The position numbers and the translations under genes are program-made. Source: Thiotrichaceae bacterium (GTDB taxonomy: Bacteria > Pseudomonadota > Gammaproteobacteria > Eutrophobiales > Eutrophobiaceae). Taken from it: a DNA stretch of 64,000 nucleotides. The stretch is taken from assembly GCA_012960105.1 (NCBI GenBank), contig DUBV01000014.1, positions 2,711-66,710 of the forward strand, read 5' to 3'. Shown here in pieces: positions 1 to 64,000 of the stretch (the stretch's first letter is position 1; every line of letters starts with the position of its first letter). The notes beneath the pieces are model-generated. The model searched no databases. It was given only the letters and a program-made list of their open reading frames with translations, and was not told the origin of the DNA.

Positions 1-90
1 ATTTTCACCACCGAATTTTTTCACACCAAGACGTTTTGACTGTGAATCACGTCCGTTTCTAGTACTACCACCTGCTTTCTTATGAGCCAT
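1..90 (-). CDS. rpmA: 50S ribosomal protein L27, 5' part (gene runs off the left edge)
   Basis: Reverse-strand translation from the ATG at 88..90 reads [30 protein letters not shown], the conserved L27 N-terminus. It lies directly downstream of rplU. Confidence 0.9.
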
Positions 91-108
91 TGCTTATTAC
101 TCCAATTC

Positions 109-423
109 TTATTTCGCTGAGATATCGGTTATAGAGAGTTCGGTATAGGCCTGACGATGCCCCATCTGCTTACGATGGTGCTTACGACGACGAAATTTAA
201 CAATCTTAATCTTAGGGCCGCGACCATGACTTTCGACTGTAGCGGTTACTTTTGCGCCTTTAACTAAAGGCGTACCAACAGTGACATTATCACCATCAAC
301 AAGCATCAATACGTCAGAAATCTTCACTTTCTTACCCGCTTCTGTATCGAGCTTCTCAACTTTGAGCTTATCGCCCTTTTCTACCTTATACTGCTTGCCA
401 CCAGTCTTAATTACCGCGTACAT
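109..423 (-). CDS. rplU: 50S ribosomal protein L21
   Basis: ORF track 109..624. The conserved L21 sequence starts at the internal Met ([18 protein letters not shown]...), ATG at 421..423. The 67 upstream codons look like non-coding read-through. Confidence 0.9.
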
Positions 424-644
424 CTTGATTCTCCATAGCTTGCACGATTGTGCACTTTCAACAAAGGGGGCGATTCTAAGAAATTCGGCAGGTGGTGACA
501 AGGTAAGAATGATATATTTGGAAAATAAGCTTGAATTAACCGTGTTCGGGCAGTATTTTGCTCCCGAATTTGAATAATACAGCAATTTAAAGACGGACAA
601 ACAACGTGAATCATAACGAAGCAACCGCTGAAAAAACAGAAATC

Positions 645-1613
645 ATGAATATTGACCGTATTCGCGAGCTAATTGCGACAGATATGGACAATGTAGACGA
701 GTTAATTGAAAAAAGTCTGTATTCAGAAATAAACCTCATCGACCAGCTCGGACACCACATTATTAACAGTGGCGGGAAACGCCTACGACCGGCCATAGTC
801 TTATTAAGCGCCAGAGCTTTCTCATATGAAGGCGAACAACACATCAATTTGGCCGCCATTATCGAATTTATCCATACGGCAACGTTATTACATGATGATG
901 TTGTCGATGCCTCATTATTAAGACGAGGTCGCGAAACAGCGAATCAACGTTGGGGTAATGAGGCCAGCGTTTTAGTCGGTGACTTTCTTTATTCTCGGGC
1001 ATTTCAAATGATGGTGAATGCCGAATCGATGCGCATCATGCATATCCTTTCAGAAGCTACTAATACCATTGCCGAAGGTGAAGTACAGCAATTGATCAAT
1101 CGTCAGGATCCTGATACCACTCAAGAAAATTATTTAAAAGTCATTCGTCATAAAACAGCAAAGCTATTTGAAGCCGCAGCGCAATTAGGTGCTGTTATTT
1201 CAGACCGTTCTGAAAAAGAGATAGCGGCAATGGCAGCATATGGACGCCATCTCGGCACCGCATTTCAATTAATTGATGATGTCCTTGATTACAGTTCATC
1301 AACAGAAGAATTGGGAAAAAATATTGGTGATGATCTGGCTGAAGGCAAACCAACATTACCGTTACTCTATGCCATGTGGAATGGGAATGAAGAACAAACA
1401 AAATTAATTCGTGATGCCATAGAACATGGTGGACTGGAACACCTTGAGCAAATCAAAGAGGCTGTTAATTCTACTGGTGCCATTGCCTATACAGCGAAAA
1501 TAGCTAACGAAGAAGCCGAGCTGGCAATAAATGAATTAAAAGGACTACCTACATCTGAATATCTGGATGCGTTATACGCATTAGCAAGGTTTTCTGTCGA
1601 AAGACAATTCTAG
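645..1613 (+). CDS. ispB: all-trans polyprenyl (octaprenyl-type) diphosphate synthase
   Basis: Two DDxxD motifs (LLHDDVVD, QLIDDVLD). Divergent from rplU-rpmA as in E. coli. The ATG at 645 (MNIDRIRELI...) gives 322 aa. The ORF track begins at GTG 606, which is an alternative start. Confidence 0.85.
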   Translation: MNIDRIRELIATDMDNVDELIEKSLYSEINLIDQLGHHIINSGGKRLRPAIVLLSARAFSYEGEQHINLAAIIEFIHTATLLHDDVVDASLLRRGRETANQRWGNEASVLVGDFLYSRAFQMMVNAESMRIMHILSEATNTIAEGEVQQLINRQDPDTTQENYLKVIRHKTAKLFEAAAQLGAVISDRSEKEIAAMAAYGRHLGTAFQLIDDVLDYSSSTEELGKNIGDDLAEGKPTLPLLYAMWNGNEEQTKLIRDAIEHGGLEHLEQIKEAVNSTGAIAYTAKIANEEAELAINELKGLPTSEYLDALYALARFSVERQF

Positions 1614-1779
1614 AAATTGTTTAAAGGCCGCTCTAAAAAAGTGTGGTTTTTTCGTGGCCGGTTTTTGCTCCTGCACCAACAGTTGGCGCTTTAGGCGATG
1701 CTGCGAGCAATTATCGAGAACCGCAATACCTAGGGAACGGCACATTGAATCGCGGAAAAAGTGCATTTTTTAGAGTAGC

Positions 1780-2463
1780 CTAAGTGTGGTATCCCCTCGC
1801 TTTTTCAAAGAGATCCGTAATCCAGTAAACCTGCGCGCCTATGGCTGCAAACGGTAACAATATCCATGTCACATTAAATAGCGCGAGTATAAATACAATA
1901 ATACAAAAATCGGCACGGCTTAATTTATGAAAAATATAAATTATCCAATCCATTGTATCTTCGGGTTTCTTCGATTCTGAGGCTACTTCCTCTCTGCTTT
2001 TTGCGTCTTCATCTTGTTCATTCTTGGCGTGATAGAATAAATCAACGATGTAATCAATAAACGCACCTGCCGCTGCGGCGCAACCTAACCAGAACCAGAA
2101 GGGTTGATTCATCATCAAACTTGTACCATAGCCTAATGCCGCAAAGAAACTGGCATCGACCATCCAATCCGCCATGTCATCAAACTTTGCACCAAATTCA
2201 GACGACATATTTTTAGTACGTGCCACTTCACCATCGCAATTATCAAAGGTGTAGCTTGCGGTCATTAATATTGCACCAATAATTCCTGCATAATAATTGC
2301 CCGATATAAAACAGGCCGCACACAACAGACCAAACAATAGTGATATTGCTGTAATTTGATTTGGCGTTATTGATGTTCTTAATAAAACCGGGGTTAATCG
2401 ATAGGATAAATGTCGAACTAAGGGAAATAGTTGTGTTGGCGCAGTATTGGTTTCAGAGCTCAT
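1780..2463 (-). CDS. CDP-alcohol phosphatidyltransferase family membrane protein (substrate unknown)
   Basis: Family signature D-x2-D-G-x2-A-R-x8-G-x3-D-x3-D is readable as DNCDGEVARTKNMSSEFGAKFDDMAD. Multiple hydrophobic segments. An acidic stretch lies in the C-terminal third, followed by a terminal hydrophobic segment. Confidence 0.7.
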   Translation of the reverse strand: MSSETNTAPTQLFPLVRHLSYRLTPVLLRTSITPNQITAISLLFGLLCAACFISGNYYAGIIGAILMTASYTFDNCDGEVARTKNMSSEFGAKFDDMADWMVDASFFAALGYGTSLMMNQPFWFWLGCAAAAGAFIDYIVDLFYHAKNEQDEDAKSREEVASESKKPEDTMDWIIYIFHKLSRADFCIIVFILALFNVTWILLPFAAIGAQVYWITDLFEKARGYHT

Positions 2464-2519
2464 ATAAATTTGTTTTTTGATTAAATAATTTGCCTAGTAT
2501 GTTACAAATTCGCTTGGTA

Positions 2520-2539
2520 TTCTAATGTACATATTAGAA
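2520..2539. promoter_or_regulatory. 20-bp inverted repeat (TTCTAAT-GTACAT-ATTAGAA) in the divergent promoter region between the CDP-alcohol transferase gene and hpnL
   Basis: Perfect 7-bp arms read directly from the sequence. The position is operator-like, but a repeat this short can occur by chance in AT-rich DNA. Confidence 0.25.
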
Positions 2540-2588
2540 ATAAAACCCAATTTAAATCCACACACTTCTCGTCTGAAAATTTAATAAC

Positions 2589-3587
2589 ATGATTCGTATC
2601 GTTTCCTACATTGGCTTGCTAGCCGGTCTGTTAATACTAGCCCTACTTATCGTCTGGCAAGGGATAGACGAAATATTGGCCTTATTGAGTGTATCCGGTT
2701 TTTCATTACTATTATTACCCTTGGTCTGGATGCCTTGTCTTTTTGCTGCAGTTTATTCCTGGCATTTACTATTTCCGGTTAAACGTATTCCTCCTTTTAA
2801 GGAATTATTTCTGGCATTGTGGATGGGTCGAGCCATTAATACACTTCTGCCAGTCGCATCGATTGGAGGAGAAATTGCCAAAGCACGACTATTAATACTG
2901 TGGGGCAGAGGCGGCGTTGATGCCAGTGCCTCAGTTCTGGTTGATAAAACAGTACAGGCGCTTGCTCTAGTCCCATGGGCCATTATTGGCACGGCTTTAT
3001 TGGTCTATCTAGCGATAGATAATGAATTAGCCAAACTGATTATGCTCGGCACCTTTTTGCTTGGGCTAGGCATAGTAGGTTTTGTCATTATTCAACGCGC
3101 AGGCTTATTTGGTTTTATTACTCGTTTTATTGGCAAATTTCACACTTCAGACGGTTGGGGAACCATTACCAACAATGCCCATGATGTAGATTTGGTAGTA
3201 AAAGAGATCTACAGCAATAAAAAACGATTTCTGGCTTCTATTTTGTGGAGAACCATAGGGCTAGTCTGGCAAACATCTGAAGTTTGGCTAGCCTGCTACT
3301 TATTAGGCCATCCTATCGGGATAATAGAAGCTTTAATGCTGAAAAGCCTGACCTCAATCATTACCGATATCGCCTTTGTCATTCCTAATGGATATGGAGT
3401 ACAGGAAGGCGGTTATTTGATGCTGGGAGCGCTGATTGGTCTTAGTCCGGAATTGTCATTAGCGATATCATTAGCGACCCGAATTCGCGAATTGATTGTT
3501 GATCTTCCCGGATTGCTGTATTGGCACAAAATTGAAGCCAAATTTCTGCTCAATAAATCGGCTAAAACACCCCCATCTAAGGCTTGA
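2589..3587 (+). CDS. hpnL: polytopic membrane protein, UPF0104 / lysyl-PG-synthase-TM-like; HpnL-like by context
   Basis: 332 aa and very hydrophobic (about 8 TM segments). It sits immediately upstream of hpnI-hpnJ-hpnK homologues, the context in which HpnL was defined. The family assignment is from memory and not verified. Confidence 0.5.
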   Translation: MIRIVSYIGLLAGLLILALLIVWQGIDEILALLSVSGFSLLLLPLVWMPCLFAAVYSWHLLFPVKRIPPFKELFLALWMGRAINTLLPVASIGGEIAKARLLILWGRGGVDASASVLVDKTVQALALVPWAIIGTALLVYLAIDNELAKLIMLGTFLLGLGIVGFVIIQRAGLFGFITRFIGKFHTSDGWGTITNNAHDVDLVVKEIYSNKKRFLASILWRTIGLVWQTSEVWLACYLLGHPIGIIEALMLKSLTSIITDIAFVIPNGYGVQEGGYLMLGALIGLSPELSLAISLATRIRELIVDLPGLLYWHKIEAKFLLNKSAKTPPSKA

Positions 3588-3793
3588 TATCTGCAATTTT
3601 GCCCATACGTAAATATTTGCTTTAAGACAATAAAATCAATATGCTTCGCGGTAGAGCAGAGAGTTGATTTATCTTATTTTGCCACTTTTGAAATAATTAT
3701 GATTTTTAGTTGCAAGTCATTGTTAATTAATAAGTTTAATACTTACGGAGCTCTATTAAACATTTAGAATTTGAGCACAGATAGGGTAAACCT

Positions 3794-5023
3794 ATGCAAA
3801 CAGAGATTTTCAACATTATTAATATTTTTATCATTTTGATATGCCTCTGCTCGGTTGGCTATCTACTCTTCGCTTTATTCGCTCTTGAGCTTTTCAATTG
3901 GAAGCGCAAAAAAGACTCTACAACAGATGATTTTAATCCTGCAGTAACGGTCTTAAAACCAGTTTATGGTCTCGATCCGGAGATGGCAGAAAACTTGAGT
4001 AGTTTTTGCCAACAAAATTATTCCGAATACCAAATCATATTTGGAATACAGGATAAAAATGATCCTGCGATTCCTATTATCGAAAAAATAATAAGCGAAT
4101 TTAAAAACATTGATGTAAGTTATATCGTCGATTCGAAATTGCATGGTGCAAATCATAAAGTCTCGAATTTAATTAATATGTACCCATCTGCTAAGCATGA
4201 TTATTTACTCATTGCAGATAGCGATATGCGCGTTTCGAATGATTACCTTGCAAATGTAATGTCTGCTTTTTCTGATTCTGAAGTCGGGGCTGTCACCTGT
4301 CTTTATTCTGGTTCCGCACGAGGTAAGATTGCTTCATCACTGAATGCGATGTTTATTAATCAGTGGTTTTTACCTTCTGTTTTAATTTCAAAAATTTTAC
4401 AACCGATTAAATACTGCCTTGGTGCAACGATGATCGTTCGACGTGAACTACTTGATGAGATTGGCGGCTTTCATACATTATCAAACCATCTTGCTGATGA
4501 TTACATGCTCGGAAAATTAGTCTCAGACCTTGGTTATAAAATCCATCTTTCAGATTTCATTGTTGAAAATATTGTAGAAGAAGCATCAATAAAAGATTTG
4601 ATTACACATGAATTACGTTGGGCACGAACACTACGACGCGTAGAGCCATTGGGTTATGCGTTTACCTTCTTGACCGATAGTCTGGTCATTAGTGGTGTCA
4701 CGGCTATTAGTATTTTTATGACCACAAGCAACATACTACTAGCTTTACTACCAATAGCTTTAATCTCTATTGCGCGAACAGTGTTACACTTGCGTACCAA
4801 GAAAATTACTGGTTCTAAATACGCAGGTTCCCTCTGGTTTGTTCCATTACGAGATATATTGTCCTTTTATATTAGAGTACGCAGTTATACCGGCAATGAA
4901 ATTCAGTGGCGTAATAACTCATTCAAGGTTGACCGAGCAGGTTTAATTCATACAGAACAACATAAACTAAATAAGGATGGTGAAGAAGACATCTCTGATT
5001 TGGCAACATCACAAGATTATTAA
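3794..5023 (+). CDS. hpnI: family-2 glycosyltransferase, ceramide-glucosyltransferase-like (hopanoid GlcNAc transferase HpnI type)
   Basis: N-terminal TM segment, VTVLKPVYGLDP, DxD (ADSDMRV) and the (Q/R)xxRW-like HELRWARTLRR motif. Followed by hpnJ and hpnK homologues. Confidence 0.75.
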   Translation: MQTEIFNIINIFIILICLCSVGYLLFALFALELFNWKRKKDSTTDDFNPAVTVLKPVYGLDPEMAENLSSFCQQNYSEYQIIFGIQDKNDPAIPIIEKIISEFKNIDVSYIVDSKLHGANHKVSNLINMYPSAKHDYLLIADSDMRVSNDYLANVMSAFSDSEVGAVTCLYSGSARGKIASSLNAMFINQWFLPSVLISKILQPIKYCLGATMIVRRELLDEIGGFHTLSNHLADDYMLGKLVSDLGYKIHLSDFIVENIVEEASIKDLITHELRWARTLRRVEPLGYAFTFLTDSLVISGVTAISIFMTTSNILLALLPIALISIARTVLHLRTKKITGSKYAGSLWFVPLRDILSFYIRVRSYTGNEIQWRNNSFKVDRAGLIHTEQHKLNKDGEEDISDLATSQDY

Positions 5024-5041
5024 TTCGGAGTATTTTTAGGA

Positions 5042-6463
5042 ATGTTAAAAACATTATTTCTTAACCCACCTTCATTCAATGGTTTTGATGGCGCAGCTGG
5101 TTCTCGTTATCAATGTACTCGTGAAGTAAAATCTTTCTGGTACCCAACCTGGTTAGCTCAATTAGCCGCATTAGTTGAAGGCAGTCGTTTAATTGATGCA
5201 CCTGCAGGCGATATATCATTGGAAGAGATATTACCTATAGCGACTGACTATGAATTTTTAGTGATGTACACCAGTACCCCTTCATTTCCTAACGATGTGA
5301 AAATTGCAGAAGCATTTAAAGAGAAAAACCCGAACCTTATTATTGGTTTTTGTGGTGCACATGTTGCTGTTAATCCAGATCAAACCGTCATCGCTTCTGA
5401 TGCGATTGATTTTGTTACTGGCAATGAATTTGATTTCACCATTAAAGAAATCGCTGAAGGAAAAGCTGTAGCTGAAACTGATGGCGTCATTTACAAGAAA
5501 GATGGCAAACCGGTACACAATAAAAATCGTGCTTTAATCGAAGATATGGACACGCTGCCTTGGGTAACCAAAATTTACAAACAGGATTTGGATACTAAAA
5601 ATTATTACAACGGCTATATGCTGCATCCTTATATGTCTTTTTATACTGGACGCGGTTGCAAATCACATTGTTCATTTTGCTTATGGCCACAAACCATTTC
5701 AGGACACAACTACCGTACCCGTTCGGTAGAGAATGTTATTGGCGAGCTTACTTACGCGCGTGACACATTCCCTGAAATAAAAGAATTTTTCTTTGATGAT
5801 GATACCTTGACCGACAATATTGAAAACGTAGAAGCGTTAGCAAAAGAAATTGGTAAGTTGGACATCACCTGGTCTTGTAATGCGAAAGCCAATGTTCCTT
5901 ATGACACATTGAAAATCATGAAAGATAATGGCTTAAGATTATTGCTCGTCGGTTATGAATCAGGAAACCAACAAATTTTAAATAATATCAAAAAAGGTAT
6001 TCGTACTGATATTGCTCGTCAATTTACAAAAGATTGTCATGAACTAGGTATTTTAATTCACGGTACATTCATTGTTGGTCTACCGGGTGAAACACAAGAG
6101 ACTATTGAAGAATCAATTAAATATGCACAAGAATTGAATCCTCAAACAATTCAGGTTTCATTACCTGCAGCGTATCCAGGAACCTTGTTATATAAACAAG
6201 CAACGGAGAATGGTTGGTTAATTACCGATGAAGATTTAGTCGGTGATGATGGTGTACAGCACTCGGTATTAAACTACCCGCATTTGCCTAGCAAAGAAAT
6301 TTTTGAAGCTGTTGATAATTTTTATAAACGCTTTTATTTTCGTCCATGGAAGATGGCCACATTATTTTTCGAAATGTGTCGTGATTGGGAAATAATGAAA
6401 CGTCGATTACGAGAAGGCGTTGAGTTCTTCAAATTCCTGTTTGGACGGGAGAGCACGGCCTGA
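5042..6463 (+). CDS. hpnJ: B12-binding-domain radical SAM enzyme (HpnJ type)
   Basis: CxxxCxxC cluster motif (GRGCKSHCSFCLWPQ) preceded by a cobalamin-binding-like N-domain. 473 aa. Located between hpnI-like and YdjC-like genes. Confidence 0.75.
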   Translation: MLKTLFLNPPSFNGFDGAAGSRYQCTREVKSFWYPTWLAQLAALVEGSRLIDAPAGDISLEEILPIATDYEFLVMYTSTPSFPNDVKIAEAFKEKNPNLIIGFCGAHVAVNPDQTVIASDAIDFVTGNEFDFTIKEIAEGKAVAETDGVIYKKDGKPVHNKNRALIEDMDTLPWVTKIYKQDLDTKNYYNGYMLHPYMSFYTGRGCKSHCSFCLWPQTISGHNYRTRSVENVIGELTYARDTFPEIKEFFFDDDTLTDNIENVEALAKEIGKLDITWSCNAKANVPYDTLKIMKDNGLRLLLVGYESGNQQILNNIKKGIRTDIARQFTKDCHELGILIHGTFIVGLPGETQETIEESIKYAQELNPQTIQVSLPAAYPGTLLYKQATENGWLITDEDLVGDDGVQHSVLNYPHLPSKEIFEAVDNFYKRFYFRPWKMATLFFEMCRDWEIMKRRLREGVEFFKFLFGRESTA

Positions 6464-6468
6464 AAAAA

Positions 6469-7308
6469 TTGATTGTTACCGCAGATGATTTTGGTCTTTC
6501 CTCTCCGGTTAATGAAGCAGTAGCAAAGGCCTATGAAAAAGGTGTGCTTACTACTACAAGCTTGATGGTATCTGCGCCTGCTGCTGCTGAAGCTATAACG
6601 CTCGCACAAAACCTGCCTGATTTAAAGGTAGGCCTGCATCTAGTGCTAAGCAATGGCAAAGCAATACTACCTGCATCGGATATTCCTGCCTTGGTGAATA
6701 GTGATGGTGATTTTTCATCATCTCAAGTCTGCAGTGGTATCAAAATGTTTTTCTGCCCAAAAACGAAAGCGCAGCTAGCTAAAGAAATTCGTGCTCAATT
6801 TGAAGCATTTAAAGCAAGTAGTTTAACTCTGGATCATGTCAATGCTCATAACCATATGCATTTACATCCAACCATCTTCGATCTGATTATTAAAATTGGT
6901 AAAGATTACGGGCTAACCGCAGTTAGAATTCCAAATGAACCACCATTGGATTCAATCATAGAAAATAGAAAAGAAAAATTATCTCGCAAACTAGCCTGGT
7001 TATTTTTCAATCCCTTTGTTTCGCGAATGAAAAAATCCTGTGTAGCAAACGATATTAAATTCAATGACCGTATATATGGTTTAAACAATAGCGGACATAT
7101 GAATATCGATACACTGATACGTATCATTCCACATATTGCTGAGGGTACTACAGAAATTTATATGCACCCTGCTACTGGTCGGTGGGATGATATCGATCCT
7201 GCTGCTAAAGATTATGAATTTGAAGCAGAATACAAAGCATTAATACATCCCAAAATTAAACGAGCTATCGATAAATTTGATATCGAACTCACTGGTTTTA
7301 ATTCATAA
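6469..7308 (+). CDS. hpnK: YdjC-family carbohydrate deacetylase (HpnK type)
   Basis: N-terminal IVTADDFGLSSPVNEAV is the YdjC signature. The start is TTG at 6469, only 5 nt after the hpnJ stop; the in-frame upstream codons read LKK. Confidence 0.8.
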   Translation: MIVTADDFGLSSPVNEAVAKAYEKGVLTTTSLMVSAPAAAEAITLAQNLPDLKVGLHLVLSNGKAILPASDIPALVNSDGDFSSSQVCSGIKMFFCPKTKAQLAKEIRAQFEAFKASSLTLDHVNAHNHMHLHPTIFDLIIKIGKDYGLTAVRIPNEPPLDSIIENRKEKLSRKLAWLFFNPFVSRMKKSCVANDIKFNDRIYGLNNSGHMNIDTLIRIIPHIAEGTTEIYMHPATGRWDDIDPAAKDYEFEAEYKALIHPKIKRAIDKFDIELTGFNS

Positions 7309-7319
7309 AGCTGGTTTCT

Positions 7320-7913
7320 ATGGTTGGCGATTCCTGGACACATAAGATAGCGCGCGTTTGTATACTGCCATTAGTTAACACACCCGTTACACCAAATCAT
7401 CTAACGATACTTCGCTTAATAACAGGCATCGCTGCTTGCACTTCTTTTGCTATAGGCACACAAGAATGGAATCTTTGGGGCGGCGTGTTCTGGTTAGTTT
7501 CTACCTTTCTTGATCGTGCCGATGGCGAATTGGCCAGAGTTTCAGGCAAGACCAGCGAATGGGGACATAAGTTTGATTACTTCTGTGATGTCACTGTTAC
7601 CGCATTGTTCTTCGTGGGTATCGGCATAGGCTTACGAGACAGTACACTAGGTTATTGGTCTATTATTATGGGATTAACTACTGCAGCGGGTGTTGTCGCT
7701 GCCGAAATACTCGCTGAAATCATCGATCAGGCACAAAAAAACACTGGAGAAAAAGCCTATGAGGGTTTTGCGGGTTTTGATTTTGACGATGTCTTGTACC
7801 TCTTCGCACCGTTAGTCTGGCTAGGCTGGCAATATCCCTTTCTTATCGGAGCATCTTTTGGCGCACCTGCGTTTGCTTTATTAACCTGGTATAAATCAAA
7901 AAAATTAAATTAA
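7320..7913 (+). CDS. second CDP-alcohol phosphatidyltransferase family membrane protein
   Basis: Signature DRADGELARVSGKTSEWGHKFDYFCD. 197 aa, hydrophobic. Starts 11 nt after hpnK, so it is probably co-transcribed. Confidence 0.7.
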   Translation: MVGDSWTHKIARVCILPLVNTPVTPNHLTILRLITGIAACTSFAIGTQEWNLWGGVFWLVSTFLDRADGELARVSGKTSEWGHKFDYFCDVTVTALFFVGIGIGLRDSTLGYWSIIMGLTTAAGVVAAEILAEIIDQAQKNTGEKAYEGFAGFDFDDVLYLFAPLVWLGWQYPFLIGASFGAPAFALLTWYKSKKLN

Positions 7914-7953
7914 ACTTGAGAATATTCTGTATATTTTAAAAGGTTAATTAATC

Positions 7954-8370
7954 CTATAAATTTAATTTAATTTTTTCACAAAGATCCATCATTTTTTTCA
8001 CATCTTTACTATCCAGTCCGGTTGCACATAACGCAGCTTCACTGGCCTTTATCGCTTTCTTTGCCAATACTTTTCCCGAACTAGTTAAAACCAATAGTTT
8101 TTGACGCTCATCAGACTTTATATATTGTCTTTCAATATAACCGTTTGCTTCAAGACGCTTTAGCAAAGGACTTAAGGTGGCATTAGTTATGCCCGTAATC
8201 TCAGCCACCGTGCTAATCTTCACAGCTTCTTCACCCCATAAAGCCATCATCACCACATACTGTGGGTAAGTTAAATTTAAGGGCTTCAGCAAAGGCTTAT
8301 ATGCTTGTGTTATTGCTCGTGATGTTGAATACAGAGCATAACAAAGCTGTTCATTTAATTTGGGTCCCAT
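7954..8370 (-). CDS. MarR-family regulator, 2-Cys OhrR-like (organic hydroperoxide sensor type)
   Basis: N-terminal NEQLCYALYS matches the OhrR sensing-Cys motif (Cys10). A second Cys at 115 has the same 105-residue spacing I recall for Xanthomonas OhrR C22/C127. A winged-helix core is present. Confidence 0.7.
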   Translation of the reverse strand: MGPKLNEQLCYALYSTSRAITQAYKPLLKPLNLTYPQYVVMMALWGEEAVKISTVAEITGITNATLSPLLKRLEANGYIERQYIKSDERQKLLVLTSSGKVLAKKAIKASEAALCATGLDSKDVKKMMDLCEKIKLNL

Positions 8371-8400
8371 TCGCTCTCCTGTTCAAACCAGTCATATTAA

Positions 8401-8471
8401 TTCGTGCACTAAATACTTGCGGTCTATTTTTATCTTTACTACACTAGGACATATATTTATTAGTGCACGTA
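8401..8471. promoter_or_regulatory. pair of inverted GTGCAC-centred boxes (TTCGTGCACTAA at 8401..8412, TTAGTGCACGTA at 8460..8471) in the divergent MarR/P460 promoter region
   Basis: CGTGCACTAA and TTAGTGCACG are exact reverse complements. Each box is itself an imperfect palindrome. One lies 31 nt upstream of the MarR start and the other 46 nt upstream of the P460 start. Confidence 0.45.
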
Positions 8472-8516
8472 TTATTTTACCACTAAATTAATATATTACT
8501 ACACGGAGGATAAAAA

Positions 8517-9026
8517 ATGAAAAAACTTACATCTGTATTATTAGCTTTACTCATTACCCCTATTAGCTATGCTGGAGGCAACCCTGAACATGTTAGTTTC
8601 CCTAAAGATTATCAATCAAAATTTACTCAGTATGACACGCGTAACCGTGTTAATGGCAAACAGGTCGCCGTACTTTATGCCAACGAAACAGCCCTTAATT
8701 CTGCTTCAGGCTCTAAACTTGCTGATGGTTCCAAGATTGTCATGGAAGTTTATAAAACCAAACTTGGAGAAGATGGTAAGCCCATAACTGATGACAATGG
8801 GCTTTTTGTAAAAGCTAAATTTGCTGCTATTGCTGTCATGGAGAAACGCTCAAACTGGGATGCCAGTTTTAATTCAAAACAACGTGCTGGTGATTGGAGA
8901 TTTGCTATTTACAAAACGGACGGTACAGTAAAAGACAATAAATTAGACTGTGCAAGCTGCCATACTCCCATGCCTGACAGCGATTTCCTTTTTTCATATT
9001 CAAGTCTAATTGAGTTTGTTAAGTAA
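8517..9026 (+). CDS. secreted cytochrome P460-family haem protein
   Basis: Signal peptide (MKKLTSVLLALLITPISYA). A single CxxCH (CASCH) lies near the C-terminus, followed by DFLFS. VMEKR and GDWRFAIY-type segments fit my memory of the P460 / cytochrome c-prime-beta fold family. GGAGGA RBS upstream. Confidence 0.6.
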   Translation: MKKLTSVLLALLITPISYAGGNPEHVSFPKDYQSKFTQYDTRNRVNGKQVAVLYANETALNSASGSKLADGSKIVMEVYKTKLGEDGKPITDDNGLFVKAKFAAIAVMEKRSNWDASFNSKQRAGDWRFAIYKTDGTVKDNKLDCASCHTPMPDSDFLFSYSSLIEFVK

Positions 9027-9047
9027 ATATCTAATTTTGATAATTTT

Positions 9048-9087
9048 CCTGTTAAGCCGCTGAAACAAGCATCATCGGCTTAACAGG
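9048..9087. terminator. bidirectional stem-loop between convergent P460 gene and the ole operon
   Basis: Perfect 12-bp stem CCTGTTAAGCCG / CGGCTTAACAGG with a 16-nt loop. Followed by TATTTTA on the plus strand and preceded by AATTTT. Confidence 0.6.
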
Positions 9088-9130
9088 TATTTTAATCAAC
9101 GAACATATAATTTCAGTATTAAAAATACTA

Positions 9131-9895
9131 CTAAATTTTTCGTAACAACAATACGGCATATTCTGATTTTGAATTAAGTATCACTGGATTAGAAAGGTCA
9201 TAGTATTCATCATAAGCATTAACAACCTCAAATACGGATGTCTTCTTTAGTAATTTTGTTAGTTGCTTCAATGTATAAGTTCTAAGTTGATAAATAGAAG
9301 TGTGACTTTCTTTTTCGCTATTAGTGTTAAGCAACACTTTTAACGTCTCCCTACGTTTCATTTTATCTAGCTCTAACATGGTCATTGCTGACTTAACTGT
9401 TAAACGCCCTCTTCTTGATGTCCACCGAGTTACTTTATTCAACACCGCTTTTTCAGGAATTAAATGTAAACCAAGAATATAGATCCCATTTTTCTTTAAT
9501 GCTTTTGATATTGTAATTAAATGTTGTTCTGCTTGTTTTTCCGACAACAAATGACGGAAGGTATCAACCGTACAAAAAGCACCATCATATTTATTATCTT
9601 TAACATGAAAATCAGCCATGTCGGCATTAAAGATATTCGCTTTAAGTTGATTGCGCTCTAATTTGTCCTTTAGATATGTCAACGCGGTTTCATTCAAATC
9701 AAAACCTGTGCAATCAAAACCTGTTCGAATAAGAGGCACCATCAATCTACCCGTGCCACAAGCAGGCTCCAATATTTTTGGACGTACCCCTTTACAATAT
9801 TGAGAAAAAACATTTTTTAGAAAAGCCAGTTCTTCTCTCATTTCATGTGAAAAAGAGACATCATAATAAGTCGGCAGACTGTACAAATCATCCAT
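9131..9895 (-). CDS. class I SAM-dependent methyltransferase, last gene of the pfa-ole operon
   Basis: Motif I ILEPACGTGRL and post-I acidic residue (GFDLN). The start is 14 nt after the PPTase stop. Confidence 0.7.
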   Translation of the reverse strand: MDDLYSLPTYYDVSFSHEMREELAFLKNVFSQYCKGVRPKILEPACGTGRLMVPLIRTGFDCTGFDLNETALTYLKDKLERNQLKANIFNADMADFHVKDNKYDGAFCTVDTFRHLLSEKQAEQHLITISKALKKNGIYILGLHLIPEKAVLNKVTRWTSRRGRLTVKSAMTMLELDKMKRRETLKVLLNTNSEKESHTSIYQLRTYTLKQLTKLLKKTSVFEVVNAYDEYYDLSNPVILNSKSEYAVLLLRKI

Positions 9896-9909
9896 TATGT
9901 TTTTATAAA

Positions 9910-10632
9910 TTATTGATGAATAATGATATCAATATTATTCTTACAACTCGCCAAGGCCATTTTATAGTTTTCAACATTCATTACGTTATAGCAATACCAT
10001 TGCTCGTTTATTAGTTTTGAAGAATCTATATCAACCTGGCACTTTATATTATCCTCTAGTGAAACAGAAAACCTATCGAGGCCAAAAGCAATACCCTTGC
10101 CTGTTGCTTTAATGAATGATTCTTTTCTTGTCCACGCACGATAAAACGCATCTAATTGTTCATCATTAGTTAAACAAAGCAGTTCTTCATTTTCTTTTTC
10201 ACTAAAGAATCTTTTAGACAATGATTGATAGTCTATTTTATGATTGATTTTCTCAATATCAACACCAACCTTATTATATAATGTTAATGCGACAAGAGCA
10301 TAATTGCCCGAATGTGAGATATTAAATTCAACTGATTTATTATTATATTTTTCTTCTATATATGGCTTTTTATGTTCGCCATAATAAATTTTAATTTCTT
10401 TGGCATCTATATTTAAAGCATGTGACAATAATTTTCTGCACACACCTCTTACAATAATAAATTGTTTTTTCTTTTCTTCGACTTTTAATTGTTCAGCCCT
10501 TACAACTTCATCTTCTGACAAATATGTAATTAGTTGAGAACAATCAAACAAATCTAGTTGTAATAAAAATATGTGTATTTCTGAATCGGATAATTCAATT
10601 CTAGATTCTAATAGCTTTGTAATATTTCTCAT
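9910..10632 (-). CDS. pfaE: Sfp-type 4'-phosphopantetheinyl transferase (PfaE-like)
   Basis: GVDIEKI and WTRKESFIKATGKG motifs. ATGA overlap with the preceding oleD stop. Confidence 0.8.
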   Translation of the reverse strand: MRNITKLLESRIELSDSEIHIFLLQLDLFDCSQLITYLSEDEVVRAEQLKVEEKKKQFIIVRGVCRKLLSHALNIDAKEIKIYYGEHKKPYIEEKYNNKSVEFNISHSGNYALVALTLYNKVGVDIEKINHKIDYQSLSKRFFSEKENEELLCLTNDEQLDAFYRAWTRKESFIKATGKGIAFGLDRFSVSLEDNIKCQVDIDSSKLINEQWYCYNVMNVENYKMALASCKNNIDIIIHQ

Positions 10633-11624
10633 TGAGTAGTATCAAATGCAAGAGATTCTTCAAGGTGTTTCATGCCCTCATCAATGCTAACTAGTGCTTG
10701 ATAGCCTAAATCCTGTTTTGCGGCAGTTAGGTCAAACCAGTGGGAGGTAGAGAGCTGCTTTGCCACAAACCTAGTTAATATTGGCTCGCTTTTAATATTT
10801 AATAATGTATATATTTTTTCCAGAATAAAGCCAATGATATAAGCGATGTTTGCGGGTATGGTTTTAACTACAAATGAGATTTTTGCGGCCACTAATATTT
10901 TATCTACCAAATCTATTAACCGAATTGGTTCGTCATTGCTTATAAAATAAACTTTTCCTGCACAAACAGCATTGTCTCCAAGTTTAGAGGCCGCAAGCAG
11001 ATGTGCTTGCACGGCATTATCGATATAACAAGAATCAATTTTCTTATTATTGTCTACTAATTTTAAACGACCTGATTTTGCTCTATTAATAACTCTTGGA
11101 ACCAGATGCGGATCGGCTGGCCCCCAAATCAAATGCGGTCTTAGAGATACTGTTTTTAGATTATTACTATTTGCATTAATAACAAGTTGTTCTGCTTCTG
11201 CTTTTGTTTTTTGATAGGCATTAAAAAAGTTTTTTACATAAGGTGCTGTCTCGTTAATCCCTTCTTCATCATGACCATCAAAAACAACACTAGGCGTACT
11301 GGTATAAACCAGATATTTAACTTTATTAATTCGACATGCTTCTAAAACATTTTTCGTGGCAATAACATTGGCTTGATAATAATCGTCATAGTCACCCCAG
11401 ACGCCAGCTTTTGCTGCAACATGAAAAATTACATCACATCCGCTAGCGGCTACATTGATATCATCAAGCTTAGTCAAATCTCCTTGTATAGTTTCAGCAC
11501 CAAGTTCTTTTAAAAAAGGATAATTTCCGCGTTGTATTGTTCTAACCGTATCTCCTTTTTCAAGTAATGCTTTAACGATAGCACTGCCAAGAAAGCCACC
11601 ACCACCCGTGACTAAGGCAATCAT
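10629..11624 (-). CDS. oleD: OleD-type NAD(P)H-dependent 3-beta-HSD/SDR reductase
   Basis: Rossmann VTGGGGFLGS and 3-beta-hydroxysteroid-dehydrogenase-like body. Fourth gene of an oleABCD-ordered set. The ATG at 11624 overlaps the oleC TGA (ATGA); the ORF track start at 11645 is an alternative. Confidence 0.8.
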   Translation of the reverse strand: MIALVTGGGGFLGSAIVKALLEKGDTVRTIQRGNYPFLKELGAETIQGDLTKLDDINVAASGCDVIFHVAAKAGVWGDYDDYYQANVIATKNVLEACRINKVKYLVYTSTPSVVFDGHDEEGINETAPYVKNFFNAYQKTKAEAEQLVINANSNNLKTVSLRPHLIWGPADPHLVPRVINRAKSGRLKLVDNNKKIDSCYIDNAVQAHLLAASKLGDNAVCAGKVYFISNDEPIRLIDLVDKILVAAKISFVVKTIPANIAYIIGFILEKIYTLLNIKSEPILTRFVAKQLSTSHWFDLTAAKQDLGYQALVSIDEGMKHLEESLAFDTTQ

Positions 11625-13270
11625 CTTAATTCTTCCGTGGCCCATTTTGACAAAGATTCTCTACCTATCTTGGCATTATGGCGAATATCAACAGGGAAAC
11701 CTGAATGAAATAATATATGTTTAATATTTCTAGTCTCTGGATGACTAGAGCCTATTACCATGAGTTCTTGTATCAAGTCAGCTTTATTGAAGCGTTTATG
11801 CTCCTGTTCCAGTTCAACGCAAATAACCGGTATTATTTCTCCATTGATACGTGCGCCAACCAATGCAGTGCGAAACACAAAAGGATGAGCATTAAATATA
11901 CCTTCACAACAAATGGTAAATAATATTTCAGATTTAGTAATCACACATTGATTCTTACGGCCGCAAAACCAAAGTCGATCTTGACCATCTATATAACCAA
12001 CATCTCCCATACGATGATAAAAACCATCTTCAGAACGTATCTTTGCTAACGCTGTTGCTTTATTACGATTGAAATAAGTACGCGTTACTTGTGAGCCTTT
12101 AACACAGATTTCACCAATTTTATTTACTGGCAATTCCAGTTCATCACTCCATTCGGAAATAACATCGTTATTTAACTTAATAATTCTCATGTCCAGATTG
12201 GAAACAGGTTGGCCGACACAAACACCTTTGCCATTAGCAGTATCCTTAGCAGTCTCTTTTAGTATTTCTTTGCTTCCAATTGAGCTAATCGGTAATGATT
12301 CGGTCGCACCATAAGGTGTAAATATCTGAGCATTATTGTTTAACAATGATTGAAATCTGTTTAGTACAGATGGTGCGACCGGTGCTCCTGCAGACAATAC
12401 ACGTTTTAATGAATCTAACTTTAGACCTTTGTTCTCTGCCCATTTTCCCACACGATTAAGTAAAGCAGGAGAACCAAACATATTAGTACATTTATACTGA
12501 GTGATTGCATCGATAATATTTTTCGGATCGACCGAACCCGGTTTGGTAAAGTCCATCATAGGTATAATTGACGTCATACCCAATGCAGGCGAAAACAAAG
12601 CGAATAAAGGAAAAGTAGCAAGATCAATTTCACCGGGTTGAATATTATAAAGTTGTTTCAATGCATCTACTTGTGCGGTGAAATTAGCATAGGTATAAAC
12701 CACACCTTTAGGTACACCGGTACTACCACTAGTAAAAAGTATCGCCGCAATATCTTCAGCCTTAGTATCAATTAACTTTCGCTGTGATGTCTTTCCAAGT
12801 TTTTTTATTTTGTTAAGATCTGTAACTAATAGATTTAATAATGATTTACTGCCGACAAGAACAGTTTTGCGTATTGTTTTTTTAGACCATCTTAATGCTA
12901 GTCGAGCCGAATGCGCTGTCGCATTACCAATAAAAGCCTCGGGTTCGGCTTCTTGCAAACATTTACCTAGATTTTTAATACCCATACCTGGGTCCACCGC
13001 AACAAGAACTGCCTCTAGTTTAAACAACGCGAAAACCAGTGCAAAAAAATCGAGGCCAGGTTTAACCATTAAAACCGTCCTTGTACCTTTCTTAATACCA
13101 AATTCTTCAAGACCATTTGCAATAAGATCACTGGTTTCGTCTAGTTGCTTATAGGTATAAGCAATATCATAAGGTTTGTTTTTTGATTTATTCTGTTTTA
13201 CAACCGCATATGTATCAGCTTGTTTTTTTGCCATTACTGGCAAATGTGATGCTATATTTGCCGTAATCAT
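11621..13270 (-). CDS. oleC: OleC-type AMP-dependent synthetase (beta-lactone synthetase family)
   Basis: Adenylate-forming motifs (FTSGSTGVPKG; GYIDGQDRLWFCGRK). 549 aa. Located between oleB-like and oleD-like genes. Confidence 0.8.
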   Translation of the reverse strand: MITANIASHLPVMAKKQADTYAVVKQNKSKNKPYDIAYTYKQLDETSDLIANGLEEFGIKKGTRTVLMVKPGLDFFALVFALFKLEAVLVAVDPGMGIKNLGKCLQEAEPEAFIGNATAHSARLALRWSKKTIRKTVLVGSKSLLNLLVTDLNKIKKLGKTSQRKLIDTKAEDIAAILFTSGSTGVPKGVVYTYANFTAQVDALKQLYNIQPGEIDLATFPLFALFSPALGMTSIIPMMDFTKPGSVDPKNIIDAITQYKCTNMFGSPALLNRVGKWAENKGLKLDSLKRVLSAGAPVAPSVLNRFQSLLNNNAQIFTPYGATESLPISSIGSKEILKETAKDTANGKGVCVGQPVSNLDMRIIKLNNDVISEWSDELELPVNKIGEICVKGSQVTRTYFNRNKATALAKIRSEDGFYHRMGDVGYIDGQDRLWFCGRKNQCVITKSEILFTICCEGIFNAHPFVFRTALVGARINGEIIPVICVELEQEHKRFNKADLIQELMVIGSSHPETRNIKHILFHSGFPVDIRHNAKIGRESLSKWATEELR

Positions 13271-13276
13271 TAGAGA

Positions 13277-14164
13277 TTAAACTAAAGGATTATTTTTCAG
13301 GAAAGTTTGAATAAGAGGAATAACTTCATCGCCCGCATCTTCGAGTAAATAATGCCCGGCATCAAATTCATGAAACTTGGCATCCGCCATGCGTTTCTTC
13401 CATTCGTTTAAATAATTAATGTCAAAAACAAAATCATTCAAACCCCAACAAACCAGCATCGGTAATTTTGAAAATTGTTGTAAATTTTTATCTACCTGGT
13501 CAACAACATCATAAGATTCATGTTCTTTATCCAAAGGTATATCTTCAACGAAACGTAAAACAGAAAAACGATGTGCCCAACTATCATAAGGTGAGAGATA
13601 AGCATTTTTTACATCCTTACTCATTGCTTGGCGTGTAACGCATTGAATTACACCACCTCGACAAAACGCATTTAAACCCTGGATCAATAAAGAACCAATC
13701 ACAGGTGTACGACTCAGTTTTAATTGCCAGGGAATTTGTTTCCCTTCGGGAATATGAAAAGCCGCCGTATTTGAAATAACCAAACGTTTAATCTTATCAG
13801 GGTATCTTGTGGCATAAGCCATCCCAATCATGCCGCCCCAGTCGTGAACAATTAAGGTTAAATTATTATCTACATTTAAACTGGACAATAACGCATCAAG
13901 ATCATCAACACGTTGTTTCAACGTAAATTCATATTCACCTTTAATAGGCTTATCCGATAAGCCCATACCAATGTGGTCTGGAACAATACAATGGTATTGA
14001 TTAATCAATGCAGAGAAAAGATGACGATAATAAAATGACCAGCTAGGGTTACCGTGTAACATAACAAGCGTTTCAGATTGCTCATTACCCCCTTCGAGAT
14101 AATGCATTCGCCTGTCATTAATTACTGCATAAGATGAGCTATCTGGGTAATCCGGAAAAGGCAT
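13277..14164 (-). CDS. oleB: OleB-type alpha/beta hydrolase (haloalkane-dehalogenase-like beta-lactone decarboxylase family)
   Basis: HGNPSWSFYYR, the nucleophile-Asp motif VHDWGG and a C-terminal DAGHYLLED His. 295 aa. Confidence 0.8.
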   Translation of the reverse strand: MPFPDYPDSSSYAVINDRRMHYLEGGNEQSETLVMLHGNPSWSFYYRHLFSALINQYHCIVPDHIGMGLSDKPIKGEYEFTLKQRVDDLDALLSSLNVDNNLTLIVHDWGGMIGMAYATRYPDKIKRLVISNTAAFHIPEGKQIPWQLKLSRTPVIGSLLIQGLNAFCRGGVIQCVTRQAMSKDVKNAYLSPYDSWAHRFSVLRFVEDIPLDKEHESYDVVDQVDKNLQQFSKLPMLVCWGLNDFVFDINYLNEWKKRMADAKFHEFDAGHYLLEDAGDEVIPLIQTFLKNNPLV

Positions 14165-14199
14165 AAAAATATTGAAGTAAAAATATAGTTAAATAGTGT

Positions 14200-15399
14200 C
14201 TACCATTCCCAACCAAGCATTAAGCAATTTAAACCACTGCCAATACCCAGGAAACTAACTCTATCGCCTTTTTTGAGAAATTGTCTTTGCTCAGCTATAG
14301 CCGCTGTTAATGGAACAGAAACCGTACCGATATTGCCAAGATATTTATATGTGCTGAAATCTTTCTCAGGATCAATGCCCAATTCTTTTAATATAGTATC
14401 GCGATGACCTTCGCCTACTTGATGGCAAATCACTTTATCAACCTGATCTCTGGCCCAACCCATTCGGGTTAAAAAAGTACCCCAGGTTTTAACACCTAAC
14501 TTGGCACCATGCTTTAAAACAGCAACAGAATCAGTAGACATGAACTCGGATAACGCAGCAGGTAATTTTTCCGAAGGCATAATATTAGCTAATGCAGGCG
14601 GTAATTTCTCACTGGTCATCACATCCTTAATTGCTGTTGGTAAAACTTCAGGTTCCATTACCTGATCAATTGCTGCCAATAACTTATCCGGCGAAAACAT
14701 CAAGTCACCTATCGCTTGCGGTGTTAATGTCACACCCCAACGACAAAGTTCATGAAATTCCGGTGCAGATTGATTCGCGCCACCAAGCAAACGATGCGTA
14801 TCTTTATTATCAAAAGAACCATCCGTCAGTAACACGGCTGCGGCACCTGAACCACCAGTTAAGGTTGCTAAAGATTGAGTAAACATCGTCATACTTTTAT
14901 CATTCAACATCCGCTCAATCATAATTTCAACGATTTCACGAGAACTCTCACAGGACACCACCATACCAGCACGAATTTGTTTCAATTCAATTCGATTGGC
15001 AATATCGATAATGCCATTCATCACACCCAGACAAGCATTGGATATGTCATAAATATTTGCATCTTGACCAATTCCTAATTGGGAAGCGACTGCACAAGCG
15101 GTTGCCGGTTCAAAATTTTCCCGACAAACACCGGTATAAACCAGCGCTTCAATATCTTTCGCCTCAACATTGGATTGCTCCAACGCTTTACGAGCTGCAG
15201 CTGCAGCACCATCAGAAAGCACATGGCCTTTTTCCCACCAACGACGCTCATTAATGCCAGTTAAGGCCTGTAATTGTCCAGGAGCGATATGTAATGCCTC
15301 ATACATCGGTAGCAGACGTTGCTCTAAATCTTCGGAAGTAATGACTACTGGCGGCAATTCATAGCCGATAGATTCCATTTGTACGCGGGAGTATTTCAT
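14200..15399 (-). CDS. oleA: OleA-type thiolase (head-to-head Claisen condensing enzyme) with a repeat insertion
   Basis: Active-site NACLG (Cys123), ICHQVG His and GNIGTVS Asn, plus the OleA-specific Glu in CRENFEPATA. The ATG overlaps the stop of the upstream megasynthase. At 399 aa it is longer than the roughly 340-350 aa I recall for characterised OleA. Confidence 0.8.
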   Translation of the reverse strand: MKYSRVQMESIGYELPPVVITSEDLEQRLLPMYEALHIAPGQLQALTGINERRWWEKGHVLSDGAAAAARKALEQSNVEAKDIEALVYTGVCRENFEPATACAVASQLGIGQDANIYDISNACLGVMNGIIDIANRIELKQIRAGMVVSCESSREIVEIMIERMLNDKSMTMFTQSLATLTGGSGAAAVLLTDGSFDNKDTHRLLGGANQSAPEFHELCRWGVTLTPQAIGDLMFSPDKLLAAIDQVMEPEVLPTAIKDVMTSEKLPPALANIMPSEKLPAALSEFMSTDSVAVLKHGAKLGVKTWGTFLTRMGWARDQVDKVICHQVGEGHRDTILKELGIDPEKDFSTYKYLGNIGTVSVPLTAAIAEQRQFLKKGDRVSFLGIGSGLNCLMLGWEW

Positions 15400-18300
15400 A
15401 GGGCGCTCATTCTAAGCGCAAAATCCTTCATCTGATAGATAATTCGTCCATCTACAGTCAAAAAACCATTGGCAATTATCGTTTTCGACTCATCATCAAT
15501 CTCAGTAATCACGGCCTGTACCGTAACTTGTTCATCTACAGGCAAAATTTGACCTCGATAGACCCATTGATGGCTCTGGTCGAGCGCCATACTATCAAGA
15601 GCAAACTCGCCAATTTCCAGCTCATCCTGCCAACGTTCCCAGGCAAATACCTTCAATAATTGCATAAATGACTCTAATCCTAAGGAACCTGGCCAAACTG
15701 GATCCTCAAAGAAATGTGCTTTAAAAAACCAGGCATCTTCCTTAACACTGGCCTTGCCTTCAATGAAACCAAGACTATTAGGCCCACCTTCGGGGTCGTA
15801 TAAGGAAATTTCATCGACCATGCGCATCATATTTGCAGGCAGTGGTGCATCGACAGGATAAGGAAATGATTGCCCTCTGGATTGCTCCAATTCTGTCGGA
15901 ACATAAGGTTCCGCATCACGTATTCCTATCTGCTCAGCCAAAGCTTGATGCGAGAAGAAACCAAAATTAGTGTTTCCTTTATAAACCATTCCTTGAGAAG
16001 AATGCATTTCGTAATCGTAATTCTGAATAATCATACCGCCTGATTGCGAAACACTGGTCATTTTAACTCGAGTCATCAAAGTACCAATATCAGGAGTGAC
16101 TCGAATAAATTGCGTCGCCCTACCACCCAGATTTCTAAATGAGATATCAATATCACTAGTTAATGCAGAACCTAAATATCCCGCTAACCAACCACACGGT
16201 TGCAAAGCAACTTCAAGCAAAACTGCAAACGGCATATAAGGCTGATTATCTTCTGTGAAATACCATTCATCCACAGGCACATCGTATTCTGCTTCAATAA
16301 CGCCGCCTGCTTTTAGAACCCATTGTTCACAATCTTTGATAGATACAATACGATCAAGAAACTTATAGGGTGGTCCCGGTAAGCGTGCAATCTTACGTTC
16401 ACTATCAAATACTTTATATTTATCACCAAAGGCATCCGAAGGTTTACCAATAGCAAAAGCAAGAATTGACTCGTTATCAAATAAAACTTGTTTTGTTTTC
16501 GTCGATTTCTTATTACTCCAGAGTGCTTCGAGTTTTTCTCGTTTCAAACCACTTAACTGCACCGACATATTCTTCATCTGCACGATCGCACGATGATCGC
16601 CATACATTAACGCTTCTGCTAACACATAAGGTGTACCATCATCTTGGTAGCCAATTTCTTTTAAGGTGATTTCATATTGAACGGCTTTGGTTGTTTCATT
16701 GACCTGACCTCGACATTTCAACTGACTGACTTCATCTATAATAGGTTCATAAACAAATTCATCTTCTTCGCCTATCCAACCCATGCGTAACAAATAAACA
16801 CGTAAGGTATGTAAACAACATTCGTACATTAACGTACCCGGCATCACTCGGTCATCAACAAAGTGACACGTTAAAAACCAATCATCAGCATGAATATCTG
16901 CTTCGCCAGTAATTTGACCGATACCAAAACGACCGCCAGCAGGATCAAGTTTGAGTATGCGATGAACTAAAGTCATTCGACCACTAGGTAAACCCACCGG
17001 TTTATTGAGTTCAATATTTTCAAATGTCTCACCAAAACAAGCAGCTAAATCACCAGTACGTAATGCTGCCAATTGTTCATCGCTATAACTTTCAACCTGC
17101 ATGGAAACTAGCTCTTTCCAATCAGCAGAAAACTTTCCTTGTTCTTGTTGTTTTTCTAAACTTGTTAGTACAATTCCTTTACCGGCATCGAGTTCTTGTT
17201 GCGTAAAGAATCCAGCACACCCTTTCGTCATGGTTAATACTGGTTGTCCATTAGATGTACCGACAAAATTAAAACGAAATAATCGCGTTTCATCCTGACG
17301 AAAGAATTCCTCTATCTCGATATCATATTGAATAGTTTCACCTGCTTTAGGCAGGGAACCATGAAAAGTTATTTTTGCATCAAGTAAACGATAAACAGCT
17401 AAACCTTTTGCGATATGATCAATACCTAAATATCCTGATAAAAATAAATCAGCCTGTCCTGCTTCAACAGCAATACAGGTTGGGATACGTCCCTGATCTA
17501 AATACCATGCTCCCGGCAACACATCATGTTCAGTAATTACACGACCTTTACTACTTGGGTTATGCATTAAGGAATCTGCTTCGCCTTCTATATCTAAAAT
17601 ACGATCAACCAACATCAAAGGTTCATCTGGCAAACGTACTCGTGTGGGGTACTGATCAATATCAGCAAATTGAGAACCAAGCATTTTACCAATCGAGCCG
17701 ATTGCAAACTCCATGCACTGTTCCCTGTCATATAAACACTCAACCTCTTCTGGCACCTGAGCTTGGACTTCTGAAACTACTGGCACCTGTTTAAAATCAA
17801 CATTAGTTAAATCAATATCATCGCCATTCAACAACTGCATTTGCATATTAATCGCTTGCGTAATTGTCTCCGTCATTCCCTGACTCACACGTAAAAATGT
17901 TTCCTGTGCTTGAGAACGTGCTAGTTCGGTTTGCTGCATTTGCTGAATGATTGGATTGAAATCACCATTCGCAACCTTGGAAAAACTAGACAAGGGCAAT
18001 GGTATAACACTCTCGGCAGCTTCAATCTTTTTGCTTTCTAATTCACTTACTTCTGGCTTTGTATCTTGTTGCGTATTCGGTGGCATAGGTATTTTGAAAG
18101 CTTCACCGCCGGTCTTCACACTAATATAGTTTTTATACTCAGCTTTTTGTTTCTTTTCATTAACATCTAATTTTGACAAATCAACAGCAACACCTTCGGC
18201 ATAAAGTCGTGCAAGTAACTGCAGCACATTATCAACACTGTCTTGTCCTTTAACACAAACTGCTTTTGCATGATGAGGTTTGTTGCTATCGCTTTGGTCA

Positions 18301-21300
18301 AGAATTTGATCAATCATTCTTGTACATGATCCACCCGGCCCCATTTCTATGAATACGCGTACACCATCGTCATAAGCGCTATTAATAACTTTTGTATAAT
18401 CAAAATGTGATAATGCCTGATCAAGAATTGAATCTGCAGCAGAGTCTTGAGTGACTTCATAAGCACCACCACGAATACCACTATAAAAAGTAATCCCTGC
18501 TGGCGGTGTCGTTTCAAATATATGTAAATCTCGATAGGACTTTGCTACCGGTTTGGCCACTTCACAATGCACCGTCGTTACACCCGATAACGGATGATAC
18601 TGAGCGTTCAGTTCTTTAACAGCTTTATTTAATTCAGTCTTGTCACCACCAATAATGCATTCATTTGGTGTATTAATAATTAATAAATAAACACGTTGGT
18701 ATTTTTCTAATACAGTTTTAACGTTATCCGCACTGGTATTAATCACGCCTAATGCCCAATCTATTGGCTCGTCAGTATCCCATGCTTTTTGTACTGAAGT
18801 ACACGCGCCAGCAAGCTCTTCGGTAAACAAAGTACTTTGTTGAATACGTTTCAACATTTCGTCACGTGCCGTCCAGGTACGCGTTGAGAAAAAGCCTGCC
18901 GTTTCACCAAGACTATAACCAATGATCGCATTAGGCTTCACACCAAAATTAGCAACAACATCGCTAACAAACGTACCTAACCAGACTTGACCGAAGATGA
19001 CTTCTTCATGGCTTAATTCTTCGCCATGATTGTCCTCATTATCCTGGTTATTCCAAAAACGGCCTTTTGCAAATTGAGAAGCGAGCGCTTCATTTTCTTC
19101 ATTCAACTGTTCCAATACTTCAGGAAAAGCAACACCAAGTTCTTGTCCCATACCATAGAAATGACTTCCTGATCCCGGATAAACAAAAGCAATTTTGCCT
19201 GATTCAGTTAAAGGAGATGCTGAATAAAAACAGCGGCCATTATCAATGGAAGAATTATTTTCTATTGCTGCAATAACTTCTTTGCGTGCTAAATTAAATT
19301 CATTCTCATTCTTAATCAAGAATGCAACGCGAATTTTTCCATTCGCATCATCTTGAACACCACCATAAAACAACAAAGATTGAAGTTTATTAATTAATTC
19401 ACTTTTATCTTTTGCCGATACAGAAATAATCTTCGAGCTAATATTTTTAACACTCGTATTAACCTGGTTTTTTTTCTGGGCTTCCTGTAAAACAACACTA
19501 ATACAATTACCATCGATACTGGCACTATTCACTAAACTTTGTCGTGGTCCATCAATACGATCCTTTAACCAGTAACGTGCTTGTGAATTATTTCCATTTG
19601 GTAATACGCAATGATGTAAAGCACTTACGGTACTGGCAACACTCATCAATCCATTCGCAGCACCAGAATGTCCAAAAGGAAACGTGTTAGTTACGACGTT
19701 TTGTAATACGGGAATATCAGAAGAGATATCACCTGCGGCATAACTCACAGCGTCAATTTCATTTAAATGACACTTTGCATCTGAACAGGCATTTTGAATA
19801 GCGGCAATCTGCGCCGTTTGATCCGGTCTTGCATCACAACCACCCGCAGAGGCAACACCAATACCTTTAATCAAAGCATATACAGTATCGTTATCACGTA
19901 GTGCATCTTCATGACGTTTTAAAATAAAGGCCGTTGCACCATCAGCAACAACAGACTTGCCATAATAATCGACCTGCCCTTTAACAGCTCTCAAATCACT
20001 TGCTAAATCAACAGCACCAACAATTACTTGATCGAGTTCTTGTTGTTGTAATGCACGCACACCTGATTCCAATGCACGCATCCCAGAAGTCTCTTCTGCT
20101 GAAACTGTGAAAGCCGGACCACCGATACGGAAAGCTCGTGCAATACGACTGGCAACGATACCGCCTAAAGCTCCCATCGTACGATTGGCAGTTAATGCTG
20201 GACCAAAAGCTTGTTTAAGCTTCTCAACCCATTCAGTTAGTTCAGTATCAGTTAATGTTATACCTAATGATTTTAACCACCCACCTGCATATTTTTTCTG
20301 CATCCAACGAAAATGAAAGTTCGTTGTATTTAAATCAAGTGCTATTCCAATGAATACACCCGTTCTACATTGTTGTTCTGTAGATAATTCTGAAAGACCA
20401 GCATCTTCCAAAGCATTCGCAGCAACTTCAAGCATAAGTAATTGCTGCGGCAACATCTCTTTTAATTCCGCAGGAGGGATTCGATAACGACCTAAGGGGA
20501 CATTAACTTCATTGATTAAATTTCCTTCAATCACTTTACTATCTACACCCCAGCAATTATTGGGATGCGTCGCCTTTTTATCAGAACCAAATAATTGTGC
20601 TTCATCAAACGCTTGCTGATCATTCCATGGCCCCAAACGTGATTCCATACCAACGATAGCAATGTCTACTTGTTTCGTTTCAATAGCCGCTGCAGGTGAA
20701 GTTTTATCTGTCTCAGGCAAGTACTCTTGTAACAATACGTGAGCATTAATTCCCCCAAAGCCGAAACCACTAATCGCAGCGCGACGAGGAGTATTATCTT
20801 CGACATTCCATGACTCGGGTTTATCCAATACTTTGAATGGACTATTGGCTAAATCTATTTTACTCGAAGGATTTTCATAATTAGCTGTTGGTGGTAACAC
20901 ACCGTGCTTCATTGCTAACAAGGTTTTCATTAATGCGGCAGCACCGGCCGCTGTTAATAAATGACCGACATTACTTTTGACGGAACCAATAACACATTCA
21001 CCCCCAATATCAACACCTACATCATTCCGTTGCCAAAGATTATTTAATGATGTGAACTCAACACCGTCACCCACAGGTGTGCCAGTACCATGACATTCAA
21101 TAAGTTGTACCTGATCCGGTTTCCAACCTGCCTGAGTATAAGCAGATTGCATCGCGCGACCCTGACCTTCGGTATCCGGCGACATGATATTACCTTCGAT
21201 ATCATTGGAAAGACCTATGCCTTCTATAGTCGCGTAAATATGATCCTCTTGTTCTATTGCATCACTTAACCGCTTCAGTACAAAAATACCTGCGCCCTCA

Positions 21301-22073
21301 CCGACAACAAGACCGTCAGCTTTACTATCAAAGGGTGAACACCGTCCTGATTTTGAAATTGCATTGAGCTGAGAAAATCCCATTTGTGTATACAAACAAT
21401 CTGGTCTAGATACACCACCAGCTAACATCACATCAGTACGACCAGCGACTAATTCATCAATGGCATACTTCAATGAATAAAGTGAAGAAGAACACGCCGC
21501 ATCTAAAGTATACGCACCTGCGCCAAGGCCTAATGCTTTTGCTAATAAACCACCAGGCAAGCCAGCAACGTATCGGTTTAATGGTTCTGTTTTATTAATG
21601 GCAGTATGTGACGGATCATTTGAATTAACGTTTAATTTTTCTTCAAATAACTCTTTAAATATTTCATCACTGAATTGTGATGATGATTCCGTAGGAAGCG
21701 CAATATTTCCTATAACAATACCAACACGTTCTTTATTGATTGCATCTGTTTTTGCATCATTCCAGGCATCACGACCTGCATGCAATAGAATTTGATACAT
21801 GGGATCTAATCGATTTAATAATTCAGCATCGACATTTAAACCTTCAGGATTAAATTCAAAGTCTTGAATCAAACAAGCACGACGAGAATTCACTTTATCA
21901 GGAGCTAATTCAGGAGAATACAATTCATCAGGCTGTAAACGCCAACGATCTGCCGTCACATCAATAGCTGTATCTTTTGCATTCAGAATATTCTGCCAGA
22001 ATTCATCCAGATCACGTGCTCCGGGAAACACTCCGCCAATTCCGACAATGGCAATTTTATTTGTTGATTTCAA
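15396..22073 (-). CDS. pfaC: PUFA-synthase subunit, KS-CLF-AT-DH(FabA-like)x2 (PfaC / Pfa3-like with embedded acyltransferase)
   Basis: KS DAACSSSLYSL (Cys about aa 194). A second KS-like domain lacks the Cys (TVSAEETSG), which marks it as a CLF. AT GYSLGE (Ser about aa 1054). Two FabA-type motifs (LTCHFVDDRVMPG, FKAHFFEDPVWPG). The start is TTG at 22071..22073, with an in-frame TAA three codons upstream. Confidence 0.9.
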   Translation of the reverse strand: MKSTNKIAIVGIGGVFPGARDLDEFWQNILNAKDTAIDVTADRWRLQPDELYSPELAPDKVNSRRACLIQDFEFNPEGLNVDAELLNRLDPMYQILLHAGRDAWNDAKTDAINKERVGIVIGNIALPTESSSQFSDEIFKELFEEKLNVNSNDPSHTAINKTEPLNRYVAGLPGGLLAKALGLGAGAYTLDAACSSSLYSLKYAIDELVAGRTDVMLAGGVSRPDCLYTQMGFSQLNAISKSGRCSPFDSKADGLVVGEGAGIFVLKRLSDAIEQEDHIYATIEGIGLSNDIEGNIMSPDTEGQGRAMQSAYTQAGWKPDQVQLIECHGTGTPVGDGVEFTSLNNLWQRNDVGVDIGGECVIGSVKSNVGHLLTAAGAAALMKTLLAMKHGVLPPTANYENPSSKIDLANSPFKVLDKPESWNVEDNTPRRAAISGFGFGGINAHVLLQEYLPETDKTSPAAAIETKQVDIAIVGMESRLGPWNDQQAFDEAQLFGSDKKATHPNNCWGVDSKVIEGNLINEVNVPLGRYRIPPAELKEMLPQQLLMLEVAANALEDAGLSELSTEQQCRTGVFIGIALDLNTTNFHFRWMQKKYAGGWLKSLGITLTDTELTEWVEKLKQAFGPALTANRTMGALGGIVASRIARAFRIGGPAFTVSAEETSGMRALESGVRALQQQELDQVIVGAVDLASDLRAVKGQVDYYGKSVVADGATAFILKRHEDALRDNDTVYALIKGIGVASAGGCDARPDQTAQIAAIQNACSDAKCHLNEIDAVSYAAGDISSDIPVLQNVVTNTFPFGHSGAANGLMSVASTVSALHHCVLPNGNNSQARYWLKDRIDGPRQSLVNSASIDGNCISVVLQEAQKKNQVNTSVKNISSKIISVSAKDKSELINKLQSLLFYGGVQDDANGKIRVAFLIKNENEFNLARKEVIAAIENNSSIDNGRCFYSASPLTESGKIAFVYPGSGSHFYGMGQELGVAFPEVLEQLNEENEALASQFAKGRFWNNQDNEDNHGEELSHEEVIFGQVWLGTFVSDVVANFGVKPNAIIGYSLGETAGFFSTRTWTARDEMLKRIQQSTLFTEELAGACTSVQKAWDTDEPIDWALGVINTSADNVKTVLEKYQRVYLLIINTPNECIIGGDKTELNKAVKELNAQYHPLSGVTTVHCEVAKPVAKSYRDLHIFETTPPAGITFYSGIRGGAYEVTQDSAADSILDQALSHFDYTKVINSAYDDGVRVFIEMGPGGSCTRMIDQILDQSDSNKPHHAKAVCVKGQDSVDNVLQLLARLYAEGVAVDLSKLDVNEKKQKAEYKNYISVKTGGEAFKIPMPPNTQQDTKPEVSELESKKIEAAESVIPLPLSSFSKVANGDFNPIIQQMQQTELARSQAQETFLRVSQGMTETITQAINMQMQLLNGDDIDLTNVDFKQVPVVSEVQAQVPEEVECLYDREQCMEFAIGSIGKMLGSQFADIDQYPTRVRLPDEPLMLVDRILDIEGEADSLMHNPSSKGRVITEHDVLPGAWYLDQGRIPTCIAVEAGQADLFLSGYLGIDHIAKGLAVYRLLDAKITFHGSLPKAGETIQYDIEIEEFFRQDETRLFRFNFVGTSNGQPVLTMTKGCAGFFTQQELDAGKGIVLTSLEKQQEQGKFSADWKELVSMQVESYSDEQLAALRTGDLAACFGETFENIELNKPVGLPSGRMTLVHRILKLDPAGGRFGIGQITGEADIHADDWFLTCHFVDDRVMPGTLMYECCLHTLRVYLLRMGWIGEEDEFVYEPIIDEVSQLKCRGQVNETTKAVQYEITLKEIGYQDDGTPYVLAEALMYGDHRAIVQMKNMSVQLSGLKREKLEALWSNKKSTKTKQVLFDNESILAFAIGKPSDAFGDKYKVFDSERKIARLPGPPYKFLDRIVSIKDCEQWVLKAGGVIEAEYDVPVDEWYFTEDNQPYMPFAVLLEVALQPCGWLAGYLGSALTSDIDISFRNLGGRATQFIRVTPDIGTLMTRVKMTSVSQSGGMIIQNYDYEMHSSQGMVYKGNTNFGFFSHQALAEQIGIRDAEPYVPTELEQSRGQSFPYPVDAPLPANMMRMVDEISLYDPEGGPNSLGFIEGKASVKEDAWFFKAHFFEDPVWPGSLGLESFMQLLKVFAWERWQDELEIGEFALDSMALDQSHQWVYRGQILPVDEQVTVQAVITEIDDESKTIIANGFLTVDGRIIYQMKDFALRMSAL

Positions 22074-22105
22074 AATTATTTACTTCTTCTTTTCTTTTAC
22101 TTTCG

Positions 22106-22159
22106 ATTTCAATTTCAATTTCAATTTCAATTTCAATTTCAATTTCAATTTCAATTTCA
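22106..22159. repeat. hexanucleotide microsatellite (ATTTCA)x9
   Basis: Counted directly: nine perfect units. Begins 33 nt upstream of the pfaC TTG start. Confidence 0.95.
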
Positions 22160-22215
22160 ATTTTTAATTTTTAATTTTTAATTTTTAATTTTTAATTTTT
22201 AATTTTTAATTTTTA
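22160..22215. repeat. heptanucleotide microsatellite (ATTTTTA)x8, directly abutting the hexamer array
   Basis: Counted directly: eight perfect units. On the coding strand of pfaC the units read TAAAAAT. Confidence 0.95.
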
Positions 22216-22523
22216 ATAATATTTAACAACCCTAGATTTATCTTTAAATAACAAACTTATTAAATTCAAAATTCTTTTCGTCTGTAATTAGCGGTTAATT
22301 TTAATAGGTTGTTTTTCCAGAGCACGTGTAATTACTTCCAGAATAAATTCTCGTTCTTTGTAAGGAAAGGCTTTCCATTCATTCAAGCCTATTTCAATTA
22401 CTAATCTTTGCAGCCTATTTTCCAAGGAAAACATTTTACATAATTATACTATACTTCAAATAATCATCATCAATTTCACTCAACTGTAGTAGCTCAGTAT
22501 TTCTGTGCATCACTAAATATTTT

Positions 22524-22645
22524 CTAAACAGATTCAGCCAATGCTTGTGTCATATTCATATAAGTATCTGATACTGTTTCAATATAATTAACATATTCGT
22601 CACGGGCATCCAATCACTCTTATAACTTCGAAAGAAACGTTCCAC
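22524..22645 (-). pseudogene. relic of the C-terminal end of an IS3-family (IS911-like) transposase OrfB
   Basis: Minus-strand translation gives VERFFRSYKSDWMPVT (compare the IS911-type MERFFRSLKNEWIPVV as I remember it). After a frame change it gives DEYVNYIE (compare ITDYIVGYY). There is no start codon, stops flank it, and no terminal inverted repeats were recognised. Confidence 0.4.
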
Positions 22646-22663
22646 TTAACTACACACCATATA

Positions 22664-23278
22664 CTATAAAAACTGAACAATATCCCTTTCTATAAGATAA
22701 CTAACAATCGTTTCAATGCATTCTTCTATTGAGAGTTTGGCAGTATCTAATACAATTTCAGCATTTTCTGGCGCGTCATAAGGTGAAGAGATACCTGTAA
22801 AATCTGATATTTCGCCTGCACGTGCTTTTTTATACAAACCTTTAACATCACGGGATTCACAATCCTCAAGTGAAGCAGAGCAATGTATTTCTATAAACTC
22901 ACCTTCGCCAACTAACTCTCGAACAATCTTTCTATCTTTAATAAAGGGAGAAATAAAAGCAGTCAAAACAATTACACCCGCATTCATCATCAACTTACTT
23001 ACTTCACCAATACGCCGGATGTTTTCTGTACGATCATTATCAGAAAAACCGAGGTCATTACACAGGCCACGACGGATATTGTCACCATCCAAAACATATG
23101 TTCTTATTTGCTTTCTATGTAAGGTATCTTCCAATGCATGAGATAAACTTGATTTACCCGCACCAGACAAACCCGTAAACCAAATAATGACGCTCTTATG
23201 CCCATTCATTATCTCTCGATCAGTTCGATAAACCGAAGGCTCGTGCCAGACTGTATTTTGGTTAGTTATTTTATTCAT
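22664..23278 (-). CDS. cysC: adenylylsulfate (APS) kinase
   Basis: P-loop FTGLSGAGKSS and a typical CysC body. 204 aa. Confidence 0.9.
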   Translation of the reverse strand: MNKITNQNTVWHEPSVYRTDREIMNGHKSVIIWFTGLSGAGKSSLSHALEDTLHRKQIRTYVLDGDNIRRGLCNDLGFSDNDRTENIRRIGEVSKLMMNAGVIVLTAFISPFIKDRKIVRELVGEGEFIEIHCSASLEDCESRDVKGLYKKARAGEISDFTGISSPYDAPENAEIVLDTAKLSIEECIETIVSYLIERDIVQFL

Positions 23279-23331
23279 AAGAATATGATAGTGACATTTT
23301 TTCTAAAATCCTTGAATCATGACTTATTAAG

Positions 23332-23445
23332 CTAAGTTGTTGAAAAGTTATAAAATGTGACAGGTTTATAGCCTGCTTGTGCTAAATGTTTACAATTATG
23401 TGAACCGATATAACCTGCTCCGCTTATTAAGAGAATATTTTTCAT
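23332..23445 (-). pseudogene. 37-codon 5' stub of a GalE-like NAD-dependent sugar epimerase
   Basis: Read from the sequence: MKNILLISGAGYIGSHNCKHLAQAGYKPVTFYNFSTT then stop. This matches the GalE Rossmann N-terminus (GxGYIGSH..C..L...G). The rest of the gene is absent. Confidence 0.6.
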
Positions 23446-23462
23446 CTTATTTATAGCATTAC

Positions 23463-24413
23463 TTAAGGGGAAGTAACATTAAAAGGTAAATTATTGAGGT
23501 ACCAATCGTAAGTTGATTTTATACCTTCTTGTAATGTCGTTTTATTCTTCCAACCCAGATTATTTAGCTTGGACACATCACAACATTTTTTAAGTGTGCC
23601 ATCGGGTTTCGATGAATCAAAAACGATGTCTCCTCCGTAGCCAACAATCCCTTTTATTAATTCCGCTAATTCTTTAATACTAACGTCTTGGCCTGTACCA
23701 ATGTTTACAATAGATTCGTCATCGTAAGTTTGCATCAGGAAACAACAGGCTTCTGCCATATCATCGATATAGAAAAACTCGCGATAGGGTTTGCCCGAAC
23801 CCCATATTTCAACGGCTTCTTTATTCTCTATTTTACCTTCATGAAATTTTCGTATTAATGCAGGTAATACATGTGAGCCTATTAGATCAAAATTATCATT
23901 TGGGCCATATAGATTCGTTGGCATAAGTGAAATGGCATTGAAACCATATTCTTTGCGATAGGCTTGGCAAAGTTTTATTCCCGATATTTTGGCTATCGCA
24001 TACCATTGGTTTGTTTCTTCCAGTGGCCCGGTTAATAAATATTCTTCTTTGATAGGTTGCGGACAATCACGCGGGTAAATACAGGTCGAACCGAGAAATG
24101 CGAGTTTCTTTACGCCATTGCGATAAGCCGCTTCAATTACGTTCGTTTGTATTAAAAGATTATCTCGAAGGAATTTAACCGGTTGGGTATCGTTGGCGTG
24201 TATACCGCCAACAACAGCGGCTGCCAGGAATACGTATTCTGGTTGTTGTTGTTTGAAAAATGAATCAACAGCGATTGGGTCACAAAGATCGAGTTCGTTG
24301 CGCGACCGTGTAATCAGATTATTGTGGTTATCGGATTTTAGTTTACGACATATCGCATTGCCGACTAATCCATTATGCCCCGCGACATAGATCTTTGAAT
24401 CTTTTTGCATCAC
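23463..24413 (-). CDS. fcl: GDP-L-fucose synthase (GDP-4-keto-6-deoxymannose epimerase/reductase)
   Basis: N-terminus KIYVAGHNGLVGNAI and an SDR-extended body. Immediately downstream of gmd. Confidence 0.9.
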   Translation of the reverse strand: MMQKDSKIYVAGHNGLVGNAICRKLKSDNHNNLITRSRNELDLCDPIAVDSFFKQQQPEYVFLAAAVVGGIHANDTQPVKFLRDNLLIQTNVIEAAYRNGVKKLAFLGSTCIYPRDCPQPIKEEYLLTGPLEETNQWYAIAKISGIKLCQAYRKEYGFNAISLMPTNLYGPNDNFDLIGSHVLPALIRKFHEGKIENKEAVEIWGSGKPYREFFYIDDMAEACCFLMQTYDDESIVNIGTGQDVSIKELAELIKGIVGYGGDIVFDSSKPDGTLKKCCDVSKLNNLGWKNKTTLQEGIKSTYDWYLNNLPFNVTSP

Positions 24414-24420
24414 GTCGAAC

Positions 24421-25479
24421 TTATTTGTTATTTATTAGAACTTCATTTTCGACTAACAGCATATCTCTTTGCATCATTTCGTCAATCATTTCATTCAGGT
24501 TCGTCGTTGGCGTCCAGCCTAATTTTTCTTTTGCTTTGGTCGGATCTCCTAATAGACTCTCTACCTCTGTAGGGCGGTAGTATCTCGGATCAACTTCGAC
24601 AATACAGTTTCCTTCATTGTCATAGCCTATTTCTTCGGCATCCTTTCCTTTCCAGGTAATGTCTATATCAACACTTTTTGCAGCGAATTCAATAAACTCT
24701 CTAACGCTATATTGCACACCGGTGGCAATCACATAATCTTCCGGTTCATCCTGTTGCAACATTAGCCATTGCATCTCGACATAATCTCGCGCATGCCCCC
24801 AATCGCGTTTTGCATTGAGGTTTCCGATATACAATTTATCTTGCAAGCCTTGCTTGATTCGGCTTAATGCCATGGTAATTTTTCTGGTTACAAATGTTTC
24901 ACCTCGTACCGGAGATTCGTGATTAAACAAAATACCATTACAAGCATAAATACCATAAGCTTCACGATAGTTAACCGTTATCCAATACGCATAGAGCTTT
25001 GCAACACCGTAGGGTGAGCGTGGATAAAACGGTGTTGTTTCTTTTTGCGGTACTTCCTGAACAAGACCATAAAGTTCTGATGTTGATGCTTGATAAAAAC
25101 GCGTCTTCTTCTCCAACTTTAGAATGCGGATTGCTTCAAGTATTCTTAGTGGACCCAGAGCATCCGAGTTAGCTGTATATTCCGGTTCTTCAAATGAAAC
25201 TGCTACATGACTTTGTGCGGCAAGGTTATATATTTCATCCGGCTGAGATTCCTGAATAATACGCGTAAGGCTAGTGGAATCGGTCATATCACCGTAATGC
25301 AAAATAAAATTACGATCCGACACATGCGGATCTTGATATAAGTGATCAATTCTATCGGTATTTATAAGCGAACTTCTTCGTTTAATACCATGAACAATAT
25401 AACCCTTGTTCAATAAAAATTCGGCTAGATAAGCCCCATCCTGCCCCGTGATACCCGTTATTAATGCTATTTTTGTCAT
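24421..25479 (-). CDS. gmd: GDP-mannose 4,6-dehydratase
   Basis: [19 protein letters not shown] and GIKRRSS motifs. 352 aa. Confidence 0.9.
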
Positions 25480-25500
25480 GAATTTAGTCTAATTAAAGAA

Positions 25501-25523
25501 TTAAAGGGGACGTTACCCTTTAA
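25501..25523 (-). terminator. small AU-rich stem-loop spanning the pfaA stop codon (possible weak terminator/attenuator before gmd)
   Basis: 8-bp stem TTAAAGGG / CCCTTTAA with a 7-nt loop. On the minus strand it is followed by UUCUUUAAUU. Only 3 G:C pairs. Confidence 0.25.
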
Positions 25524-28500
25524 ACGTTTTCTTTTTTATCTAGTTTATTTTTCTTGAATGCTGCTTGTAACGAAGCATCGCGTACGCATTCGTATCCATC
25601 CATTAGAGCGATCAACTTACCGTCACCATCAAGAAACTCTATTGCTGCTTTGGCTTTGTGAGCGGTATGCTCGTTTACTTCGGCAATAATTTTTGCACTG
25701 TCTTTTGGATAGTTACGTTGATATTGGCGATAACTTGCAATCGCTGTTGGTAACGAAGCACTATCATTTTCTTCGAAACTCCAGAGAATCATCATCTGGA
25801 ATGCGGAATCAAGAATTAGAGGATCAGTTAACCAGCCTGAACGTATCGGTTGATTCATCCAAGTTGATGGTTGCGCTGCTGCGCTTACATTGGCAACGAT
25901 GCCTTTATCACTACATTGTGTTACTTCTATAATGCCTTGTAGTTCTTGCCCATGAAATAACTGGCCATTATTGTAATATTCACCTTGTTTCTTTTTATAT
26001 GTCTCATTAACAGATTTTAATTGTGGCAATACATTTGATTCATAGTTATCAGCCAAAATCATTATTGCACTGGCATGTAATAATTCATCTGAATGTAATT
26101 CTACAGGAACAAGGGACACATCACCTTTATGTATAATTGTGCCTGCAAGGATTCTTAAATGAATATTTTCATCTGCATTTAATTTAATACCTTTTAAAAT
26201 GCGAAAATCATCGAAGCCCTGAAATTGCATACCAGGATTTAAATGTAATGCACCGTGAGCAAACCACTCGATGATAATGGCCATAGGTAAAACAGCCCGG
26301 CCATTAATTACGTGTGATTTCAGAAACGGATGAGAGCTGACGGAAAGATCACGTTCAAATGCTAATGATAAATTACTGCTATCTGCTTCTGATACTGAGT
26401 AATTAAATAGGGGTATCTTTTTAAGAAGATTTTCTGCCTCACCTAATATCACTGTTTCAACAGGACCATTAGATTCTATTTCTTGTATTAGATAATCAGC
26501 ACCGGCTTTTAAGCCAATAACGCCAACGCCCTCTTCGGCAAATAGTTTCTTTAGTGCCGGTGTGACCATGCCACCATCCCAAGGTCCCCAGTTAACCGAT
26601 AAGACTTTGCAATCTTTTCTATTTTTATTCTGACTAATGTTTTCTTGGGTCGCTTGTTTATTTAAAATTTCATTTGCAGCAGCATAATCAACCTGACCTT
26701 TACGACCCAGTCTTGCTGTTGTCGATGAAAATAACACCATGAGTTTTAATGCATCGCTACTTGTCGCTGACAATAAACTTTGCAGTCCTTCTACCTTGGT
26801 AGAGTAAACACGATTAAATTGTTCTTCTGTTTTGTCTTCTATTAGTCTATCAGCAAGTACACCGGCAGCATGTACTATTCCAGTAACGTTACCTAACTCA
26901 GTACGCGCCAGATTAATCACATTTGCAACAGCATCTTCATTGGTCACATCGACTGAGCTGTATTCTACTTTTGCACCTGTCTGTTCAATTCGTCCTAGTG
27001 TTGTTGTGATTTCTCGATTGGCGAGAATTGATTGATAGCGTTTTTCTAGGTCAGCAGGCCGAAGTTTTTCTTCTGTATTTTCCATTATGGCTTTCTTAAT
27101 ACTTGCTGCACTAGATAAAGACATTAACCATTCAGCTTCTGCTTCCGGTTCTGGACTACGACCGAGTAATAATAAAGAACATTGATATGTTTCAGCTAAT
27201 TTAACGGCAACTTCTGCAGTCACACCGCGGGCACCACCTGAAATAACGATTAAGTCTTCTTTGTTTAGTCGTTTATTTTCTTTTTTGTTTTGGGTGAGCG
27301 TTTCTTCTTCCAGTATTAACTGGCTACATTTACCATTTGATATGCCAACTTCCAATGGTCCCGCTAGAAAGAGTTCTTTCTGAATTAAATCGAGTGATGC
27401 AGAGGCTTGATTAATATCGATAGCTTTGCAATTAACTTCCGTCCATTCCTTGTCTGCTGTTTTAATAATGCCATACAAGCCTGCTTGTACAGGATTGCCT
27501 TTCTTAAATTTTTCAAATCCAAATTGACCACCTAACGTGGTAATTGCAGCGAGTATGCCTTTCGATTTTTTCAGACTAGTACTGCAACGCTGAATTAAGG
27601 CAAAGGTATCAAGTAAATATTGTTTATTTGCATCTTCTTTCGCATAAATAATAAGAGCACCTAGTTCATCGCTGGGTTCATTACTTGCTTCATCATCATT
27701 GCTTATTAATTTTGCTTTATAGCCTTTTCCTTGAAGTTCAGTGACTAGCTGTTTAGCGCGTTTGCCGCCATCTTTGGTAACCCATATTTCTTTGTCTTTG
27801 TTGAATTCTATCTGTTGACGCTGAGATTTATTATCAATGGCCACAACACGAACAACACTGCGGATAATTCTCGATTCTGTTTGTTTTACCTTAGCATCAA
27901 CGACAACATCAACAACTGGTGCCGGCTTATTAACACTAGACGCTTGCTCATCCATATACTCAACGATTTGTTGCAAGGTTTGTAATGCAGCAAGATCATC
28001 TGCGGACACTGTTGGCAAACTTGGCATTTTGTCTTGTAGTGCCGATAAGATTTCAACTCGCTTGATTGAGTCGATACCTAAATCGCTATCCAAATTCATT
28101 TCCAGATTTAACATGTCAACTGGATAACCGGTTTTGTCGGCAACAACTTCAAGTAGCACTTCTGATAAATTTGAGTCGCTTGTCGCTATTGCTGCTGGAG
28201 CTTGCTCTACTTCTGATACATTAAAGATATCAACAATCGACTGTAGTGTTTGCAAGGTTGCCATATCATCTGGACTTACTGCTGGTAGTTCAGGAATTTG
28301 TTCTTGTATTGCCGAAAGGATTTCAACACGCTTAATCGAATCGATACCTAAGTCACTATCCAGGTTCATTTCCAGATTAAGCATATCAACCGGATAACCG
28401 GTTTTATCTGCGACTACATCAAGTAAGGTGTTTGCAAAACCGCTAACAACATTTGTTTCTTGAGGGGCTACGGAAACTGAGGCTGTTTCTACAGAAACAA

Positions 28501-31500
28501 ATAATTCTGTAATAGAACGTAAGGTTTGCAATTGACCCAATTCATCAGGGCTAACTGTCGGTAATTCTGGCATCGCTTCTTGTAGTGCAGACATGATCTC
28601 AACACGTTTGATCGAATCGATACCCAGATCACTATCCATATTCATATCTAGATCCAGCATATCGATGGGATAACCAGTTTTTTCTGAGACTATCTCCAAC
28701 AAAACCTTATCAAAATTATTATTAACTTGAGCTGATGTTGTTGTAGTCGTTTTTGTTGCTGTACTCATAACCGCAGCTACAGGTCTTCCCGCAGCAATAA
28801 ATTCAACAATATGCTGCAAGAATTGGAAGGTACTCAATTCTTCAGGATTCACTGCTTGTGACCAAGGTAATTGTTCTTGTAAGGCTGAAAGAATTTCTAC
28901 ACGCTTGATTGAGTCAATACCCAGATCCGTATCCAGACTCATATCGAGACTTAGCATTTCTAATGGATAACCAGTTTTTTCTGATACGACATTTAATAAT
29001 AAATTGTTGATATCTACATCAGCATGTTCTTCAGCAATTGGCGCTGTCGATTTAATTTCAACAATTTCTTTAACAACAGTTTCCATCTTCGCTTGAACAG
29101 GAACTGCCTGTGCCTGAGTTGTCTGCGCTGGAGTTGCTTGTACTGATACTGGTGCGGCTAACGGCTGACCTGACATTAATCGTTGTTGTTGTTCTAACAA
29201 TGATTGTATCGATTTCTGTGCAGTTTCCTGTCCTTCAAGATACTGTTGATGCAAACGTGCGGTTTGTTCCTGCATTTTTTGTAACGCAAGAATACTTTGC
29301 TGCGTAGTTTGTAACAAACCACTGCTAGCAACAGTCGTACTTGTTACTGGCACTGTTTGTGTTGTGCTGCTTTTAGTGCTTGAAGAAATATTTTTTACAT
29401 CATTGTTCATAGTGTTAACACTTGCTGTTGGACTCTGTATATTTTTTGGCTTACTTGCAGGACGTGGTTTACGTGGCATCGTGTAGTTCGCACCACTAAT
29501 CGCAATCGTCATTGCTGGCTTCACATCTTTCGCTGGCCTTTCCAGTTCCGAACAAGCTCCATCCCATTTTTTAAGATCGAGTTGAATACCATTTGCAGCT
29601 AATGTAGCCAAGACAATCGCCAAATCATATTGACCTTGTTTTTTACCCACTGAGGCATCAACGGCAATTGCCGTGATAGGTTTATCTGCAAGTATCGATT
29701 TAATTAACCCAGTTAATGTTTTACCCGGACCTACTTCAACAAAGGTAGTCACACCTTCGGCAAATAATTTTTCAACTTGTTCTACAAAACGAACCGGAGA
29801 AGCTAGTTGATTAGCTAATAATTGCTTCACTGCTTTTGCATCATCTGGATAAGCATCGGTTGTTGTATTAGACAATACTTGAAAAGTATTTTTTGAAAAC
29901 TCAAATGGCTCTAGTGCTTCTGCAAAAGGTTTCGCTGCATCAGCAACAAAAGAACTATGGAATGCGGCTGCAACCGGTAATTTAATTGCACGTATTTTTT
30001 CTGCTTTGGCTATCTTTGCAAAGGTATCAACTTGATCTGTTGCACCAGATAACACTACCTGCGTGGGTGAATTATGATTCGCAATAATTAAATCAATTTT
30101 GTTTTCTTTTAATATTGATTCAACTTTTTCATACGCTGCGACCACTGCCACCATTGATCCGCGATCACCTTCGCCTGCCGCCATTAATTCACCACGAATT
30201 CGCGACAAACGATTTAAAGTGTCAGCGTTGTACATGCCTGCTGCTGATAATGCGGTTAATTCACCATAGCTATGACCAATCGCTGATTTTGGTTTTACTG
30301 AAAAATGATTTAATATATCAAGTGCACCTAGACTCACTGCACCAATGGCAGGCTGTGCATTTTGCGTTTGTCGTAGGGTTTCTTCTTGTTGTTTTTGATC
30401 TGCTTTAGAGAAAACGGAGATTGGATAAACGATGTCTCCGAGACTTTCTTTTCCAGTTGATTCTATAAACGTGTTGTTTGCTTGCTCTAATGCATTTAAA
30501 AATTGCGGAAACTGACAAGCCAGATCACGACACATCCCGGTGTATTGCGATCCTTGCCCAGGAAAAACAAAAGCAATGTTGTCGTTACATTTTTCGGAAC
30601 TGTATGCCACACCATCCGGTCTTTGCCATGCTGTTTCTGTTGAAGGCGCTAATTGTTTTTTAACATCGGCAATTAATTTATTAAGCTCTGTGTTAGATTT
30701 TTCTAAAACTATGGTCAGACGATGAGCAGCATCACTTTTAAAACTTTGGCACGAATCATAAACAAAGAATCTTAGTTCATTCCATGAATCGACAATGGAA
30801 GATGTGGGCAGTTGTTTTATTAACTCTTCTTTTGAGTCTGCACTTAATGCAAGAATTAATACATGACCATCCCATTCAATTTCTGTTTTTGTTTCTTCTG
30901 CTTCTTCCAATACACAATGAAAATTACTGCCGCCAAAACCAAATGAACTTAAACCTGCTCGACGCGGTGTCGTTTGTGTTTTTAACCACGGACGTTTAAC
31001 GGTATTTAAATAAACAGGTGATGTGCCGGGGTTAATAATTTCCAGTGGTTCATCAACTTTAATACTCGGTGGTAATACTTTATATTTCAAAGCCATTGCT
31101 GTTTTAATTAGACCTGCAACACCGGCTGCGGCTTTGGTATGTCCGATCATGGATTTTACTGATCCAATCGCACACCACGTTTCATCTGCATTATCTTCAG
31201 CGTAAACACCGGACAAGGCTTTTGCTTCAACCGCATCACCGACTGCGGTACCAGTACCATGCGCTTCAACTAACTCTATGCTTCTTGGTGATACATCCGC
31301 TTCACGATAGGCATTCCATATTGCTTTGGTTTGACCTGCTGCACTCGGTGCATAGATTGCATTACCTCGTCCATCTGATGAAGAACCGATACCACGTAAT
31401 ACTGCATAAATTTTATCGTTGTCACGTTTAGCATCATCCAAACGTTTTAATACAACCGCACCTATGCCTTCGCCTAATATTGTGCCATCACCTTCTTTGG

Positions 31501-32326
31501 CAAACGGACGACTATTACCTGTTGGTGATAAGGCTGGTGTTTTACTAAAACACATGTACATGAAGATATCGTTGAAAGTATCAACACCACCGGTAATTGC
31601 CATATCAACACGACCGGCATTGAGTTCCATCGCAGCCAAATGTAATGCGCTTAATGAACTAGCACAGGCGGCATCAACGACACAGTTAGTACCACCAAAA
31701 TCAAAGCGATTAGCAATACGACCTGCGGCAACATTACCTAATAAACCCGGAAACGAATTTTCTTGCCAAGGCACATAACCATCGGCAATACGTTGTACAA
31801 TTTCTTCAGTTGTTTCTGCATCGATACCCGCATCAGCTAAAGCCTTGCGCCATATCGGATGACCGAGTCTTGCACCTAATGGAATCACTAATTCTAAAGT
31901 ACCGGTCACACCCATAATGACGCTGGTACGATCACGATCAAATTCACGTCCATCACCAGCATCTTTCGCTGTTGAATAATTTGCATCTAATAGCGCCTGA
32001 CGTGTTACTACCATGGCGAGTAATTGCGTGGTATCGGTTGCTTCAATATTGTTTGGACTTAGACCATACAACAGTGGATTAAAATCTTGTGAATTAATAA
32101 AGCCGCCACGTTTAGCATAAGTCATGTCTGGTGCAGTTTTATCTGCATCAAAATAATCTTCGGGCTTCCAATGTGTCTTAGGGATATCACTTATCGCATC
32201 GACACCTTCGCGAATATTAGTCCAATACTCTTGCGGACTGTCTGCTTTTGGAAACAAGCAGCCTATGCCTACTATGGCGATTGGTGACATTTGTTGTTTC
32301 GTATTTTTGTTTTCTTTCTTAGACAT
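25520..32326 (-). CDS. pfaA: PUFA-synthase subunit, KS-AT-ACPx4-KR-DH (PfaA / Pfa2-like)
   Basis: KS DAACASSLSAL (Cys221) and AT GHSYGE (Ser686). Four LGIDSIKRVEI ACP motifs (Ser at aa 1139, 1238, 1330, 1420). KR ISGGARGVTAEVA. PKS-type DH HPFLKSHVINGRAVLP. Confidence 0.92.
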   Translation of the reverse strand: MSKKENKNTKQQMSPIAIVGIGCLFPKADSPQEYWTNIREGVDAISDIPKTHWKPEDYFDADKTAPDMTYAKRGGFINSQDFNPLLYGLSPNNIEATDTTQLLAMVVTRQALLDANYSTAKDAGDGREFDRDRTSVIMGVTGTLELVIPLGARLGHPIWRKALADAGIDAETTEEIVQRIADGYVPWQENSFPGLLGNVAAGRIANRFDFGGTNCVVDAACASSLSALHLAAMELNAGRVDMAITGGVDTFNDIFMYMCFSKTPALSPTGNSRPFAKEGDGTILGEGIGAVVLKRLDDAKRDNDKIYAVLRGIGSSSDGRGNAIYAPSAAGQTKAIWNAYREADVSPRSIELVEAHGTGTAVGDAVEAKALSGVYAEDNADETWCAIGSVKSMIGHTKAAAGVAGLIKTAMALKYKVLPPSIKVDEPLEIINPGTSPVYLNTVKRPWLKTQTTPRRAGLSSFGFGGSNFHCVLEEAEETKTEIEWDGHVLILALSADSKEELIKQLPTSSIVDSWNELRFFVYDSCQSFKSDAAHRLTIVLEKSNTELNKLIADVKKQLAPSTETAWQRPDGVAYSSEKCNDNIAFVFPGQGSQYTGMCRDLACQFPQFLNALEQANNTFIESTGKESLGDIVYPISVFSKADQKQQEETLRQTQNAQPAIGAVSLGALDILNHFSVKPKSAIGHSYGELTALSAAGMYNADTLNRLSRIRGELMAAGEGDRGSMVAVVAAYEKVESILKENKIDLIIANHNSPTQVVLSGATDQVDTFAKIAKAEKIRAIKLPVAAAFHSSFVADAAKPFAEALEPFEFSKNTFQVLSNTTTDAYPDDAKAVKQLLANQLASPVRFVEQVEKLFAEGVTTFVEVGPGKTLTGLIKSILADKPITAIAVDASVGKKQGQYDLAIVLATLAANGIQLDLKKWDGACSELERPAKDVKPAMTIAISGANYTMPRKPRPASKPKNIQSPTASVNTMNNDVKNISSSTKSSTTQTVPVTSTTVASSGLLQTTQQSILALQKMQEQTARLHQQYLEGQETAQKSIQSLLEQQQRLMSGQPLAAPVSVQATPAQTTQAQAVPVQAKMETVVKEIVEIKSTAPIAEEHADVDINNLLLNVVSEKTGYPLEMLSLDMSLDTDLGIDSIKRVEILSALQEQLPWSQAVNPEELSTFQFLQHIVEFIAAGRPVAAVMSTATKTTTTTSAQVNNNFDKVLLEIVSEKTGYPIDMLDLDMNMDSDLGIDSIKRVEIMSALQEAMPELPTVSPDELGQLQTLRSITELFVSVETASVSVAPQETNVVSGFANTLLDVVADKTGYPVDMLNLEMNLDSDLGIDSIKRVEILSAIQEQIPELPAVSPDDMATLQTLQSIVDIFNVSEVEQAPAAIATSDSNLSEVLLEVVADKTGYPVDMLNLEMNLDSDLGIDSIKRVEILSALQDKMPSLPTVSADDLAALQTLQQIVEYMDEQASSVNKPAPVVDVVVDAKVKQTESRIIRSVVRVVAIDNKSQRQQIEFNKDKEIWVTKDGGKRAKQLVTELQGKGYKAKLISNDDEASNEPSDELGALIIYAKEDANKQYLLDTFALIQRCSTSLKKSKGILAAITTLGGQFGFEKFKKGNPVQAGLYGIIKTADKEWTEVNCKAIDINQASASLDLIQKELFLAGPLEVGISNGKCSQLILEEETLTQNKKENKRLNKEDLIVISGGARGVTAEVAVKLAETYQCSLLLLGRSPEPEAEAEWLMSLSSAASIKKAIMENTEEKLRPADLEKRYQSILANREITTTLGRIEQTGAKVEYSSVDVTNEDAVANVINLARTELGNVTGIVHAAGVLADRLIEDKTEEQFNRVYSTKVEGLQSLLSATSSDALKLMVLFSSTTARLGRKGQVDYAAANEILNKQATQENISQNKNRKDCKVLSVNWGPWDGGMVTPALKKLFAEEGVGVIGLKAGADYLIQEIESNGPVETVILGEAENLLKKIPLFNYSVSEADSSNLSLAFERDLSVSSHPFLKSHVINGRAVLPMAIIIEWFAHGALHLNPGMQFQGFDDFRILKGIKLNADENIHLRILAGTIIHKGDVSLVPVELHSDELLHASAIMILADNYESNVLPQLKSVNETYKKKQGEYYNNGQLFHGQELQGIIEVTQCSDKGIVANVSAAAQPSTWMNQPIRSGWLTDPLILDSAFQMMILWSFEENDSASLPTAIASYRQYQRNYPKDSAKIIAEVNEHTAHKAKAAIEFLDGDGKLIALMDGYECVRDASLQAAFKKNKLDKKENV
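27950..29015 (-). repeat. tandem array of four ACP-domain repeats (about 270-297 nt period) inside pfaA
   Basis: The phosphopantetheine Ser codons lie at 28910, 28613, 28337 and 28067. The surrounding DNA is visibly near-identical between units, especially units 3 and 4. Confidence 0.85.
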
Positions 32327-32330
32327 AAAC

Positions 32331-34007
32331 TTACTCGGATAAATAATTCTTAATTGTTTCTAGTTGCATAGGATTAAATTGCGCTAACTCAACAGGAAGT
32401 TTAACGCCTTGTTTTTGTAATCCATTAATTCGAGATAACACGGCAGCTCCAAATAAAATATTCATCGCTACGGTTACCGTATTTCTGTTTTCTGCTGCTG
32501 ATAGAAATGTGTCACGCGTCCATTCATTAAACGCTCCCATCGCTGGACCACACCAAATTTGATAATCCACCTGACGATCAGCTATGCCGGCATTTGCCCA
32601 ACGCGAAGACAAACCCAAATACCAACGAAAAATTAATGCCATTTTGTGCTTAGGATCATTATTCGCTTTTTCAATCTGTCGTGGATCGCGTTCTGTAAAA
32701 AATTCTTCTGCTTTTTGCCAAACTTCAGCCAATGACATTTTAAATATTGTTTTTTCCAGATTAGCTTTTTCTACTTCAGAAATTTCTTCTATTGATGCAT
32801 ATTTTTTATAGATGTCATAAAGTTTGTTACCACGCATGGCAAACATCGTACCGCGTTTTAATACTTGTAACTTCACACCCATTTCAAACATATCAACTGC
32901 CGGCGCCATCGTGACATCCGCTTGTTCGGCATTGGCTAACATTTCTCTAACCACATCAGATGAACCGGATTCTTTGCAGGCTTGATTAACCGTACCGGTA
33001 ACAATGTAAGCCGCACCCATCGCGAAAGCACCTAATGCTGATGCAGGTGTTGCAATACCTCCTGCCGCACCTACTCGTAATGGATGTTGATAATTATATT
33101 TCGCCTGATATTGATCACGTAGAGATAACATCGTGGGTAATAAAGTAATGGCAGGTCGGTTATCGGTATGCCCACCTGAATCGGCTTCAACTGTTAAGTC
33201 TTGCGCCATTGGAATTTCTTTTGCTAACTCTGCTTCTTCTTGCGTAATAGCTCCCTGCTCTAATAATTCATTTAATAATTTTTCAGGTGGAGGACTAAAC
33301 CATTTGCTCGCAAGTTCTACTCTTGATGCTTTTGCAATAATTCGATTAGGAACAATAATATTACCTTGAGCGTCTTTATGAATTCCTTTCACACGGTAAC
33401 GCACGACCGGCAAAGTCAGTTTCATATAAGCTGAGGTTTCGACTAATGTCACATCGTATTTTAAATAAAGATCAACAACCGCATCTTCATGGCCTTTTTC
33501 ATTCGGGCTATAAATCAAATTATAACAATGTGTTTTATCACCTAATGACGTTTGCAAACGTTTAATCCCAATTTCTACTTCACCTAGCGACAAACCTGCT
33601 GCACCAAAAGAGGCCAACATGCCTTCGCGTGCTAATGCCTCGACCAATTCAACCGAAGCTATACCATTCGCCATCGAACCCGCCATATAGGGATAATCAA
33701 TATTATAATCCTGACAAAAACTTTGATCCCCCAAAGCTTTGATAGATTGAGCAGGTGAAAATCCACATAAACGATGTTCGTTGTCTCCACTATCGCTGCC
33801 AGCTAGCTGAATAGCGCCACCTAAGGCAATAGAAGGTTCCGATTCATTTTCAACAACACAAAATGGCACATCTAATTGACGCAACTGTTCCGGTAAGTTT
33901 TCTAAAGCAGAAAGTCGGGCATGACTATCCAACTGCCAAAGTGTTTGGGAATGGCTATCTGTATCCATCGAAACCGATGGACTAATAATATCTGGAATGG
34001 AACTCAC
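32331..34007 (-). CDS. pfaD: PfaD-type trans-acting enoyl reductase (FMN, nitronate-monooxygenase-like)
   Basis: 558 aa with a typical PfaD body. Its stop is 4 nt before the pfaA ATG. Starts at GTG 34007; an internal Met at codon 14 is an alternative. Confidence 0.85.
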   Translation of the reverse strand: MSSIPDIISPSVSMDTDSHSQTLWQLDSHARLSALENLPEQLRQLDVPFCVVENESEPSIALGGAIQLAGSDSGDNEHRLCGFSPAQSIKALGDQSFCQDYNIDYPYMAGSMANGIASVELVEALAREGMLASFGAAGLSLGEVEIGIKRLQTSLGDKTHCYNLIYSPNEKGHEDAVVDLYLKYDVTLVETSAYMKLTLPVVRYRVKGIHKDAQGNIIVPNRIIAKASRVELASKWFSPPPEKLLNELLEQGAITQEEAELAKEIPMAQDLTVEADSGGHTDNRPAITLLPTMLSLRDQYQAKYNYQHPLRVGAAGGIATPASALGAFAMGAAYIVTGTVNQACKESGSSDVVREMLANAEQADVTMAPAVDMFEMGVKLQVLKRGTMFAMRGNKLYDIYKKYASIEEISEVEKANLEKTIFKMSLAEVWQKAEEFFTERDPRQIEKANNDPKHKMALIFRWYLGLSSRWANAGIADRQVDYQIWCGPAMGAFNEWTRDTFLSAAENRNTVTVAMNILFGAAVLSRINGLQKQGVKLPVELAQFNPMQLETIKNYLSE

Positions 34008-34295
34008 TGTTATTTACTCAAATGTATCTTCTGATGCGTCTATGGTAGTAGGGACAATGCTTATTTATTTACATCCATCTGTTCTAATTGTAATGTGCGC
34101 GTCCTGAGCCAGCCTAATTGTTGAATAATATCACTTTTTCCGGGCAAAACCTTGTAGCATCGACGCTCTATATCATTAAAGATTTAGTATTTCATGTTTT
34201 AGAATCGCTATTAGACTTAGCCATTTTGAAGTCATTTTTAATAAAGCTGGCGTATAATTGCTAAGCTTCTGTTTTAAAAGGGTTATTTTGTTTTC
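34008..34295. promoter_or_regulatory. 288-bp divergent intergenic region that must hold the pfaD-pfaA and sqs-shc promoters
   Basis: Positional inference only. A TATAAT hexamer is at 34253..34258 (plus strand), but no well-spaced -35 element was found. Confidence 0.4.
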
Positions 34296-35351
34296 ATGAA
34301 GTCCAGAGAAGAATTTCAGACTCCACTTGATGATACTGCGTATCAAAATGAGATATTGCAGTATGTTTCCCGTACTTTTGCGTTAACTATTCCGCAATTA
34401 CCTGAGCCCTTATGCACAGTCGTTGCAAATGCCTACCTATTATGCCGTATTGCCGACACGATCGAAGATGATAAGAGCATGTCGGCTGAACAAAAGAAAG
34501 AATATTCCGAGCTTTTTATCGCTGTTGTTAAAGGGGCTGAAACTGCCGATACCTTTGCAGAAAACTTATTTCCTTTGTTATCGCCAACGGCAACAGTAGC
34601 GGAACATGATCTGATAGCTAATACAGCTCCAGTAATACGGCTGACTCATGGTTTTAATGAGCGACAACGATCGGCTTTAGAACGCTGTGTCAAAATCATG
34701 GCTGACGGTATGGTACGTTATCAAGATGCTGAAACCCTTGATGGTGTTGCTGATCAGAATGATATGGATCAGTATTGTTATTACGTCGCTGGCGTAGTTG
34801 GCGAATTGTTGACCGAATTATTCTGTGACCACTCCCCTGAAATTGATGCACATCGTAATGAAATGATGAAACTAGGTGTGTCATTTGGTCAGGGACTGCA
34901 AATGACCAATATATTGAAAGATATCTGGGAAGACCATGAGCGCGGAGCCTGTTGGTTACCTCGCAATGTTTTCGAAAAACACGGTGTCGATATTCCGCAT
35001 AAAAAACCCGGAAAAATGGGTGAAGGCTTTAACGATGCACTGATTGAATTACTCGGCATCGCCCACGCGCATGTACATAATGCGCTGCGCTACACTTTGA
35101 TGATTCCGGCAAAAGAAAAAGGCTTACGAAAATTCTGTTTATGGGCCTTGGGAATGTCGGTTTTAACACTTTTGAAAATTCGACAGCACCCTGATTTTAC
35201 TGATGGCCGTGAAGTAAAAATTACCCGTCGTAGTGTTAAAATCACTATCTTTCTAACTAGTCTTTTTGTCGGACAGAACTGGATTTTAAAAGGTCTATTC
35301 AAGTTTGCCGGACGCCGTTTACCTATGGCCAAACTTACCCTTGATACATGA
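34296..35351 (+). CDS. sqs: squalene synthase, single-enzyme (eukaryote-like Sqs) type
   Basis: YLLCRIADTIEDD and TNILKDIWEDHERGACWLP correspond to the two Asp-rich squalene/phytoene synthase boxes in the Sqs arrangement. Located upstream of shc. Confidence 0.8.
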   Translation: MKSREEFQTPLDDTAYQNEILQYVSRTFALTIPQLPEPLCTVVANAYLLCRIADTIEDDKSMSAEQKKEYSELFIAVVKGAETADTFAENLFPLLSPTATVAEHDLIANTAPVIRLTHGFNERQRSALERCVKIMADGMVRYQDAETLDGVADQNDMDQYCYYVAGVVGELLTELFCDHSPEIDAHRNEMMKLGVSFGQGLQMTNILKDIWEDHERGACWLPRNVFEKHGVDIPHKKPGKMGEGFNDALIELLGIAHAHVHNALRYTLMIPAKEKGLRKFCLWALGMSVLTLLKIRQHPDFTDGREVKITRRSVKITIFLTSLFVGQNWILKGLFKFAGRRLPMAKLTLDT

Positions 35352-35491
35352 AAAGCCTTCGGAGAATCCTTGATAAAATCAGTGCTATACGCGATTATAG
35401 ACTTGAACACATATAGGGGAAAATGTGGCACTACAACAATAAGTAATATTGTAGCTTCTTAATTCCAACACCCAATAAAATAGATTAGATA

Positions 35492-37441
35492 ATGACTCTC
35501 GAAACTCACAGTGATAATGCGCACAACCAATCTCCTGCAGAGTCACATTCGAAAACATCATCCGTCAATTTAGATGATGCGATTCAATCCGCTAAAAATA
35601 AACTACTCGAACAACAACATAATGACGGTCATTGGGTTTATGAACTCGAAGCCGACTGTACTATTCCTGCTGAATATATTTTAATGAATCACTTCGTCGA
35701 TGAAATCGACGATGAAACAGAACATAAAATCGCACAATACTTACGCGACCAACAAAATGATGAAGGCGGATGGTCACTCTATACCGGTGGCGATTTCGAT
35801 ATCAGTTGTTCCGTTAAAAGTTACTATGCGTTGAAAATTTCTGGTGACAGTCCACACGAAGAACACATGATTCGCGCAAAGAATATGATTTTGAATCATG
35901 GTGGCGCGGCGAATAGCAATGTCTTTACCCGAATTTTAATGGCCTTGTTCGAACAAGTACCTTGGCGCGCAACGCCTTTCATTCCAGCTGAAGTGATTAT
36001 TTTGCCTAAATGGTTTCCATTTCATATAGATAAAGTTTCTTATTGGTCACGAACCGTCATGGTGCCGCTATTTATTTTATGTACGATAAAGCCTGCTGCA
36101 GAAAATCCACGTGGTATTGATATTAGAGAACTTTTTATTACGGCACCGGAAGATGAACAAAACTATTTTAAGGTGACATCACCCTTAACTCGAGCTTTTC
36201 TGATACTTGATCATCTAGGTCGTCTAGCTGAAAAAATAGTACCTAATTTTGTACGCCAGTATTCCATTCGTAAATGCGAACAATGGTGTCTTGCCAGAAT
36301 GAATGAAGAACATGGCATTGGTGGAATTTTTCCTGCCATGGTTAATCTATTTGTATCGCTAGTTATTCTTGGTTATCCCAAAGATCACCCTCAACGAAAA
36401 CTAGCGCGTCAGGCAATTGATAACTTACTAGTCAAACGTGGTAATACCCTATATTGCCAACCTTGTGTTTCTCCCATTTGGGATACTTGTCTTGCAGGTC
36501 AAGCCATGATCGAAACCGAGACAGAAGAAAATATAACGCCTGAAATTGAACATGCTCTAGACTGGCTTAAAGATCGTCAACTCAGTGATGAACCCGGTGA
36601 CTGGCGGATTCCTAGACCGAATCTTGCTGGTGGTGCATGGGCATTTCAATATAGTAATTATTATTATCCGGATTTGGACGATACCGCCATGGTTGCATGG
36701 GCCATGCACCGAACAAAGAATCCAAAATACGCTGAACCTATTCAGCGTGCAGCACACTGGGTTGCGGGAATGCGGTCTAGTGGAGGTGGTTTTGGATCAT
36801 TTGAAATTAATAACACACAGTATTATTTGAACGCGATTCCCTTTGCAGATCATGGCGCATTATTAGATCCACCTACAGCCGATGTTACCGGACGTTCTAT
36901 TGCATTACTTAGTCTTGCTGATAAAGAGAAATATGCATCCATCATTAAAGATGCTGTTAATTTTTTAATTTCCGATCAAGAGGAAAATGGTTCCTGGTTT
37001 GGACGTTGGGGCACTAACTATATCTACGGTACCTGGTCTGTACTGACCGCACTTGAGATTGCAGAAGAAGATCCACAACAGGAATTTATTAGAAAAGCAG
37101 TATCGTACTTACAATGCATGCAAAATGAAGATGGTGGCTGGGGAGAAAGTAATGATAGTTATTATCCACCGAAACATCGTCGTCCTTTTAAAAGCACCGC
37201 CTATCAAACAGCTTGGGCATTGCTTTCCTTGTTAGCCGTTGGTGAAGCGGAAACAGAGACGGTTAAAAAAGGTATTCAGTTTTTACTTTCCAGCCAAACT
37301 AGTGATGGTCATTGGTATGATGACAGCTATACCGCTCCGGGTTTCCCTCGTGTGTTCTATTTAAAATATCATGGCTATACAAAATATTTTCCTCTTTGGG
37401 CTTTGTCTCGTTTTAGAAACCTCACACAAAATAAGTCTTGA
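35492..37441 (+). CDS. shc: squalene-hopene cyclase
   Basis: DxDD catalytic motif (PDLDDTAMV), repeated QW-type motifs (GGWG, GSWFGRWG), 649 aa. Confidence 0.95.
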   Translation: MTLETHSDNAHNQSPAESHSKTSSVNLDDAIQSAKNKLLEQQHNDGHWVYELEADCTIPAEYILMNHFVDEIDDETEHKIAQYLRDQQNDEGGWSLYTGGDFDISCSVKSYYALKISGDSPHEEHMIRAKNMILNHGGAANSNVFTRILMALFEQVPWRATPFIPAEVIILPKWFPFHIDKVSYWSRTVMVPLFILCTIKPAAENPRGIDIRELFITAPEDEQNYFKVTSPLTRAFLILDHLGRLAEKIVPNFVRQYSIRKCEQWCLARMNEEHGIGGIFPAMVNLFVSLVILGYPKDHPQRKLARQAIDNLLVKRGNTLYCQPCVSPIWDTCLAGQAMIETETEENITPEIEHALDWLKDRQLSDEPGDWRIPRPNLAGGAWAFQYSNYYYPDLDDTAMVAWAMHRTKNPKYAEPIQRAAHWVAGMRSSGGGFGSFEINNTQYYLNAIPFADHGALLDPPTADVTGRSIALLSLADKEKYASIIKDAVNFLISDQEENGSWFGRWGTNYIYGTWSVLTALEIAEEDPQQEFIRKAVSYLQCMQNEDGGWGESNDSYYPPKHRRPFKSTAYQTAWALLSLLAVGEAETETVKKGIQFLLSSQTSDGHWYDDSYTAPGFPRVFYLKYHGYTKYFPLWALSRFRNLTQNKS

Positions 37442-38160
37442 GTAAACTCGGCATCATCGCGGCACTACCTGCCGAGGCAGACTGCCTCACTAAAAAAATA
37501 TTAAAAGTTGGTTCTCCTGTCGAAATACAGAAAGATATTTATTTATGCTTATCTGGAATCGGATATGACGCAGCTCAGCATAGTAGCAAGCGACTACTGG
37601 AATTAAACGTTGATGCATTGATCAGTTGGGGAGTAGCAGGCTCGATTGAGTCGTCACTAAAATCCGGAGATTTATTGTTAGCCCGCAAAATAATAAATAA
37701 TACTAACTCCTGGACTATAAATCCCAATTGGATAAGTAACTGCCAAATGCAATTAGCCAGTACATCAATTAATACCGTCAATGCGGATATCGCGTCTAGT
37801 AATGATATGTGTGCCAGCGTTAACGACAAGAATAATCTATCTATAAAAACAGGAGCTCTCGCAGTCGATATGGAAAGTGCAGCTATTGCCGAATTAGCGA
37901 GTGAAAACAATATCGATTTTTTGGTAGTCCGTGCCATTGCCGATGATGCCGACACTAATATTCCAAAAGCAGTGCTAGAACATACTGATACTCTCGGGAG
38001 ACCTGATATTGTTCCTTTTATACTGTCTTGCATAAGTGATCCTAAACAGATAAAAGAGCTATGGAAATTGGCAAAATGCTATAAACAAGCATTAAACACC
38101 TTAAAACTCATTGCACCTGATTTAAAAAAACAGCATTTTCTATATACTAGTCAGAAATAA
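37438..38160 (+). CDS. hpnG: hopanoid-associated nucleosidase/phosphorylase (HpnG type, PNP_UDP family)
   Basis: GIIAALPAEA, ISWGVAGS and AVDMESAAIAE motifs. The TTG start overlaps the shc stop (TTGA). Confidence 0.75.
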   Translation: MSKLGIIAALPAEADCLTKKILKVGSPVEIQKDIYLCLSGIGYDAAQHSSKRLLELNVDALISWGVAGSIESSLKSGDLLLARKIINNTNSWTINPNWISNCQMQLASTSINTVNADIASSNDMCASVNDKNNLSIKTGALAVDMESAAIAELASENNIDFLVVRAIADDADTNIPKAVLEHTDTLGRPDIVPFILSCISDPKQIKELWKLAKCYKQALNTLKLIAPDLKKQHFLYTSQK

Positions 38161-38215
38161 GCGGTTCTTATCACATTGCTCAAATAATACTCTCAGAAAA
38201 TTACATACGAAAAAC

Positions 38216-38962
38216 ATGAAATTAACTAACGAACAAATTGAAGAATTCAAATCTACCGGTTTTCTCGTCATTAGAAATTTATATGATACGGAAAAGATGA
38301 AACAGGTTGTTGAATGGACAGAAGAAGTAACGAATTATCCGGAAGTTCCCGGCAGTGTCATGATGTATTTCGAAGAAAGTAAACTGGAAAAAGGCAAACG
38401 AATACTATCTCGTATGGAAGATATAGAACCGTTTCATAAAGGTTTTAGCGAGCTTTTCGTACGCGGAGAAATTCAACAAATCACCTCGCAATTATTTAAT
38501 GATGAGGCGATTTTATTTAAAGACAAAATCAATTACAAAATGCCCGGCGCTGATGGCTTTAAAGCACATCAGGATGTACAAGCAGGCTGGGATCGTTATG
38601 CAAAATTACATATTACAGCACTGGTCAGTGTCGACGCTTCAACAATTGAAAATGGCTGTCTGGAAGTTGCCAGCGGTTACAATAATGAAGGACACATAGG
38701 TGAATCATGGGCGCCATTAGAAGAAGATGGGCTCGATTATGTCTCTCTACCAACAGAACCCGGCGATGCTGTATTTTTTGATTCTTTCGCACCACATCGT
38801 TCACAACCAAATCTAAGTAATACTCAACGTCGTGTTCTTTATATCACTTACAATGCAGCAACCGAAGGCGAACATCGACGTCAATATTATGATGATAAAC
38901 GTTTAAGTTATCCGCCTGACATTGAACGTGATATCAACAAGGAATATGTATTCAGAGTCTAA
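38216..38962 (+). CDS. phytanoyl-CoA dioxygenase (PhyH) family Fe(II)/2-oxoglutarate oxygenase
   Basis: HxD (KAHQDVQ), distal His and Arg (FAPHRSQPN), and a PhyH-like N-terminus (LTNEQIEEFKSTGFLVIRN). Confidence 0.7.
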   Translation: MKLTNEQIEEFKSTGFLVIRNLYDTEKMKQVVEWTEEVTNYPEVPGSVMMYFEESKLEKGKRILSRMEDIEPFHKGFSELFVRGEIQQITSQLFNDEAILFKDKINYKMPGADGFKAHQDVQAGWDRYAKLHITALVSVDASTIENGCLEVASGYNNEGHIGESWAPLEEDGLDYVSLPTEPGDAVFFDSFAPHRSQPNLSNTQRRVLYITYNAATEGEHRRQYYDDKRLSYPPDIERDINKEYVFRV

Positions 38963-39009
38963 TCTTGATGTAAAAAGATTGAGCATGAAAAAATGGAATA
39001 AATAATACG

Positions 39010-41622
39010 ATGAACATTGATCGCATAATAATAAGCTGGGTTCAATCCATCGAACGTTTTCGCATAGCGATTATTATTGCTTTCATCGTGCTCACAGTTT
39101 TCTCGATTTTTTATATCATCGATAATCTAGGCGTCAGTACCGATACCACCGATATGTTATCGGAAGAATTAGCTTGGCGAAAACTGGATATTGAATACGA
39201 AAAACAGTTTCCCCAATTTAATGACAATGTTCTAATCGTTATCGAATCAGAAACCGCGGATCAAGCTACTGACACTGCGATAAGATTACATACTGCACTA
39301 AAAGATAACCCAAAATTAATCAGTGATATTTATTATCCAAATTTACTACCTTATTTTCGTCAATCTGCTTTTCTTTTTTTTAACGATGAAGAATTACAAG
39401 ATCTCGCAGACCAGTTAGCATCAGTACAAGCTTTCCTGGGAACGCTGTTACAAGATAAAAATCTGCGCGGTTTATTTACTATGATTTCTAATGCCATACA
39501 ACACAAAGAAGATGGCGAAGACATCGAGATAAAACCATTATTACTTGAGATAAATCGTGCGCTGGATAATGAAAACTACAATGTCTCCTGGCAACGATTA
39601 ATGAGTTCCGACAAAGTTGAAAAGTCCGTTTATCGGGAATTCATTATGTTACAAACACTAGAATCTAAAGAAGAGTTATTACCCGGTGCCGATGTTCTGG
39701 CACATATAAGAACTGTTATTAGATCATTGAATCTGAATGATGCCGTGCGCGTTCGTTTAACCGATGGCACAGCACTGTCTTATGAAGAATTGAAAAGCGT
39801 TTCCGAAGCGAATATACAGGCAATCATTATCTCATTTATTCTGGTTGCAATTATTTTGTTGATAGGTCTTGATTCAATCTGGTTAGTTATTACTTCTTTA
39901 ATTACCTTATTCTTCGGTTTAATTGCGACGACAGCTTTTGCAGCAGCAACCGTGGGTGAATTGAACCTTATCTCTGTCGCCTTTGCTGTGTTGTATATAG
40001 GTCTAGGCATAGATTTCACCGTTCACTTAACACTACGTTATCGTGAACAGGTGCATGCTACAGGCGGAAGCAATAATGCTTTACAACAGGCTATGCTGCA
40101 TATTTTTCGGTCACTGATACTCTGCTCCATTACCACTGCTATTGGTTTTTATTCATTTATACCAACTGATTATCAAGGTGTTGCTGAGCTTGGCTGGATT
40201 GCTGGCAGTGGAATGTTAATTAGCATAATTTATACCCTGACCTTATTACCCGCCCTATTGAGCTTAAGACCTTATCAATCAAACGATAAAAATATATATA
40301 AAAATAGTCATAAAATAGTGATTTTATTAACGACTCTGCCCTATAAATATTCGAAACAAATACTAATATTTACATTGATTGTTTTGATAGCTTTTATTAG
40401 TCAACTCTATCGAGTTACCTTTGATATAAATACATTAAACCTACAAGATCCAGAAAATGAATCGGTGCAAACATACCGAGATTTATTAAAGGATAGTGAC
40501 TCTTCTCCCTGGAGTAGTATTTTATTAAAGGAAAATCGTAGTGATGCTATCGCTGCGATAAAAGAAATTGAACAACTTGATTTAGTCGACGATGTAATCT
40601 GGTATGAAGATTTATTACCAAAAGATCAGGAAGATAAATTATTCATCATTGATGAGATAAATTTATTTATGGGACAGCTATCTACTGAAGCAACAAAAGA
40701 ACAGATTAATAATATCGAAAGAACAGTAGCTGTAGAAACGCTAGTTAAGAAACTTGATTATTTCTCAGGTCATGAACTAGAGTCAAATCCAGAGTTGTAC
40801 AGTGAAATCAGAAAACTTAAAACACATTTAACAACACTATTGAATAATTCTTCGGACAATATGAATTTGTTATCTTTAGAAAAACAATTATTGTCTAATC
40901 TTGATGGAAGAATTCATTCCCTGAACGATGCCTTAAATGCGGAACACGTCGAACTTGGTGACATCCCTGCTACGGTTCATGATCGATGGGTTAGTCATAA
41001 ACACTACAAAATAGAAATTTTTCCACGAGAAGATTTAAATGATAACGCCGCAATGAAACGCTTTGTGGATCAATTGCAAGCGTATGACAATACCGTGATT
41101 GGTTCACCAATCATTAATATTGAAGCAGGTGCAGCCGTCATCACTGCGTTCAAGAATGCGTTCACTTATGCCTTAATTACTATTACTTTATTATTACTTG
41201 TTTTGATTAAAGTTAAAGGTGACGCAGTCATTATACTGGTCTCAGTATTAGTAGGTTCAGTGTTTACATTTGGTTTTATGTTGATATTTAATATCCCATT
41301 AAATTTCGCCAACATAATTGGTTTACCTTTACTGCTAGGTATCGGTGTAGACAGTGGGATACACATTGCAGATCGCTTTCGTCAAGAACAAGGGACGAAT
41401 AAGAATATTTTCACGACCAGTTCGTCTCGTGGCGTTATCGTCAGCTCACTAACGACTATCTGTAGTATAGGTAATCTGGCTTTTTCTTCGCATACGGGTA
41501 CAGCCAGCATGGGCTTATTATTAACGCTAGGCTTAGCCTCAATGATGGTATCAACGATGATGATATTGCCGGCCTTTCTAATTTGGCAAGACTCATTGCA
41601 AAAACAAAAAACTACATCATGA
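39010..41622 (+). CDS. hpnN: RND/MMPL-superfamily hopanoid transporter (HpnN type)
   Basis: 870 aa with two TM bundles separated by large periplasmic-type loops. Located between hpnG and hpnA homologues. Confidence 0.75.
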   Translation: MNIDRIIISWVQSIERFRIAIIIAFIVLTVFSIFYIIDNLGVSTDTTDMLSEELAWRKLDIEYEKQFPQFNDNVLIVIESETADQATDTAIRLHTALKDNPKLISDIYYPNLLPYFRQSAFLFFNDEELQDLADQLASVQAFLGTLLQDKNLRGLFTMISNAIQHKEDGEDIEIKPLLLEINRALDNENYNVSWQRLMSSDKVEKSVYREFIMLQTLESKEELLPGADVLAHIRTVIRSLNLNDAVRVRLTDGTALSYEELKSVSEANIQAIIISFILVAIILLIGLDSIWLVITSLITLFFGLIATTAFAAATVGELNLISVAFAVLYIGLGIDFTVHLTLRYREQVHATGGSNNALQQAMLHIFRSLILCSITTAIGFYSFIPTDYQGVAELGWIAGSGMLISIIYTLTLLPALLSLRPYQSNDKNIYKNSHKIVILLTTLPYKYSKQILIFTLIVLIAFISQLYRVTFDINTLNLQDPENESVQTYRDLLKDSDSSPWSSILLKENRSDAIAAIKEIEQLDLVDDVIWYEDLLPKDQEDKLFIIDEINLFMGQLSTEATKEQINNIERTVAVETLVKKLDYFSGHELESNPELYSEIRKLKTHLTTLLNNSSDNMNLLSLEKQLLSNLDGRIHSLNDALNAEHVELGDIPATVHDRWVSHKHYKIEIFPREDLNDNAAMKRFVDQLQAYDNTVIGSPIINIEAGAAVITAFKNAFTYALITITLLLLVLIKVKGDAVIILVSVLVGSVFTFGFMLIFNIPLNFANIIGLPLLLGIGVDSGIHIADRFRQEQGTNKNIFTTSSSRGVIVSSLTTICSIGNLAFSSHTGTASMGLLLTLGLASMMVSTMMILPAFLIWQDSLQKQKTTS

Positions 41623-42605
41623 AAACATTAGTCACTGGCGCAAACGGATTTGTTGGTTCTGCTGTCGCACGATTATTATTAGATAAGGGATATGATGTAC
41701 GCGTACTGGTTAGGTCTGATTCGGATAGACGCAATTTTAAAGGTTTGGATATTGAAATAATTGAAGGTGATTTAAGAGATTCTCAATCGTTAAAACTGGC
41801 AGTAACTGGCTGCAATAAATTATTTCATATTGCCGCCGACTACCGATTATGGATACCTGATCCAGAAAACATGTACAAAACTAATGTAGATGGAACACGA
41901 AATCTAATCATGGCAGCAGCGGAGGTTGGTGTTGAAAAAATTGTTTATACCAGCAGTGTTGCCACATTAGGAATTAATAAAGACGGTACAGCCTCGAATG
42001 AAACTACGCCGGTCTCTATTGATAACATGATAGGTCATTATAAACGTTCAAAATTTTTGGCTGAAGAAACAGTCCATGAATTGATAAAAGAAAAATCCTG
42101 CCCAGTAACTATAGTAAATCCTTCTACGCCCGTCGGACCACGTGATATTAAACCAACACCCACTGGAAAGATCATACTCGACACTATTCGAAAACGTATG
42201 CCTGCCTATGTCGATACAGGCTTAAATATTGTGCATGTTGATGATGTTGCTAATGGCCATTTATTGGCAATGGATAAAGGTGAAGTTGGAGAACGTTATA
42301 TTCTTGGTGGAGATAATATGACATTAGCATCAATACTCGAATATATTTGCGTTAACCAGAACATGACACCCCCGACAATCAAGTTACCTCACAACCTGAT
42401 ATTACCCATTGCATGGTTTATGGAGCGTATAGCAGAAATTACACATAAAGAACCACGCGCAACTGTCGATGGAGTCAATATGTCTAAAAAAATGATGTTT
42501 TTTTCTAGTGATAAAGCAAAAGAAAAACTGGGATACCAATCACGACCCGGTGTTGAAGGTCTGAAAGATGCGATAGATTGGTTTAATGCAGAAAATTATT
42601 TATGA
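41619..42605 (+). CDS. hpnA: hopanoid-associated NAD-dependent sugar epimerase/reductase (HpnA type)
   Basis: MKTLVTGANGFVGSAV Rossmann motif. The ATG at 41619 overlaps the hpnN TGA (ATGA); the longer ORF-track start at 41583 is unlikely. Confidence 0.75.
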   Translation: MKTLVTGANGFVGSAVARLLLDKGYDVRVLVRSDSDRRNFKGLDIEIIEGDLRDSQSLKLAVTGCNKLFHIAADYRLWIPDPENMYKTNVDGTRNLIMAAAEVGVEKIVYTSSVATLGINKDGTASNETTPVSIDNMIGHYKRSKFLAEETVHELIKEKSCPVTIVNPSTPVGPRDIKPTPTGKIILDTIRKRMPAYVDTGLNIVHVDDVANGHLLAMDKGEVGERYILGGDNMTLASILEYICVNQNMTPPTIKLPHNLILPIAWFMERIAEITHKEPRATVDGVNMSKKMMFFSSDKAKEKLGYQSRPGVEGLKDAIDWFNAENYL

Positions 42606-42630
42606 TGAATGAGTCTTTAATATAAAATTC

Positions 42631-42661
42631 TTCCCTAAATATACAACGTATATTTAGGGAA
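42631..42661. terminator. perfect 14-bp hairpin after hpnA
   Basis: TTCCCTAAATATAC-AAC-GTATATTTAGGGAA read directly from the sequence. AT-rich, and there is no clear U-tract on the plus strand. Confidence 0.4.
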
Positions 42662-42873
42662 GGTGCGCTATCCTTAGCGCTTATCATCCATGACCACATC
42701 CTTACGGTTTATCAATGCTATGCTTAATTTAGCAAAGCACTAATTACGTCCATGTGTAGAACACTATAAGCACATTATCGCTGTATGGAAATTCTCTGAA
42801 ATGAGTAAATTTGAAGAAATGTGACTACTCAAAAGTAAGTAGTATTCATCGTTAAACTATACCAGGCAATAGT

Positions 42874-42905
42874 CACATACGGCTGTATTGATGCAGTCGT
42901 ATGTG
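42874..42905 (-). terminator. stem-loop just downstream of the Mrp-like operon
   Basis: 12-bp stem with one mismatch (CACATACGGCTG / CAGTCGTATGTG) and an 8-nt loop. Begins 15 nt past the stop at 42920. Confidence 0.35.
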
Positions 42906-42919
42906 GCTAATCGATGTTT

Positions 42920-44590
42920 CTAGAGTAAGAGATAGGATAATGAAATAACGAACACAACCATTATCATGCTCATCCCCATACCCACAGACAACTGAATATT
43001 GAGTTTATTATCCAAATAGTGACTTAGCTTTAAATCAGAAAAACCTTGCTTAAACACTTTTTCAAACTGAACCAAATAATGAAATAGCTGATTTGATATT
43101 ACTGGAACCAGTTTTCTATAGAACCAGTCAAAATCAAGGCTGAGCGTTAGCGTTCTTTTCATTAATGGCAACATAACAAAGAAAGCCAAACCGGAGAACA
43201 AGAGTAATTGCAATTGTGTCACCACATGTGCTGCTGTGTATGGTTCATAGTTCACATCATAGGGCAGCATGAAATACAGCATATTTGGAAACACACCTAA
43301 CAAAACACAAATAACAGCAAAGAAAATCATGCCCATTTGCATATTTAATGGTGGATCATCAGGTCTAAGACCGCTGTCTTTCTGAAAGAAAACAAACCAC
43401 GGGAATTTTATCCCTGCGTGTAAAAACACACCGGCTGAGGCCGCTTGCAACAATAACCAGATCCATAATAAATGTTCATCAACGGAAGCTTGTGTCACCA
43501 TCGATTTACTAACAAAGCCGGATGTGAGTGGAAATGAAGAGATCGCTAACGCACCAATAATCCCGCAAACGGTAGTGACCGGCATCGACTGAACCAAACC
43601 ACCTAAGTCCGTACATTTACGTTTACCAGTCATATATAAAACCGAACCAGCTGACATTAACAACAGAGCTTTATAGATAATGTGTGTAAATGCATGTGCA
43701 GCAGCGCCATTTAATGCCATCTCGGTACCAATGCCTATACCACAAAGCATGAAACCAACTTGATTGATAATGCTATAGGCAAGAATACGGCGCATATCAT
43801 TTTCAAGTAAGGCGTAAATAATGCCGTAAAAAATCATAAACAAACCGATATACACCAGCAATTCTGTTCCAGGAAAACCTCGTAATAAAACATAAACTGC
43901 TGTTTTGGTGGTAAAGGCACTTAAAAATACGGTACCACTAAATGATGCTTCTGGATAAGCATCTGCCAACCATGCTGTTAATGGCGGCGCACCTGCATTT
44001 AATAAAAAACCACAGAGAATTAACCAAGTGGCAATACTATCGGCCTGCATTGCCGTAAATAATATCGAACCTGTTGCATTAACATGTGCCGTAATACCAC
44101 ACATCAAGATAACACCACCTAATAAATGAATGACGATATAACGCATGCCTGCTCGTTGTGAATTAGTCGTTTGTGCTGACCAGATTACTAACGTTGATGC
44201 CAGCGCCATTAATTCCCAAAAAACAAATAGACTGATTAGATCACCAGCAAGCACCACGGACATCGCACCACCTGCATAAATAAAAGCAGCGGCTAATTCT
44301 TTTGACTTAGCTTGTTTACAACAAAATAAACTGCCGGTGAAAACAGTGATAGAAAATACCGTAATAAAGAGTCGACTCAATGCATCAAGCTTAATCAGCG
44401 TTAATTCATAATCAAGGTATTGAACCGAACAGGCAGAACCAAAGGGCATATTCCAGACACTGGCTAATGCCAAACAAGGAATGAGCAATACAAATACCGT
44501 TCTTTTTGTTCCATGAAGAAAAGAAATTAACAATCCCGACAGGATCAATAATAAACCAGGATGAAAGAGACTACAGGTCATAATAATCAT
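42920..44590 (-). CDS. antiporter-like subunit of the NuoL/M/N - MrpA/D family, with a C-terminal amphipathic helix plus a terminal TM segment
   Basis: 556 aa, about 14 or more TM segments. Proton_antipo_M-type core (WLADAYPEA..., HAFTHIIYKALLLMSAG). The C-terminal segment FYRKLVPVISNQLFHYLVQFEKVFKQGF is followed by one TM. Confidence 0.7.
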   Translation of the reverse strand: MIIMTCSLFHPGLLLILSGLLISFLHGTKRTVFVLLIPCLALASVWNMPFGSACSVQYLDYELTLIKLDALSRLFITVFSITVFTGSLFCCKQAKSKELAAAFIYAGGAMSVVLAGDLISLFVFWELMALASTLVIWSAQTTNSQRAGMRYIVIHLLGGVILMCGITAHVNATGSILFTAMQADSIATWLILCGFLLNAGAPPLTAWLADAYPEASFSGTVFLSAFTTKTAVYVLLRGFPGTELLVYIGLFMIFYGIIYALLENDMRRILAYSIINQVGFMLCGIGIGTEMALNGAAAHAFTHIIYKALLLMSAGSVLYMTGKRKCTDLGGLVQSMPVTTVCGIIGALAISSFPLTSGFVSKSMVTQASVDEHLLWIWLLLQAASAGVFLHAGIKFPWFVFFQKDSGLRPDDPPLNMQMGMIFFAVICVLLGVFPNMLYFMLPYDVNYEPYTAAHVVTQLQLLLFSGLAFFVMLPLMKRTLTLSLDFDWFYRKLVPVISNQLFHYLVQFEKVFKQGFSDLKLSHYLDNKLNIQLSVGMGMSMIMVVFVISLSYLLL

Positions 44591-44810
44591 CTTTCCTCTT
44601 TACAAGAAAGCCTAATAATTTTGCAAAAACAACCATAACAACGCAGCTAAAAAACCCAAACAATGCATGGAAGCTGAACAAGGCTTCTATTTTAAAATGC
44701 GGATGTAAGACAATAACAATCTCGGCTATCACGGTTAACGCTAATATAACAATGGCACCGATCCATAGTTTTTTAATAGATGTTTCTTTATAAAACCAGT
44801 TTTGTTTCAT
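44571..44810 (-). CDS. small two-TM membrane protein embedded in the Mrp-like operon
   Basis: The ATG at 44810 overlaps the upstream stop (ATGA). It encodes MKQNWFYKETSIKKLWIGAIVILAL... (79 aa). The longer ORF-track version (to 44918) overlaps the upstream gene. Confidence 0.5.
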   Translation of the reverse strand: MKQNWFYKETSIKKLWIGAIVILALTVIAEIVIVLHPHFKIEALFSFHALFGFFSCVVMVVFAKLLGFLVKRKDDYYDL

Positions 44811-46273
44811 GAGATATTCTCTGCTAACAGATTCACCAATTGTAATGGAATGTCCGGTAACAAAAATAAAAGAATGGTCATTAATGCTGTTAACGTTAAT
44901 GCCAGTACAATAGGCCATGGTGCTTCCTGATAAGTAAATTCATTACCACTAACTGGCTTTTTGAAAAATGCAGCATAGATGATTGGCAAAAAATATCCCG
45001 CGTTTAATAAAGTACTCATAACAATAACTGATATCGCAAACCATGATTCAACTTCAAATGCACCTTGTAAAATATACCACTTGCTCAAAAACCCTGCTGT
45101 TGGTGGCACACCAATCATGGATAAACTGGCAATAGCAAATGCACCCATCGTCCATGGCATTGCTTTACCTATGCCATCCAATTCGCTCACGGTTGTTTTT
45201 TTAGTGACTGTATAAATCGATCCGGCAGCAAAGAATAAGGTTATTTTACCAAAGGCATGAGCAAGAATATGAAGTGCTGCTCCCATAATAGAAATAGGCG
45301 CTAATATGGCTGTGGCTAAAATTACATACGATAGTTGGCTAATGGTTGAATAAGCTAACCGGCGTTTTAAATTATCTGAGCGCAAAGCAACAATTGAAGC
45401 AACAATAATAGTTATCCCTGCCAGATAAAGCAGAATATTGAATTCAATAACATCTGATAACAATACCGGACTAAAAATATAAACCACAATTTTAACAATA
45501 CTGAATACACCTGCCTTAACAACAGCAACAGCATGTAATAAAGCACTGACAGGTGTTGGCGCAACCATCGCGGCAGGTAACCATCGATGCATGGGCATTA
45601 ATGCGGCTTTACCTATGCCGTAAACAAACAACATTAATAAGACCAGTATGACACCTTGACCAAGATCATTATTGAGTATGCCGCCGTTAGTAAATTCCGT
45701 TGTGCCAGCTAATATATTTGTCCATATAATGGCGGGGAGAAAGAAACAGATCGATGTAGATAACAAAACACCAAGATAAATGCGACCTGCTCGCATTGCA
45801 TCTTCACTGCCTTTATGTGTTACCAATGGATAAGTCGAAAGTGTTAATGCCTCATAAAAAATAAACAAGGTAATTAAGTTTGCCGAGAAAGCAATGCCTA
45901 TGGTGCTAGCAATTGCTATAGCAAAATAAATATAAAAACGGGTTTGATGCTTTTCCTTATTTCCACGCATATAGCCTATGGAATAAATGGAATTGATTAG
46001 CCACAAAAATGATGCAATGCAAGCGAATAACATGCCTAATGGCTCAATTTTAAAATGTATCGCTAGACCCGGTAAAAATTCCATTAGTTGTAATTGCGGT
46101 TGTTCACCCTTCAATACTTTTTCTAACAAAGTAGAAACAACGAATATTAAACAAACAGAACTTACTAACGTACATACCTCTCTAAGATTAATATTTTTTT
46201 GAAAAATGGCACTCAACGCTGTCGCTATCACCGGAATGCATAAAGCTAGTAGAATTAAATGTTGTTCAGACAT
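44807..46273 (-). CDS. MrpD/NuoN-like antiporter-like subunit
   Basis: 488 aa, polytopic, with typical MrpD/NuoM-N family motifs (HRWLPAAMVAPTPVSALLHA). Confidence 0.75.
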   Translation of the reverse strand: MSEQHLILLALCIPVIATALSAIFQKNINLREVCTLVSSVCLIFVVSTLLEKVLKGEQPQLQLMEFLPGLAIHFKIEPLGMLFACIASFLWLINSIYSIGYMRGNKEKHQTRFYIYFAIAIASTIGIAFSANLITLFIFYEALTLSTYPLVTHKGSEDAMRAGRIYLGVLLSTSICFFLPAIIWTNILAGTTEFTNGGILNNDLGQGVILVLLMLFVYGIGKAALMPMHRWLPAAMVAPTPVSALLHAVAVVKAGVFSIVKIVVYIFSPVLLSDVIEFNILLYLAGITIIVASIVALRSDNLKRRLAYSTISQLSYVILATAILAPISIMGAALHILAHAFGKITLFFAAGSIYTVTKKTTVSELDGIGKAMPWTMGAFAIASLSMIGVPPTAGFLSKWYILQGAFEVESWFAISVIVMSTLLNAGYFLPIIYAAFFKKPVSGNEFTYQEAPWPIVLALTLTALMTILLFLLPDIPLQLVNLLAENIS

Positions 46274-46275
46274 AA

Positions 46276-47772
46276 TTATTGAACAACGAAGTCCAAATAA
46301 AAGTCTTGGGCTATAGCATTGGCCATATCGACATTAAGAGATGAATCTAATCCAAAATAAACATTGGCTATAACAAATACAAATAAGGAAAATAATAATA
46401 AATAAGGTGTTTTCTGATTGCCATCTATTGCTATAACTACTTTATCCGGTTCTTTGAAATAAGCGACCTCTATAAACTTCCAAATATAAATAATGGCTAA
46501 AACTGATGAAAAGACGATAACTACTACTAATCCCCAATATCCATTTTCAAATGAAGCTTTGATCAGAAACCATTTACTAACAAAACCCGCTGTTAGTGGA
46601 ACTCCAATTAAACTTAAACCACCAATAAGAAAAGAAAGCATAAGCAAGGGCATGGTTTTGGCTAATCCTGCAAGTTTAGAAATGGAATCTGTTTTGGTAT
46701 AAAAAATAATAATGATTACCGATAGAAACAAGGCGACTTTAATTATCGCATGATTGAAAACATGAATTAAACCTGCAGCTAAACCTGCTTCCGTCGCTAA
46801 TGAAATACCTAGTAACATATAACCCAATTGCGCAACACTGGAATACGCCAATAAACGTTTTAAACTATCTTGTTGAATGGCCAGATAGGAACCATATAAA
46901 ATACCTGCACAGGCTAATATCATTAACACATGACTCATTGCTTCCTGAACAAAGACAGTTTCATAACCAAATACAGAATATATAAAACGTATCAAGACAT
47001 AGACAAAAACCTTAGTCGTCGTTCCTGCAAGGAAAGTAGAAACAATAGAAGGTGAATAGCTATAGGCATCGGGCAACCACAAATGCAATGGGAAGATGGC
47101 AGCTTTTATGCCTATACCCACCACAAAAAATACCAACGCTGTGGTTAATGTTTTTGTATTTTCAACATCCGGCAAACGTTGAAAGATATCAACCATATTT
47201 AATGTCCCGGTGACTGCATAAAGTAAGCCGACAGAAATTAAAATAAAGCTGGCACCTATTGTTCCAAAGATAAGGTATTTGAAAGCCGCGTATAAACAAC
47301 GTCGATCATTACCAATACTGATCATGGCATACGATGACAACGATGCGATTTCGATAAAGACAAATAAATTAAACGCATCACCGGTCATAATAACGCCCAA
47401 TACACCAGTAAGGTTTAATAAAAATGCTGTGTAAAATAGATAAAGACGGTCCGATGAAATTTCATCGGCAATGCTTTCTCTGGCACCAAGCAAGACAATG
47501 GCAGCTACGCCATTAATGATTAACAGCATAAATGCGGTTAATTTATCCAGACGATATTCAATACCCCAGGGACTGAGCCATCCACCAAGCGCATACGAAA
47601 TAACACCTGACTCCAGCACTTGATTAAATAACACACAGGAAATGATGAATGACAGAAAACAAATCAGCGTTGCAAATAACCAACTCAAAACACTTTGACG
47701 TAAAATGACACACAACGGTGCAGCTATTAGAGGTAAAAGTACCTGCAATACAGGCAAGTGAGAATTAATCAA
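46276..47772 (-). CDS. MrpD/NuoM-like antiporter-like subunit
   Basis: 498 aa. GGWLSPWGIEYRLDKLTAF and HLWLPDAYSYSPS motifs typical of MrpD-type subunits. Confidence 0.75.
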   Translation of the reverse strand: MINSHLPVLQVLLPLIAAPLCVILRQSVLSWLFATLICFLSFIISCVLFNQVLESGVISYALGGWLSPWGIEYRLDKLTAFMLLIINGVAAIVLLGARESIADEISSDRLYLFYTAFLLNLTGVLGVIMTGDAFNLFVFIEIASLSSYAMISIGNDRRCLYAAFKYLIFGTIGASFILISVGLLYAVTGTLNMVDIFQRLPDVENTKTLTTALVFFVVGIGIKAAIFPLHLWLPDAYSYSPSIVSTFLAGTTTKVFVYVLIRFIYSVFGYETVFVQEAMSHVLMILACAGILYGSYLAIQQDSLKRLLAYSSVAQLGYMLLGISLATEAGLAAGLIHVFNHAIIKVALFLSVIIIIFYTKTDSISKLAGLAKTMPLLMLSFLIGGLSLIGVPLTAGFVSKWFLIKASFENGYWGLVVVIVFSSVLAIIYIWKFIEVAYFKEPDKVVIAIDGNQKTPYLLLFSLFVFVIANVYFGLDSSLNVDMANAIAQDFYLDFVVQ

Positions 47773-48119
47773 TCACTGAGCTCCCGCTGAATTTCATCAT
47801 CTTCGACTGTACCGTAGGCATGATAAATACGAATGACGATAGCAAGCCCTAAAGCCGTGGTCGATATACCTACTACAATAGCGGTTAGAATTAACACGTG
47901 CGGTAAGGGACTAGAATAAACCGGATTTGCCTCTGACAAAATTGGCGCGGTACCACCAGTCACTTTTCCCATAGAGATAAACAGAATAAAAATTGACGTT
48001 TGAAAGATATTGATGCCGATTAGCTTCTTAACCAGATTTTTATGTGCGATAACAATATAAAGCCCAACCATCATTAATATGACGACGACCCAATAATTAA
48101 ATAACCCCAGAAAATCCAT
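47769..48119 (-). CDS. MrpC/MnhC (NuoK-like) subunit
   Basis: 116 aa, three TM segments, NuoK/MnhC-like sequence. ATGA overlap with the next gene. Confidence 0.7.
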   Translation of the reverse strand: MDFLGLFNYWVVVILMMVGLYIVIAHKNLVKKLIGINIFQTSIFILFISMGKVTGGTAPILSEANPVYSSPLPHVLILTAIVVGISTTALGLAIVIRIYHAYGTVEDDEIQRELSD

Positions 48120-48195
48120 CCCGATTTAAAATCACATCTATTTATTTTTTTGAATAATCCGTATAAAACGGATTTAAATTTGAAGAGTATTATAT

Positions 48196-48228
48196 AGAAA
48201 AAAACCGGATGCGTGTCAGCATCCGGTT
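48196..48228 (-). terminator. rho-independent terminator of nhaD
   Basis: 10-bp GC-rich stem AACCGGATGC / GCATCCGGTT with a 6-nt loop. On the minus strand it is followed by a run of 7 U. Confidence 0.8.
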
Positions 48229-48278
48229 GTTTTATTTACTGATTATTTGTTTTTAGCTGCCGTAACAACTAACGTAGT

Positions 48279-49754
48279 TTAGCCATTAATTAAGAAATGA
48301 ACCCAAATACTCGCCATATAGCCTAATGCGATAGCCCAGGTCCATTTAAGATGAGCAAAAAACGTATATACGCCTCTAGCCTGCCCCATTACGGCTACTC
48401 CTGCAGCCGATCCCACTGATAACAGCGAACCTCCTGTGCCCGCGGTTAATGTCACTAACAACCACTGGGTTGTATCCATTTCAGGTAACATCGTCAGTAC
48501 AGCAAACATCACCGGAATATTGTCAATAATTGCAGATAAAATACCGACTAAAATATTCGCCGTTGTTGGTCCCAGATCGACATACATAAACTCGGATAAT
48601 GCGGCAAGATATCCCATGGTACCGAGGCCACCGACACAGAGAATAACACCATAGAAAAACATCAATGTATCCCACTCTGCTCTGGCTAATTTTTTAAAGA
48701 TATTAAACTCTTCCTTCTTTCCTACATCTCTATCACCAAATGATTCAACACCCAAAGCACCGGCACCGCCATCATCATTTTCTATTTTGTTATTTTCACG
48801 TTTGATTTTTATTTTCAAGAAATAACCAAATATTTTCAAGAAAGCCAAGCCAGTCATCATGCCAAGTACCGGAGGCATATGAAGAAAGTTATGCGCACAA
48901 ACTGCCATGATAATCGTCAATATAAATAAAACGATAACGATGAAAGCGCCATCTTTTAATTCAATTTTCTCATCAATGGCATCAGGTTTATCACTCGATA
49001 CAAAAAATGACATTATTGCAGCAGGAATTAACCAATTAACTAATGAGGGAACAAATAAGACAAAGAAATTTTGAAACTCAATAATTCCTTTTTGCCACAC
49101 CATTAATGTCGTAATGTCGCCAAAGGGGCTAAAGGCACCGCCGGCGTTAGCAGCAACAACAATATTGATACAAGCGATTGAAACAAATTTTATATTAGTG
49201 CCGCCAACAGCCATTGCCACCGTCGACATTAATAAAGCCGTAGTAAGATTGTCTGCTATAGGTGATAAAAGAAATGAAATTGCACCGGTTATCCAGAAAA
49301 TCGTACGTAAGGAAAAACCTTGTGACACTAACCATGCACGTAATTTATCAAATACATTACGATCTTCCATGGTATTGATATAGGTCATTGCCGCGAGTAA
49401 GAATAAAAATAATTCACCAAACTCCAACAAATTATGTCGCACCATAATTTCAGCCGTATGCTGATCGCCATGTTGATTATAGACAATGGCAACAATCATC
49501 CAGATGATGCCAGCTGCAAGCATGACCGGTTTGGATTTGCGAAGATGAATTTGTTCTTCGGCAATAACCAGACTATAAGCCAGACAAAAAACAATGATAC
49601 AAATGATACCTCCCCAGTGAGCAGTAAAATCTTGCAGATGTGCTTCACCCGAGGCAAATACTTGCGCAGGCATAATTAAAAGAAGAGACAATATTGTAAA
49701 AAATAATTGTTTTCCATGTACGACCATAACTGCACTCCTGTTTATAATCTTCAA
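48279..49754 (-). CDS. nhaD: NhaD-type Na+/H+ antiporter (ArsB/NhaD permease superfamily)
   Basis: 491 aa, polytopic. LSPIADNLTTALLM and IIDNIPVMFAVL motifs match what I recall for NhaD. It has its own terminator. Confidence 0.65.
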   Translation of the reverse strand: MKIINRSAVMVVHGKQLFFTILSLLLIMPAQVFASGEAHLQDFTAHWGGIICIIVFCLAYSLVIAEEQIHLRKSKPVMLAAGIIWMIVAIVYNQHGDQHTAEIMVRHNLLEFGELFLFLLAAMTYINTMEDRNVFDKLRAWLVSQGFSLRTIFWITGAISFLLSPIADNLTTALLMSTVAMAVGGTNIKFVSIACINIVVAANAGGAFSPFGDITTLMVWQKGIIEFQNFFVLFVPSLVNWLIPAAIMSFFVSSDKPDAIDEKIELKDGAFIVIVLFILTIIMAVCAHNFLHMPPVLGMMTGLAFLKIFGYFLKIKIKRENNKIENDDGGAGALGVESFGDRDVGKKEEFNIFKKLARAEWDTLMFFYGVILCVGGLGTMGYLAALSEFMYVDLGPTTANILVGILSAIIDNIPVMFAVLTMLPEMDTTQWLLVTLTAGTGGSLLSVGSAAGVAVMGQARGVYTFFAHLKWTWAIALGYMASIWVHFLING

Positions 49755-49794
49755 TTATTGCTAACTATTTTATTGAAAATAATAATTACAATAT

Positions 49795-50208
49795 TCAAGC
49801 AACTTTTTCAGCACTACCAAGCTGCCACTCATACTCAATATTTAGCGTACGACCGCCATTACTATATGTACATTTTCGACATAAATCATACATTAATGCG
49901 ATACCTCGTCCACTATTACCAGTATTTTTACCAAGATTAGCGACAATGCCGCTATAATCGAAACCTACACCACCGTCATCCATAGTAAGAGAAAGAATCC
50001 CTTTCTCATCTTCAACATGGTGTTCAATATCAATCGATACTTCGCCTTCAATCAGTTCATTAAGCCTAGTTTGACGCATTTCATAATATTTCAAAAAACC
50101 GTTATCTTCATCTTTAATACTTGAATTTAATTCGAGAATACCGTGCTCTATTGCATTTGAATACATTTCCGTCAAGACCAAAAATATTTTTTCCACGATG
50201 CCCACCAA
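49795..50208 (-). CDS. HATPase_c (RsbW/SpoIIAB-like Ser kinase) domain, probably a 3' remnant of a larger partner-switching regulator
   Basis: The N-box TEMYSNAIEHG lies only 13 aa from a TTG start, versus about 45 aa in SpoIIAB. G-boxes DDGGVGFD and GRGIALM are present. The 328 bp upstream have no ORF and contain stops in all frames. Confidence 0.45.
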   Translation of the reverse strand: MVGIVEKIFLVLTEMYSNAIEHGILELNSSIKDEDNGFLKYYEMRQTRLNELIEGEVSIDIEHHVEDEKGILSLTMDDGGVGFDYSGIVANLGKNTGNSGRGIALMYDLCRKCTYSNGGRTLNIEYEWQLGSAEKVA

Positions 50209-50536
50209 AACCTTGTATATCTACCATCGCCTGAATGAAATAACTCAAAGAAAATTAACAAGTTTATTTGAGTTAGTGAACGCATAAATCTTGCCACCAA
50301 AATACATCACTAGCGCTCAAAAATACTCCATGAAATTCATGCGCTTACAAAGTCTGTTGCATTGAGAATAATTTTCGCAATTGATTATAAAGAGTTGTCT
50401 TCACCGATGCGGCAGTTTATTACCGCTGATAATCCATTAGTCAGCAAAATATTTCACCCGTTGAGGAAAAAACTCTAGATAAAACCCAAATAATATTGGG
50501 TCATTACTAAAAGACCATTTCTGTTAGAATGGGCGA

Positions 50537-51202
50537 ATGCTTAGACAACTCAGTAATAGTAAATTTTTAATCCCAGCAATGGTCATTTTGGCGATACTGG
50601 CCGCAGGTAGCGGATTTTATGTCTCGTTAAAACAGTCACAGAATCAGTCCGCGCTTACGGTTTCACAAGCTCCAAATATAGAAGGCTTGTTCTGGCCAAA
50701 TCCTAAACAAATACGTGAATTTAATACACTGGACCAATCGGGTAATTCATTTGGCCTTGAGCATATTAAGGGGAAATGGTCGTTTCTTTTCTTCGGCTAT
50801 ACGCACTGCCCCGATGTCTGCCCAGTAGCACTGTCGGTCATGGCCGAGACATACAAACAACTAGCGACAAGGCATAAAAACATCCAGATTATTTTCGTTA
50901 GCATCGATCCAGAACGTGATACCACAGAAAAACTGTCAGAATATATGGCTTATTTTAATGAAGACTTCATTGGTTTAAATGGTGACCCCGGGATAGAAAA
51001 TAGCCTGACAAAACAAATTGGCGTGGCTTATTACCTGAATAATGAAGAACAAACAGAGAACTATCTTGTTGATCATTCTGCTTCCATATTTCTCCTTGAC
51101 CCGAAAGCACGTTTCGTCGGCAAAGTATCTGCACCGCATGAGGCAGAAAAAATAATCCAACAGTTCACTAAAATTAGCACATTTATTAATGCGCAAAACT
51201 AA
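50537..51202 (+). CDS. SCO1/SenC copper chaperone (thioredoxin fold)
   Basis: CxxxC motif HCPDVCP, N-terminal membrane anchor, 221 aa. Confidence 0.85.
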   Translation: MLRQLSNSKFLIPAMVILAILAAGSGFYVSLKQSQNQSALTVSQAPNIEGLFWPNPKQIREFNTLDQSGNSFGLEHIKGKWSFLFFGYTHCPDVCPVALSVMAETYKQLATRHKNIQIIFVSIDPERDTTEKLSEYMAYFNEDFIGLNGDPGIENSLTKQIGVAYYLNNEEQTENYLVDHSASIFLLDPKARFVGKVSAPHEAEKIIQQFTKISTFINAQN

Positions 51203-51668
51203 CCAGCGATTACTTTCAATCGCCCTTTCCTTTTTCTTGCTTGGTTTTTCTGCACTTAGCTTTAGCAATGAAAATATAAATATATCTGACGTTTGGATTA
51301 GCGAAGCACCGCCTACGGTTTCCATAATGGCAGCCTATGCTCGACTTGAAAATACCTCGAAAGAAAAACAAACTTTAGTCTCGATATCTAGTACCAATTT
51401 TTCCAATGTGGAATTACATTTAAGTAAAATCGTTGATGGTATGGCTCGTATGGAAAAGCAACAAACCCTTACCATACCAGCGAATGATTTTATCGAATTA
51501 TCGCCTGGCACTTATCATCTAATGTTATTTAATCCAAAAGTACCATTAAAAGCTGGCGATACAACTACAATCACTTTTACCTTTGCAGATGTGGTATCAA
51601 CTACAGTAGAAGCAATAGTAAAAAAGCGAAACAACAATAGTCACGAACATCATCACCATAATCATTAA
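51189..51668 (+). CDS. PCu(A)C periplasmic copper chaperone (DUF461)
   Basis: Signal peptide, H..M/HxM-type motif (ELHLS...GMARME...YHLML) and a His-rich tail HEHHHHNH. Adjacent to SCO1. Confidence 0.75.
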   Translation: MRKTNQRLLSIALSFFLLGFSALSFSNENINISDVWISEAPPTVSIMAAYARLENTSKEKQTLVSISSTNFSNVELHLSKIVDGMARMEKQQTLTIPANDFIELSPGTYHLMLFNPKVPLKAGDTTTITFTFADVVSTTVEAIVKKRNNNSHEHHHHNH

Positions 51669-51670
51669 TT

Positions 51671-52555
51671 ATGTCTTTACTATCATATGTAGTAACTAAA
51701 ATAATCGATTACATTAAAGTACTACCTCTGTATTGCTTACCACAACATGGTTTGACCGCTATTGTTTATCGACTAACAAGAATCGAACATAAAGCCTGGA
51801 AAAATTTTGTCATTCGAACATTCGTCAAACTCTATAAAGTCGATATGAATCAGGCGATATGGCCTAGTGAAGAAGATTACAGTTCTTTCAATGCATTCTT
51901 TATACGTAATCTAAAACCCGATGCCAGAAGTTGGAAAAGAAATAAAAATAACATCCTGTCACCTGTAGATGGGGCAGTTAGCCAGATAGGCTATATATAT
52001 AAGAATAAATTAATACAGGCCAAAGGCATTGATTACAGCCTGGAACGACTATTAGCAAATGATGAATATGCGGTAGAACGCTTTCAAGACGGTAACTTCA
52101 TTACGCTCTATCTTTCACCACGCGACTACCACCGCATCCATATGCCTGTCAGCGGCAAATTAATAAAAACCATCTTCGTGCCAGGTAATTTATTCCCTGT
52201 GAATACTTCTAGCGTCAGAACCGTAGATCAACTCTTCGCCAGAAACGAACGTTTCATCAGCCTCTTTGAAACCGAACTAGGACTAGTAGCCCAAATCATG
52301 GTCGGAGCCACATTCGTCGGCAGCATGGAAACTGTCTTCGCCGGACAAATCACTCCGACGAAACATAGACAAATAAGTATAAAAGAATACGAAGAAACCC
52401 CAATAACTCTAAATCAAGCCGAAGAATTCGGCCACTTCAACATGGGGTCGACAGTGATTCTATTATTTGAAAAAAATAAAATCATCTGGTCAGAAGATCT
52501 AAAAGAAAACGACCCTATTCAGGTTGGAAATTTAATCGCTACCGTATCAAATTAA
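51671..52555 (+). CDS. psd: phosphatidylserine decarboxylase proenzyme
   Basis: Self-cleavage G-S-T motif (FNMGSTVILLF) and YHRIHMP motif. 294 aa. Confidence 0.85.
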   Translation: MSLLSYVVTKIIDYIKVLPLYCLPQHGLTAIVYRLTRIEHKAWKNFVIRTFVKLYKVDMNQAIWPSEEDYSSFNAFFIRNLKPDARSWKRNKNNILSPVDGAVSQIGYIYKNKLIQAKGIDYSLERLLANDEYAVERFQDGNFITLYLSPRDYHRIHMPVSGKLIKTIFVPGNLFPVNTSSVRTVDQLFARNERFISLFETELGLVAQIMVGATFVGSMETVFAGQITPTKHRQISIKEYEETPITLNQAEEFGHFNMGSTVILLFEKNKIIWSEDLKENDPIQVGNLIATVSN

Positions 52556-52864
52556 TCGACTAGGTAGTTATATGGATATTTATTTTAAAAAACTGCATTT
52601 TTTAGATGTACTGTGCTGAATTTACCGTTGATTTGCAAAAAACAGCTAGTATTCTTTAAAGTTTCTTAAGAAGTCATTGTATATCATTGATTTACATATG
52701 TTTTTAGTTGTTCAAACTCATATTTTATCTGATAGACTGTCGTTGAATCAATCGCAAGCTAGATTGTCCAGTGCTCTAATTTTTTGTATTTGAAGTTTTA
52801 TACGTTATTGGCGTTTTCATTGCTAATTAATCGTTGATATTTCATAAATGAAAGGAGAGATAAC

Positions 52865-53447
52865 ATGTTTATCAATGCACAAAAGCTTTGTATCAAGATT
52901 CTAATCACTTTCTTACTCGTTACATCTCACTCTTATGTTTTTGCCGAAGAAGGCGATTGGATATTTCGATTGCGCGGAGTTGTGATCTCACCTGATGATT
53001 CTAGTAGTACGGTTTCTAACGCGAGAACAGCTATCGCAGGTACTGGTGTAGATGCAGATACTAATGTAGTACCGGAACTTGATATTACTTATATGTTCCA
53101 CAACAACTGGGGGGGTTGAACTCATTGCAGGTATTAGTGAACATCAGGTTAGTTTTGAAAACTCTACTGGCGCTGCCATTGCCGGTCTTTCCGATGGTCA
53201 AAGTCTATTTGATGCCTGGGTATTACCGCCGACTTTAACGCTGCAATATCATTTCTTACCGGAAAACAATATACGGCCTTATGTCGGAGTCGGTGTTAAC
53301 TACACTGCTATGCTTTGGGCCAATGCCACTAGTTCTGTCGAAGCGATATTAGCTCGACAAGTGTTGGCGTTTCCCATTCATTTGGCCTTGCCGGACAAGT
53401 TGGTGTCGACATGGATATTTGGATTTGGACTTGGTTACCACTTCTAA
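52865..53447 (+). pseudogene. ompW: OmpW-family outer-membrane protein gene, disrupted (frameshift in a G7 tract plus downstream lesions)
   Basis: ORFs 52865..53119 and 53079..53447 together read as OmpW (signal peptide; VPELDITYMF; LPPTLTLQYHF; RPYVGVGVNYT; terminal GLGYHF). Removing one G from GGGGGGG at 53109..53115 fuses them. The conserved SFGLAGQVGVDMDI segment is readable only in a third frame near 53380, and about 40 codons before the terminal strand seem to be missing. Confidence 0.75.
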
Positions 53448-53485
53448 GAAGTCGATTTATAAAACAGTAGATATCTGATATATGA

Positions 53486-53515
53486 CGCTAGGAAACTAGC
53501 GCCATCTTTTTATTT
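53486..53515 (+). terminator. short GAAA-tetraloop hairpin plus T-tract after the ompW relic
   Basis: CGCTAG-GAAA-CTAGCG followed by CCATCTTTTTATTTT. Confidence 0.35.
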
Positions 53516-53841
53516 TAAAATTAAAGTATTGGTTGACTATTATCATGCTGTTATTTCTACATAAGACGAGAGGTTAGTTGGTTCAGGAATTTCATAACTT
53601 TCTTCCTTAAACCCATCAATTTGAAATGCAATGCCTCATACATATTATTTTCTGTTTCCTAATGAGTACTACTCTGTTGAGGCATACCCTGATAAATCAG
53701 GGGAATAACCCGTTTCCGATTATTCTATAATAATCAGATATTTCATAATCTTTAGTCCCGCCTGTTTTATACGTCTAAATACTGATCAGACGAAAACAAA
53801 ATAAAAAAGAATATATAGTACTAAAAGAGAGGAAAAACTTA

Positions 53842-55263
53842 TTAGCCAGCCAATGCCGACAAACACAAAGCCATCAAAGCATTAGGCGCCAACCCCAAAA
53901 ATAAAATCAACAAACCATTAACACTCAACACCATCCGCATTTGCTTCGATGATTTGACCGCAGTCATTGTAGTCGCTTTATCAAAATACATTAATTTGAT
54001 AATACGCAAATAATAGAACGCACCAATAATAGAAAAGAAAACAGCAACAGCAGCCAATTCAACAAAGCCAGAAGCAACCAACTCTTTTAATACAAACCAT
54101 TTTGACCAGAAACCAAGAAACGGGGGTACACCCGCCATTGAAAACATCAAGCACAGCATAATAAAGGCAAACCATGGACTACGTTCAGATAGACCTTTGA
54201 AGTCACCCAGCATTTCTGCTTCGAAATCATTTCGTCCTAACAATATCACCATGCCGAAACATCCCATGGTCATCAAAGCATAACTAATGATATAAAACAT
54301 CGAACCGGAAAAACCAGTTGCCGTTCCAGCAATAAGGCCGAGAAATAAAAATCCAACATGCGCAATCGTTGAATAAGCCAACATGCGTTTAATATTAGTT
54401 TGCGCAATAGCAATGACATTACCTACAGCCATCGATAGCACAGCAAGTATCATTAATATTGATTGCCAGTCAGCCATCAAAGGTAATAAACCATCAACCA
54501 ATATACGCATCATCATCGCAAACGCGGCTAGTTTTGGTGCGGTACTAATAAACAAAGTAACTGATGTTGGTGCACCTTGGTACACATCAGGTAGCCACAT
54601 ATGAAACGGTGCAGCACCTAATTTAAATGCCATGCCAATAATCAGAAAGATCATCCCAAAAACCAAATATGAATGATTAATAGATCCACTCTTAATAGCG
54701 ACAGCAATATCGTGTAATTGTAGTTGCCCTGTTAATCCATAGATCATTGAAATACCATAGAGCAACATACCGGATGCTAATGCACCAAGAATAAAATATT
54801 TCATCGCCGCTTCTGATGCAGAATCAAAATTCCGCTGCATGGCGACCATGGTATATAAAGACAGCGAAAGTAATTCAAGACCTAGATAGAGCGATAATAA
54901 ACTATAGGCTGAAGCCATAATCATCATGCCGAGTACAGCGAATAATCCTAAGACAAAATACTCACCTTTTATTGATTTATTTTCTTTTAAATATTCATAT
55001 GAATATAAAAAAACAACAAAGGTGATACCGCAGATAAATGCTTTCAGCGTCGAACTCATGGCATCGCTGATAAAACTACTATTAAATGCAATATCTGGCG
55101 TGCTAGTAATTACTAATGCAAATGTTAGCAACAAGCTCAATTGTGTCAGTCTATAAGTCCATACATGTAATGGATCTTTACTAAAAGCATCAACTATCAA
55201 CACCAGACTTGCCAATGCAAATAAAGTGATTTCAGGTAGGGCTATCATTAAATCAGTATTCAT
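53842..55263 (-). CDS. nuoN: NADH-quinone oxidoreductase subunit N
   Basis: 473 aa antiporter-like subunit, last gene of the nuo row. Confidence 0.9.
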   Translation of the reverse strand: MNTDLMIALPEITLFALASLVLIVDAFSKDPLHVWTYRLTQLSLLLTFALVITSTPDIAFNSSFISDAMSSTLKAFICGITFVVFLYSYEYLKENKSIKGEYFVLGLFAVLGMMIMASAYSLLSLYLGLELLSLSLYTMVAMQRNFDSASEAAMKYFILGALASGMLLYGISMIYGLTGQLQLHDIAVAIKSGSINHSYLVFGMIFLIIGMAFKLGAAPFHMWLPDVYQGAPTSVTLFISTAPKLAAFAMMMRILVDGLLPLMADWQSILMILAVLSMAVGNVIAIAQTNIKRMLAYSTIAHVGFLFLGLIAGTATGFSGSMFYIISYALMTMGCFGMVILLGRNDFEAEMLGDFKGLSERSPWFAFIMLCLMFSMAGVPPFLGFWSKWFVLKELVASGFVELAAVAVFFSIIGAFYYLRIIKLMYFDKATTMTAVKSSKQMRMVLSVNGLLILFLGLAPNALMALCLSALAG

Positions 55264-55266
55264 AAC

Positions 55267-56790
55267 TTAGCCTATAACTTTATGCTGTAAGACATGTTCA
55301 ATCAGCTGTTCTACTGTGACATGCATAATATCAAAAATGGGTGCTGGCCAAATACCGAAAGTCAGAACAACTATTGCTAGTAGAACAAATATAAACCCTT
55401 CTCTACTATTAATATCTTTTAATTCAGAAATGTCTGTTTTTATTACATCACCAAAAATGACTCGTTTATACATCCATAAGCTATAAGCGGCTCCAAGTAT
55501 TAATGTTAATGCCGCAGCAAATGCGATCCAAAAACTTGCTTGATAGCTACTTAGTATTACTAAAAACTCACCAACGAAACCTGATGTTCCCGGCAAACCT
55601 GAATTAGCCATAACAAACAACATCATAAATGCAGCGAAAATTGGCATGCTATTAACAACACCACCATAGTCTTTAATCATACGGCTATGTATTCGATCGT
55701 ACATGACACCAACACAGAGGAACATCGCAGCGGAAATAAAACCATGCGAAATCATCTGCATCATGGCACCTTCCATCCCCATAATCGCACCTGAACTTGA
55801 TCCCGTTGCCGCAAATATACTAAATGGAATAAAGAAACCAAGAGTAACGAACCCCATATGTGAGATTGATGAATAGGCAATTAGCTTTTTCATGTCTTCC
55901 TGCACCAGTGCGACAAAACCAATATAAACAATAGCGATTAATGAAAGGGCGATCATTGCATCACTAAAATACAGACTCGCATCCGGTGTAATCGGCAAAC
56001 TAAATCTAAGGAAACCATAACCACCCATTTTCAACATAACTGCCGCTAGTATTACTGAACCACCGGTAGGTGCTTCAACATGCGCATCTGGCAACCAGGT
56101 ATGTACAGGCCACATCGGAATCTTCACTGCAAAGGCCAGGAAGAAAGCAACAAAAATTAATTTCTGTGCTGTTAGGTTTAATGGCACATCATGCAATGCT
56201 TCAATATTAAAACTACCTGCGACAGAAGCTAGATAGAGAAAAGCTACTAGCATAAATACCGAGCCCAGGAAGGTGTACAGAAAAAACTTTATTGTTGCAT
56301 AAACACGATTTGACCCACCCCATATACCGATAATTAAAAACATCGGAATTAGCATTGCTTCCCAAAATACATAAAATAAAATTGCATCTAGCGCCATAAA
56401 CACGGCATTCATTAAACCGGTGAGTATTAGAAAGGCACACATGTAATATGAGATGCGTTCGTATATCACTTCCCATGCTGCCAATATAACCAGTATCGTT
56501 GTGAACGTAGTCAGCATGATCAAAGGTAAAGCAATACCATCTACACCAAGGTGATATTTTATATCAAAGGCGCTGATCCATCTCGTCTCTTCGACAAATT
56601 GCATGCCTGCATAAGTTGTATCAAATTCACAATATAAAATAACTGAAAAAATAAAAGTAAGAACGGCAACACCAAAGGAAAAGAACTTCACTGTTTCTTC
56701 CTGACGGTCGCCCGCAATCAACGCCCAAACGCCTCCGAGTATCGGTGTCCAGATAAGCATACTTAATAGTGGTAAATTACTTAGTGTCAT
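55267..56790 (-). CDS. nuoM: NADH-quinone oxidoreductase subunit M
   Basis: 507 aa, with a typical NuoM sequence (HTWLPDAHVEAPTGGSV). Confidence 0.9.
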   Translation of the reverse strand: MTLSNLPLLSMLIWTPILGGVWALIAGDRQEETVKFFSFGVAVLTFIFSVILYCEFDTTYAGMQFVEETRWISAFDIKYHLGVDGIALPLIMLTTFTTILVILAAWEVIYERISYYMCAFLILTGLMNAVFMALDAILFYVFWEAMLIPMFLIIGIWGGSNRVYATIKFFLYTFLGSVFMLVAFLYLASVAGSFNIEALHDVPLNLTAQKLIFVAFFLAFAVKIPMWPVHTWLPDAHVEAPTGGSVILAAVMLKMGGYGFLRFSLPITPDASLYFSDAMIALSLIAIVYIGFVALVQEDMKKLIAYSSISHMGFVTLGFFIPFSIFAATGSSSGAIMGMEGAMMQMISHGFISAAMFLCVGVMYDRIHSRMIKDYGGVVNSMPIFAAFMMLFVMANSGLPGTSGFVGEFLVILSSYQASFWIAFAAALTLILGAAYSLWMYKRVIFGDVIKTDISELKDINSREGFIFVLLAIVVLTFGIWPAPIFDIMHVTVEQLIEHVLQHKVIG

Positions 56791-56823
56791 TATTTTTCGT
56801 AATCAGTCAGTTCTAATTTTAAA

Positions 56824-58800
56824 TTAATTTAATATCCCATGTACAAACACACCGAGTAGCACTAACAAGCCGACAATAATGGCAAAGGCATAGTGATAGA
56901 GATAACCCGTTTGTACGTTACGAACAATATTTGAGATAATTTGCACACTACGCGCTGCGCCATTAACAAAAAAACCGTCAATGATTTTCTCATCGCCTAT
57001 CTTCCAAAGTACTTGGCCTATTTCTCTGGTGCCTCTGGCAAATACGAGTTGATTGAAATCATCAAAACCATATTTATTAAGTAGTATTTTGTGAATAAAT
57101 CCAATCTTACTTACAAGCTTTTCTGGAAATTCAGGGAACTTGATGTAACACAACCATGCAACGAATATTCCTGAAGACATTAATATAAGTACTAAAGGAT
57201 GCTTAAACGCGTGCAATAAAAAGCCACCAATGCCGTGATAGTCCTGCCCCATTTCTGACAACACGTCATGTGAATAAGCAACATAAATTGAATTTCCAAA
57301 ATAATCGCCGAATAACATAGGACCAATTAAGAAGGCACCTAATATTAAAGAAGGTATCGCTAATACGGATAACGGTACGGTGACAACTGCTGGTGCTTCA
57401 TGCAGGTGCTTCCATGTTTTCGTACTCATTCTTTGCTCTCCATGAAATGTCATGAAAAGTAGACGAAAGCTATATAAAGCTGTAATAAACACGCCAATCA
57501 AAACGGAGTAATAAGCGAAATCTGATCCATATAATGAGGAATGATGAACCGCTTCTATAATGGCATCTTTAGAAAAGAAACCGGATGTACCAGGGAAACC
57601 AATTAAAGCCAATGTACCAATAAAACAGGTCAACCAGGTGATCGGCATCATTTTATATAAACCACCCATCTTTCTCATATCTTGTTCATGATGCATAACA
57701 ATAATCACTGAACCCGCTGCCAAAAATAATAGCGCCTTGAAGAAAGCATGTGTTACCAAATGAAACATTGCTGCTGAGTAAGCTGATGCACCTAAAGCAA
57801 CAGTCATATAACCCAATTGCGATAATGTTGAATATGCAACGACTCGTTTTATATCGTTTTGCACTAAACCAAGAAACCCCATAAACAATGCGGTAATTGA
57901 TCCAATGATTAAGATAAAACTAAGTGCGGTTTCTGAAAGTTCAAATAGCGGAGACATTCTCGATACCATAAAGATACCTGCTGTCACCATCGTCGCAGCA
58001 TGGATTAATGCCGAGATAGGTGTAGGACCTTCCATAGAATCTGGTAGCCAGACATGTAATGGCACTTGTGCCGATTTACCCATAGCACCAATAAATAAAC
58101 AGATACAGATTACTGACATTAATGACCATGGTTCATCACCAAGAATCATCACCGTTGTTTCTGCATGGTCTCCAACATTGGCAAACACGGTTGCATAATC
58201 CAGCGTATGGAAAGTCATTAGTACTGCAGCTATACCCAATAGAAAACCAAAGTCACCAATTCTGTTTACCAGGAAGGCTTTCATATTGGCAAAGATAGCC
58301 GTTTCTTTTTTATACCAGAAGCCAATCAATAAATAGGAGACTACGCCAACCGCTTCCCAACCGAAAAATAACTGTAGAAAATTATTCGACATTACCAACA
58401 TCAACATGGCAAAGGTAAACATGGAGATATAACTAAAGAAGCGTTGATAGCCCGGATCATCATGCATATAACCTATGGTATAGATATGAATCATCCAGGA
58501 AACAAAAGTAACCACGACCATCATTGTCACGGAAAGCGGGTCAATTAAAAAACCAATTTCAAAGTCTATGCCGCCACTACTCAACCAGAGATAGAGTGTT
58601 TGATTGTAAACTTCGGCGCCATCGAACATATGATGTTTGTAAGCAACCATAGAAAGAATACTGGATATCGCCACACCTATAATAGTGACCCAATGCGCGC
58701 CACTTCTTCCAATTATTTTTCCAAACAAACCCGCGATCAAAGAACCTACTAGCGGCGCCAGCACAATGATTAAATAAATATTCTCCATGTTCTCAAACAT
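56824..58800 (-). CDS. nuoL: NADH-quinone oxidoreductase subunit L
   Basis: 658 aa with a long C-terminal lateral-helix region. HVWLPDSMEGPTPISALIHAATMV. Confidence 0.9.
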   Translation of the reverse strand: MFENMENIYLIIVLAPLVGSLIAGLFGKIIGRSGAHWVTIIGVAISSILSMVAYKHHMFDGAEVYNQTLYLWLSSGGIDFEIGFLIDPLSVTMMVVVTFVSWMIHIYTIGYMHDDPGYQRFFSYISMFTFAMLMLVMSNNFLQLFFGWEAVGVVSYLLIGFWYKKETAIFANMKAFLVNRIGDFGFLLGIAAVLMTFHTLDYATVFANVGDHAETTVMILGDEPWSLMSVICICLFIGAMGKSAQVPLHVWLPDSMEGPTPISALIHAATMVTAGIFMVSRMSPLFELSETALSFILIIGSITALFMGFLGLVQNDIKRVVAYSTLSQLGYMTVALGASAYSAAMFHLVTHAFFKALLFLAAGSVIIVMHHEQDMRKMGGLYKMMPITWLTCFIGTLALIGFPGTSGFFSKDAIIEAVHHSSLYGSDFAYYSVLIGVFITALYSFRLLFMTFHGEQRMSTKTWKHLHEAPAVVTVPLSVLAIPSLILGAFLIGPMLFGDYFGNSIYVAYSHDVLSEMGQDYHGIGGFLLHAFKHPLVLILMSSGIFVAWLCYIKFPEFPEKLVSKIGFIHKILLNKYGFDDFNQLVFARGTREIGQVLWKIGDEKIIDGFFVNGAARSVQIISNIVRNVQTGYLYHYAFAIIVGLLVLLGVFVHGILN

Positions 58801-58803
58801 TAT

Positions 58804-59109
58804 CTATCCCTTCATCGAGCTCAAATCATCTACATTAATTGTCTTTTTCTTACGGAACAGAACAATAAGAATAGCCAAGCCTATCGCTGATTCTGCTGCA
58901 GCTACCGTCAGTATAAAAAATACAAATACTTGCCCATGAATATCACCAAGAAAATGAGAAAAGGCGATAAAATTCATATTCACCGATAACAACATCAGCT
59001 CTATACACATTAATAAAATAATAATGTTCTTTCTATTAAGAAAGATACCGGCAATGCTGATACAAAATATCAATGCTGATAAAGATAAAACCTCAGGTAA
59101 GGTAATCAT
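58804..59109 (-). CDS. nuoK: NADH-quinone oxidoreductase subunit K
   Basis: 101 aa, three TM segments, conserved Glu-containing helices. Confidence 0.9.
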
Positions 59110-59723
59110 GCTTCTGACTCCCCTTTCTTAGTCTCTGCTTTCATTTTGACAATGCGTAATCGCTCATGCTTTTTAACAAACACTTGTTTATCTGGATTGA
59201 TAGATTTATTTATTTTTAATTTACTCATACCTAAAGAAATTGCTGCAATAATAGCAACTAATAAAATGGCACCGGCTATCTCAAACTGATATAGATATTG
59301 TGTATAGAGCGCTAAACCCAACTCTCGTGTGTTGCTGTGGTCCGCATCAAACTGTTGTATTGCTAAGTATCGATCTCCAAGAAAGTAATCTGAACCAACA
59401 ACTAAACCCATAGCAACAACCATTAATACCGCGACGCTAATTCCCACAGGTAAGTATCGTATAAACCCTTCTCGCGAAGTTACATTGTTTAAGTCCAGCA
59501 TCATCACTACAAAAAGAAACAACACCATAACCGCGCCAACGTAAACCAATACTAGAGTTATCGCTAAAAATTCAGCTTGTAACAACAACCAGATTGCAGA
59601 TGATGCAAAAAAAGCAAGAATAAGAAACAAGGCAGCATGGATAGGATTACGCATAACCACGACCATCGTTGCTGAGAAAACCAGCACACCTGAGAAAAGA
59701 TAAAATACGACTTGTTCAATCAT
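59106..59723 (-). CDS. nuoJ: NADH-quinone oxidoreductase subunit J
   Basis: 205 aa. Position and sequence are typical of NuoJ. Confidence 0.85.
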
Positions 59724-59778
59724 TCGCGTTTATCTCTTTTATTTTTTTAATTATTTTTTTCATAATCATTCTTAATGT

Positions 59779-60276
59779 TTAACGATACATCGCATCTCTG
59801 GCACGATCTTCGGCAATCTGTTTTTCTTCTCTATCACCAACGGCTAATAACTTTTCTTTGGTCATCAATAAATCATCGCGCTCTTCGCCATGGTATTCGA
59901 ATATTCTTGTTTCAACGATTGAATCAACTGGACATGATTCTTCACAGAAGCCGCAAAAAATACATTTAGTCAGATCAATATCGTATTTAGTTGTGCGTCG
60001 ACTACCATCATCACGCACTTCGGATTCAATCGTAATTGCTACAGCCGGACAAACCGCTTCACATAACTTACAGGCAATACATCGTTCCTCACCATTAGGA
60101 TATCGACGTAGCGCATGCAAACCACGAAATCGATGCGATTGCGGCGTTTTCTCTTCTGGGTATTGCACGGTAATTTTTCGTCTAAATAAATATTTACCGG
60201 TAAGCTGCAAACCTTTTAGTAGTTCCCAAAGGAACAGACTCTGAATGTAATTTTTAATATTTTTTATCATCATCAA
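59779..60276 (-). CDS. nuoI: NADH-quinone oxidoreductase subunit I (2x[4Fe-4S])
   Basis: Two ferredoxin motifs: [12 protein letters not shown] and [12 protein letters not shown]. Confidence 0.92.
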
Positions 60277-61406
60277 TCAAACCAGGGCGGTACATTAGTC
60301 ACAACCAATGCTGACACGACAACTAACCAGACTATTGTTATTGGAATAAATACTTTCCAGCCCAAGCGCATAATTTGATCGTATCGATATCGTGGAAATG
60401 TTGCTCGGAACCATAAGAATAAAAACATAAAGAAAGAGGTTTTTATTAATAACCAATGTATGCCTTCACCAAGCAGATCGCCAATTAAAGCTATTGAAAA
60501 TACTGAGTCTGGAACGATGCCTTGTAGTGGAGATAACCAACCACCACAAAATAATAAGGCGGATAAAACAGAAATCAAAATCATGTTGGCGTATTCAGCC
60601 ATAAAGAATACGGAAAATGCCATGCCACCATATTCAACATGAAAGCCCGCTACAATTTCAGATTCACCTTCGGCAACATCGAAAGGTGCACGATTAGTCT
60701 CTGCCAAACCGGAAATAAAATAGATAACAAATAAAGGAAATAGCGGTAACCAGAACCAGTGAATAATACTGCCTGATTGTGCATCAACAATATCACCCAG
60801 GTTTAAACTACCTGCTGCTACCAGTACGCCAACTAAAGCAAAACCCATGGCAATTTCATAAGAAACAATTTGAGCTGCTGAACGCATTGCACCTAAAAAA
60901 GCATATTTTGAATTTGATGCCCAACCAGCAATGATGACGCCATAAACAGCTAACGAGGTTAATGCTAATACATATAATAAAGCAGCATTAATATCAGCCA
61001 AAACTTTAGTGTCATCAAAAGGAATTACTGCCCATGCAGCAACTGATGGGGCTAAAGATAAAATTGGTGCCATTATATATAAGGAACGGTTCGCACCTGT
61101 AGGAATAACGATTTCCTTGACCATTAACTTCACTGCATCCGCAATAGGTTGACCCAAACCCCATAAACTATAACCAAAGAAACCCACCCGATTTGGACCT
61201 ATACGTCCTTGAATATAACCAATCACTTTACGTTCCGCATAAGTAAAGTAAGCAACGGTAACTAAAACAGGAACCAATATAGCTAGAATTTTTATTACCG
61301 TTTGCAAAACGATTAATGCATTAGATTGATAATCAATCGGCACGAGGAATGTTGTTAACGGCATTAACAAATTCTGGCTAATAAATTGATAGAGTAGTTC
61401 TAGCAT
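60273..61406 (-). CDS. nuoH: NADH-quinone oxidoreductase subunit H
   Basis: [19 protein letters not shown] signature. The start is uncertain: the Met at codon 15 (61364) is an alternative. Confidence 0.9.
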
Positions 61407-63793
61407 TTGCTCTTCTCTATCCTTATATCAGAAAATGCTGCGCCTAGTTCAATTTGATCTGGATGAGCAGATTGAATCAACACACAGTCATCAGCAATAC
61501 GATCATCTACAATGACTTTTAAAGTAACACTATTCTCACCTTGTTCTACTTTTGCTTGGTCATCATTTGTTAATTTCTTTTTATTGGCTAACGCTGAATT
61601 AATATGGATTGCACCATCAGAAATATCTTTGGTTTGTTGTAAAGAGACCGCTCGACGACAGATAGCATCAATCATATTCATTGGCGTTTCTGTAATACGC
61701 TGTAATTTTTTAGATTTAGAATGTGTTTTCAGAGTAGACGGAGTTTGCCATTTATCCATATTATCCGTCTTAATATCACCTATGGCCTGCATCGCTTCAT
61801 CAAGCACATCAGAGGATGACTGATAGTTAAATCCATCAAGCTCAAAACAATTGCCTAAAACTCTTAACACCTTCCATGCCGGTCTTGCTTCCGCCAGCGG
61901 CGAAACTACGCCAGCAAAACTTTGACTAGCACCTTCGTTATTAATATATGTACCGGATGTTTCAGTAAAGACAGAAATCGGTAACAGTACATCTGCATAC
62001 TCATTCATCTTCTCGCTTCGATAGGCAGTTAAGGAAACAACAAACTTCGCATCCTTCATTGCATCTTGCGCTAATCGACTATCCCAACAATCCAGTTCTG
62101 GTTCTACACCCATTAATACATAAGCTTTTAATTTTGCTTGCAGCATTTGCTGTGTATTCATGCCTGCCTTTGAACCTGGGTTACCACCGGCTAATCGATG
62201 TGGTATTGCGCCTGCTAACCATGCACCGGAACTATTTGCATTTTCAGACAAATATCCTAACTTTGATTCGCTAAATTTAGCGATTAAACCGGCAAGCGAT
62301 CGTAACAATGAAAACTGCGGATGCGCTGTAGCCAGATTACCCAGTAAGACAATAGCATTGTCTTCATCAAGTAAGTTATTGGCGATCCTTCTATGACTAT
62401 CGTTAACTACAGCTTTATCAATACTTTGTTTGACTCCTTGTTCGAAGATCTCTTCTGTCTCTTCAACAAGTACCTTTAATATAGAAGCTAATTCCATAGG
62501 CATCATGCCAGGTGAAACAATACTTTTTTCAGCTATAGGGTAATTAAAATCGTAATCAACGGGATTTAATACCATGACAGATGCGCCATGGATCACGGCT
62601 TTGCGAAGTCGGTGATTAATAATCGGCTGATCTTTTCTAACATTACTGCCTATTAACAATGCTGACTGCAAAGTATCGAATTCAGAAATACTTTGTCCTA
62701 AATAAGGAAAGCTGGCAACAACATCCTGATCCGAAAAATCAGATTGTTTTAAACGACTATCGATATTGTTTGAACCAATAGCTCGTATTAATTTTTGTAA
62801 TAAATACAACTCTTCTAAAGTCGATGATGGCGAAGCTATAGCACCTAATTGTTTTAGATTATTATCCGCAACAAGAGCTTGTAAATTATTCTTAACCACA
62901 TCCAAAGCTGTTTCCCAATCAACTTCATGCCAGCTTCCAGCTTCCTTAATCATTGGTGTTTGTAATCGCTCGTCACTATAAATAGCTTCGTAACTGAATC
63001 GATCCCGATCAGATAACCAGACTTCATTGATATCTTCATTATGTGCAGGCACTACACGCTTAACTTCATTGCCTTTAACATGAATATGAATATTTGAACC
63101 GACAGAATCATGTGCTGCGATTGCATCTTTCTGTACCAATTCCCAGGTTCTTGCGGAATATCGAAAAGGTTTCGAAGTTAATGCGCCAACCGGACAAAGA
63201 TCAATAATATTACCTGACATCTCAGAACTAACACTCTTCTCTATGTAGGTACCAATCTGCATATTTTCGCCACGACCGGTCGCACCCATTTCACGTAAGC
63301 CAGCAATTTCTTCACCAAAACGAACACAACGCGTGCAATGTATACAACGTGTTAAATCTGTATGGATAAGCGGCCCGATATTTTTATCTTTAACAACACG
63401 TTTCTTTTCCTGATAACGCGATACACCCTCACCATAACCCATAGCCAAATCTTGCAATTCACATTCACCACCTTGATCACAAATAGGACAATCTAAAGGA
63501 TGATTGATCAATAAAAATTCCATCACAGATTTTTGTGCATCGATTGCCGCTTTAGATCGGGTCTTAACTTTCATACCTTCCATAACCGGCGTTGCACAAG
63601 CAGGTAAAGATTTTGGTGCTTTTTCAACTTCGACCAGACACATACGACAATTAGCCGCGATGGTTAATTTATTGTGATAACAAAAGCGAGGCACATAGAT
63701 GTCATTGGCATCCGTTACCTCGATCAACATTTGTCCCTTGTTTGCTGTTAAGGTTTGTCCATCAACTTCAATTGTTATTTTTTCGTCAGGCAT
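61400..63793 (-). CDS. nuoG: NADH-quinone oxidoreductase subunit G
   Basis: N-terminal 2Fe-2S and 4Fe-4S Cys clusters (CYHNKL...CRMCLVE; [14 protein letters not shown]; [10 protein letters not shown]). 797 aa. Confidence 0.92.
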
Positions 63794-63810
63794 AATTCTT
63801 TTCTATTTTC

Positions 63811-64000
63811 TCACGCAGCTTCATTATCATCTGATTTATGTGAATCAACCATGCAACGCTTATGATCAATGTGATACTGAAATTCATCTCGGAATTGTTT
63901 AATAAAACTTCTTACCGGCCATGCTGCCGCATCACCGAAAGCACAAATTGTTCGTCCTTCAATTTTACTTGCAACGTCATCAAGTTTATCCAAATCGCCT
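63811..64000 (-). CDS. nuoF: NADH-quinone oxidoreductase subunit F, 3' end (gene runs off the right edge)
   Basis: C-terminal ...GRTICAFGDAAAWPVRSFIKQFRDEF is the conserved NuoF tail containing the last N3-cluster Cys. Confidence 0.85.
   Translation of the reverse strand, partial: GDLDKLDDVASKIEGRTICAFGDAAAWPVRSFIKQFRDEFQYHIDHKRCMVDSHKSDDNEAA

Follow-up and report, generated by a model that had tools for sequence, protein, structure and literature searches.

A Pfa synthase and OleABCD gene cluster of the tandem Geobacter layout in an uncultured marine gammaproteobacterium

When the last gene of a polyunsaturated fatty acid (Pfa) synthase runs directly into oleA, does the synthase feed a hydrocarbon pathway, and is such a union of genes a new system? 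This question is raised by the 64,000-nucleotide stretch of DNA analyzed here (the window), in which a 25-kb block on the minus strand carries, in order, pfaD, pfaA, a 3.4-kb insert, pfaBC, oleABCD, a phosphopantetheinyl transferase (PPTase), and a methyltransferase. An initial annotation, made from the letters of the sequence, had read the block as a novel pfa-ole fusion forming one expression unit, with a very-long-chain polyene hydrocarbon as its probable product. Its gene set, order, and ORF coordinates agree throughout with the domains found here (Pfam and NCBIfam), and the cluster is a real, intact union of a Pfa synthase with OleABCD. The fusion is nevertheless not a new system, because Geobacter has already been reported to have this tandem layout, which many genomes share. 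The genes of the block, and one feature within oleA, are as follows.

32331 to 34007, minus strand: pfaD, enoyl reductase subunit (TIGR02814, 635 bits, cutoff 449; Pfam NMO)
25520 to 32326, minus strand: pfaA, KS-AT-4xACP-KR-DH (TIGR02813, 1696 bits, cutoff 1010)
15396 to 22073, minus strand: pfaBC fusion, KS-CLF-AT-DH-DH, without AGPAT (Pfam)
14200 to 15399, minus strand: oleA, head-to-head condensing thiolase (PRK09258, 483 bits, cutoff 285); its ATG overlaps the pfaC TGA
14539 to 14694, minus strand: insertion in OleA, residues 236-287, four tandem 13-residue repeats (52 aa; from the alignment)
13277 to 14164, minus strand: oleB, alpha/beta hydrolase of the haloalkane-dehalogenase type, putative beta-lactone decarboxylase (Pfam Abhydrolase_1)
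11621 to 13270, minus strand: oleC, probable olefin beta-lactone synthetase, an AMP-ligase (NF045785, NF045786, PRK09274)
10629 to 11624, minus strand: oleD, probable 2-alkyl-3-oxoalkanoate reductase, an SDR (NF042423, NF042422); longest ORF to 11645
9910 to 10632, minus strand: pfaE-type (Sfp/HetI) PPTase (Pfam ACPS and AASDHPPT_N; 86 bits to B. subtilis Sfp)
9131 to 9895, minus strand: class I SAM methyltransferase (generic methyltransferase family matches only)

All catalytic motifs checked across the cluster are intact. The Pfam domains of PfaA are KS, AT, four PP-binding stretches, KR, and PS-DH, with the motifs DAACASS and HGTGT in the KS, GHSYGE in the AT, and YAAAN in the KR; the ACPs show four LGIDSIKRVEI motifs in which the serine of DSI is present. 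PfaBC matches two ketoacyl-synt stretches (KS and CLF), Acyl_transf_1, and three FabA stretches. Its KS has the motif DAACSSS, the CLF (the second ketoacyl-synt stretch) is without the active Cys, the AT has GYSLGE, and the DH region has two FabA His motifs, HFVDDRVMPG and HFFEDPVWPG. The AT region is PfaB-like, at 111 bits to TIGR02816 and thus under the 144-bit cutoff of that model. No AGPAT family is among the Pfam matches to PfaBC, and since the last FabA-type DH ends at residue 2215 of 2225, the protein has no AGPAT domain; as had been proposed, oleA stands in its place. The motifs of the PPTase are also intact. Together, PfaD, PfaA, PfaBC, and the Sfp-type PPTase probably make up a synthase of the Geobacter-type ("Type I") secondary-lipid class.

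The thiolase is of the OleA type and not a FabH, in line with the first reading: it matches the Xanthomonas campestris OleA structures at 195 bits, versus 70 bits for the best FabH and 29 for that of Escherichia coli, and the OleA-specific Glu is kept. Its Glu97, Cys123, His326, and Asn356 correspond to E117, C143, H285, and N315 of the X. campestris enzyme and are conserved in 17/17 aligned sequences. Identity to the OleA of Geobacteraceae and Desulfuromonadales is 55-56%, and it is 71-76% for L042, L043, and L053, the loci of a presumed gammaproteobacteria-Planctomycetota transfer. The insertion of four 13-residue repeats is specific to the lineage: it is missing from OleA of the Geobacter type, of Sumerlaeota, and of X. 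campestris, and from almost every representative of the family. The repeat is seen in the protein only, and a tandem repeat at the DNA level was not found in it. An AlphaFold2 model of OleA (37-sequence alignment; mean pLDDT 51, pTM 0.39) was too poor to place the insertion, and we therefore make no structural claim about it.

The other ORFs were compared by profile models with the Pfa and Ole families and fit the identities originally given to them, OleC and OleD scoring below equivalog cutoffs. OleC is matched over its full length by NF045785 (650 bits, cutoff 850) and NF045786 (632 bits, cutoff 900), as well as by the broader PRK09274 (712 bits, cutoff 478), and the best model outside these three reaches 213 bits. 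OleD is likewise matched over its full length by NF042423 (470 bits) and NF042422 (399 bits), below the cutoff of 580; it scores 145 bits against the HpnA model, versus 508 bits for the true HpnA of the window (41583-42605). The Shewanella-built OleC and OleD models are the top-scoring specific olefin-pathway (equivalog) models for these genes, the GxxGxxG and YxxxK motifs of OleD are present, and the motifs of OleC are also intact. OleB has an HDWG nucleophile (Asp) at 107 and a GHY His at 270; no OleB-specific model matched it, the best NCBIfam matches being haloalkane-dehalogenase models below cutoff. The gene lies between oleA and oleC in 38/41 loci, and it is a candidate oleB by family and conserved position, that is, mainly by context. 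PDB sequence searches with OleB, OleC, and OleD returned only generic family members and no solved Ole homologue. The set resembles the OleABCD of X. campestris and Stenotrophomonas (OleA structures 3ROW and 4KU2) in the Cys, His, Asn, and trans-subunit Glu of OleA and in its predicted combination of a reductase, a beta-lactone synthetase, and a decarboxylase. In those organisms, by contrast, the acyl chains are saturated or branched and derived from FAS II, no PKS-type synthase is linked to the ole genes, and X. campestris OleA is without the inter-domain insertion.

The stop codon of pfaBC and the start codon of oleA overlap in ATGA, as is visible in the sequence, and the gaps that follow (35, 6, -4, -4, and 14 nt) are correct as first reported if the ATG of oleD is at 11624, as in public gene calls. 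We surveyed synteny at 49 related loci in genomes of Gammaproteobacteria, Planctomycetota, Desulfuromonadales, and Sumerlaeota, and in 48 of them the PfaC C-terminus is encoded directly before OleA. Of the 48 genome loci in which the distance between the two genes could be measured, 40 have a gap of -4 to +25 nt (44/52 when four near-identical contigs of the window's own organism are counted). This coupling is real and conserved. Three genomes (L024, L035, and L037) retain pfaC-oleA although no oleBCD lies within 10 kb, which argues that OleA is tied more tightly to the synthase than to OleBCD. Within the lineage of the window, the cluster is carried by about 40 genomes of the reference set, counted at species level, whose chromosomes measure 2.1-2.9 Mb.

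Myxobacterial Pfa3 has a terminal AGPAT domain, which transfers the product to lipid. The layout of the window had been likened to myxobacterial pfa1/pfa2/pfa3, and the likeness stands insofar as the ER comes first, KS-AT-ACPn-KR-DH is followed by KS-CLF-AT-DH-DH, and the AT lies in the CLF subunit; however, PfaC here ends in its second FabA-type DH, followed by oleA, and its nearest kin is the Geobacter-type (Type I) cluster. In Geobacter bemidjiensis, which makes C31:9, pfaD-A-B/C-oleA-B-C-D-pfaE are "in tandem" (Yoshida et al., 2016; PMC4882568, where AGPAT is listed among the domains in the legend of Figure 1), and ole genes were described as "often linked" to such pfa clusters (Shulse and Allen, 2011; PMC3098273). 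The premise that pfa and ole normally form separate loci, and with it the novelty of their fusion, thus falls to the published tandem order and to the frequency of the junction in the survey. The Type I order, pfaD-pfaA-pfaBC-oleA-oleB-oleC-oleD-PPTase on one strand, is present in the window with the 3.4-kb insert as its sole departure, and G. bemidjiensis Bem shares the ER-first gene order, the AT within the CLF subunit, and the lack of an AGPAT. Relative to Geobacter Type I, only the window has the gmd-fcl-cysC insert, the 52-aa OleA repeat insertion, and a setting within a hopanoid cluster, and its host is an uncultured marine gammaproteobacterium of about 38% G+C.

In the pathway proposed here, the PPTase would activate the PfaD/PfaA/PfaBC synthase, and a polyunsaturated acyl-ACP intermediate would pass straight to OleA, the gene for which is predicted to be coupled in translation to the final gene of the synthase. 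OleA would join two chains head-to-head into a beta-keto acid, which OleD would reduce; OleC would then close a beta-lactone, and OleB would decarboxylate it to an all-cis polyene hydrocarbon of very long chain, for which C31:9 hentriacontanonaene or a close analogue is the most likely identity. Both the transfer of acyl chains from ACP to OleA and the nature of the final product are proposed by analogy with the Shewanella and Geobacter papers. OleA expressed with pfaA-E in E. coli yields a 31:8 ketone, and even an OleA without catalytic activity lowers EPA (PMC6463001), which argues for docking of OleA directly on the Pfa ACPs. We consider the reading as a whole, in which a Type I Pfa synthase and OleABCD lead to a very-long-chain polyene hydrocarbon, to be likely. 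As the initial annotation had suggested, such a hydrocarbon is the most likely product given the gene identities, the intact motifs, and the conserved pfaC-oleA coupling, and it is plausible that it, and not PUFA, is the main one.

A dual output as in Shewanella, with EPA or DHA phospholipid as the main product and OleABCD skimming 16:4n-3 into a minor hydrocarbon, is unlikely but deserves the most serious consideration of the alternatives. This situation has been demonstrated in Shewanella and Photobacterium, where the Pfa synthase also supplies the acyl chains and OleA links them, probably from acyl-ACP (PMC6463001), and it would be in keeping with the PfaB-like AT domain in the PfaBC fusion and with the phospholipid genes of the window (two CDP-alcohol transferases and a PS decarboxylase). 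The Shewanella pair of pfaABCDE and oleABCD gives C31:9. Those systems differ from the window in their pfaA-B-C-D order with a separate pfaB, and in an ole operon that is unlinked or only adjacent, as it is in Photobacterium profundum SS9 (Allemann, 2019; PMC6463001), and is not translationally coupled to pfaC. They also have a pfaT thioesterase and make EPA or DHA as well, whereas a search of 57 of the window's 59 ORFs of at least 90 aa, nearly all of which lie outside the block, found no PfaT-type thioesterase. The block is likewise without an AGPAT or an acyl-ACP:lipid transferase, and no thioesterase or AGPAT off-loading function was found in it or, among the ORFs searched, elsewhere in the 64-kb window. 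The end of pfaC at the start of oleA in nearly every surveyed locus also weighs against a main phospholipid product, as does G. bemidjiensis, with the same architecture and C31:9, for which other pfa/ole metabolites are called "largely unknown" (PMC4882568).

The 3.4-kb interruption between pfaA and pfaBC, noted at the outset, consists of gmd, fcl, and cysC plus a 590-nt spacer, and the following features belong to it and its borders.

22664 to 25479, minus strand: insert between pfaA and pfaC (gmd, fcl, galE remnant, and cysC)
24421 to 25479, minus strand: gmd (TIGR01472, 587 bits)
23463 to 24413, minus strand: fcl (NF047922, 477 bits)
about 23332 to 23445, minus strand: galE remnant, the N-terminal 37 codons and then a stop (from translation)
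22664 to 23278, minus strand: cysC (NF003013, 305 bits)
25501 to 25523, minus strand: terminator-like hairpin at the pfaA stop, an 8-bp stem and then a T-rich tail (consensus match only)
22101 to 22217, minus strand: adjacent microsatellites (ATTAAAA)9 and (GAAATT)~10, ending 27 nt upstream of the pfaC start (TRF)

These genes, together with the methyltransferase, raise the prospect of a modified lipid, either methylated or linked to fucose or sulfate via gmd, fcl, and cysC. All four genes share the strand of the block, the methyltransferase starts 14 nt past the PPTase, and gmd-fcl occupies the same site in seven relatives (L003, L004, L029, L031, L059, L062, and L063), in one of which (L004) an intact GalE takes the position of the galE remnant. 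We regard this prospect as very improbable, given that the block has no glycosyl- or sulfotransferase, that galE has decayed between fcl and cysC, and that pfaA adjoins pfaC directly in nine relatives (L006, L007, L008, L016, L017, L024, L033, L041, and L042). Unrelated genes fill the equivalent gaps in other relatives (dinB, A2M with pbpC, an ion channel, a GGDEF protein, and an aminotransferase). Tailoring steps for the inserted genes, including the oleA/oleB insertions in relatives, were considered and rejected because the genes are a miscellaneous set and galE is a pseudogene remnant; by sequence comparison, gmd-fcl-cysC looks like passenger DNA with no pathway step. The methyltransferase, with its generic family matches, occurs in 13 of the 32 relatives whose flanks are long enough, frequently at a distance of 0.6-2 kb from the PPTase, and in most relatives it is absent or set apart by other genes; its membership in the olefin pathway is doubtful, and it is probably also a passenger without a step. 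Finally, a chance juxtaposition of two independent pathways is effectively refuted by the synteny survey, in which the junction is kept across four phyla in 48/49 loci, the two genes mostly overlapping by 4 nt or standing at most 25 nt apart.

The insert also bears on transcription. The proposal of one expression unit holds from pfaC to the PPTase but is only partly supported overall, because three unrelated genes, the terminator-like hairpin, and the 590-nt spacer cut off pfaD-pfaA, which may have a transcript of its own, apart from pfaC-ole. The interval 21900-25700 holds more terminator-like sites than expected (8 versus 2.3). Promoter scans gave counts not above shuffled expectation, and we therefore claim no promoter; an Rfam scan of the whole 64-kb window gave zero matches. 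Both microsatellites vary in copy number between strains, as seen in contigs 99.8-99.98% identical to the window.

The pfa-ole block splits a conserved hopanoid (hpn) cluster, the two parts of which provide its context.

2589 to 7913, plus strand: hpnL, hpnI, hpnJ, hpnK, and a CDP-alcohol phosphatidyltransferase (TIGR03476 252, TIGR03472 413, TIGR03471 762, and TIGR03473 353 bits, all above cutoff)
34296 to 42605, plus strand: squalene synthase-like gene, shc, hpnG, a PhyH-family gene, hpnN, and hpnA (TIGR01507 790, TIGR03480 840, and TIGR03466 508 bits, above cutoff)

The HpnG match, at 169 bits, is under its cutoff of 187, and the genes from the squalene synthase-like gene to hpnA diverge from pfaD. 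Speculatively, polyolefin and hopanoid synthesis could be integrated in a membrane-lipid island of ~40 kb, with a 288-nt divergent control region common to pfaD and sqs-shc, OleA with its repeat insertion as the dedicated off-loader of the synthase, and the hypervariable microsatellites 27 nt upstream of pfaC tuning output. We think this improbable; if true, it would constitute a co-regulated module of an ordering lipid plus a fluidizing lipid, with strain-level switching of expression.

While the cluster represents no new kind of pathway, it makes a widespread uncultured lineage of marine Gammaproteobacteria, which also encodes hopanoid synthesis, a further likely source of polyunsaturated hydrocarbons such as C31:9. 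That pfaC and oleA abut almost universally, even in genomes whose oleBCD lies elsewhere, provides comparative support for the published model of OleA drawing its substrates directly from the Pfa ACPs. The presence of the cluster in this lineage bears on the origin of these lipid biomarkers in seawater and sediments.

The gene block at window positions 9131-34007 has the architecture of the published Type I pfa-ole tandem cluster, which is common in genomes. Genes and domains were assigned with Pfam and NCBIfam profiles, and all ORF coordinates of the initial annotation matched the ORF list. In transcription order, the features are:

32331-34007, minus strand, PfaD (TIGR02814, 635 bits; cutoff 449)
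25520-32326, minus strand, PfaA, with KS, AT, four PP-binding stretches, KR, and PS-DH (TIGR02813, 1696 bits; cutoff 1010)
25501-25523, hairpin resembling a terminator, coinciding with the pfaA stop
22664-25479, minus strand, gmd, fcl, and cysC
~23332-23445, minus strand, galE pseudogene remnant separating fcl from cysC, with a stop after its 37 N-terminal codons (MKNILLISGAGYIGSHNCKHLAQAGYKPVTFYNFSTT)
22101-22217, (ATTAAAA)9 and (GAAATT)~10 microsatellites, ending 27 nt 5' of pfaC, which starts with TTG
15396-22073, minus strand, PfaC (2225 aa), with two ketoacyl-synthase stretches, a PfaB-like acyltransferase, and FabA-type dehydratases
14200-15399, minus strand, thiolase, OleA (PRK09258, 483 bits; cutoff 285)
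14539-14694, minus strand, 52-aa insertion in OleA (residues 236-287), four tandem 13-residue repeats
13277-14164, minus strand, alpha/beta hydrolase, OleB
11621-13270, minus strand, AMP-ligase, OleC
10629-11645, minus strand, SDR, OleD
9910-10632, minus strand, Sfp/HetI-type PPTase
9131-9895, minus strand, class I methyltransferase (MT)

The motifs of PfaA are intact (KS DAACASS and HGTGT, AT GHSYGE, four LGIDSIKRVEI ACP sites, KR YAAAN), as are those of PfaC (KS DAACSSS, AT GYSLGE, two FabA His motifs), OleB (HDWG, GHY), OleC (P-loop TSGSTGVPKG), and OleD (GxxGxxG, YxxxK); the Cys is missing from the CLF of PfaC. The thiolase is of the OleA type and not FabH: in a comparison with all PDB sequences, Xanthomonas campestris OleA structures (3ROW, 4KU2, and others) reach 195 bits, vs. 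70 bits for the best FabH and 29 bits for E. coli FabH. Alignment with 15 related loci and the X. campestris enzyme shows conservation of four OleA catalytic residues, namely the Glu in EPAT (X. campestris E117), the Cys in NACLG (C143), the His in CHQVG (H285), and the Asn in LGNIG (N315). OleC and OleD give full-length equivalog matches that fall under the curated cutoffs, to olefin beta-lactone synthetase (650 bits; cutoff 850) and 2-alkyl-3-oxoalkanoate reductase (470 bits; cutoff 580), respectively. By profile score OleD is clearly distinct from HpnA, reaching 145 bits with the HpnA model vs. 508 bits for the true HpnA elsewhere in the window. The window hydrolase is of the haloalkane dehalogenase type and has no match to an OleB-specific model, and its assignment as OleB is therefore supported by position.

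One genome per GTDB species was scanned for related loci, yielding 53. Approximately 44 of these are from uncultured marine Gammaproteobacteria MAG species, with OleA 77-93% identical, and the gammaproteobacterial loci include complete chromosomes (2.1-2.9 Mb). The same scan recovered OleA at 52-56% identity from Geobacteraceae, Desulfuromonadales, Zavarzinella, and Sumerlaeota, and at 71-76% identity to the gammaproteobacterial protein from Pirellulales (locus L042), Phycisphaeraceae (L043), and Planctomycetaceae (L053); PfaC of L042 is only 49% identical. Together with the repeat insertion that the Planctomycetota OleA of L042 and L043 shares (described below), these values suggest that oleA moved between phyla, or that the entire cluster did and its genes diverged unevenly. 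Hundreds of OleA relatives (75-98% identity) occur in metagenomes, and 22 public contigs, among them NCBI assembly GCA_029935975.1, carry the identical protein.

Twelve window proteins were mapped onto the surveyed loci. The PfaC C-terminus lies immediately 5' of OleA in 48/49 loci with 300 nt or more of upstream sequence, and -4 to +25 nt separate the pfaC stop from the oleA start in 40/48 measurable genome loci (44/52 counting four near-identical contigs of the source organism). Within 10 kb after OleA, OleB occurs in 38/41 loci, OleC in 36/41, and OleD in 34/41; the PPTase is downstream in 26/32, and MT in only 13/32. Three genomes (L024, L035, and L037) retain pfaC-oleA with no oleBCD within 10 kb, two of them (L035 and L037) with the PPTase directly after the pair, so the link between synthase and OleA is the strongest of the cluster. 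Unless these three encode oleBCD elsewhere, OleA alone would be expected to yield a ketone and not an olefin.

The Type I cluster was defined by its pfaBC fusion in Geobacter, Desulfuromonas, Pelobacter, and Gemmata (Shulse and Allen, 2011; PMC3098273), and the Geobacter gene order in Yoshida et al. (PMC4882568) is that of the window. The initial annotation had allowed that, if already described and common in reference genomes, the contiguous pfa-ole arrangement would be real but not novel; given the published order and the genome survey, this applies. What adds modest interest is that the block is embedded among hopanoid genes, that OleA carries a repeat insertion, and that the pfaC leader is hypervariable.

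The proposal that the block forms one expression unit has partial support only. From pfaC to MT, all genes overlap or are separated by at most 35 nt: the ATGA overlap of the pfaC stop and oleA start is seen in the sequence, and the remaining gaps of 35, 6, -4, -4, and 14 nt are right if OleD begins at the ATG at 11624, the public gene-call start. Likewise, pfaD and pfaA are 4 nt apart. However, pfaA and pfaC are parted by the hairpin, followed by gmd, fcl, the galE remnant, cysC, and a 590-nt AT-rich spacer. A 48-codon ORF in this spacer resembles, by eye, the C-terminus of a different gene 5' of pfaC in L055, a near-identical contig. Because pfaA directly adjoins pfaC in nine relatives, the contiguous state is probably ancestral. 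A subclade carries gmd-fcl at this site (L003, L004, L029, L031, L059, L062, and L063), and in L004 an intact GalE (2311-3306) occupies the position of the remnant. Elsewhere, approximately ten species (L003, L005, L009, L010, L012, L014, L015, L016, L017, and L041) have a dinB gene (DNA polymerase IV) that separates oleA from oleB on the ole strand, L007 has an 8.6-kb oleA-oleB insert with alpha-2-macroglobulin and pbpC, and other relatives carry an ion channel, a GGDEF protein, a choice-of-anchor protein, or a class III aminotransferase at this junction or after the PPTase. As judged from these gene orders, the locus evidently tolerates passenger insertions, and the ole operon of this lineage is a hot spot for unrelated ones. 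A tailoring role for gmd-fcl-cysC is disfavored by the unrelated insertions and by the nine uninterrupted relatives, and we read these genes as passengers. Since MT matches generic families only and is inconsistently linked, it is not assigned to the pathway.

At the microsatellites, contigs that match the window at 99.8-99.98% identity across 18-21 kb differ. Heptamer and hexamer counts are 9 and 8 in the window and 9 and 6 in L054; L056 carries a variant of the hexamer and, like L057, starts within the array, and L055 has no array and different upstream DNA. Such repeat variation in the pfaC leader may act as an expression rheostat, or may be neutral variation only.

OleA has 399 aa in the window vs. 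~347 aa in Geobacter-type enzymes. Its four repeats (SPDKLLAAIDQVM, EPEVLPTAIKDVM, TSEKLPPALANIM, and PSEKLPAALSEFM; consensus approximately xSEKLPxALxxxM) sit in the loop between both thiolase halves, with a 13-residue periodicity of Pro and Met and moderate amphipathicity; a structure prediction of OleA reached a pLDDT of only 51. The 65-residue stretch holding them (223-287) has a net charge of -5, and this acidity argues against a simple ACP-attracting patch. The gammaproteobacterial clade shares the four-repeat insertion with Pirellulales and Phycisphaeraceae sequences (full-length OleA of L042 and L043; the L053 sequence is only partial). Zavarzinella OleA has a 23-residue partial insertion, about two repeat lengths, and the Geobacter, Sumerlaeota, and Xanthomonas sequences lack the repeats. 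A family search returned 274 representatives (E ≤ 1e-30); among the best 150 listed, almost all break at residue ~223, and in one of them, the divergent P0123, this loop carries an unrelated insertion.

The pfa-ole block lies within a hopanoid biosynthesis cluster, dividing it in two, and most hpn-side genes score above curated cutoffs:

2589-7913, plus strand, hpnL, hpnI, hpnJ, hpnK, and a CDP-alcohol transferase (one flank)
7954-8370, minus strand, MarR-family regulator
8517-9026, plus strand, cytochrome P460
34296-42605, plus strand, squalene synthase-like gene (SQS), shc, hpnG, PhyH-family gene, hpnN, and hpnA (other flank)
38216-38962, plus strand, PhyH-family dioxygenase, conserved between hpnG and hpnN

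The squalene synthase side diverges from pfaD across 288 nt, and HpnN-PhyH-HpnG-Shc-SQS adjoins pfaD in 7/7 metagenome loci whose PfaD is 68% or more identical; a relative at 62% lacks it. On the other side, P460 and MarR keep their place between MT and the hpn genes in relatives: downstream of MT are P460, MarR, CDP-alcohol transferase and HpnK, or HpnL (L006, L008, L009, L016, and L029), and in L017, which lacks MT, this set follows the PPTase instead. At both junctions, close relatives keep the gene order of the window. The PhyH-family dioxygenase has its best NCBIfam match in methylphosphonate hydroxylase; its 177 bits fall far short of the 500-bit cutoff. A search of the available literature library found no paper mentioning hopanoids together with pfa and ole.

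In published work, pfa and ole operons are adjacent in P. profundum SS9, E. coli with oleA and pfaA-E makes a 31:8 ketone, and EPA is approximately ten-fold lower even with C123A OleA; the authors concluded that OleA takes acyl-ACP as its substrate, docking on the ACP domains of Pfa (Allemann et al., 2019; PMC6463001). In the pathway best supported by these data, the PPTase would activate the four PfaA ACPs, and PfaA, PfaBC, and PfaD would iteratively build a polyunsaturated acyl-ACP; OleA, made in step with PfaC, would take off and condense two chains, and the beta-keto acid would pass via beta-hydroxy acid and beta-lactone to a cis-olefin through OleD, OleC, and OleB. The enzyme identities and gene linkage are shown at the level of sequence, and by analogy with Shewanella and Geobacter work we infer the acyl-ACP hand-off and a product that would be C31:9 or an analog. 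PfaC lacks an AGPAT domain in Pfam and NCBIfam searches of its 2225 aa, because its last domain stops at residue 2215, and neither the block nor the rest of the window encodes an AGPAT, a PfaT-type thioesterase, or another off-loading enzyme. The initial functional reading is sound, and this lack of off-loading enzymes favors, but does not prove, a hydrocarbon as the main output of this synthase.

Follow-up and report, generated by a model that had tools for sequence, protein, structure and literature searches.

A length-variable compound microsatellite upstream of the pfaC-ole genes in an uncultured marine gammaproteobacterium and its probable origin in a pseudogene tail

In the window, the 64,000-nt stretch of DNA analyzed here, two perfect repeat arrays precede the TTG start codon of a pfaC-like gene, and both differ in copy number between assemblies of the same species. 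We consider the tract most likely to be an ordinary and very active long simple sequence repeat (LSSR) that arose from the tail of a pseudogene and now rides in an untranslated, unstructured A/U-rich leader. Judged from the assembled sequences, both arrays change by whole units far faster than their flanks take substitutions, and the pattern points to slippage as the mechanism of this change. The LSSR kind is already known, and the pfaC tract is a further member. Its particular value lies in the birth of a compound microsatellite that can be traced to a pseudogene tail, and in the breadth of alleles among near-identical uncultured marine genomes.

Structure and genomic setting of the tract

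An exact regular-expression search and Tandem Repeats Finder both recovered the two arrays (Table 1), which were perfect and abutted without a gap, as the original prediction had stated. The hexamer array measured 54 nt and the heptamer array 56 nt, giving a tract of 110 nt that spans -33 to -142 relative to the pfaC TTG at 22073 on the minus strand, the very position that had been claimed. Read on the minus strand, the order is (TAAAAAT)8(TGAAAT)9, followed by the 32-nt leader and the pfaC TTG. The A+T content was 100% in the heptamer array, 83% in the hexamer array and 92% in the combined tract. Tandem Repeats Finder gave each array a score of 119 and every other repeat in the 64-kb window a score of 43 or less, which agrees with the prediction that no similar tract occurs there. 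The whole assembly (2.54 Mb in 116 contigs, 38.9% G+C, 98.5% complete) contained only 15 perfect repeats 20 nt or longer, among which the two pfaC arrays ranked second and third longest. The longest perfect repeat in simulated genomes (8 order-3 Markov genomes with the same size and tetranucleotide statistics) was 15-20 nt. The arrays far exceed this maximum, indicating that the tract is real and not a product of chance. A coding reading of the tract was rejected because stop codons occur in all six frames across the heptamers.

Every gene between 34007 and 9131 is on the minus strand. Linked pfa-like and ole genes have been described before, and it has been suggested that such an arrangement supplies polyolefin synthesis (PMC3098273; PMC6463001). 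Remains of a TPR gene were recognized in the cysC-pfaC spacer. The remnant corresponds to residues ~185-257, the C-terminal third, of a 267-codon open frame for a membrane-anchored TPR protein of ~232 aa, and the congener protein carries TPR_11. Upstream of it lies a relic that we take to be the tail of an IS3-family OrfB, having recognized the motif ourselves rather than by a profile score, and an IS3-type insertion probably truncated the TPR gene. Closer to pfaC, AAGAAG would serve as a weak Shine-Dalgarno element; a G>A SNP at 22083 falls inside it in two of the other assemblies. The window order at the pfaA/pfaC junction (22074-25519) was gmd-fcl, a galE stub, cysC, the IS relic and the TPR remnant.

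Table 1. Features of the pfaD-ole region, in window positions
Feature	Position	Strand	Remarks
pfaD-like gene	32331-34007	-	
pfaA-like gene	25520-32326	-	
gmd	24421-25479	-	
fcl	23463-24413	-	
cysC (APS kinase)	22664-23278	-	Last intact gene upstream of pfaC
cysC-pfaC spacer			~590 nt; untranslated; contains the repeat tract
Sigma-70-like site TAGAAA-18-TATAGT	22663-22692	-	Consensus scan
IS3-family transposase (OrfB) tail relic (presumed), ERFFRSYKSDWMP...	~22524-22645	-	Six-frame translation; stop-interrupted
Best sigma-70-like site of the leader, TTGATG-19 nt-TATAAT	22443-22473	-	10/12, long spacer; consensus match only
TPR-gene remnant with in-frame stop	22219-22437	-	tblastn E = 6e-21 against congener gene
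48-codon ORF	22288-22434	-	Part of the TPR remnant ahead of its premature stop
Heptamer array (ATTTTTA)8	22160-22215		(TAAAAAT)8 on the pfaC-sense (-) strand; exact search and Tandem Repeats Finder
Hexamer array (ATTTCA)9	22106-22159		(TGAAAT)9 on the pfaC-sense (-) strand; exact search and Tandem Repeats Finder
Proximal leader, CGAAAGTAAAAGAAAAGAAGAAGTAAATAATT	22074-22105	-	32 nt between hexamers and TTG
Shine-Dalgarno-like AAGAAG	22083-22088	-	9 nt before TTG; only such element
pfaC-like gene	15396-22073	-	TTG start, 2225-aa ORF; KS, CLF-type second KS, weak AT, FabA-type dehydratases
oleA, oleB, oleC, oleD, PPTase (phosphopantetheinyl transferase) gene, methyltransferase gene	Downstream of pfaC to 9131	-	

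Copy-number variation among conspecific assemblies

We gathered conspecific contigs by identical-protein look-up with cysC, the 48-codon ORF and oleA. A pattern scan of metagenome contigs with the left anchor gave 0 hits, probably because near-identical records are withheld from the collection. Alleles, written as heptamers/hexamers, were read from assemblies and not from sequencing reads. The fully spanned alleles were 8/9 in the window and in GCA_029935955.1, 8/7 in GCA_029935975.1, 6/9 in GCA_029935915.1, 8/8 in JGI 3300001683, 6/7 in GCA_029936015.1 and 9/10 in JGI 3300048883. Partial alleles were found in JGI 3300048884 (7/?), in GCA_029936055.1 (at least 7 heptamers on one contig and at least 10 hexamers on the other), in Logan SRR35532284 (at least 4 heptamers and exactly 4 hexamers) and on the cysC-side contig of GCA_029936035.1 (6/at least 8). 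The pfaC-side contig of the latter (JAPOGK010002799.1, 1-142) carried at least 8 heptamers followed by (TGAATT)6(TGAAAT)2, an array incompatible with that of its cysC-side contig, so at least two alleles are present in that sample. The six consecutive TGAATT units suggest a point change in one unit that then spread by slippage. Over all assemblies, heptamers numbered 6, 7, 8 or 9 and hexamers 4, 7, 8, 9, 10 or at least 10, the spanned alleles ranged from 84 to 123 nt, and the arrays were perfect apart from the allele with the TGAATT variant unit.

The flanks of these alleles were 99.3-99.98% identical. The length polymorphism foreseen in the original prediction was thus seen between conspecific assemblies, as distinct from reads. 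Over 10.6 kb compared between the window and three assemblies, the repeat was the sole indel besides scaffold N's and one 49-nt deletion. No SNP occurred in 3228 nt upstream among three assemblies, yet their alleles were 6/9, 8/8 and 8/9. Many expanded alleles coexist in related samples.

We weighed whether these differences are assembly artefacts of a tract that is stable in nature. Each periodic run is ~63 nt long, above common k-mer sizes, and at least 9 contigs stop inside the tract or no more than 50 nt away from it, as such a reading would expect. Against it, alleles both longer (9/10) and shorter than that of the window occur, always in whole units, and the alleles are associated with linked SNPs in the flanks (22083, 22029). 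The incompatible arrays on the two contigs of one MAG (GCA_029936035.1) speak against it as well. In the Logan contig with 4 hexamers, single words bridge the last heptamer and the right flank if the Logan word length of 31 nt applies, and on that assumption repeat collapse is excluded there. A 25-nt (AACTC)5 tract elsewhere in the genome was also identical in 10/10 assemblies. These results make an artefactual origin of the copy-number differences very unlikely. In practical terms, the tract is an assembly hazard, at which many MAG contigs break, and a possible strain marker.

The genome holds another heptamer tract outside the window, at C20:1527-1568, which reads (CAGCAAA)n on the sense strand. 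A 173-aa gene of unassigned function begins 44 nt downstream of this tract and is followed by a putAbiC (abortive-infection-like) gene. Across eight conspecific assemblies the tract had 3, 4, 5 or 6 copies. Since (CAGCAAA)n varies and the short (AACTC)5 is invariant, instability is general to the longer tracts of this organism and not special to pfaC.

Other differences were noted among the aligned assemblies. JGI 3300001683 (Guaymas-type, GBIDBA_10000100) lacked 49 nt near the pfaC 5' end (window 21889-21937). Such a deletion would shift the frame, and the gene call in that assembly begins 59 codons further on. Either a real variant or a mistake in an old assembly could account for it. Between the window and each of the three fully aligned assemblies, 13 SNPs clustered in ~500 nt of fcl (23593-24078) with near-identical flanks, which looks like a recombination tract. 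A fourth MAG showed 11 differences from the window over the same 3.2 kb. The protein look-up returned no other record of the window's fcl protein variant.

Origin of the tract

Neither array motif, allowing up to 1 mismatch, was found in 22 other species genomes of the genus or elsewhere in the window's own genome, and no repeat preceded pfaC in any species genome of the genus that was fetched. The arrays are specific to one species. In some congeners pfaC has an ATG start and is preceded directly by the end of pfaA, and in the closest species (87% protein identity) it is preceded by gmd-fcl-galE. In other congeners the TPR gene comes before it, with its TAA 4-5 nt before a conserved TTGAAA start, and a few have a non-coding leader of ~150-200 nt or other DNA at this place. 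The TTGAAA start is conserved in congeners with an insert (TPR gene or non-coding leader) before pfaC.

Alignments showed that homology to the TPR gene ends at the heptamer edge and resumes after the hexamers at ...GTAAAAG...TAAATAATT-TTG. The ~145 nt of the window at this point stand against ~40 nt in relatives, which encode the last ~10 Lys-rich codons ('CEKHKKVKAK*').

A Logan contig, SRR3577362_4474, matched the window at 99.98% identity, with 3 mismatches over 15,387 nt (contig positions 685-16071), in a stretch that starts 13 nt before the TTG and takes in the entire ole cluster. Upstream of this breakpoint (positions 1-697), identity to the window fell to only 71%, and the contig carried a nearly full-length TPR gene that was frameshifted and stop-interrupted and had no repeat. 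Its unexpanded site reads ...CATAAAACATAAAACAGTAAAATCGAAGTAAATAATT-TTG and, in longer form, ...TGCATAAAACATAAAACAGTAAAATCGAAGTAAATAATT-TTG, that is, TAAAACA twice and then TAAAAT where the window has its arrays. We read this site as the pre-expansion state, in which case the TPR gene would already have been defunct when the repeats expanded. No species representative was more than 76% identical to the upstream DNA of the contig. By its sequence, the contig could come from a genuine recombinant strain, or it could be a k-mer chimera that includes DNA of an unsampled sister lineage; with either origin it still shows the former state of the site.

From these comparisons, a course of events can be proposed. 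The proto-units TAAAACA (twice) and TAAAAT would have sat in the Lys-rich last codons of a TPR gene that once ended 4-5 nt before pfaC. The TPR gene would then have become a pseudogene, shortened by an IS3-type insertion, and its freed tail may have drifted into the heptamer array with 100% A+T and the hexamer array with 83% A+T. Expansion of the proto-units would have proceeded by slipped-strand mispairing, in the window's species alone. If the tract is a mere product of slippage, it offers a clean natural example of microsatellite birth, in which the pre-expansion state, a 7-mer present twice where a decaying gene encodes its Lys-rich end, survives in relatives.

The pfaA-pfaC junction itself is an insertion hot spot across the genus. 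The two genes abutted in 9 of the 19 congeneric loci fetched, and other junctions held gmd-fcl-galE, gmd-fcl with a variant of the TPR gene, or just the TPR gene.

Transcription and possible effects on expression

We assessed whether a separate pfaC-ole operon could have its promoter in the arrays, or formed by them, by way of -10/-35-like hexamers, an UP element or a bend. In favour are the 92% A+T of the tract and the TTGAAA, a 5/6 match to the -35 consensus, that (TGAAAT)n supplies every 6 nt, but no -10 partner was found 15-19 nt from any TTGAAA of the hexamer array. The heptamers reached only 8/12, as TTAAAA-17 nt-AAAAAT in five registers. The -10-like TAAAAT that the original prediction placed in the heptamers is absent from (TAAAAAT)n and from the tract, each unit having five A's. 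A program scan detected no sigma-70-like site on the minus strand at 22074-22660, and a second consensus scan detected none of 9/12 or better in or beside the arrays. The nearest promoter-like sites (Table 1) precede the arrays by ~230 and ~450 nt, and the 110-nt tract is too long for a promoter spacer. In congeners with the TPR gene, moreover, the counterpart of the array position is coding DNA of the upstream gene that abuts the start codon, which argues that no ancestral promoter lay at the array site.

The tract resembles phased A-tract bends and UP elements in having A-runs on one strand of very A/T-rich DNA upstream of a gene, but its period is 6 or 7 bp instead of ~10.5 bp and it has no core promoter at the required distance. 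A 7-bp spacing rotates each A-tract by 240 degrees, so the bends cancel every three units. The vector sum of 9 unit bends was 0.45 and 0.00 for the 6- and 7-bp periods, compared with 9.0 for a 10.5-bp period. A wedge model gave end-to-end/contour ratios of 0.99-1.00 for the arrays, compared with 0.95 +/- 0.03 when A/T-rich DNA was random and 0.50 in a control with phased A-tracts; the phase arithmetic is independent of the parameters of this model. The proposal of an intrinsically bent or UP-like element did not hold up, the DNA being predicted to be straight with no core promoter downstream. On these scans and this model, the arrays form no bend, and a promoter function of the tract is highly improbable. 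A promoter of non-sigma-70 type, or a weak A/T-rich one, might still be present at the arrays.

No terminator-like site was detected between cysC and pfaC. Because of this, and of the 4-5 nt gap between the TPR stop codon and the TTG in congeners, read-through appears at least as likely as an independent pfaC-ole promoter. Most likely the tract belongs to a transcribed leader, whose transcription would come through from pfaD-pfaA-gmd-fcl-cysC or start at the promoter-like site at 22443-22473. This candidate promoter lies ~370 nt upstream of pfaC and could drive pfaC-ole with a leader of that length. Its TATAAT, a perfect match, precedes the ATG of the 48-codon ORF by 9 nt and falls where the IS3 relic meets the TPR remnant; the site may be an IS-derived or a fortuitous promoter.

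In the predicted RNA fold the repeats were unpaired (z = -1.15), and a structured-RNA reading was rejected on this ground. The sense strand of the repeats is without C. No Rfam match was obtained over 21900-23400 at E <= 1. We know of no match between the repeat units and the consensus sequences of IHF or of named lipid regulators.

Long simple sequence repeats are the class to which these features point. Heptamers are the commonest long SSR class in prokaryotes, according to Mrazek, Guo & Shah 2007 as summarized in PMC4679880 and PMC11868660. Like LSSRs, the pfaC tract has perfect 6- and 7-nt units and lengths (54 and 56 nt) far above the 15-20 nt of the longest repeats in the 8 Markov genomes. 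Its copy number varies by whole units between close strains (heptamers from 6 to 9, hexamers from 4 to 10 or more, in assemblies and not reads), and it shares a non-coding location for a unit whose length is not a multiple of 3. It differs in being a compound of two related units, both variable, with a birth site that can be traced to a pseudogene tail, and in its host, an uncultured marine gammaproteobacterium poor in such repeats (the 15 perfect tracts counted in its assembly). Marine Beggiatoaceae carry intergenic TAACTGA heptamers directly upstream of start codons, for which a 5' UTR role was proposed (one unit at 169 loci in a genome; PMC4679880). Both cases concern heptamer direct repeats upstream of start codons in marine gammaproteobacteria, but each pfaC unit occurs at a single locus in its genome and in none of 22 congeners. 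TAACTGA dimers were absent from the window's own genome. A dispersed heptamer family of the Beggiatoaceae TAACTGA or cyanobacterial STRR type was rejected, as each unit is found at one locus only.

The closest functional analogue is found in hmw1A/hmw2A of Haemophilus influenzae, where 9-28 heptamer copies in a mapped promoter region relate inversely to mRNA (Dawid et al. 1999, as cited in PMC2424069; PMC8262952). Both systems have a 7-nt unit upstream of a start codon that varies between strains. The relation to mRNA was measured in H. influenzae; a surface adhesin is concerned there and a lipid synthase here, with no host association evident. The wider analogy to host-adapted bacteria drawn in the original prediction does not obviously apply, the conspecific contigs coming from environmental metagenomes and the congener records being titled as uncultured Gammaproteobacteria or Thiotrichaceae MAGs.

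By analogy with these heptamers, tract length might act as an expression rheostat that tunes the amounts of PfaC and Ole enzymes, giving a population with mixed levels of polyunsaturated-lipid or polyolefin synthesis. Copy number is truly variable in both arrays, the tract stands 33 nt before a weak TTG start, a place at which a leader element could count, the one Shine-Dalgarno-like sequence there (AAGAAG) is itself weak, and there is the precedent that more 7-bp repeats lower hmwA mRNA (PMC2424069). The coupling implied by the 4-5 nt gap in congeners is lost here, and an A/U-rich unstructured leader could matter for ribosome loading. However, no promoter elements stand at a useful spacing, allele lengths follow no obvious pattern (84-123 nt when spanned, and 4 hexamers in one run), and the near-identical pfaC-ole contig of SRR3577362 has no repeat at all. 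The equal variation of (CAGCAAA)n in the same species also means that variation alone is no argument for selection. We regard a rheostat as possible, though doubtful.

Were the tract functional, graded control would be the likely mode by the hmw1A/hmw2A analogy, and any effect on pfaC-ole would, on the sequence features, be graded through leader length or the A/U-rich leader and not on/off. The unstructured A/U-rich leader could influence ribosome loading or RNase E access, a possibility raised for ribosome loading by the TTG start, the sole AAGAAG with its SNP and the loss of the translational coupling implied in congeners. Expansion of the repeat under selection, as an evolvable ribosome-loading (S1/standby-type) leader after the death of the TPR gene, is unlikely on these sequence features. 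The preferred reading, an LSSR from a pseudogene tail, is consistent with neutrality or a weak effect of the tract.

The regulation of the polyolefin/membrane hydrocarbon pathway has been described as almost unknown (PMC3098273). If the tract did tune pfaC-ole, bet-hedging by repeats would reach beyond host-adapted pathogens and surface antigens, to free-living marine bacteria and to the synthesis of membrane hydrocarbons. If the leader were selected, slippage would provide heritable, reversible variation in PUFA-derived polyolefin output within a free-living deep-sea population, making the site a contingency locus for membrane lipid composition instead of a surface antigen.

Shorter repeats were also observed 12-90 nt upstream of gene starts on other contigs of the assembly. 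These were (AACTC)5 at C111:6201-6225, upstream of a SapC-family gene, (ATCTC)4 at C87:3406-3425, a 10-mer in three copies at C53:76953-76982 and a 9-mer in three copies at C39:74476-74502.
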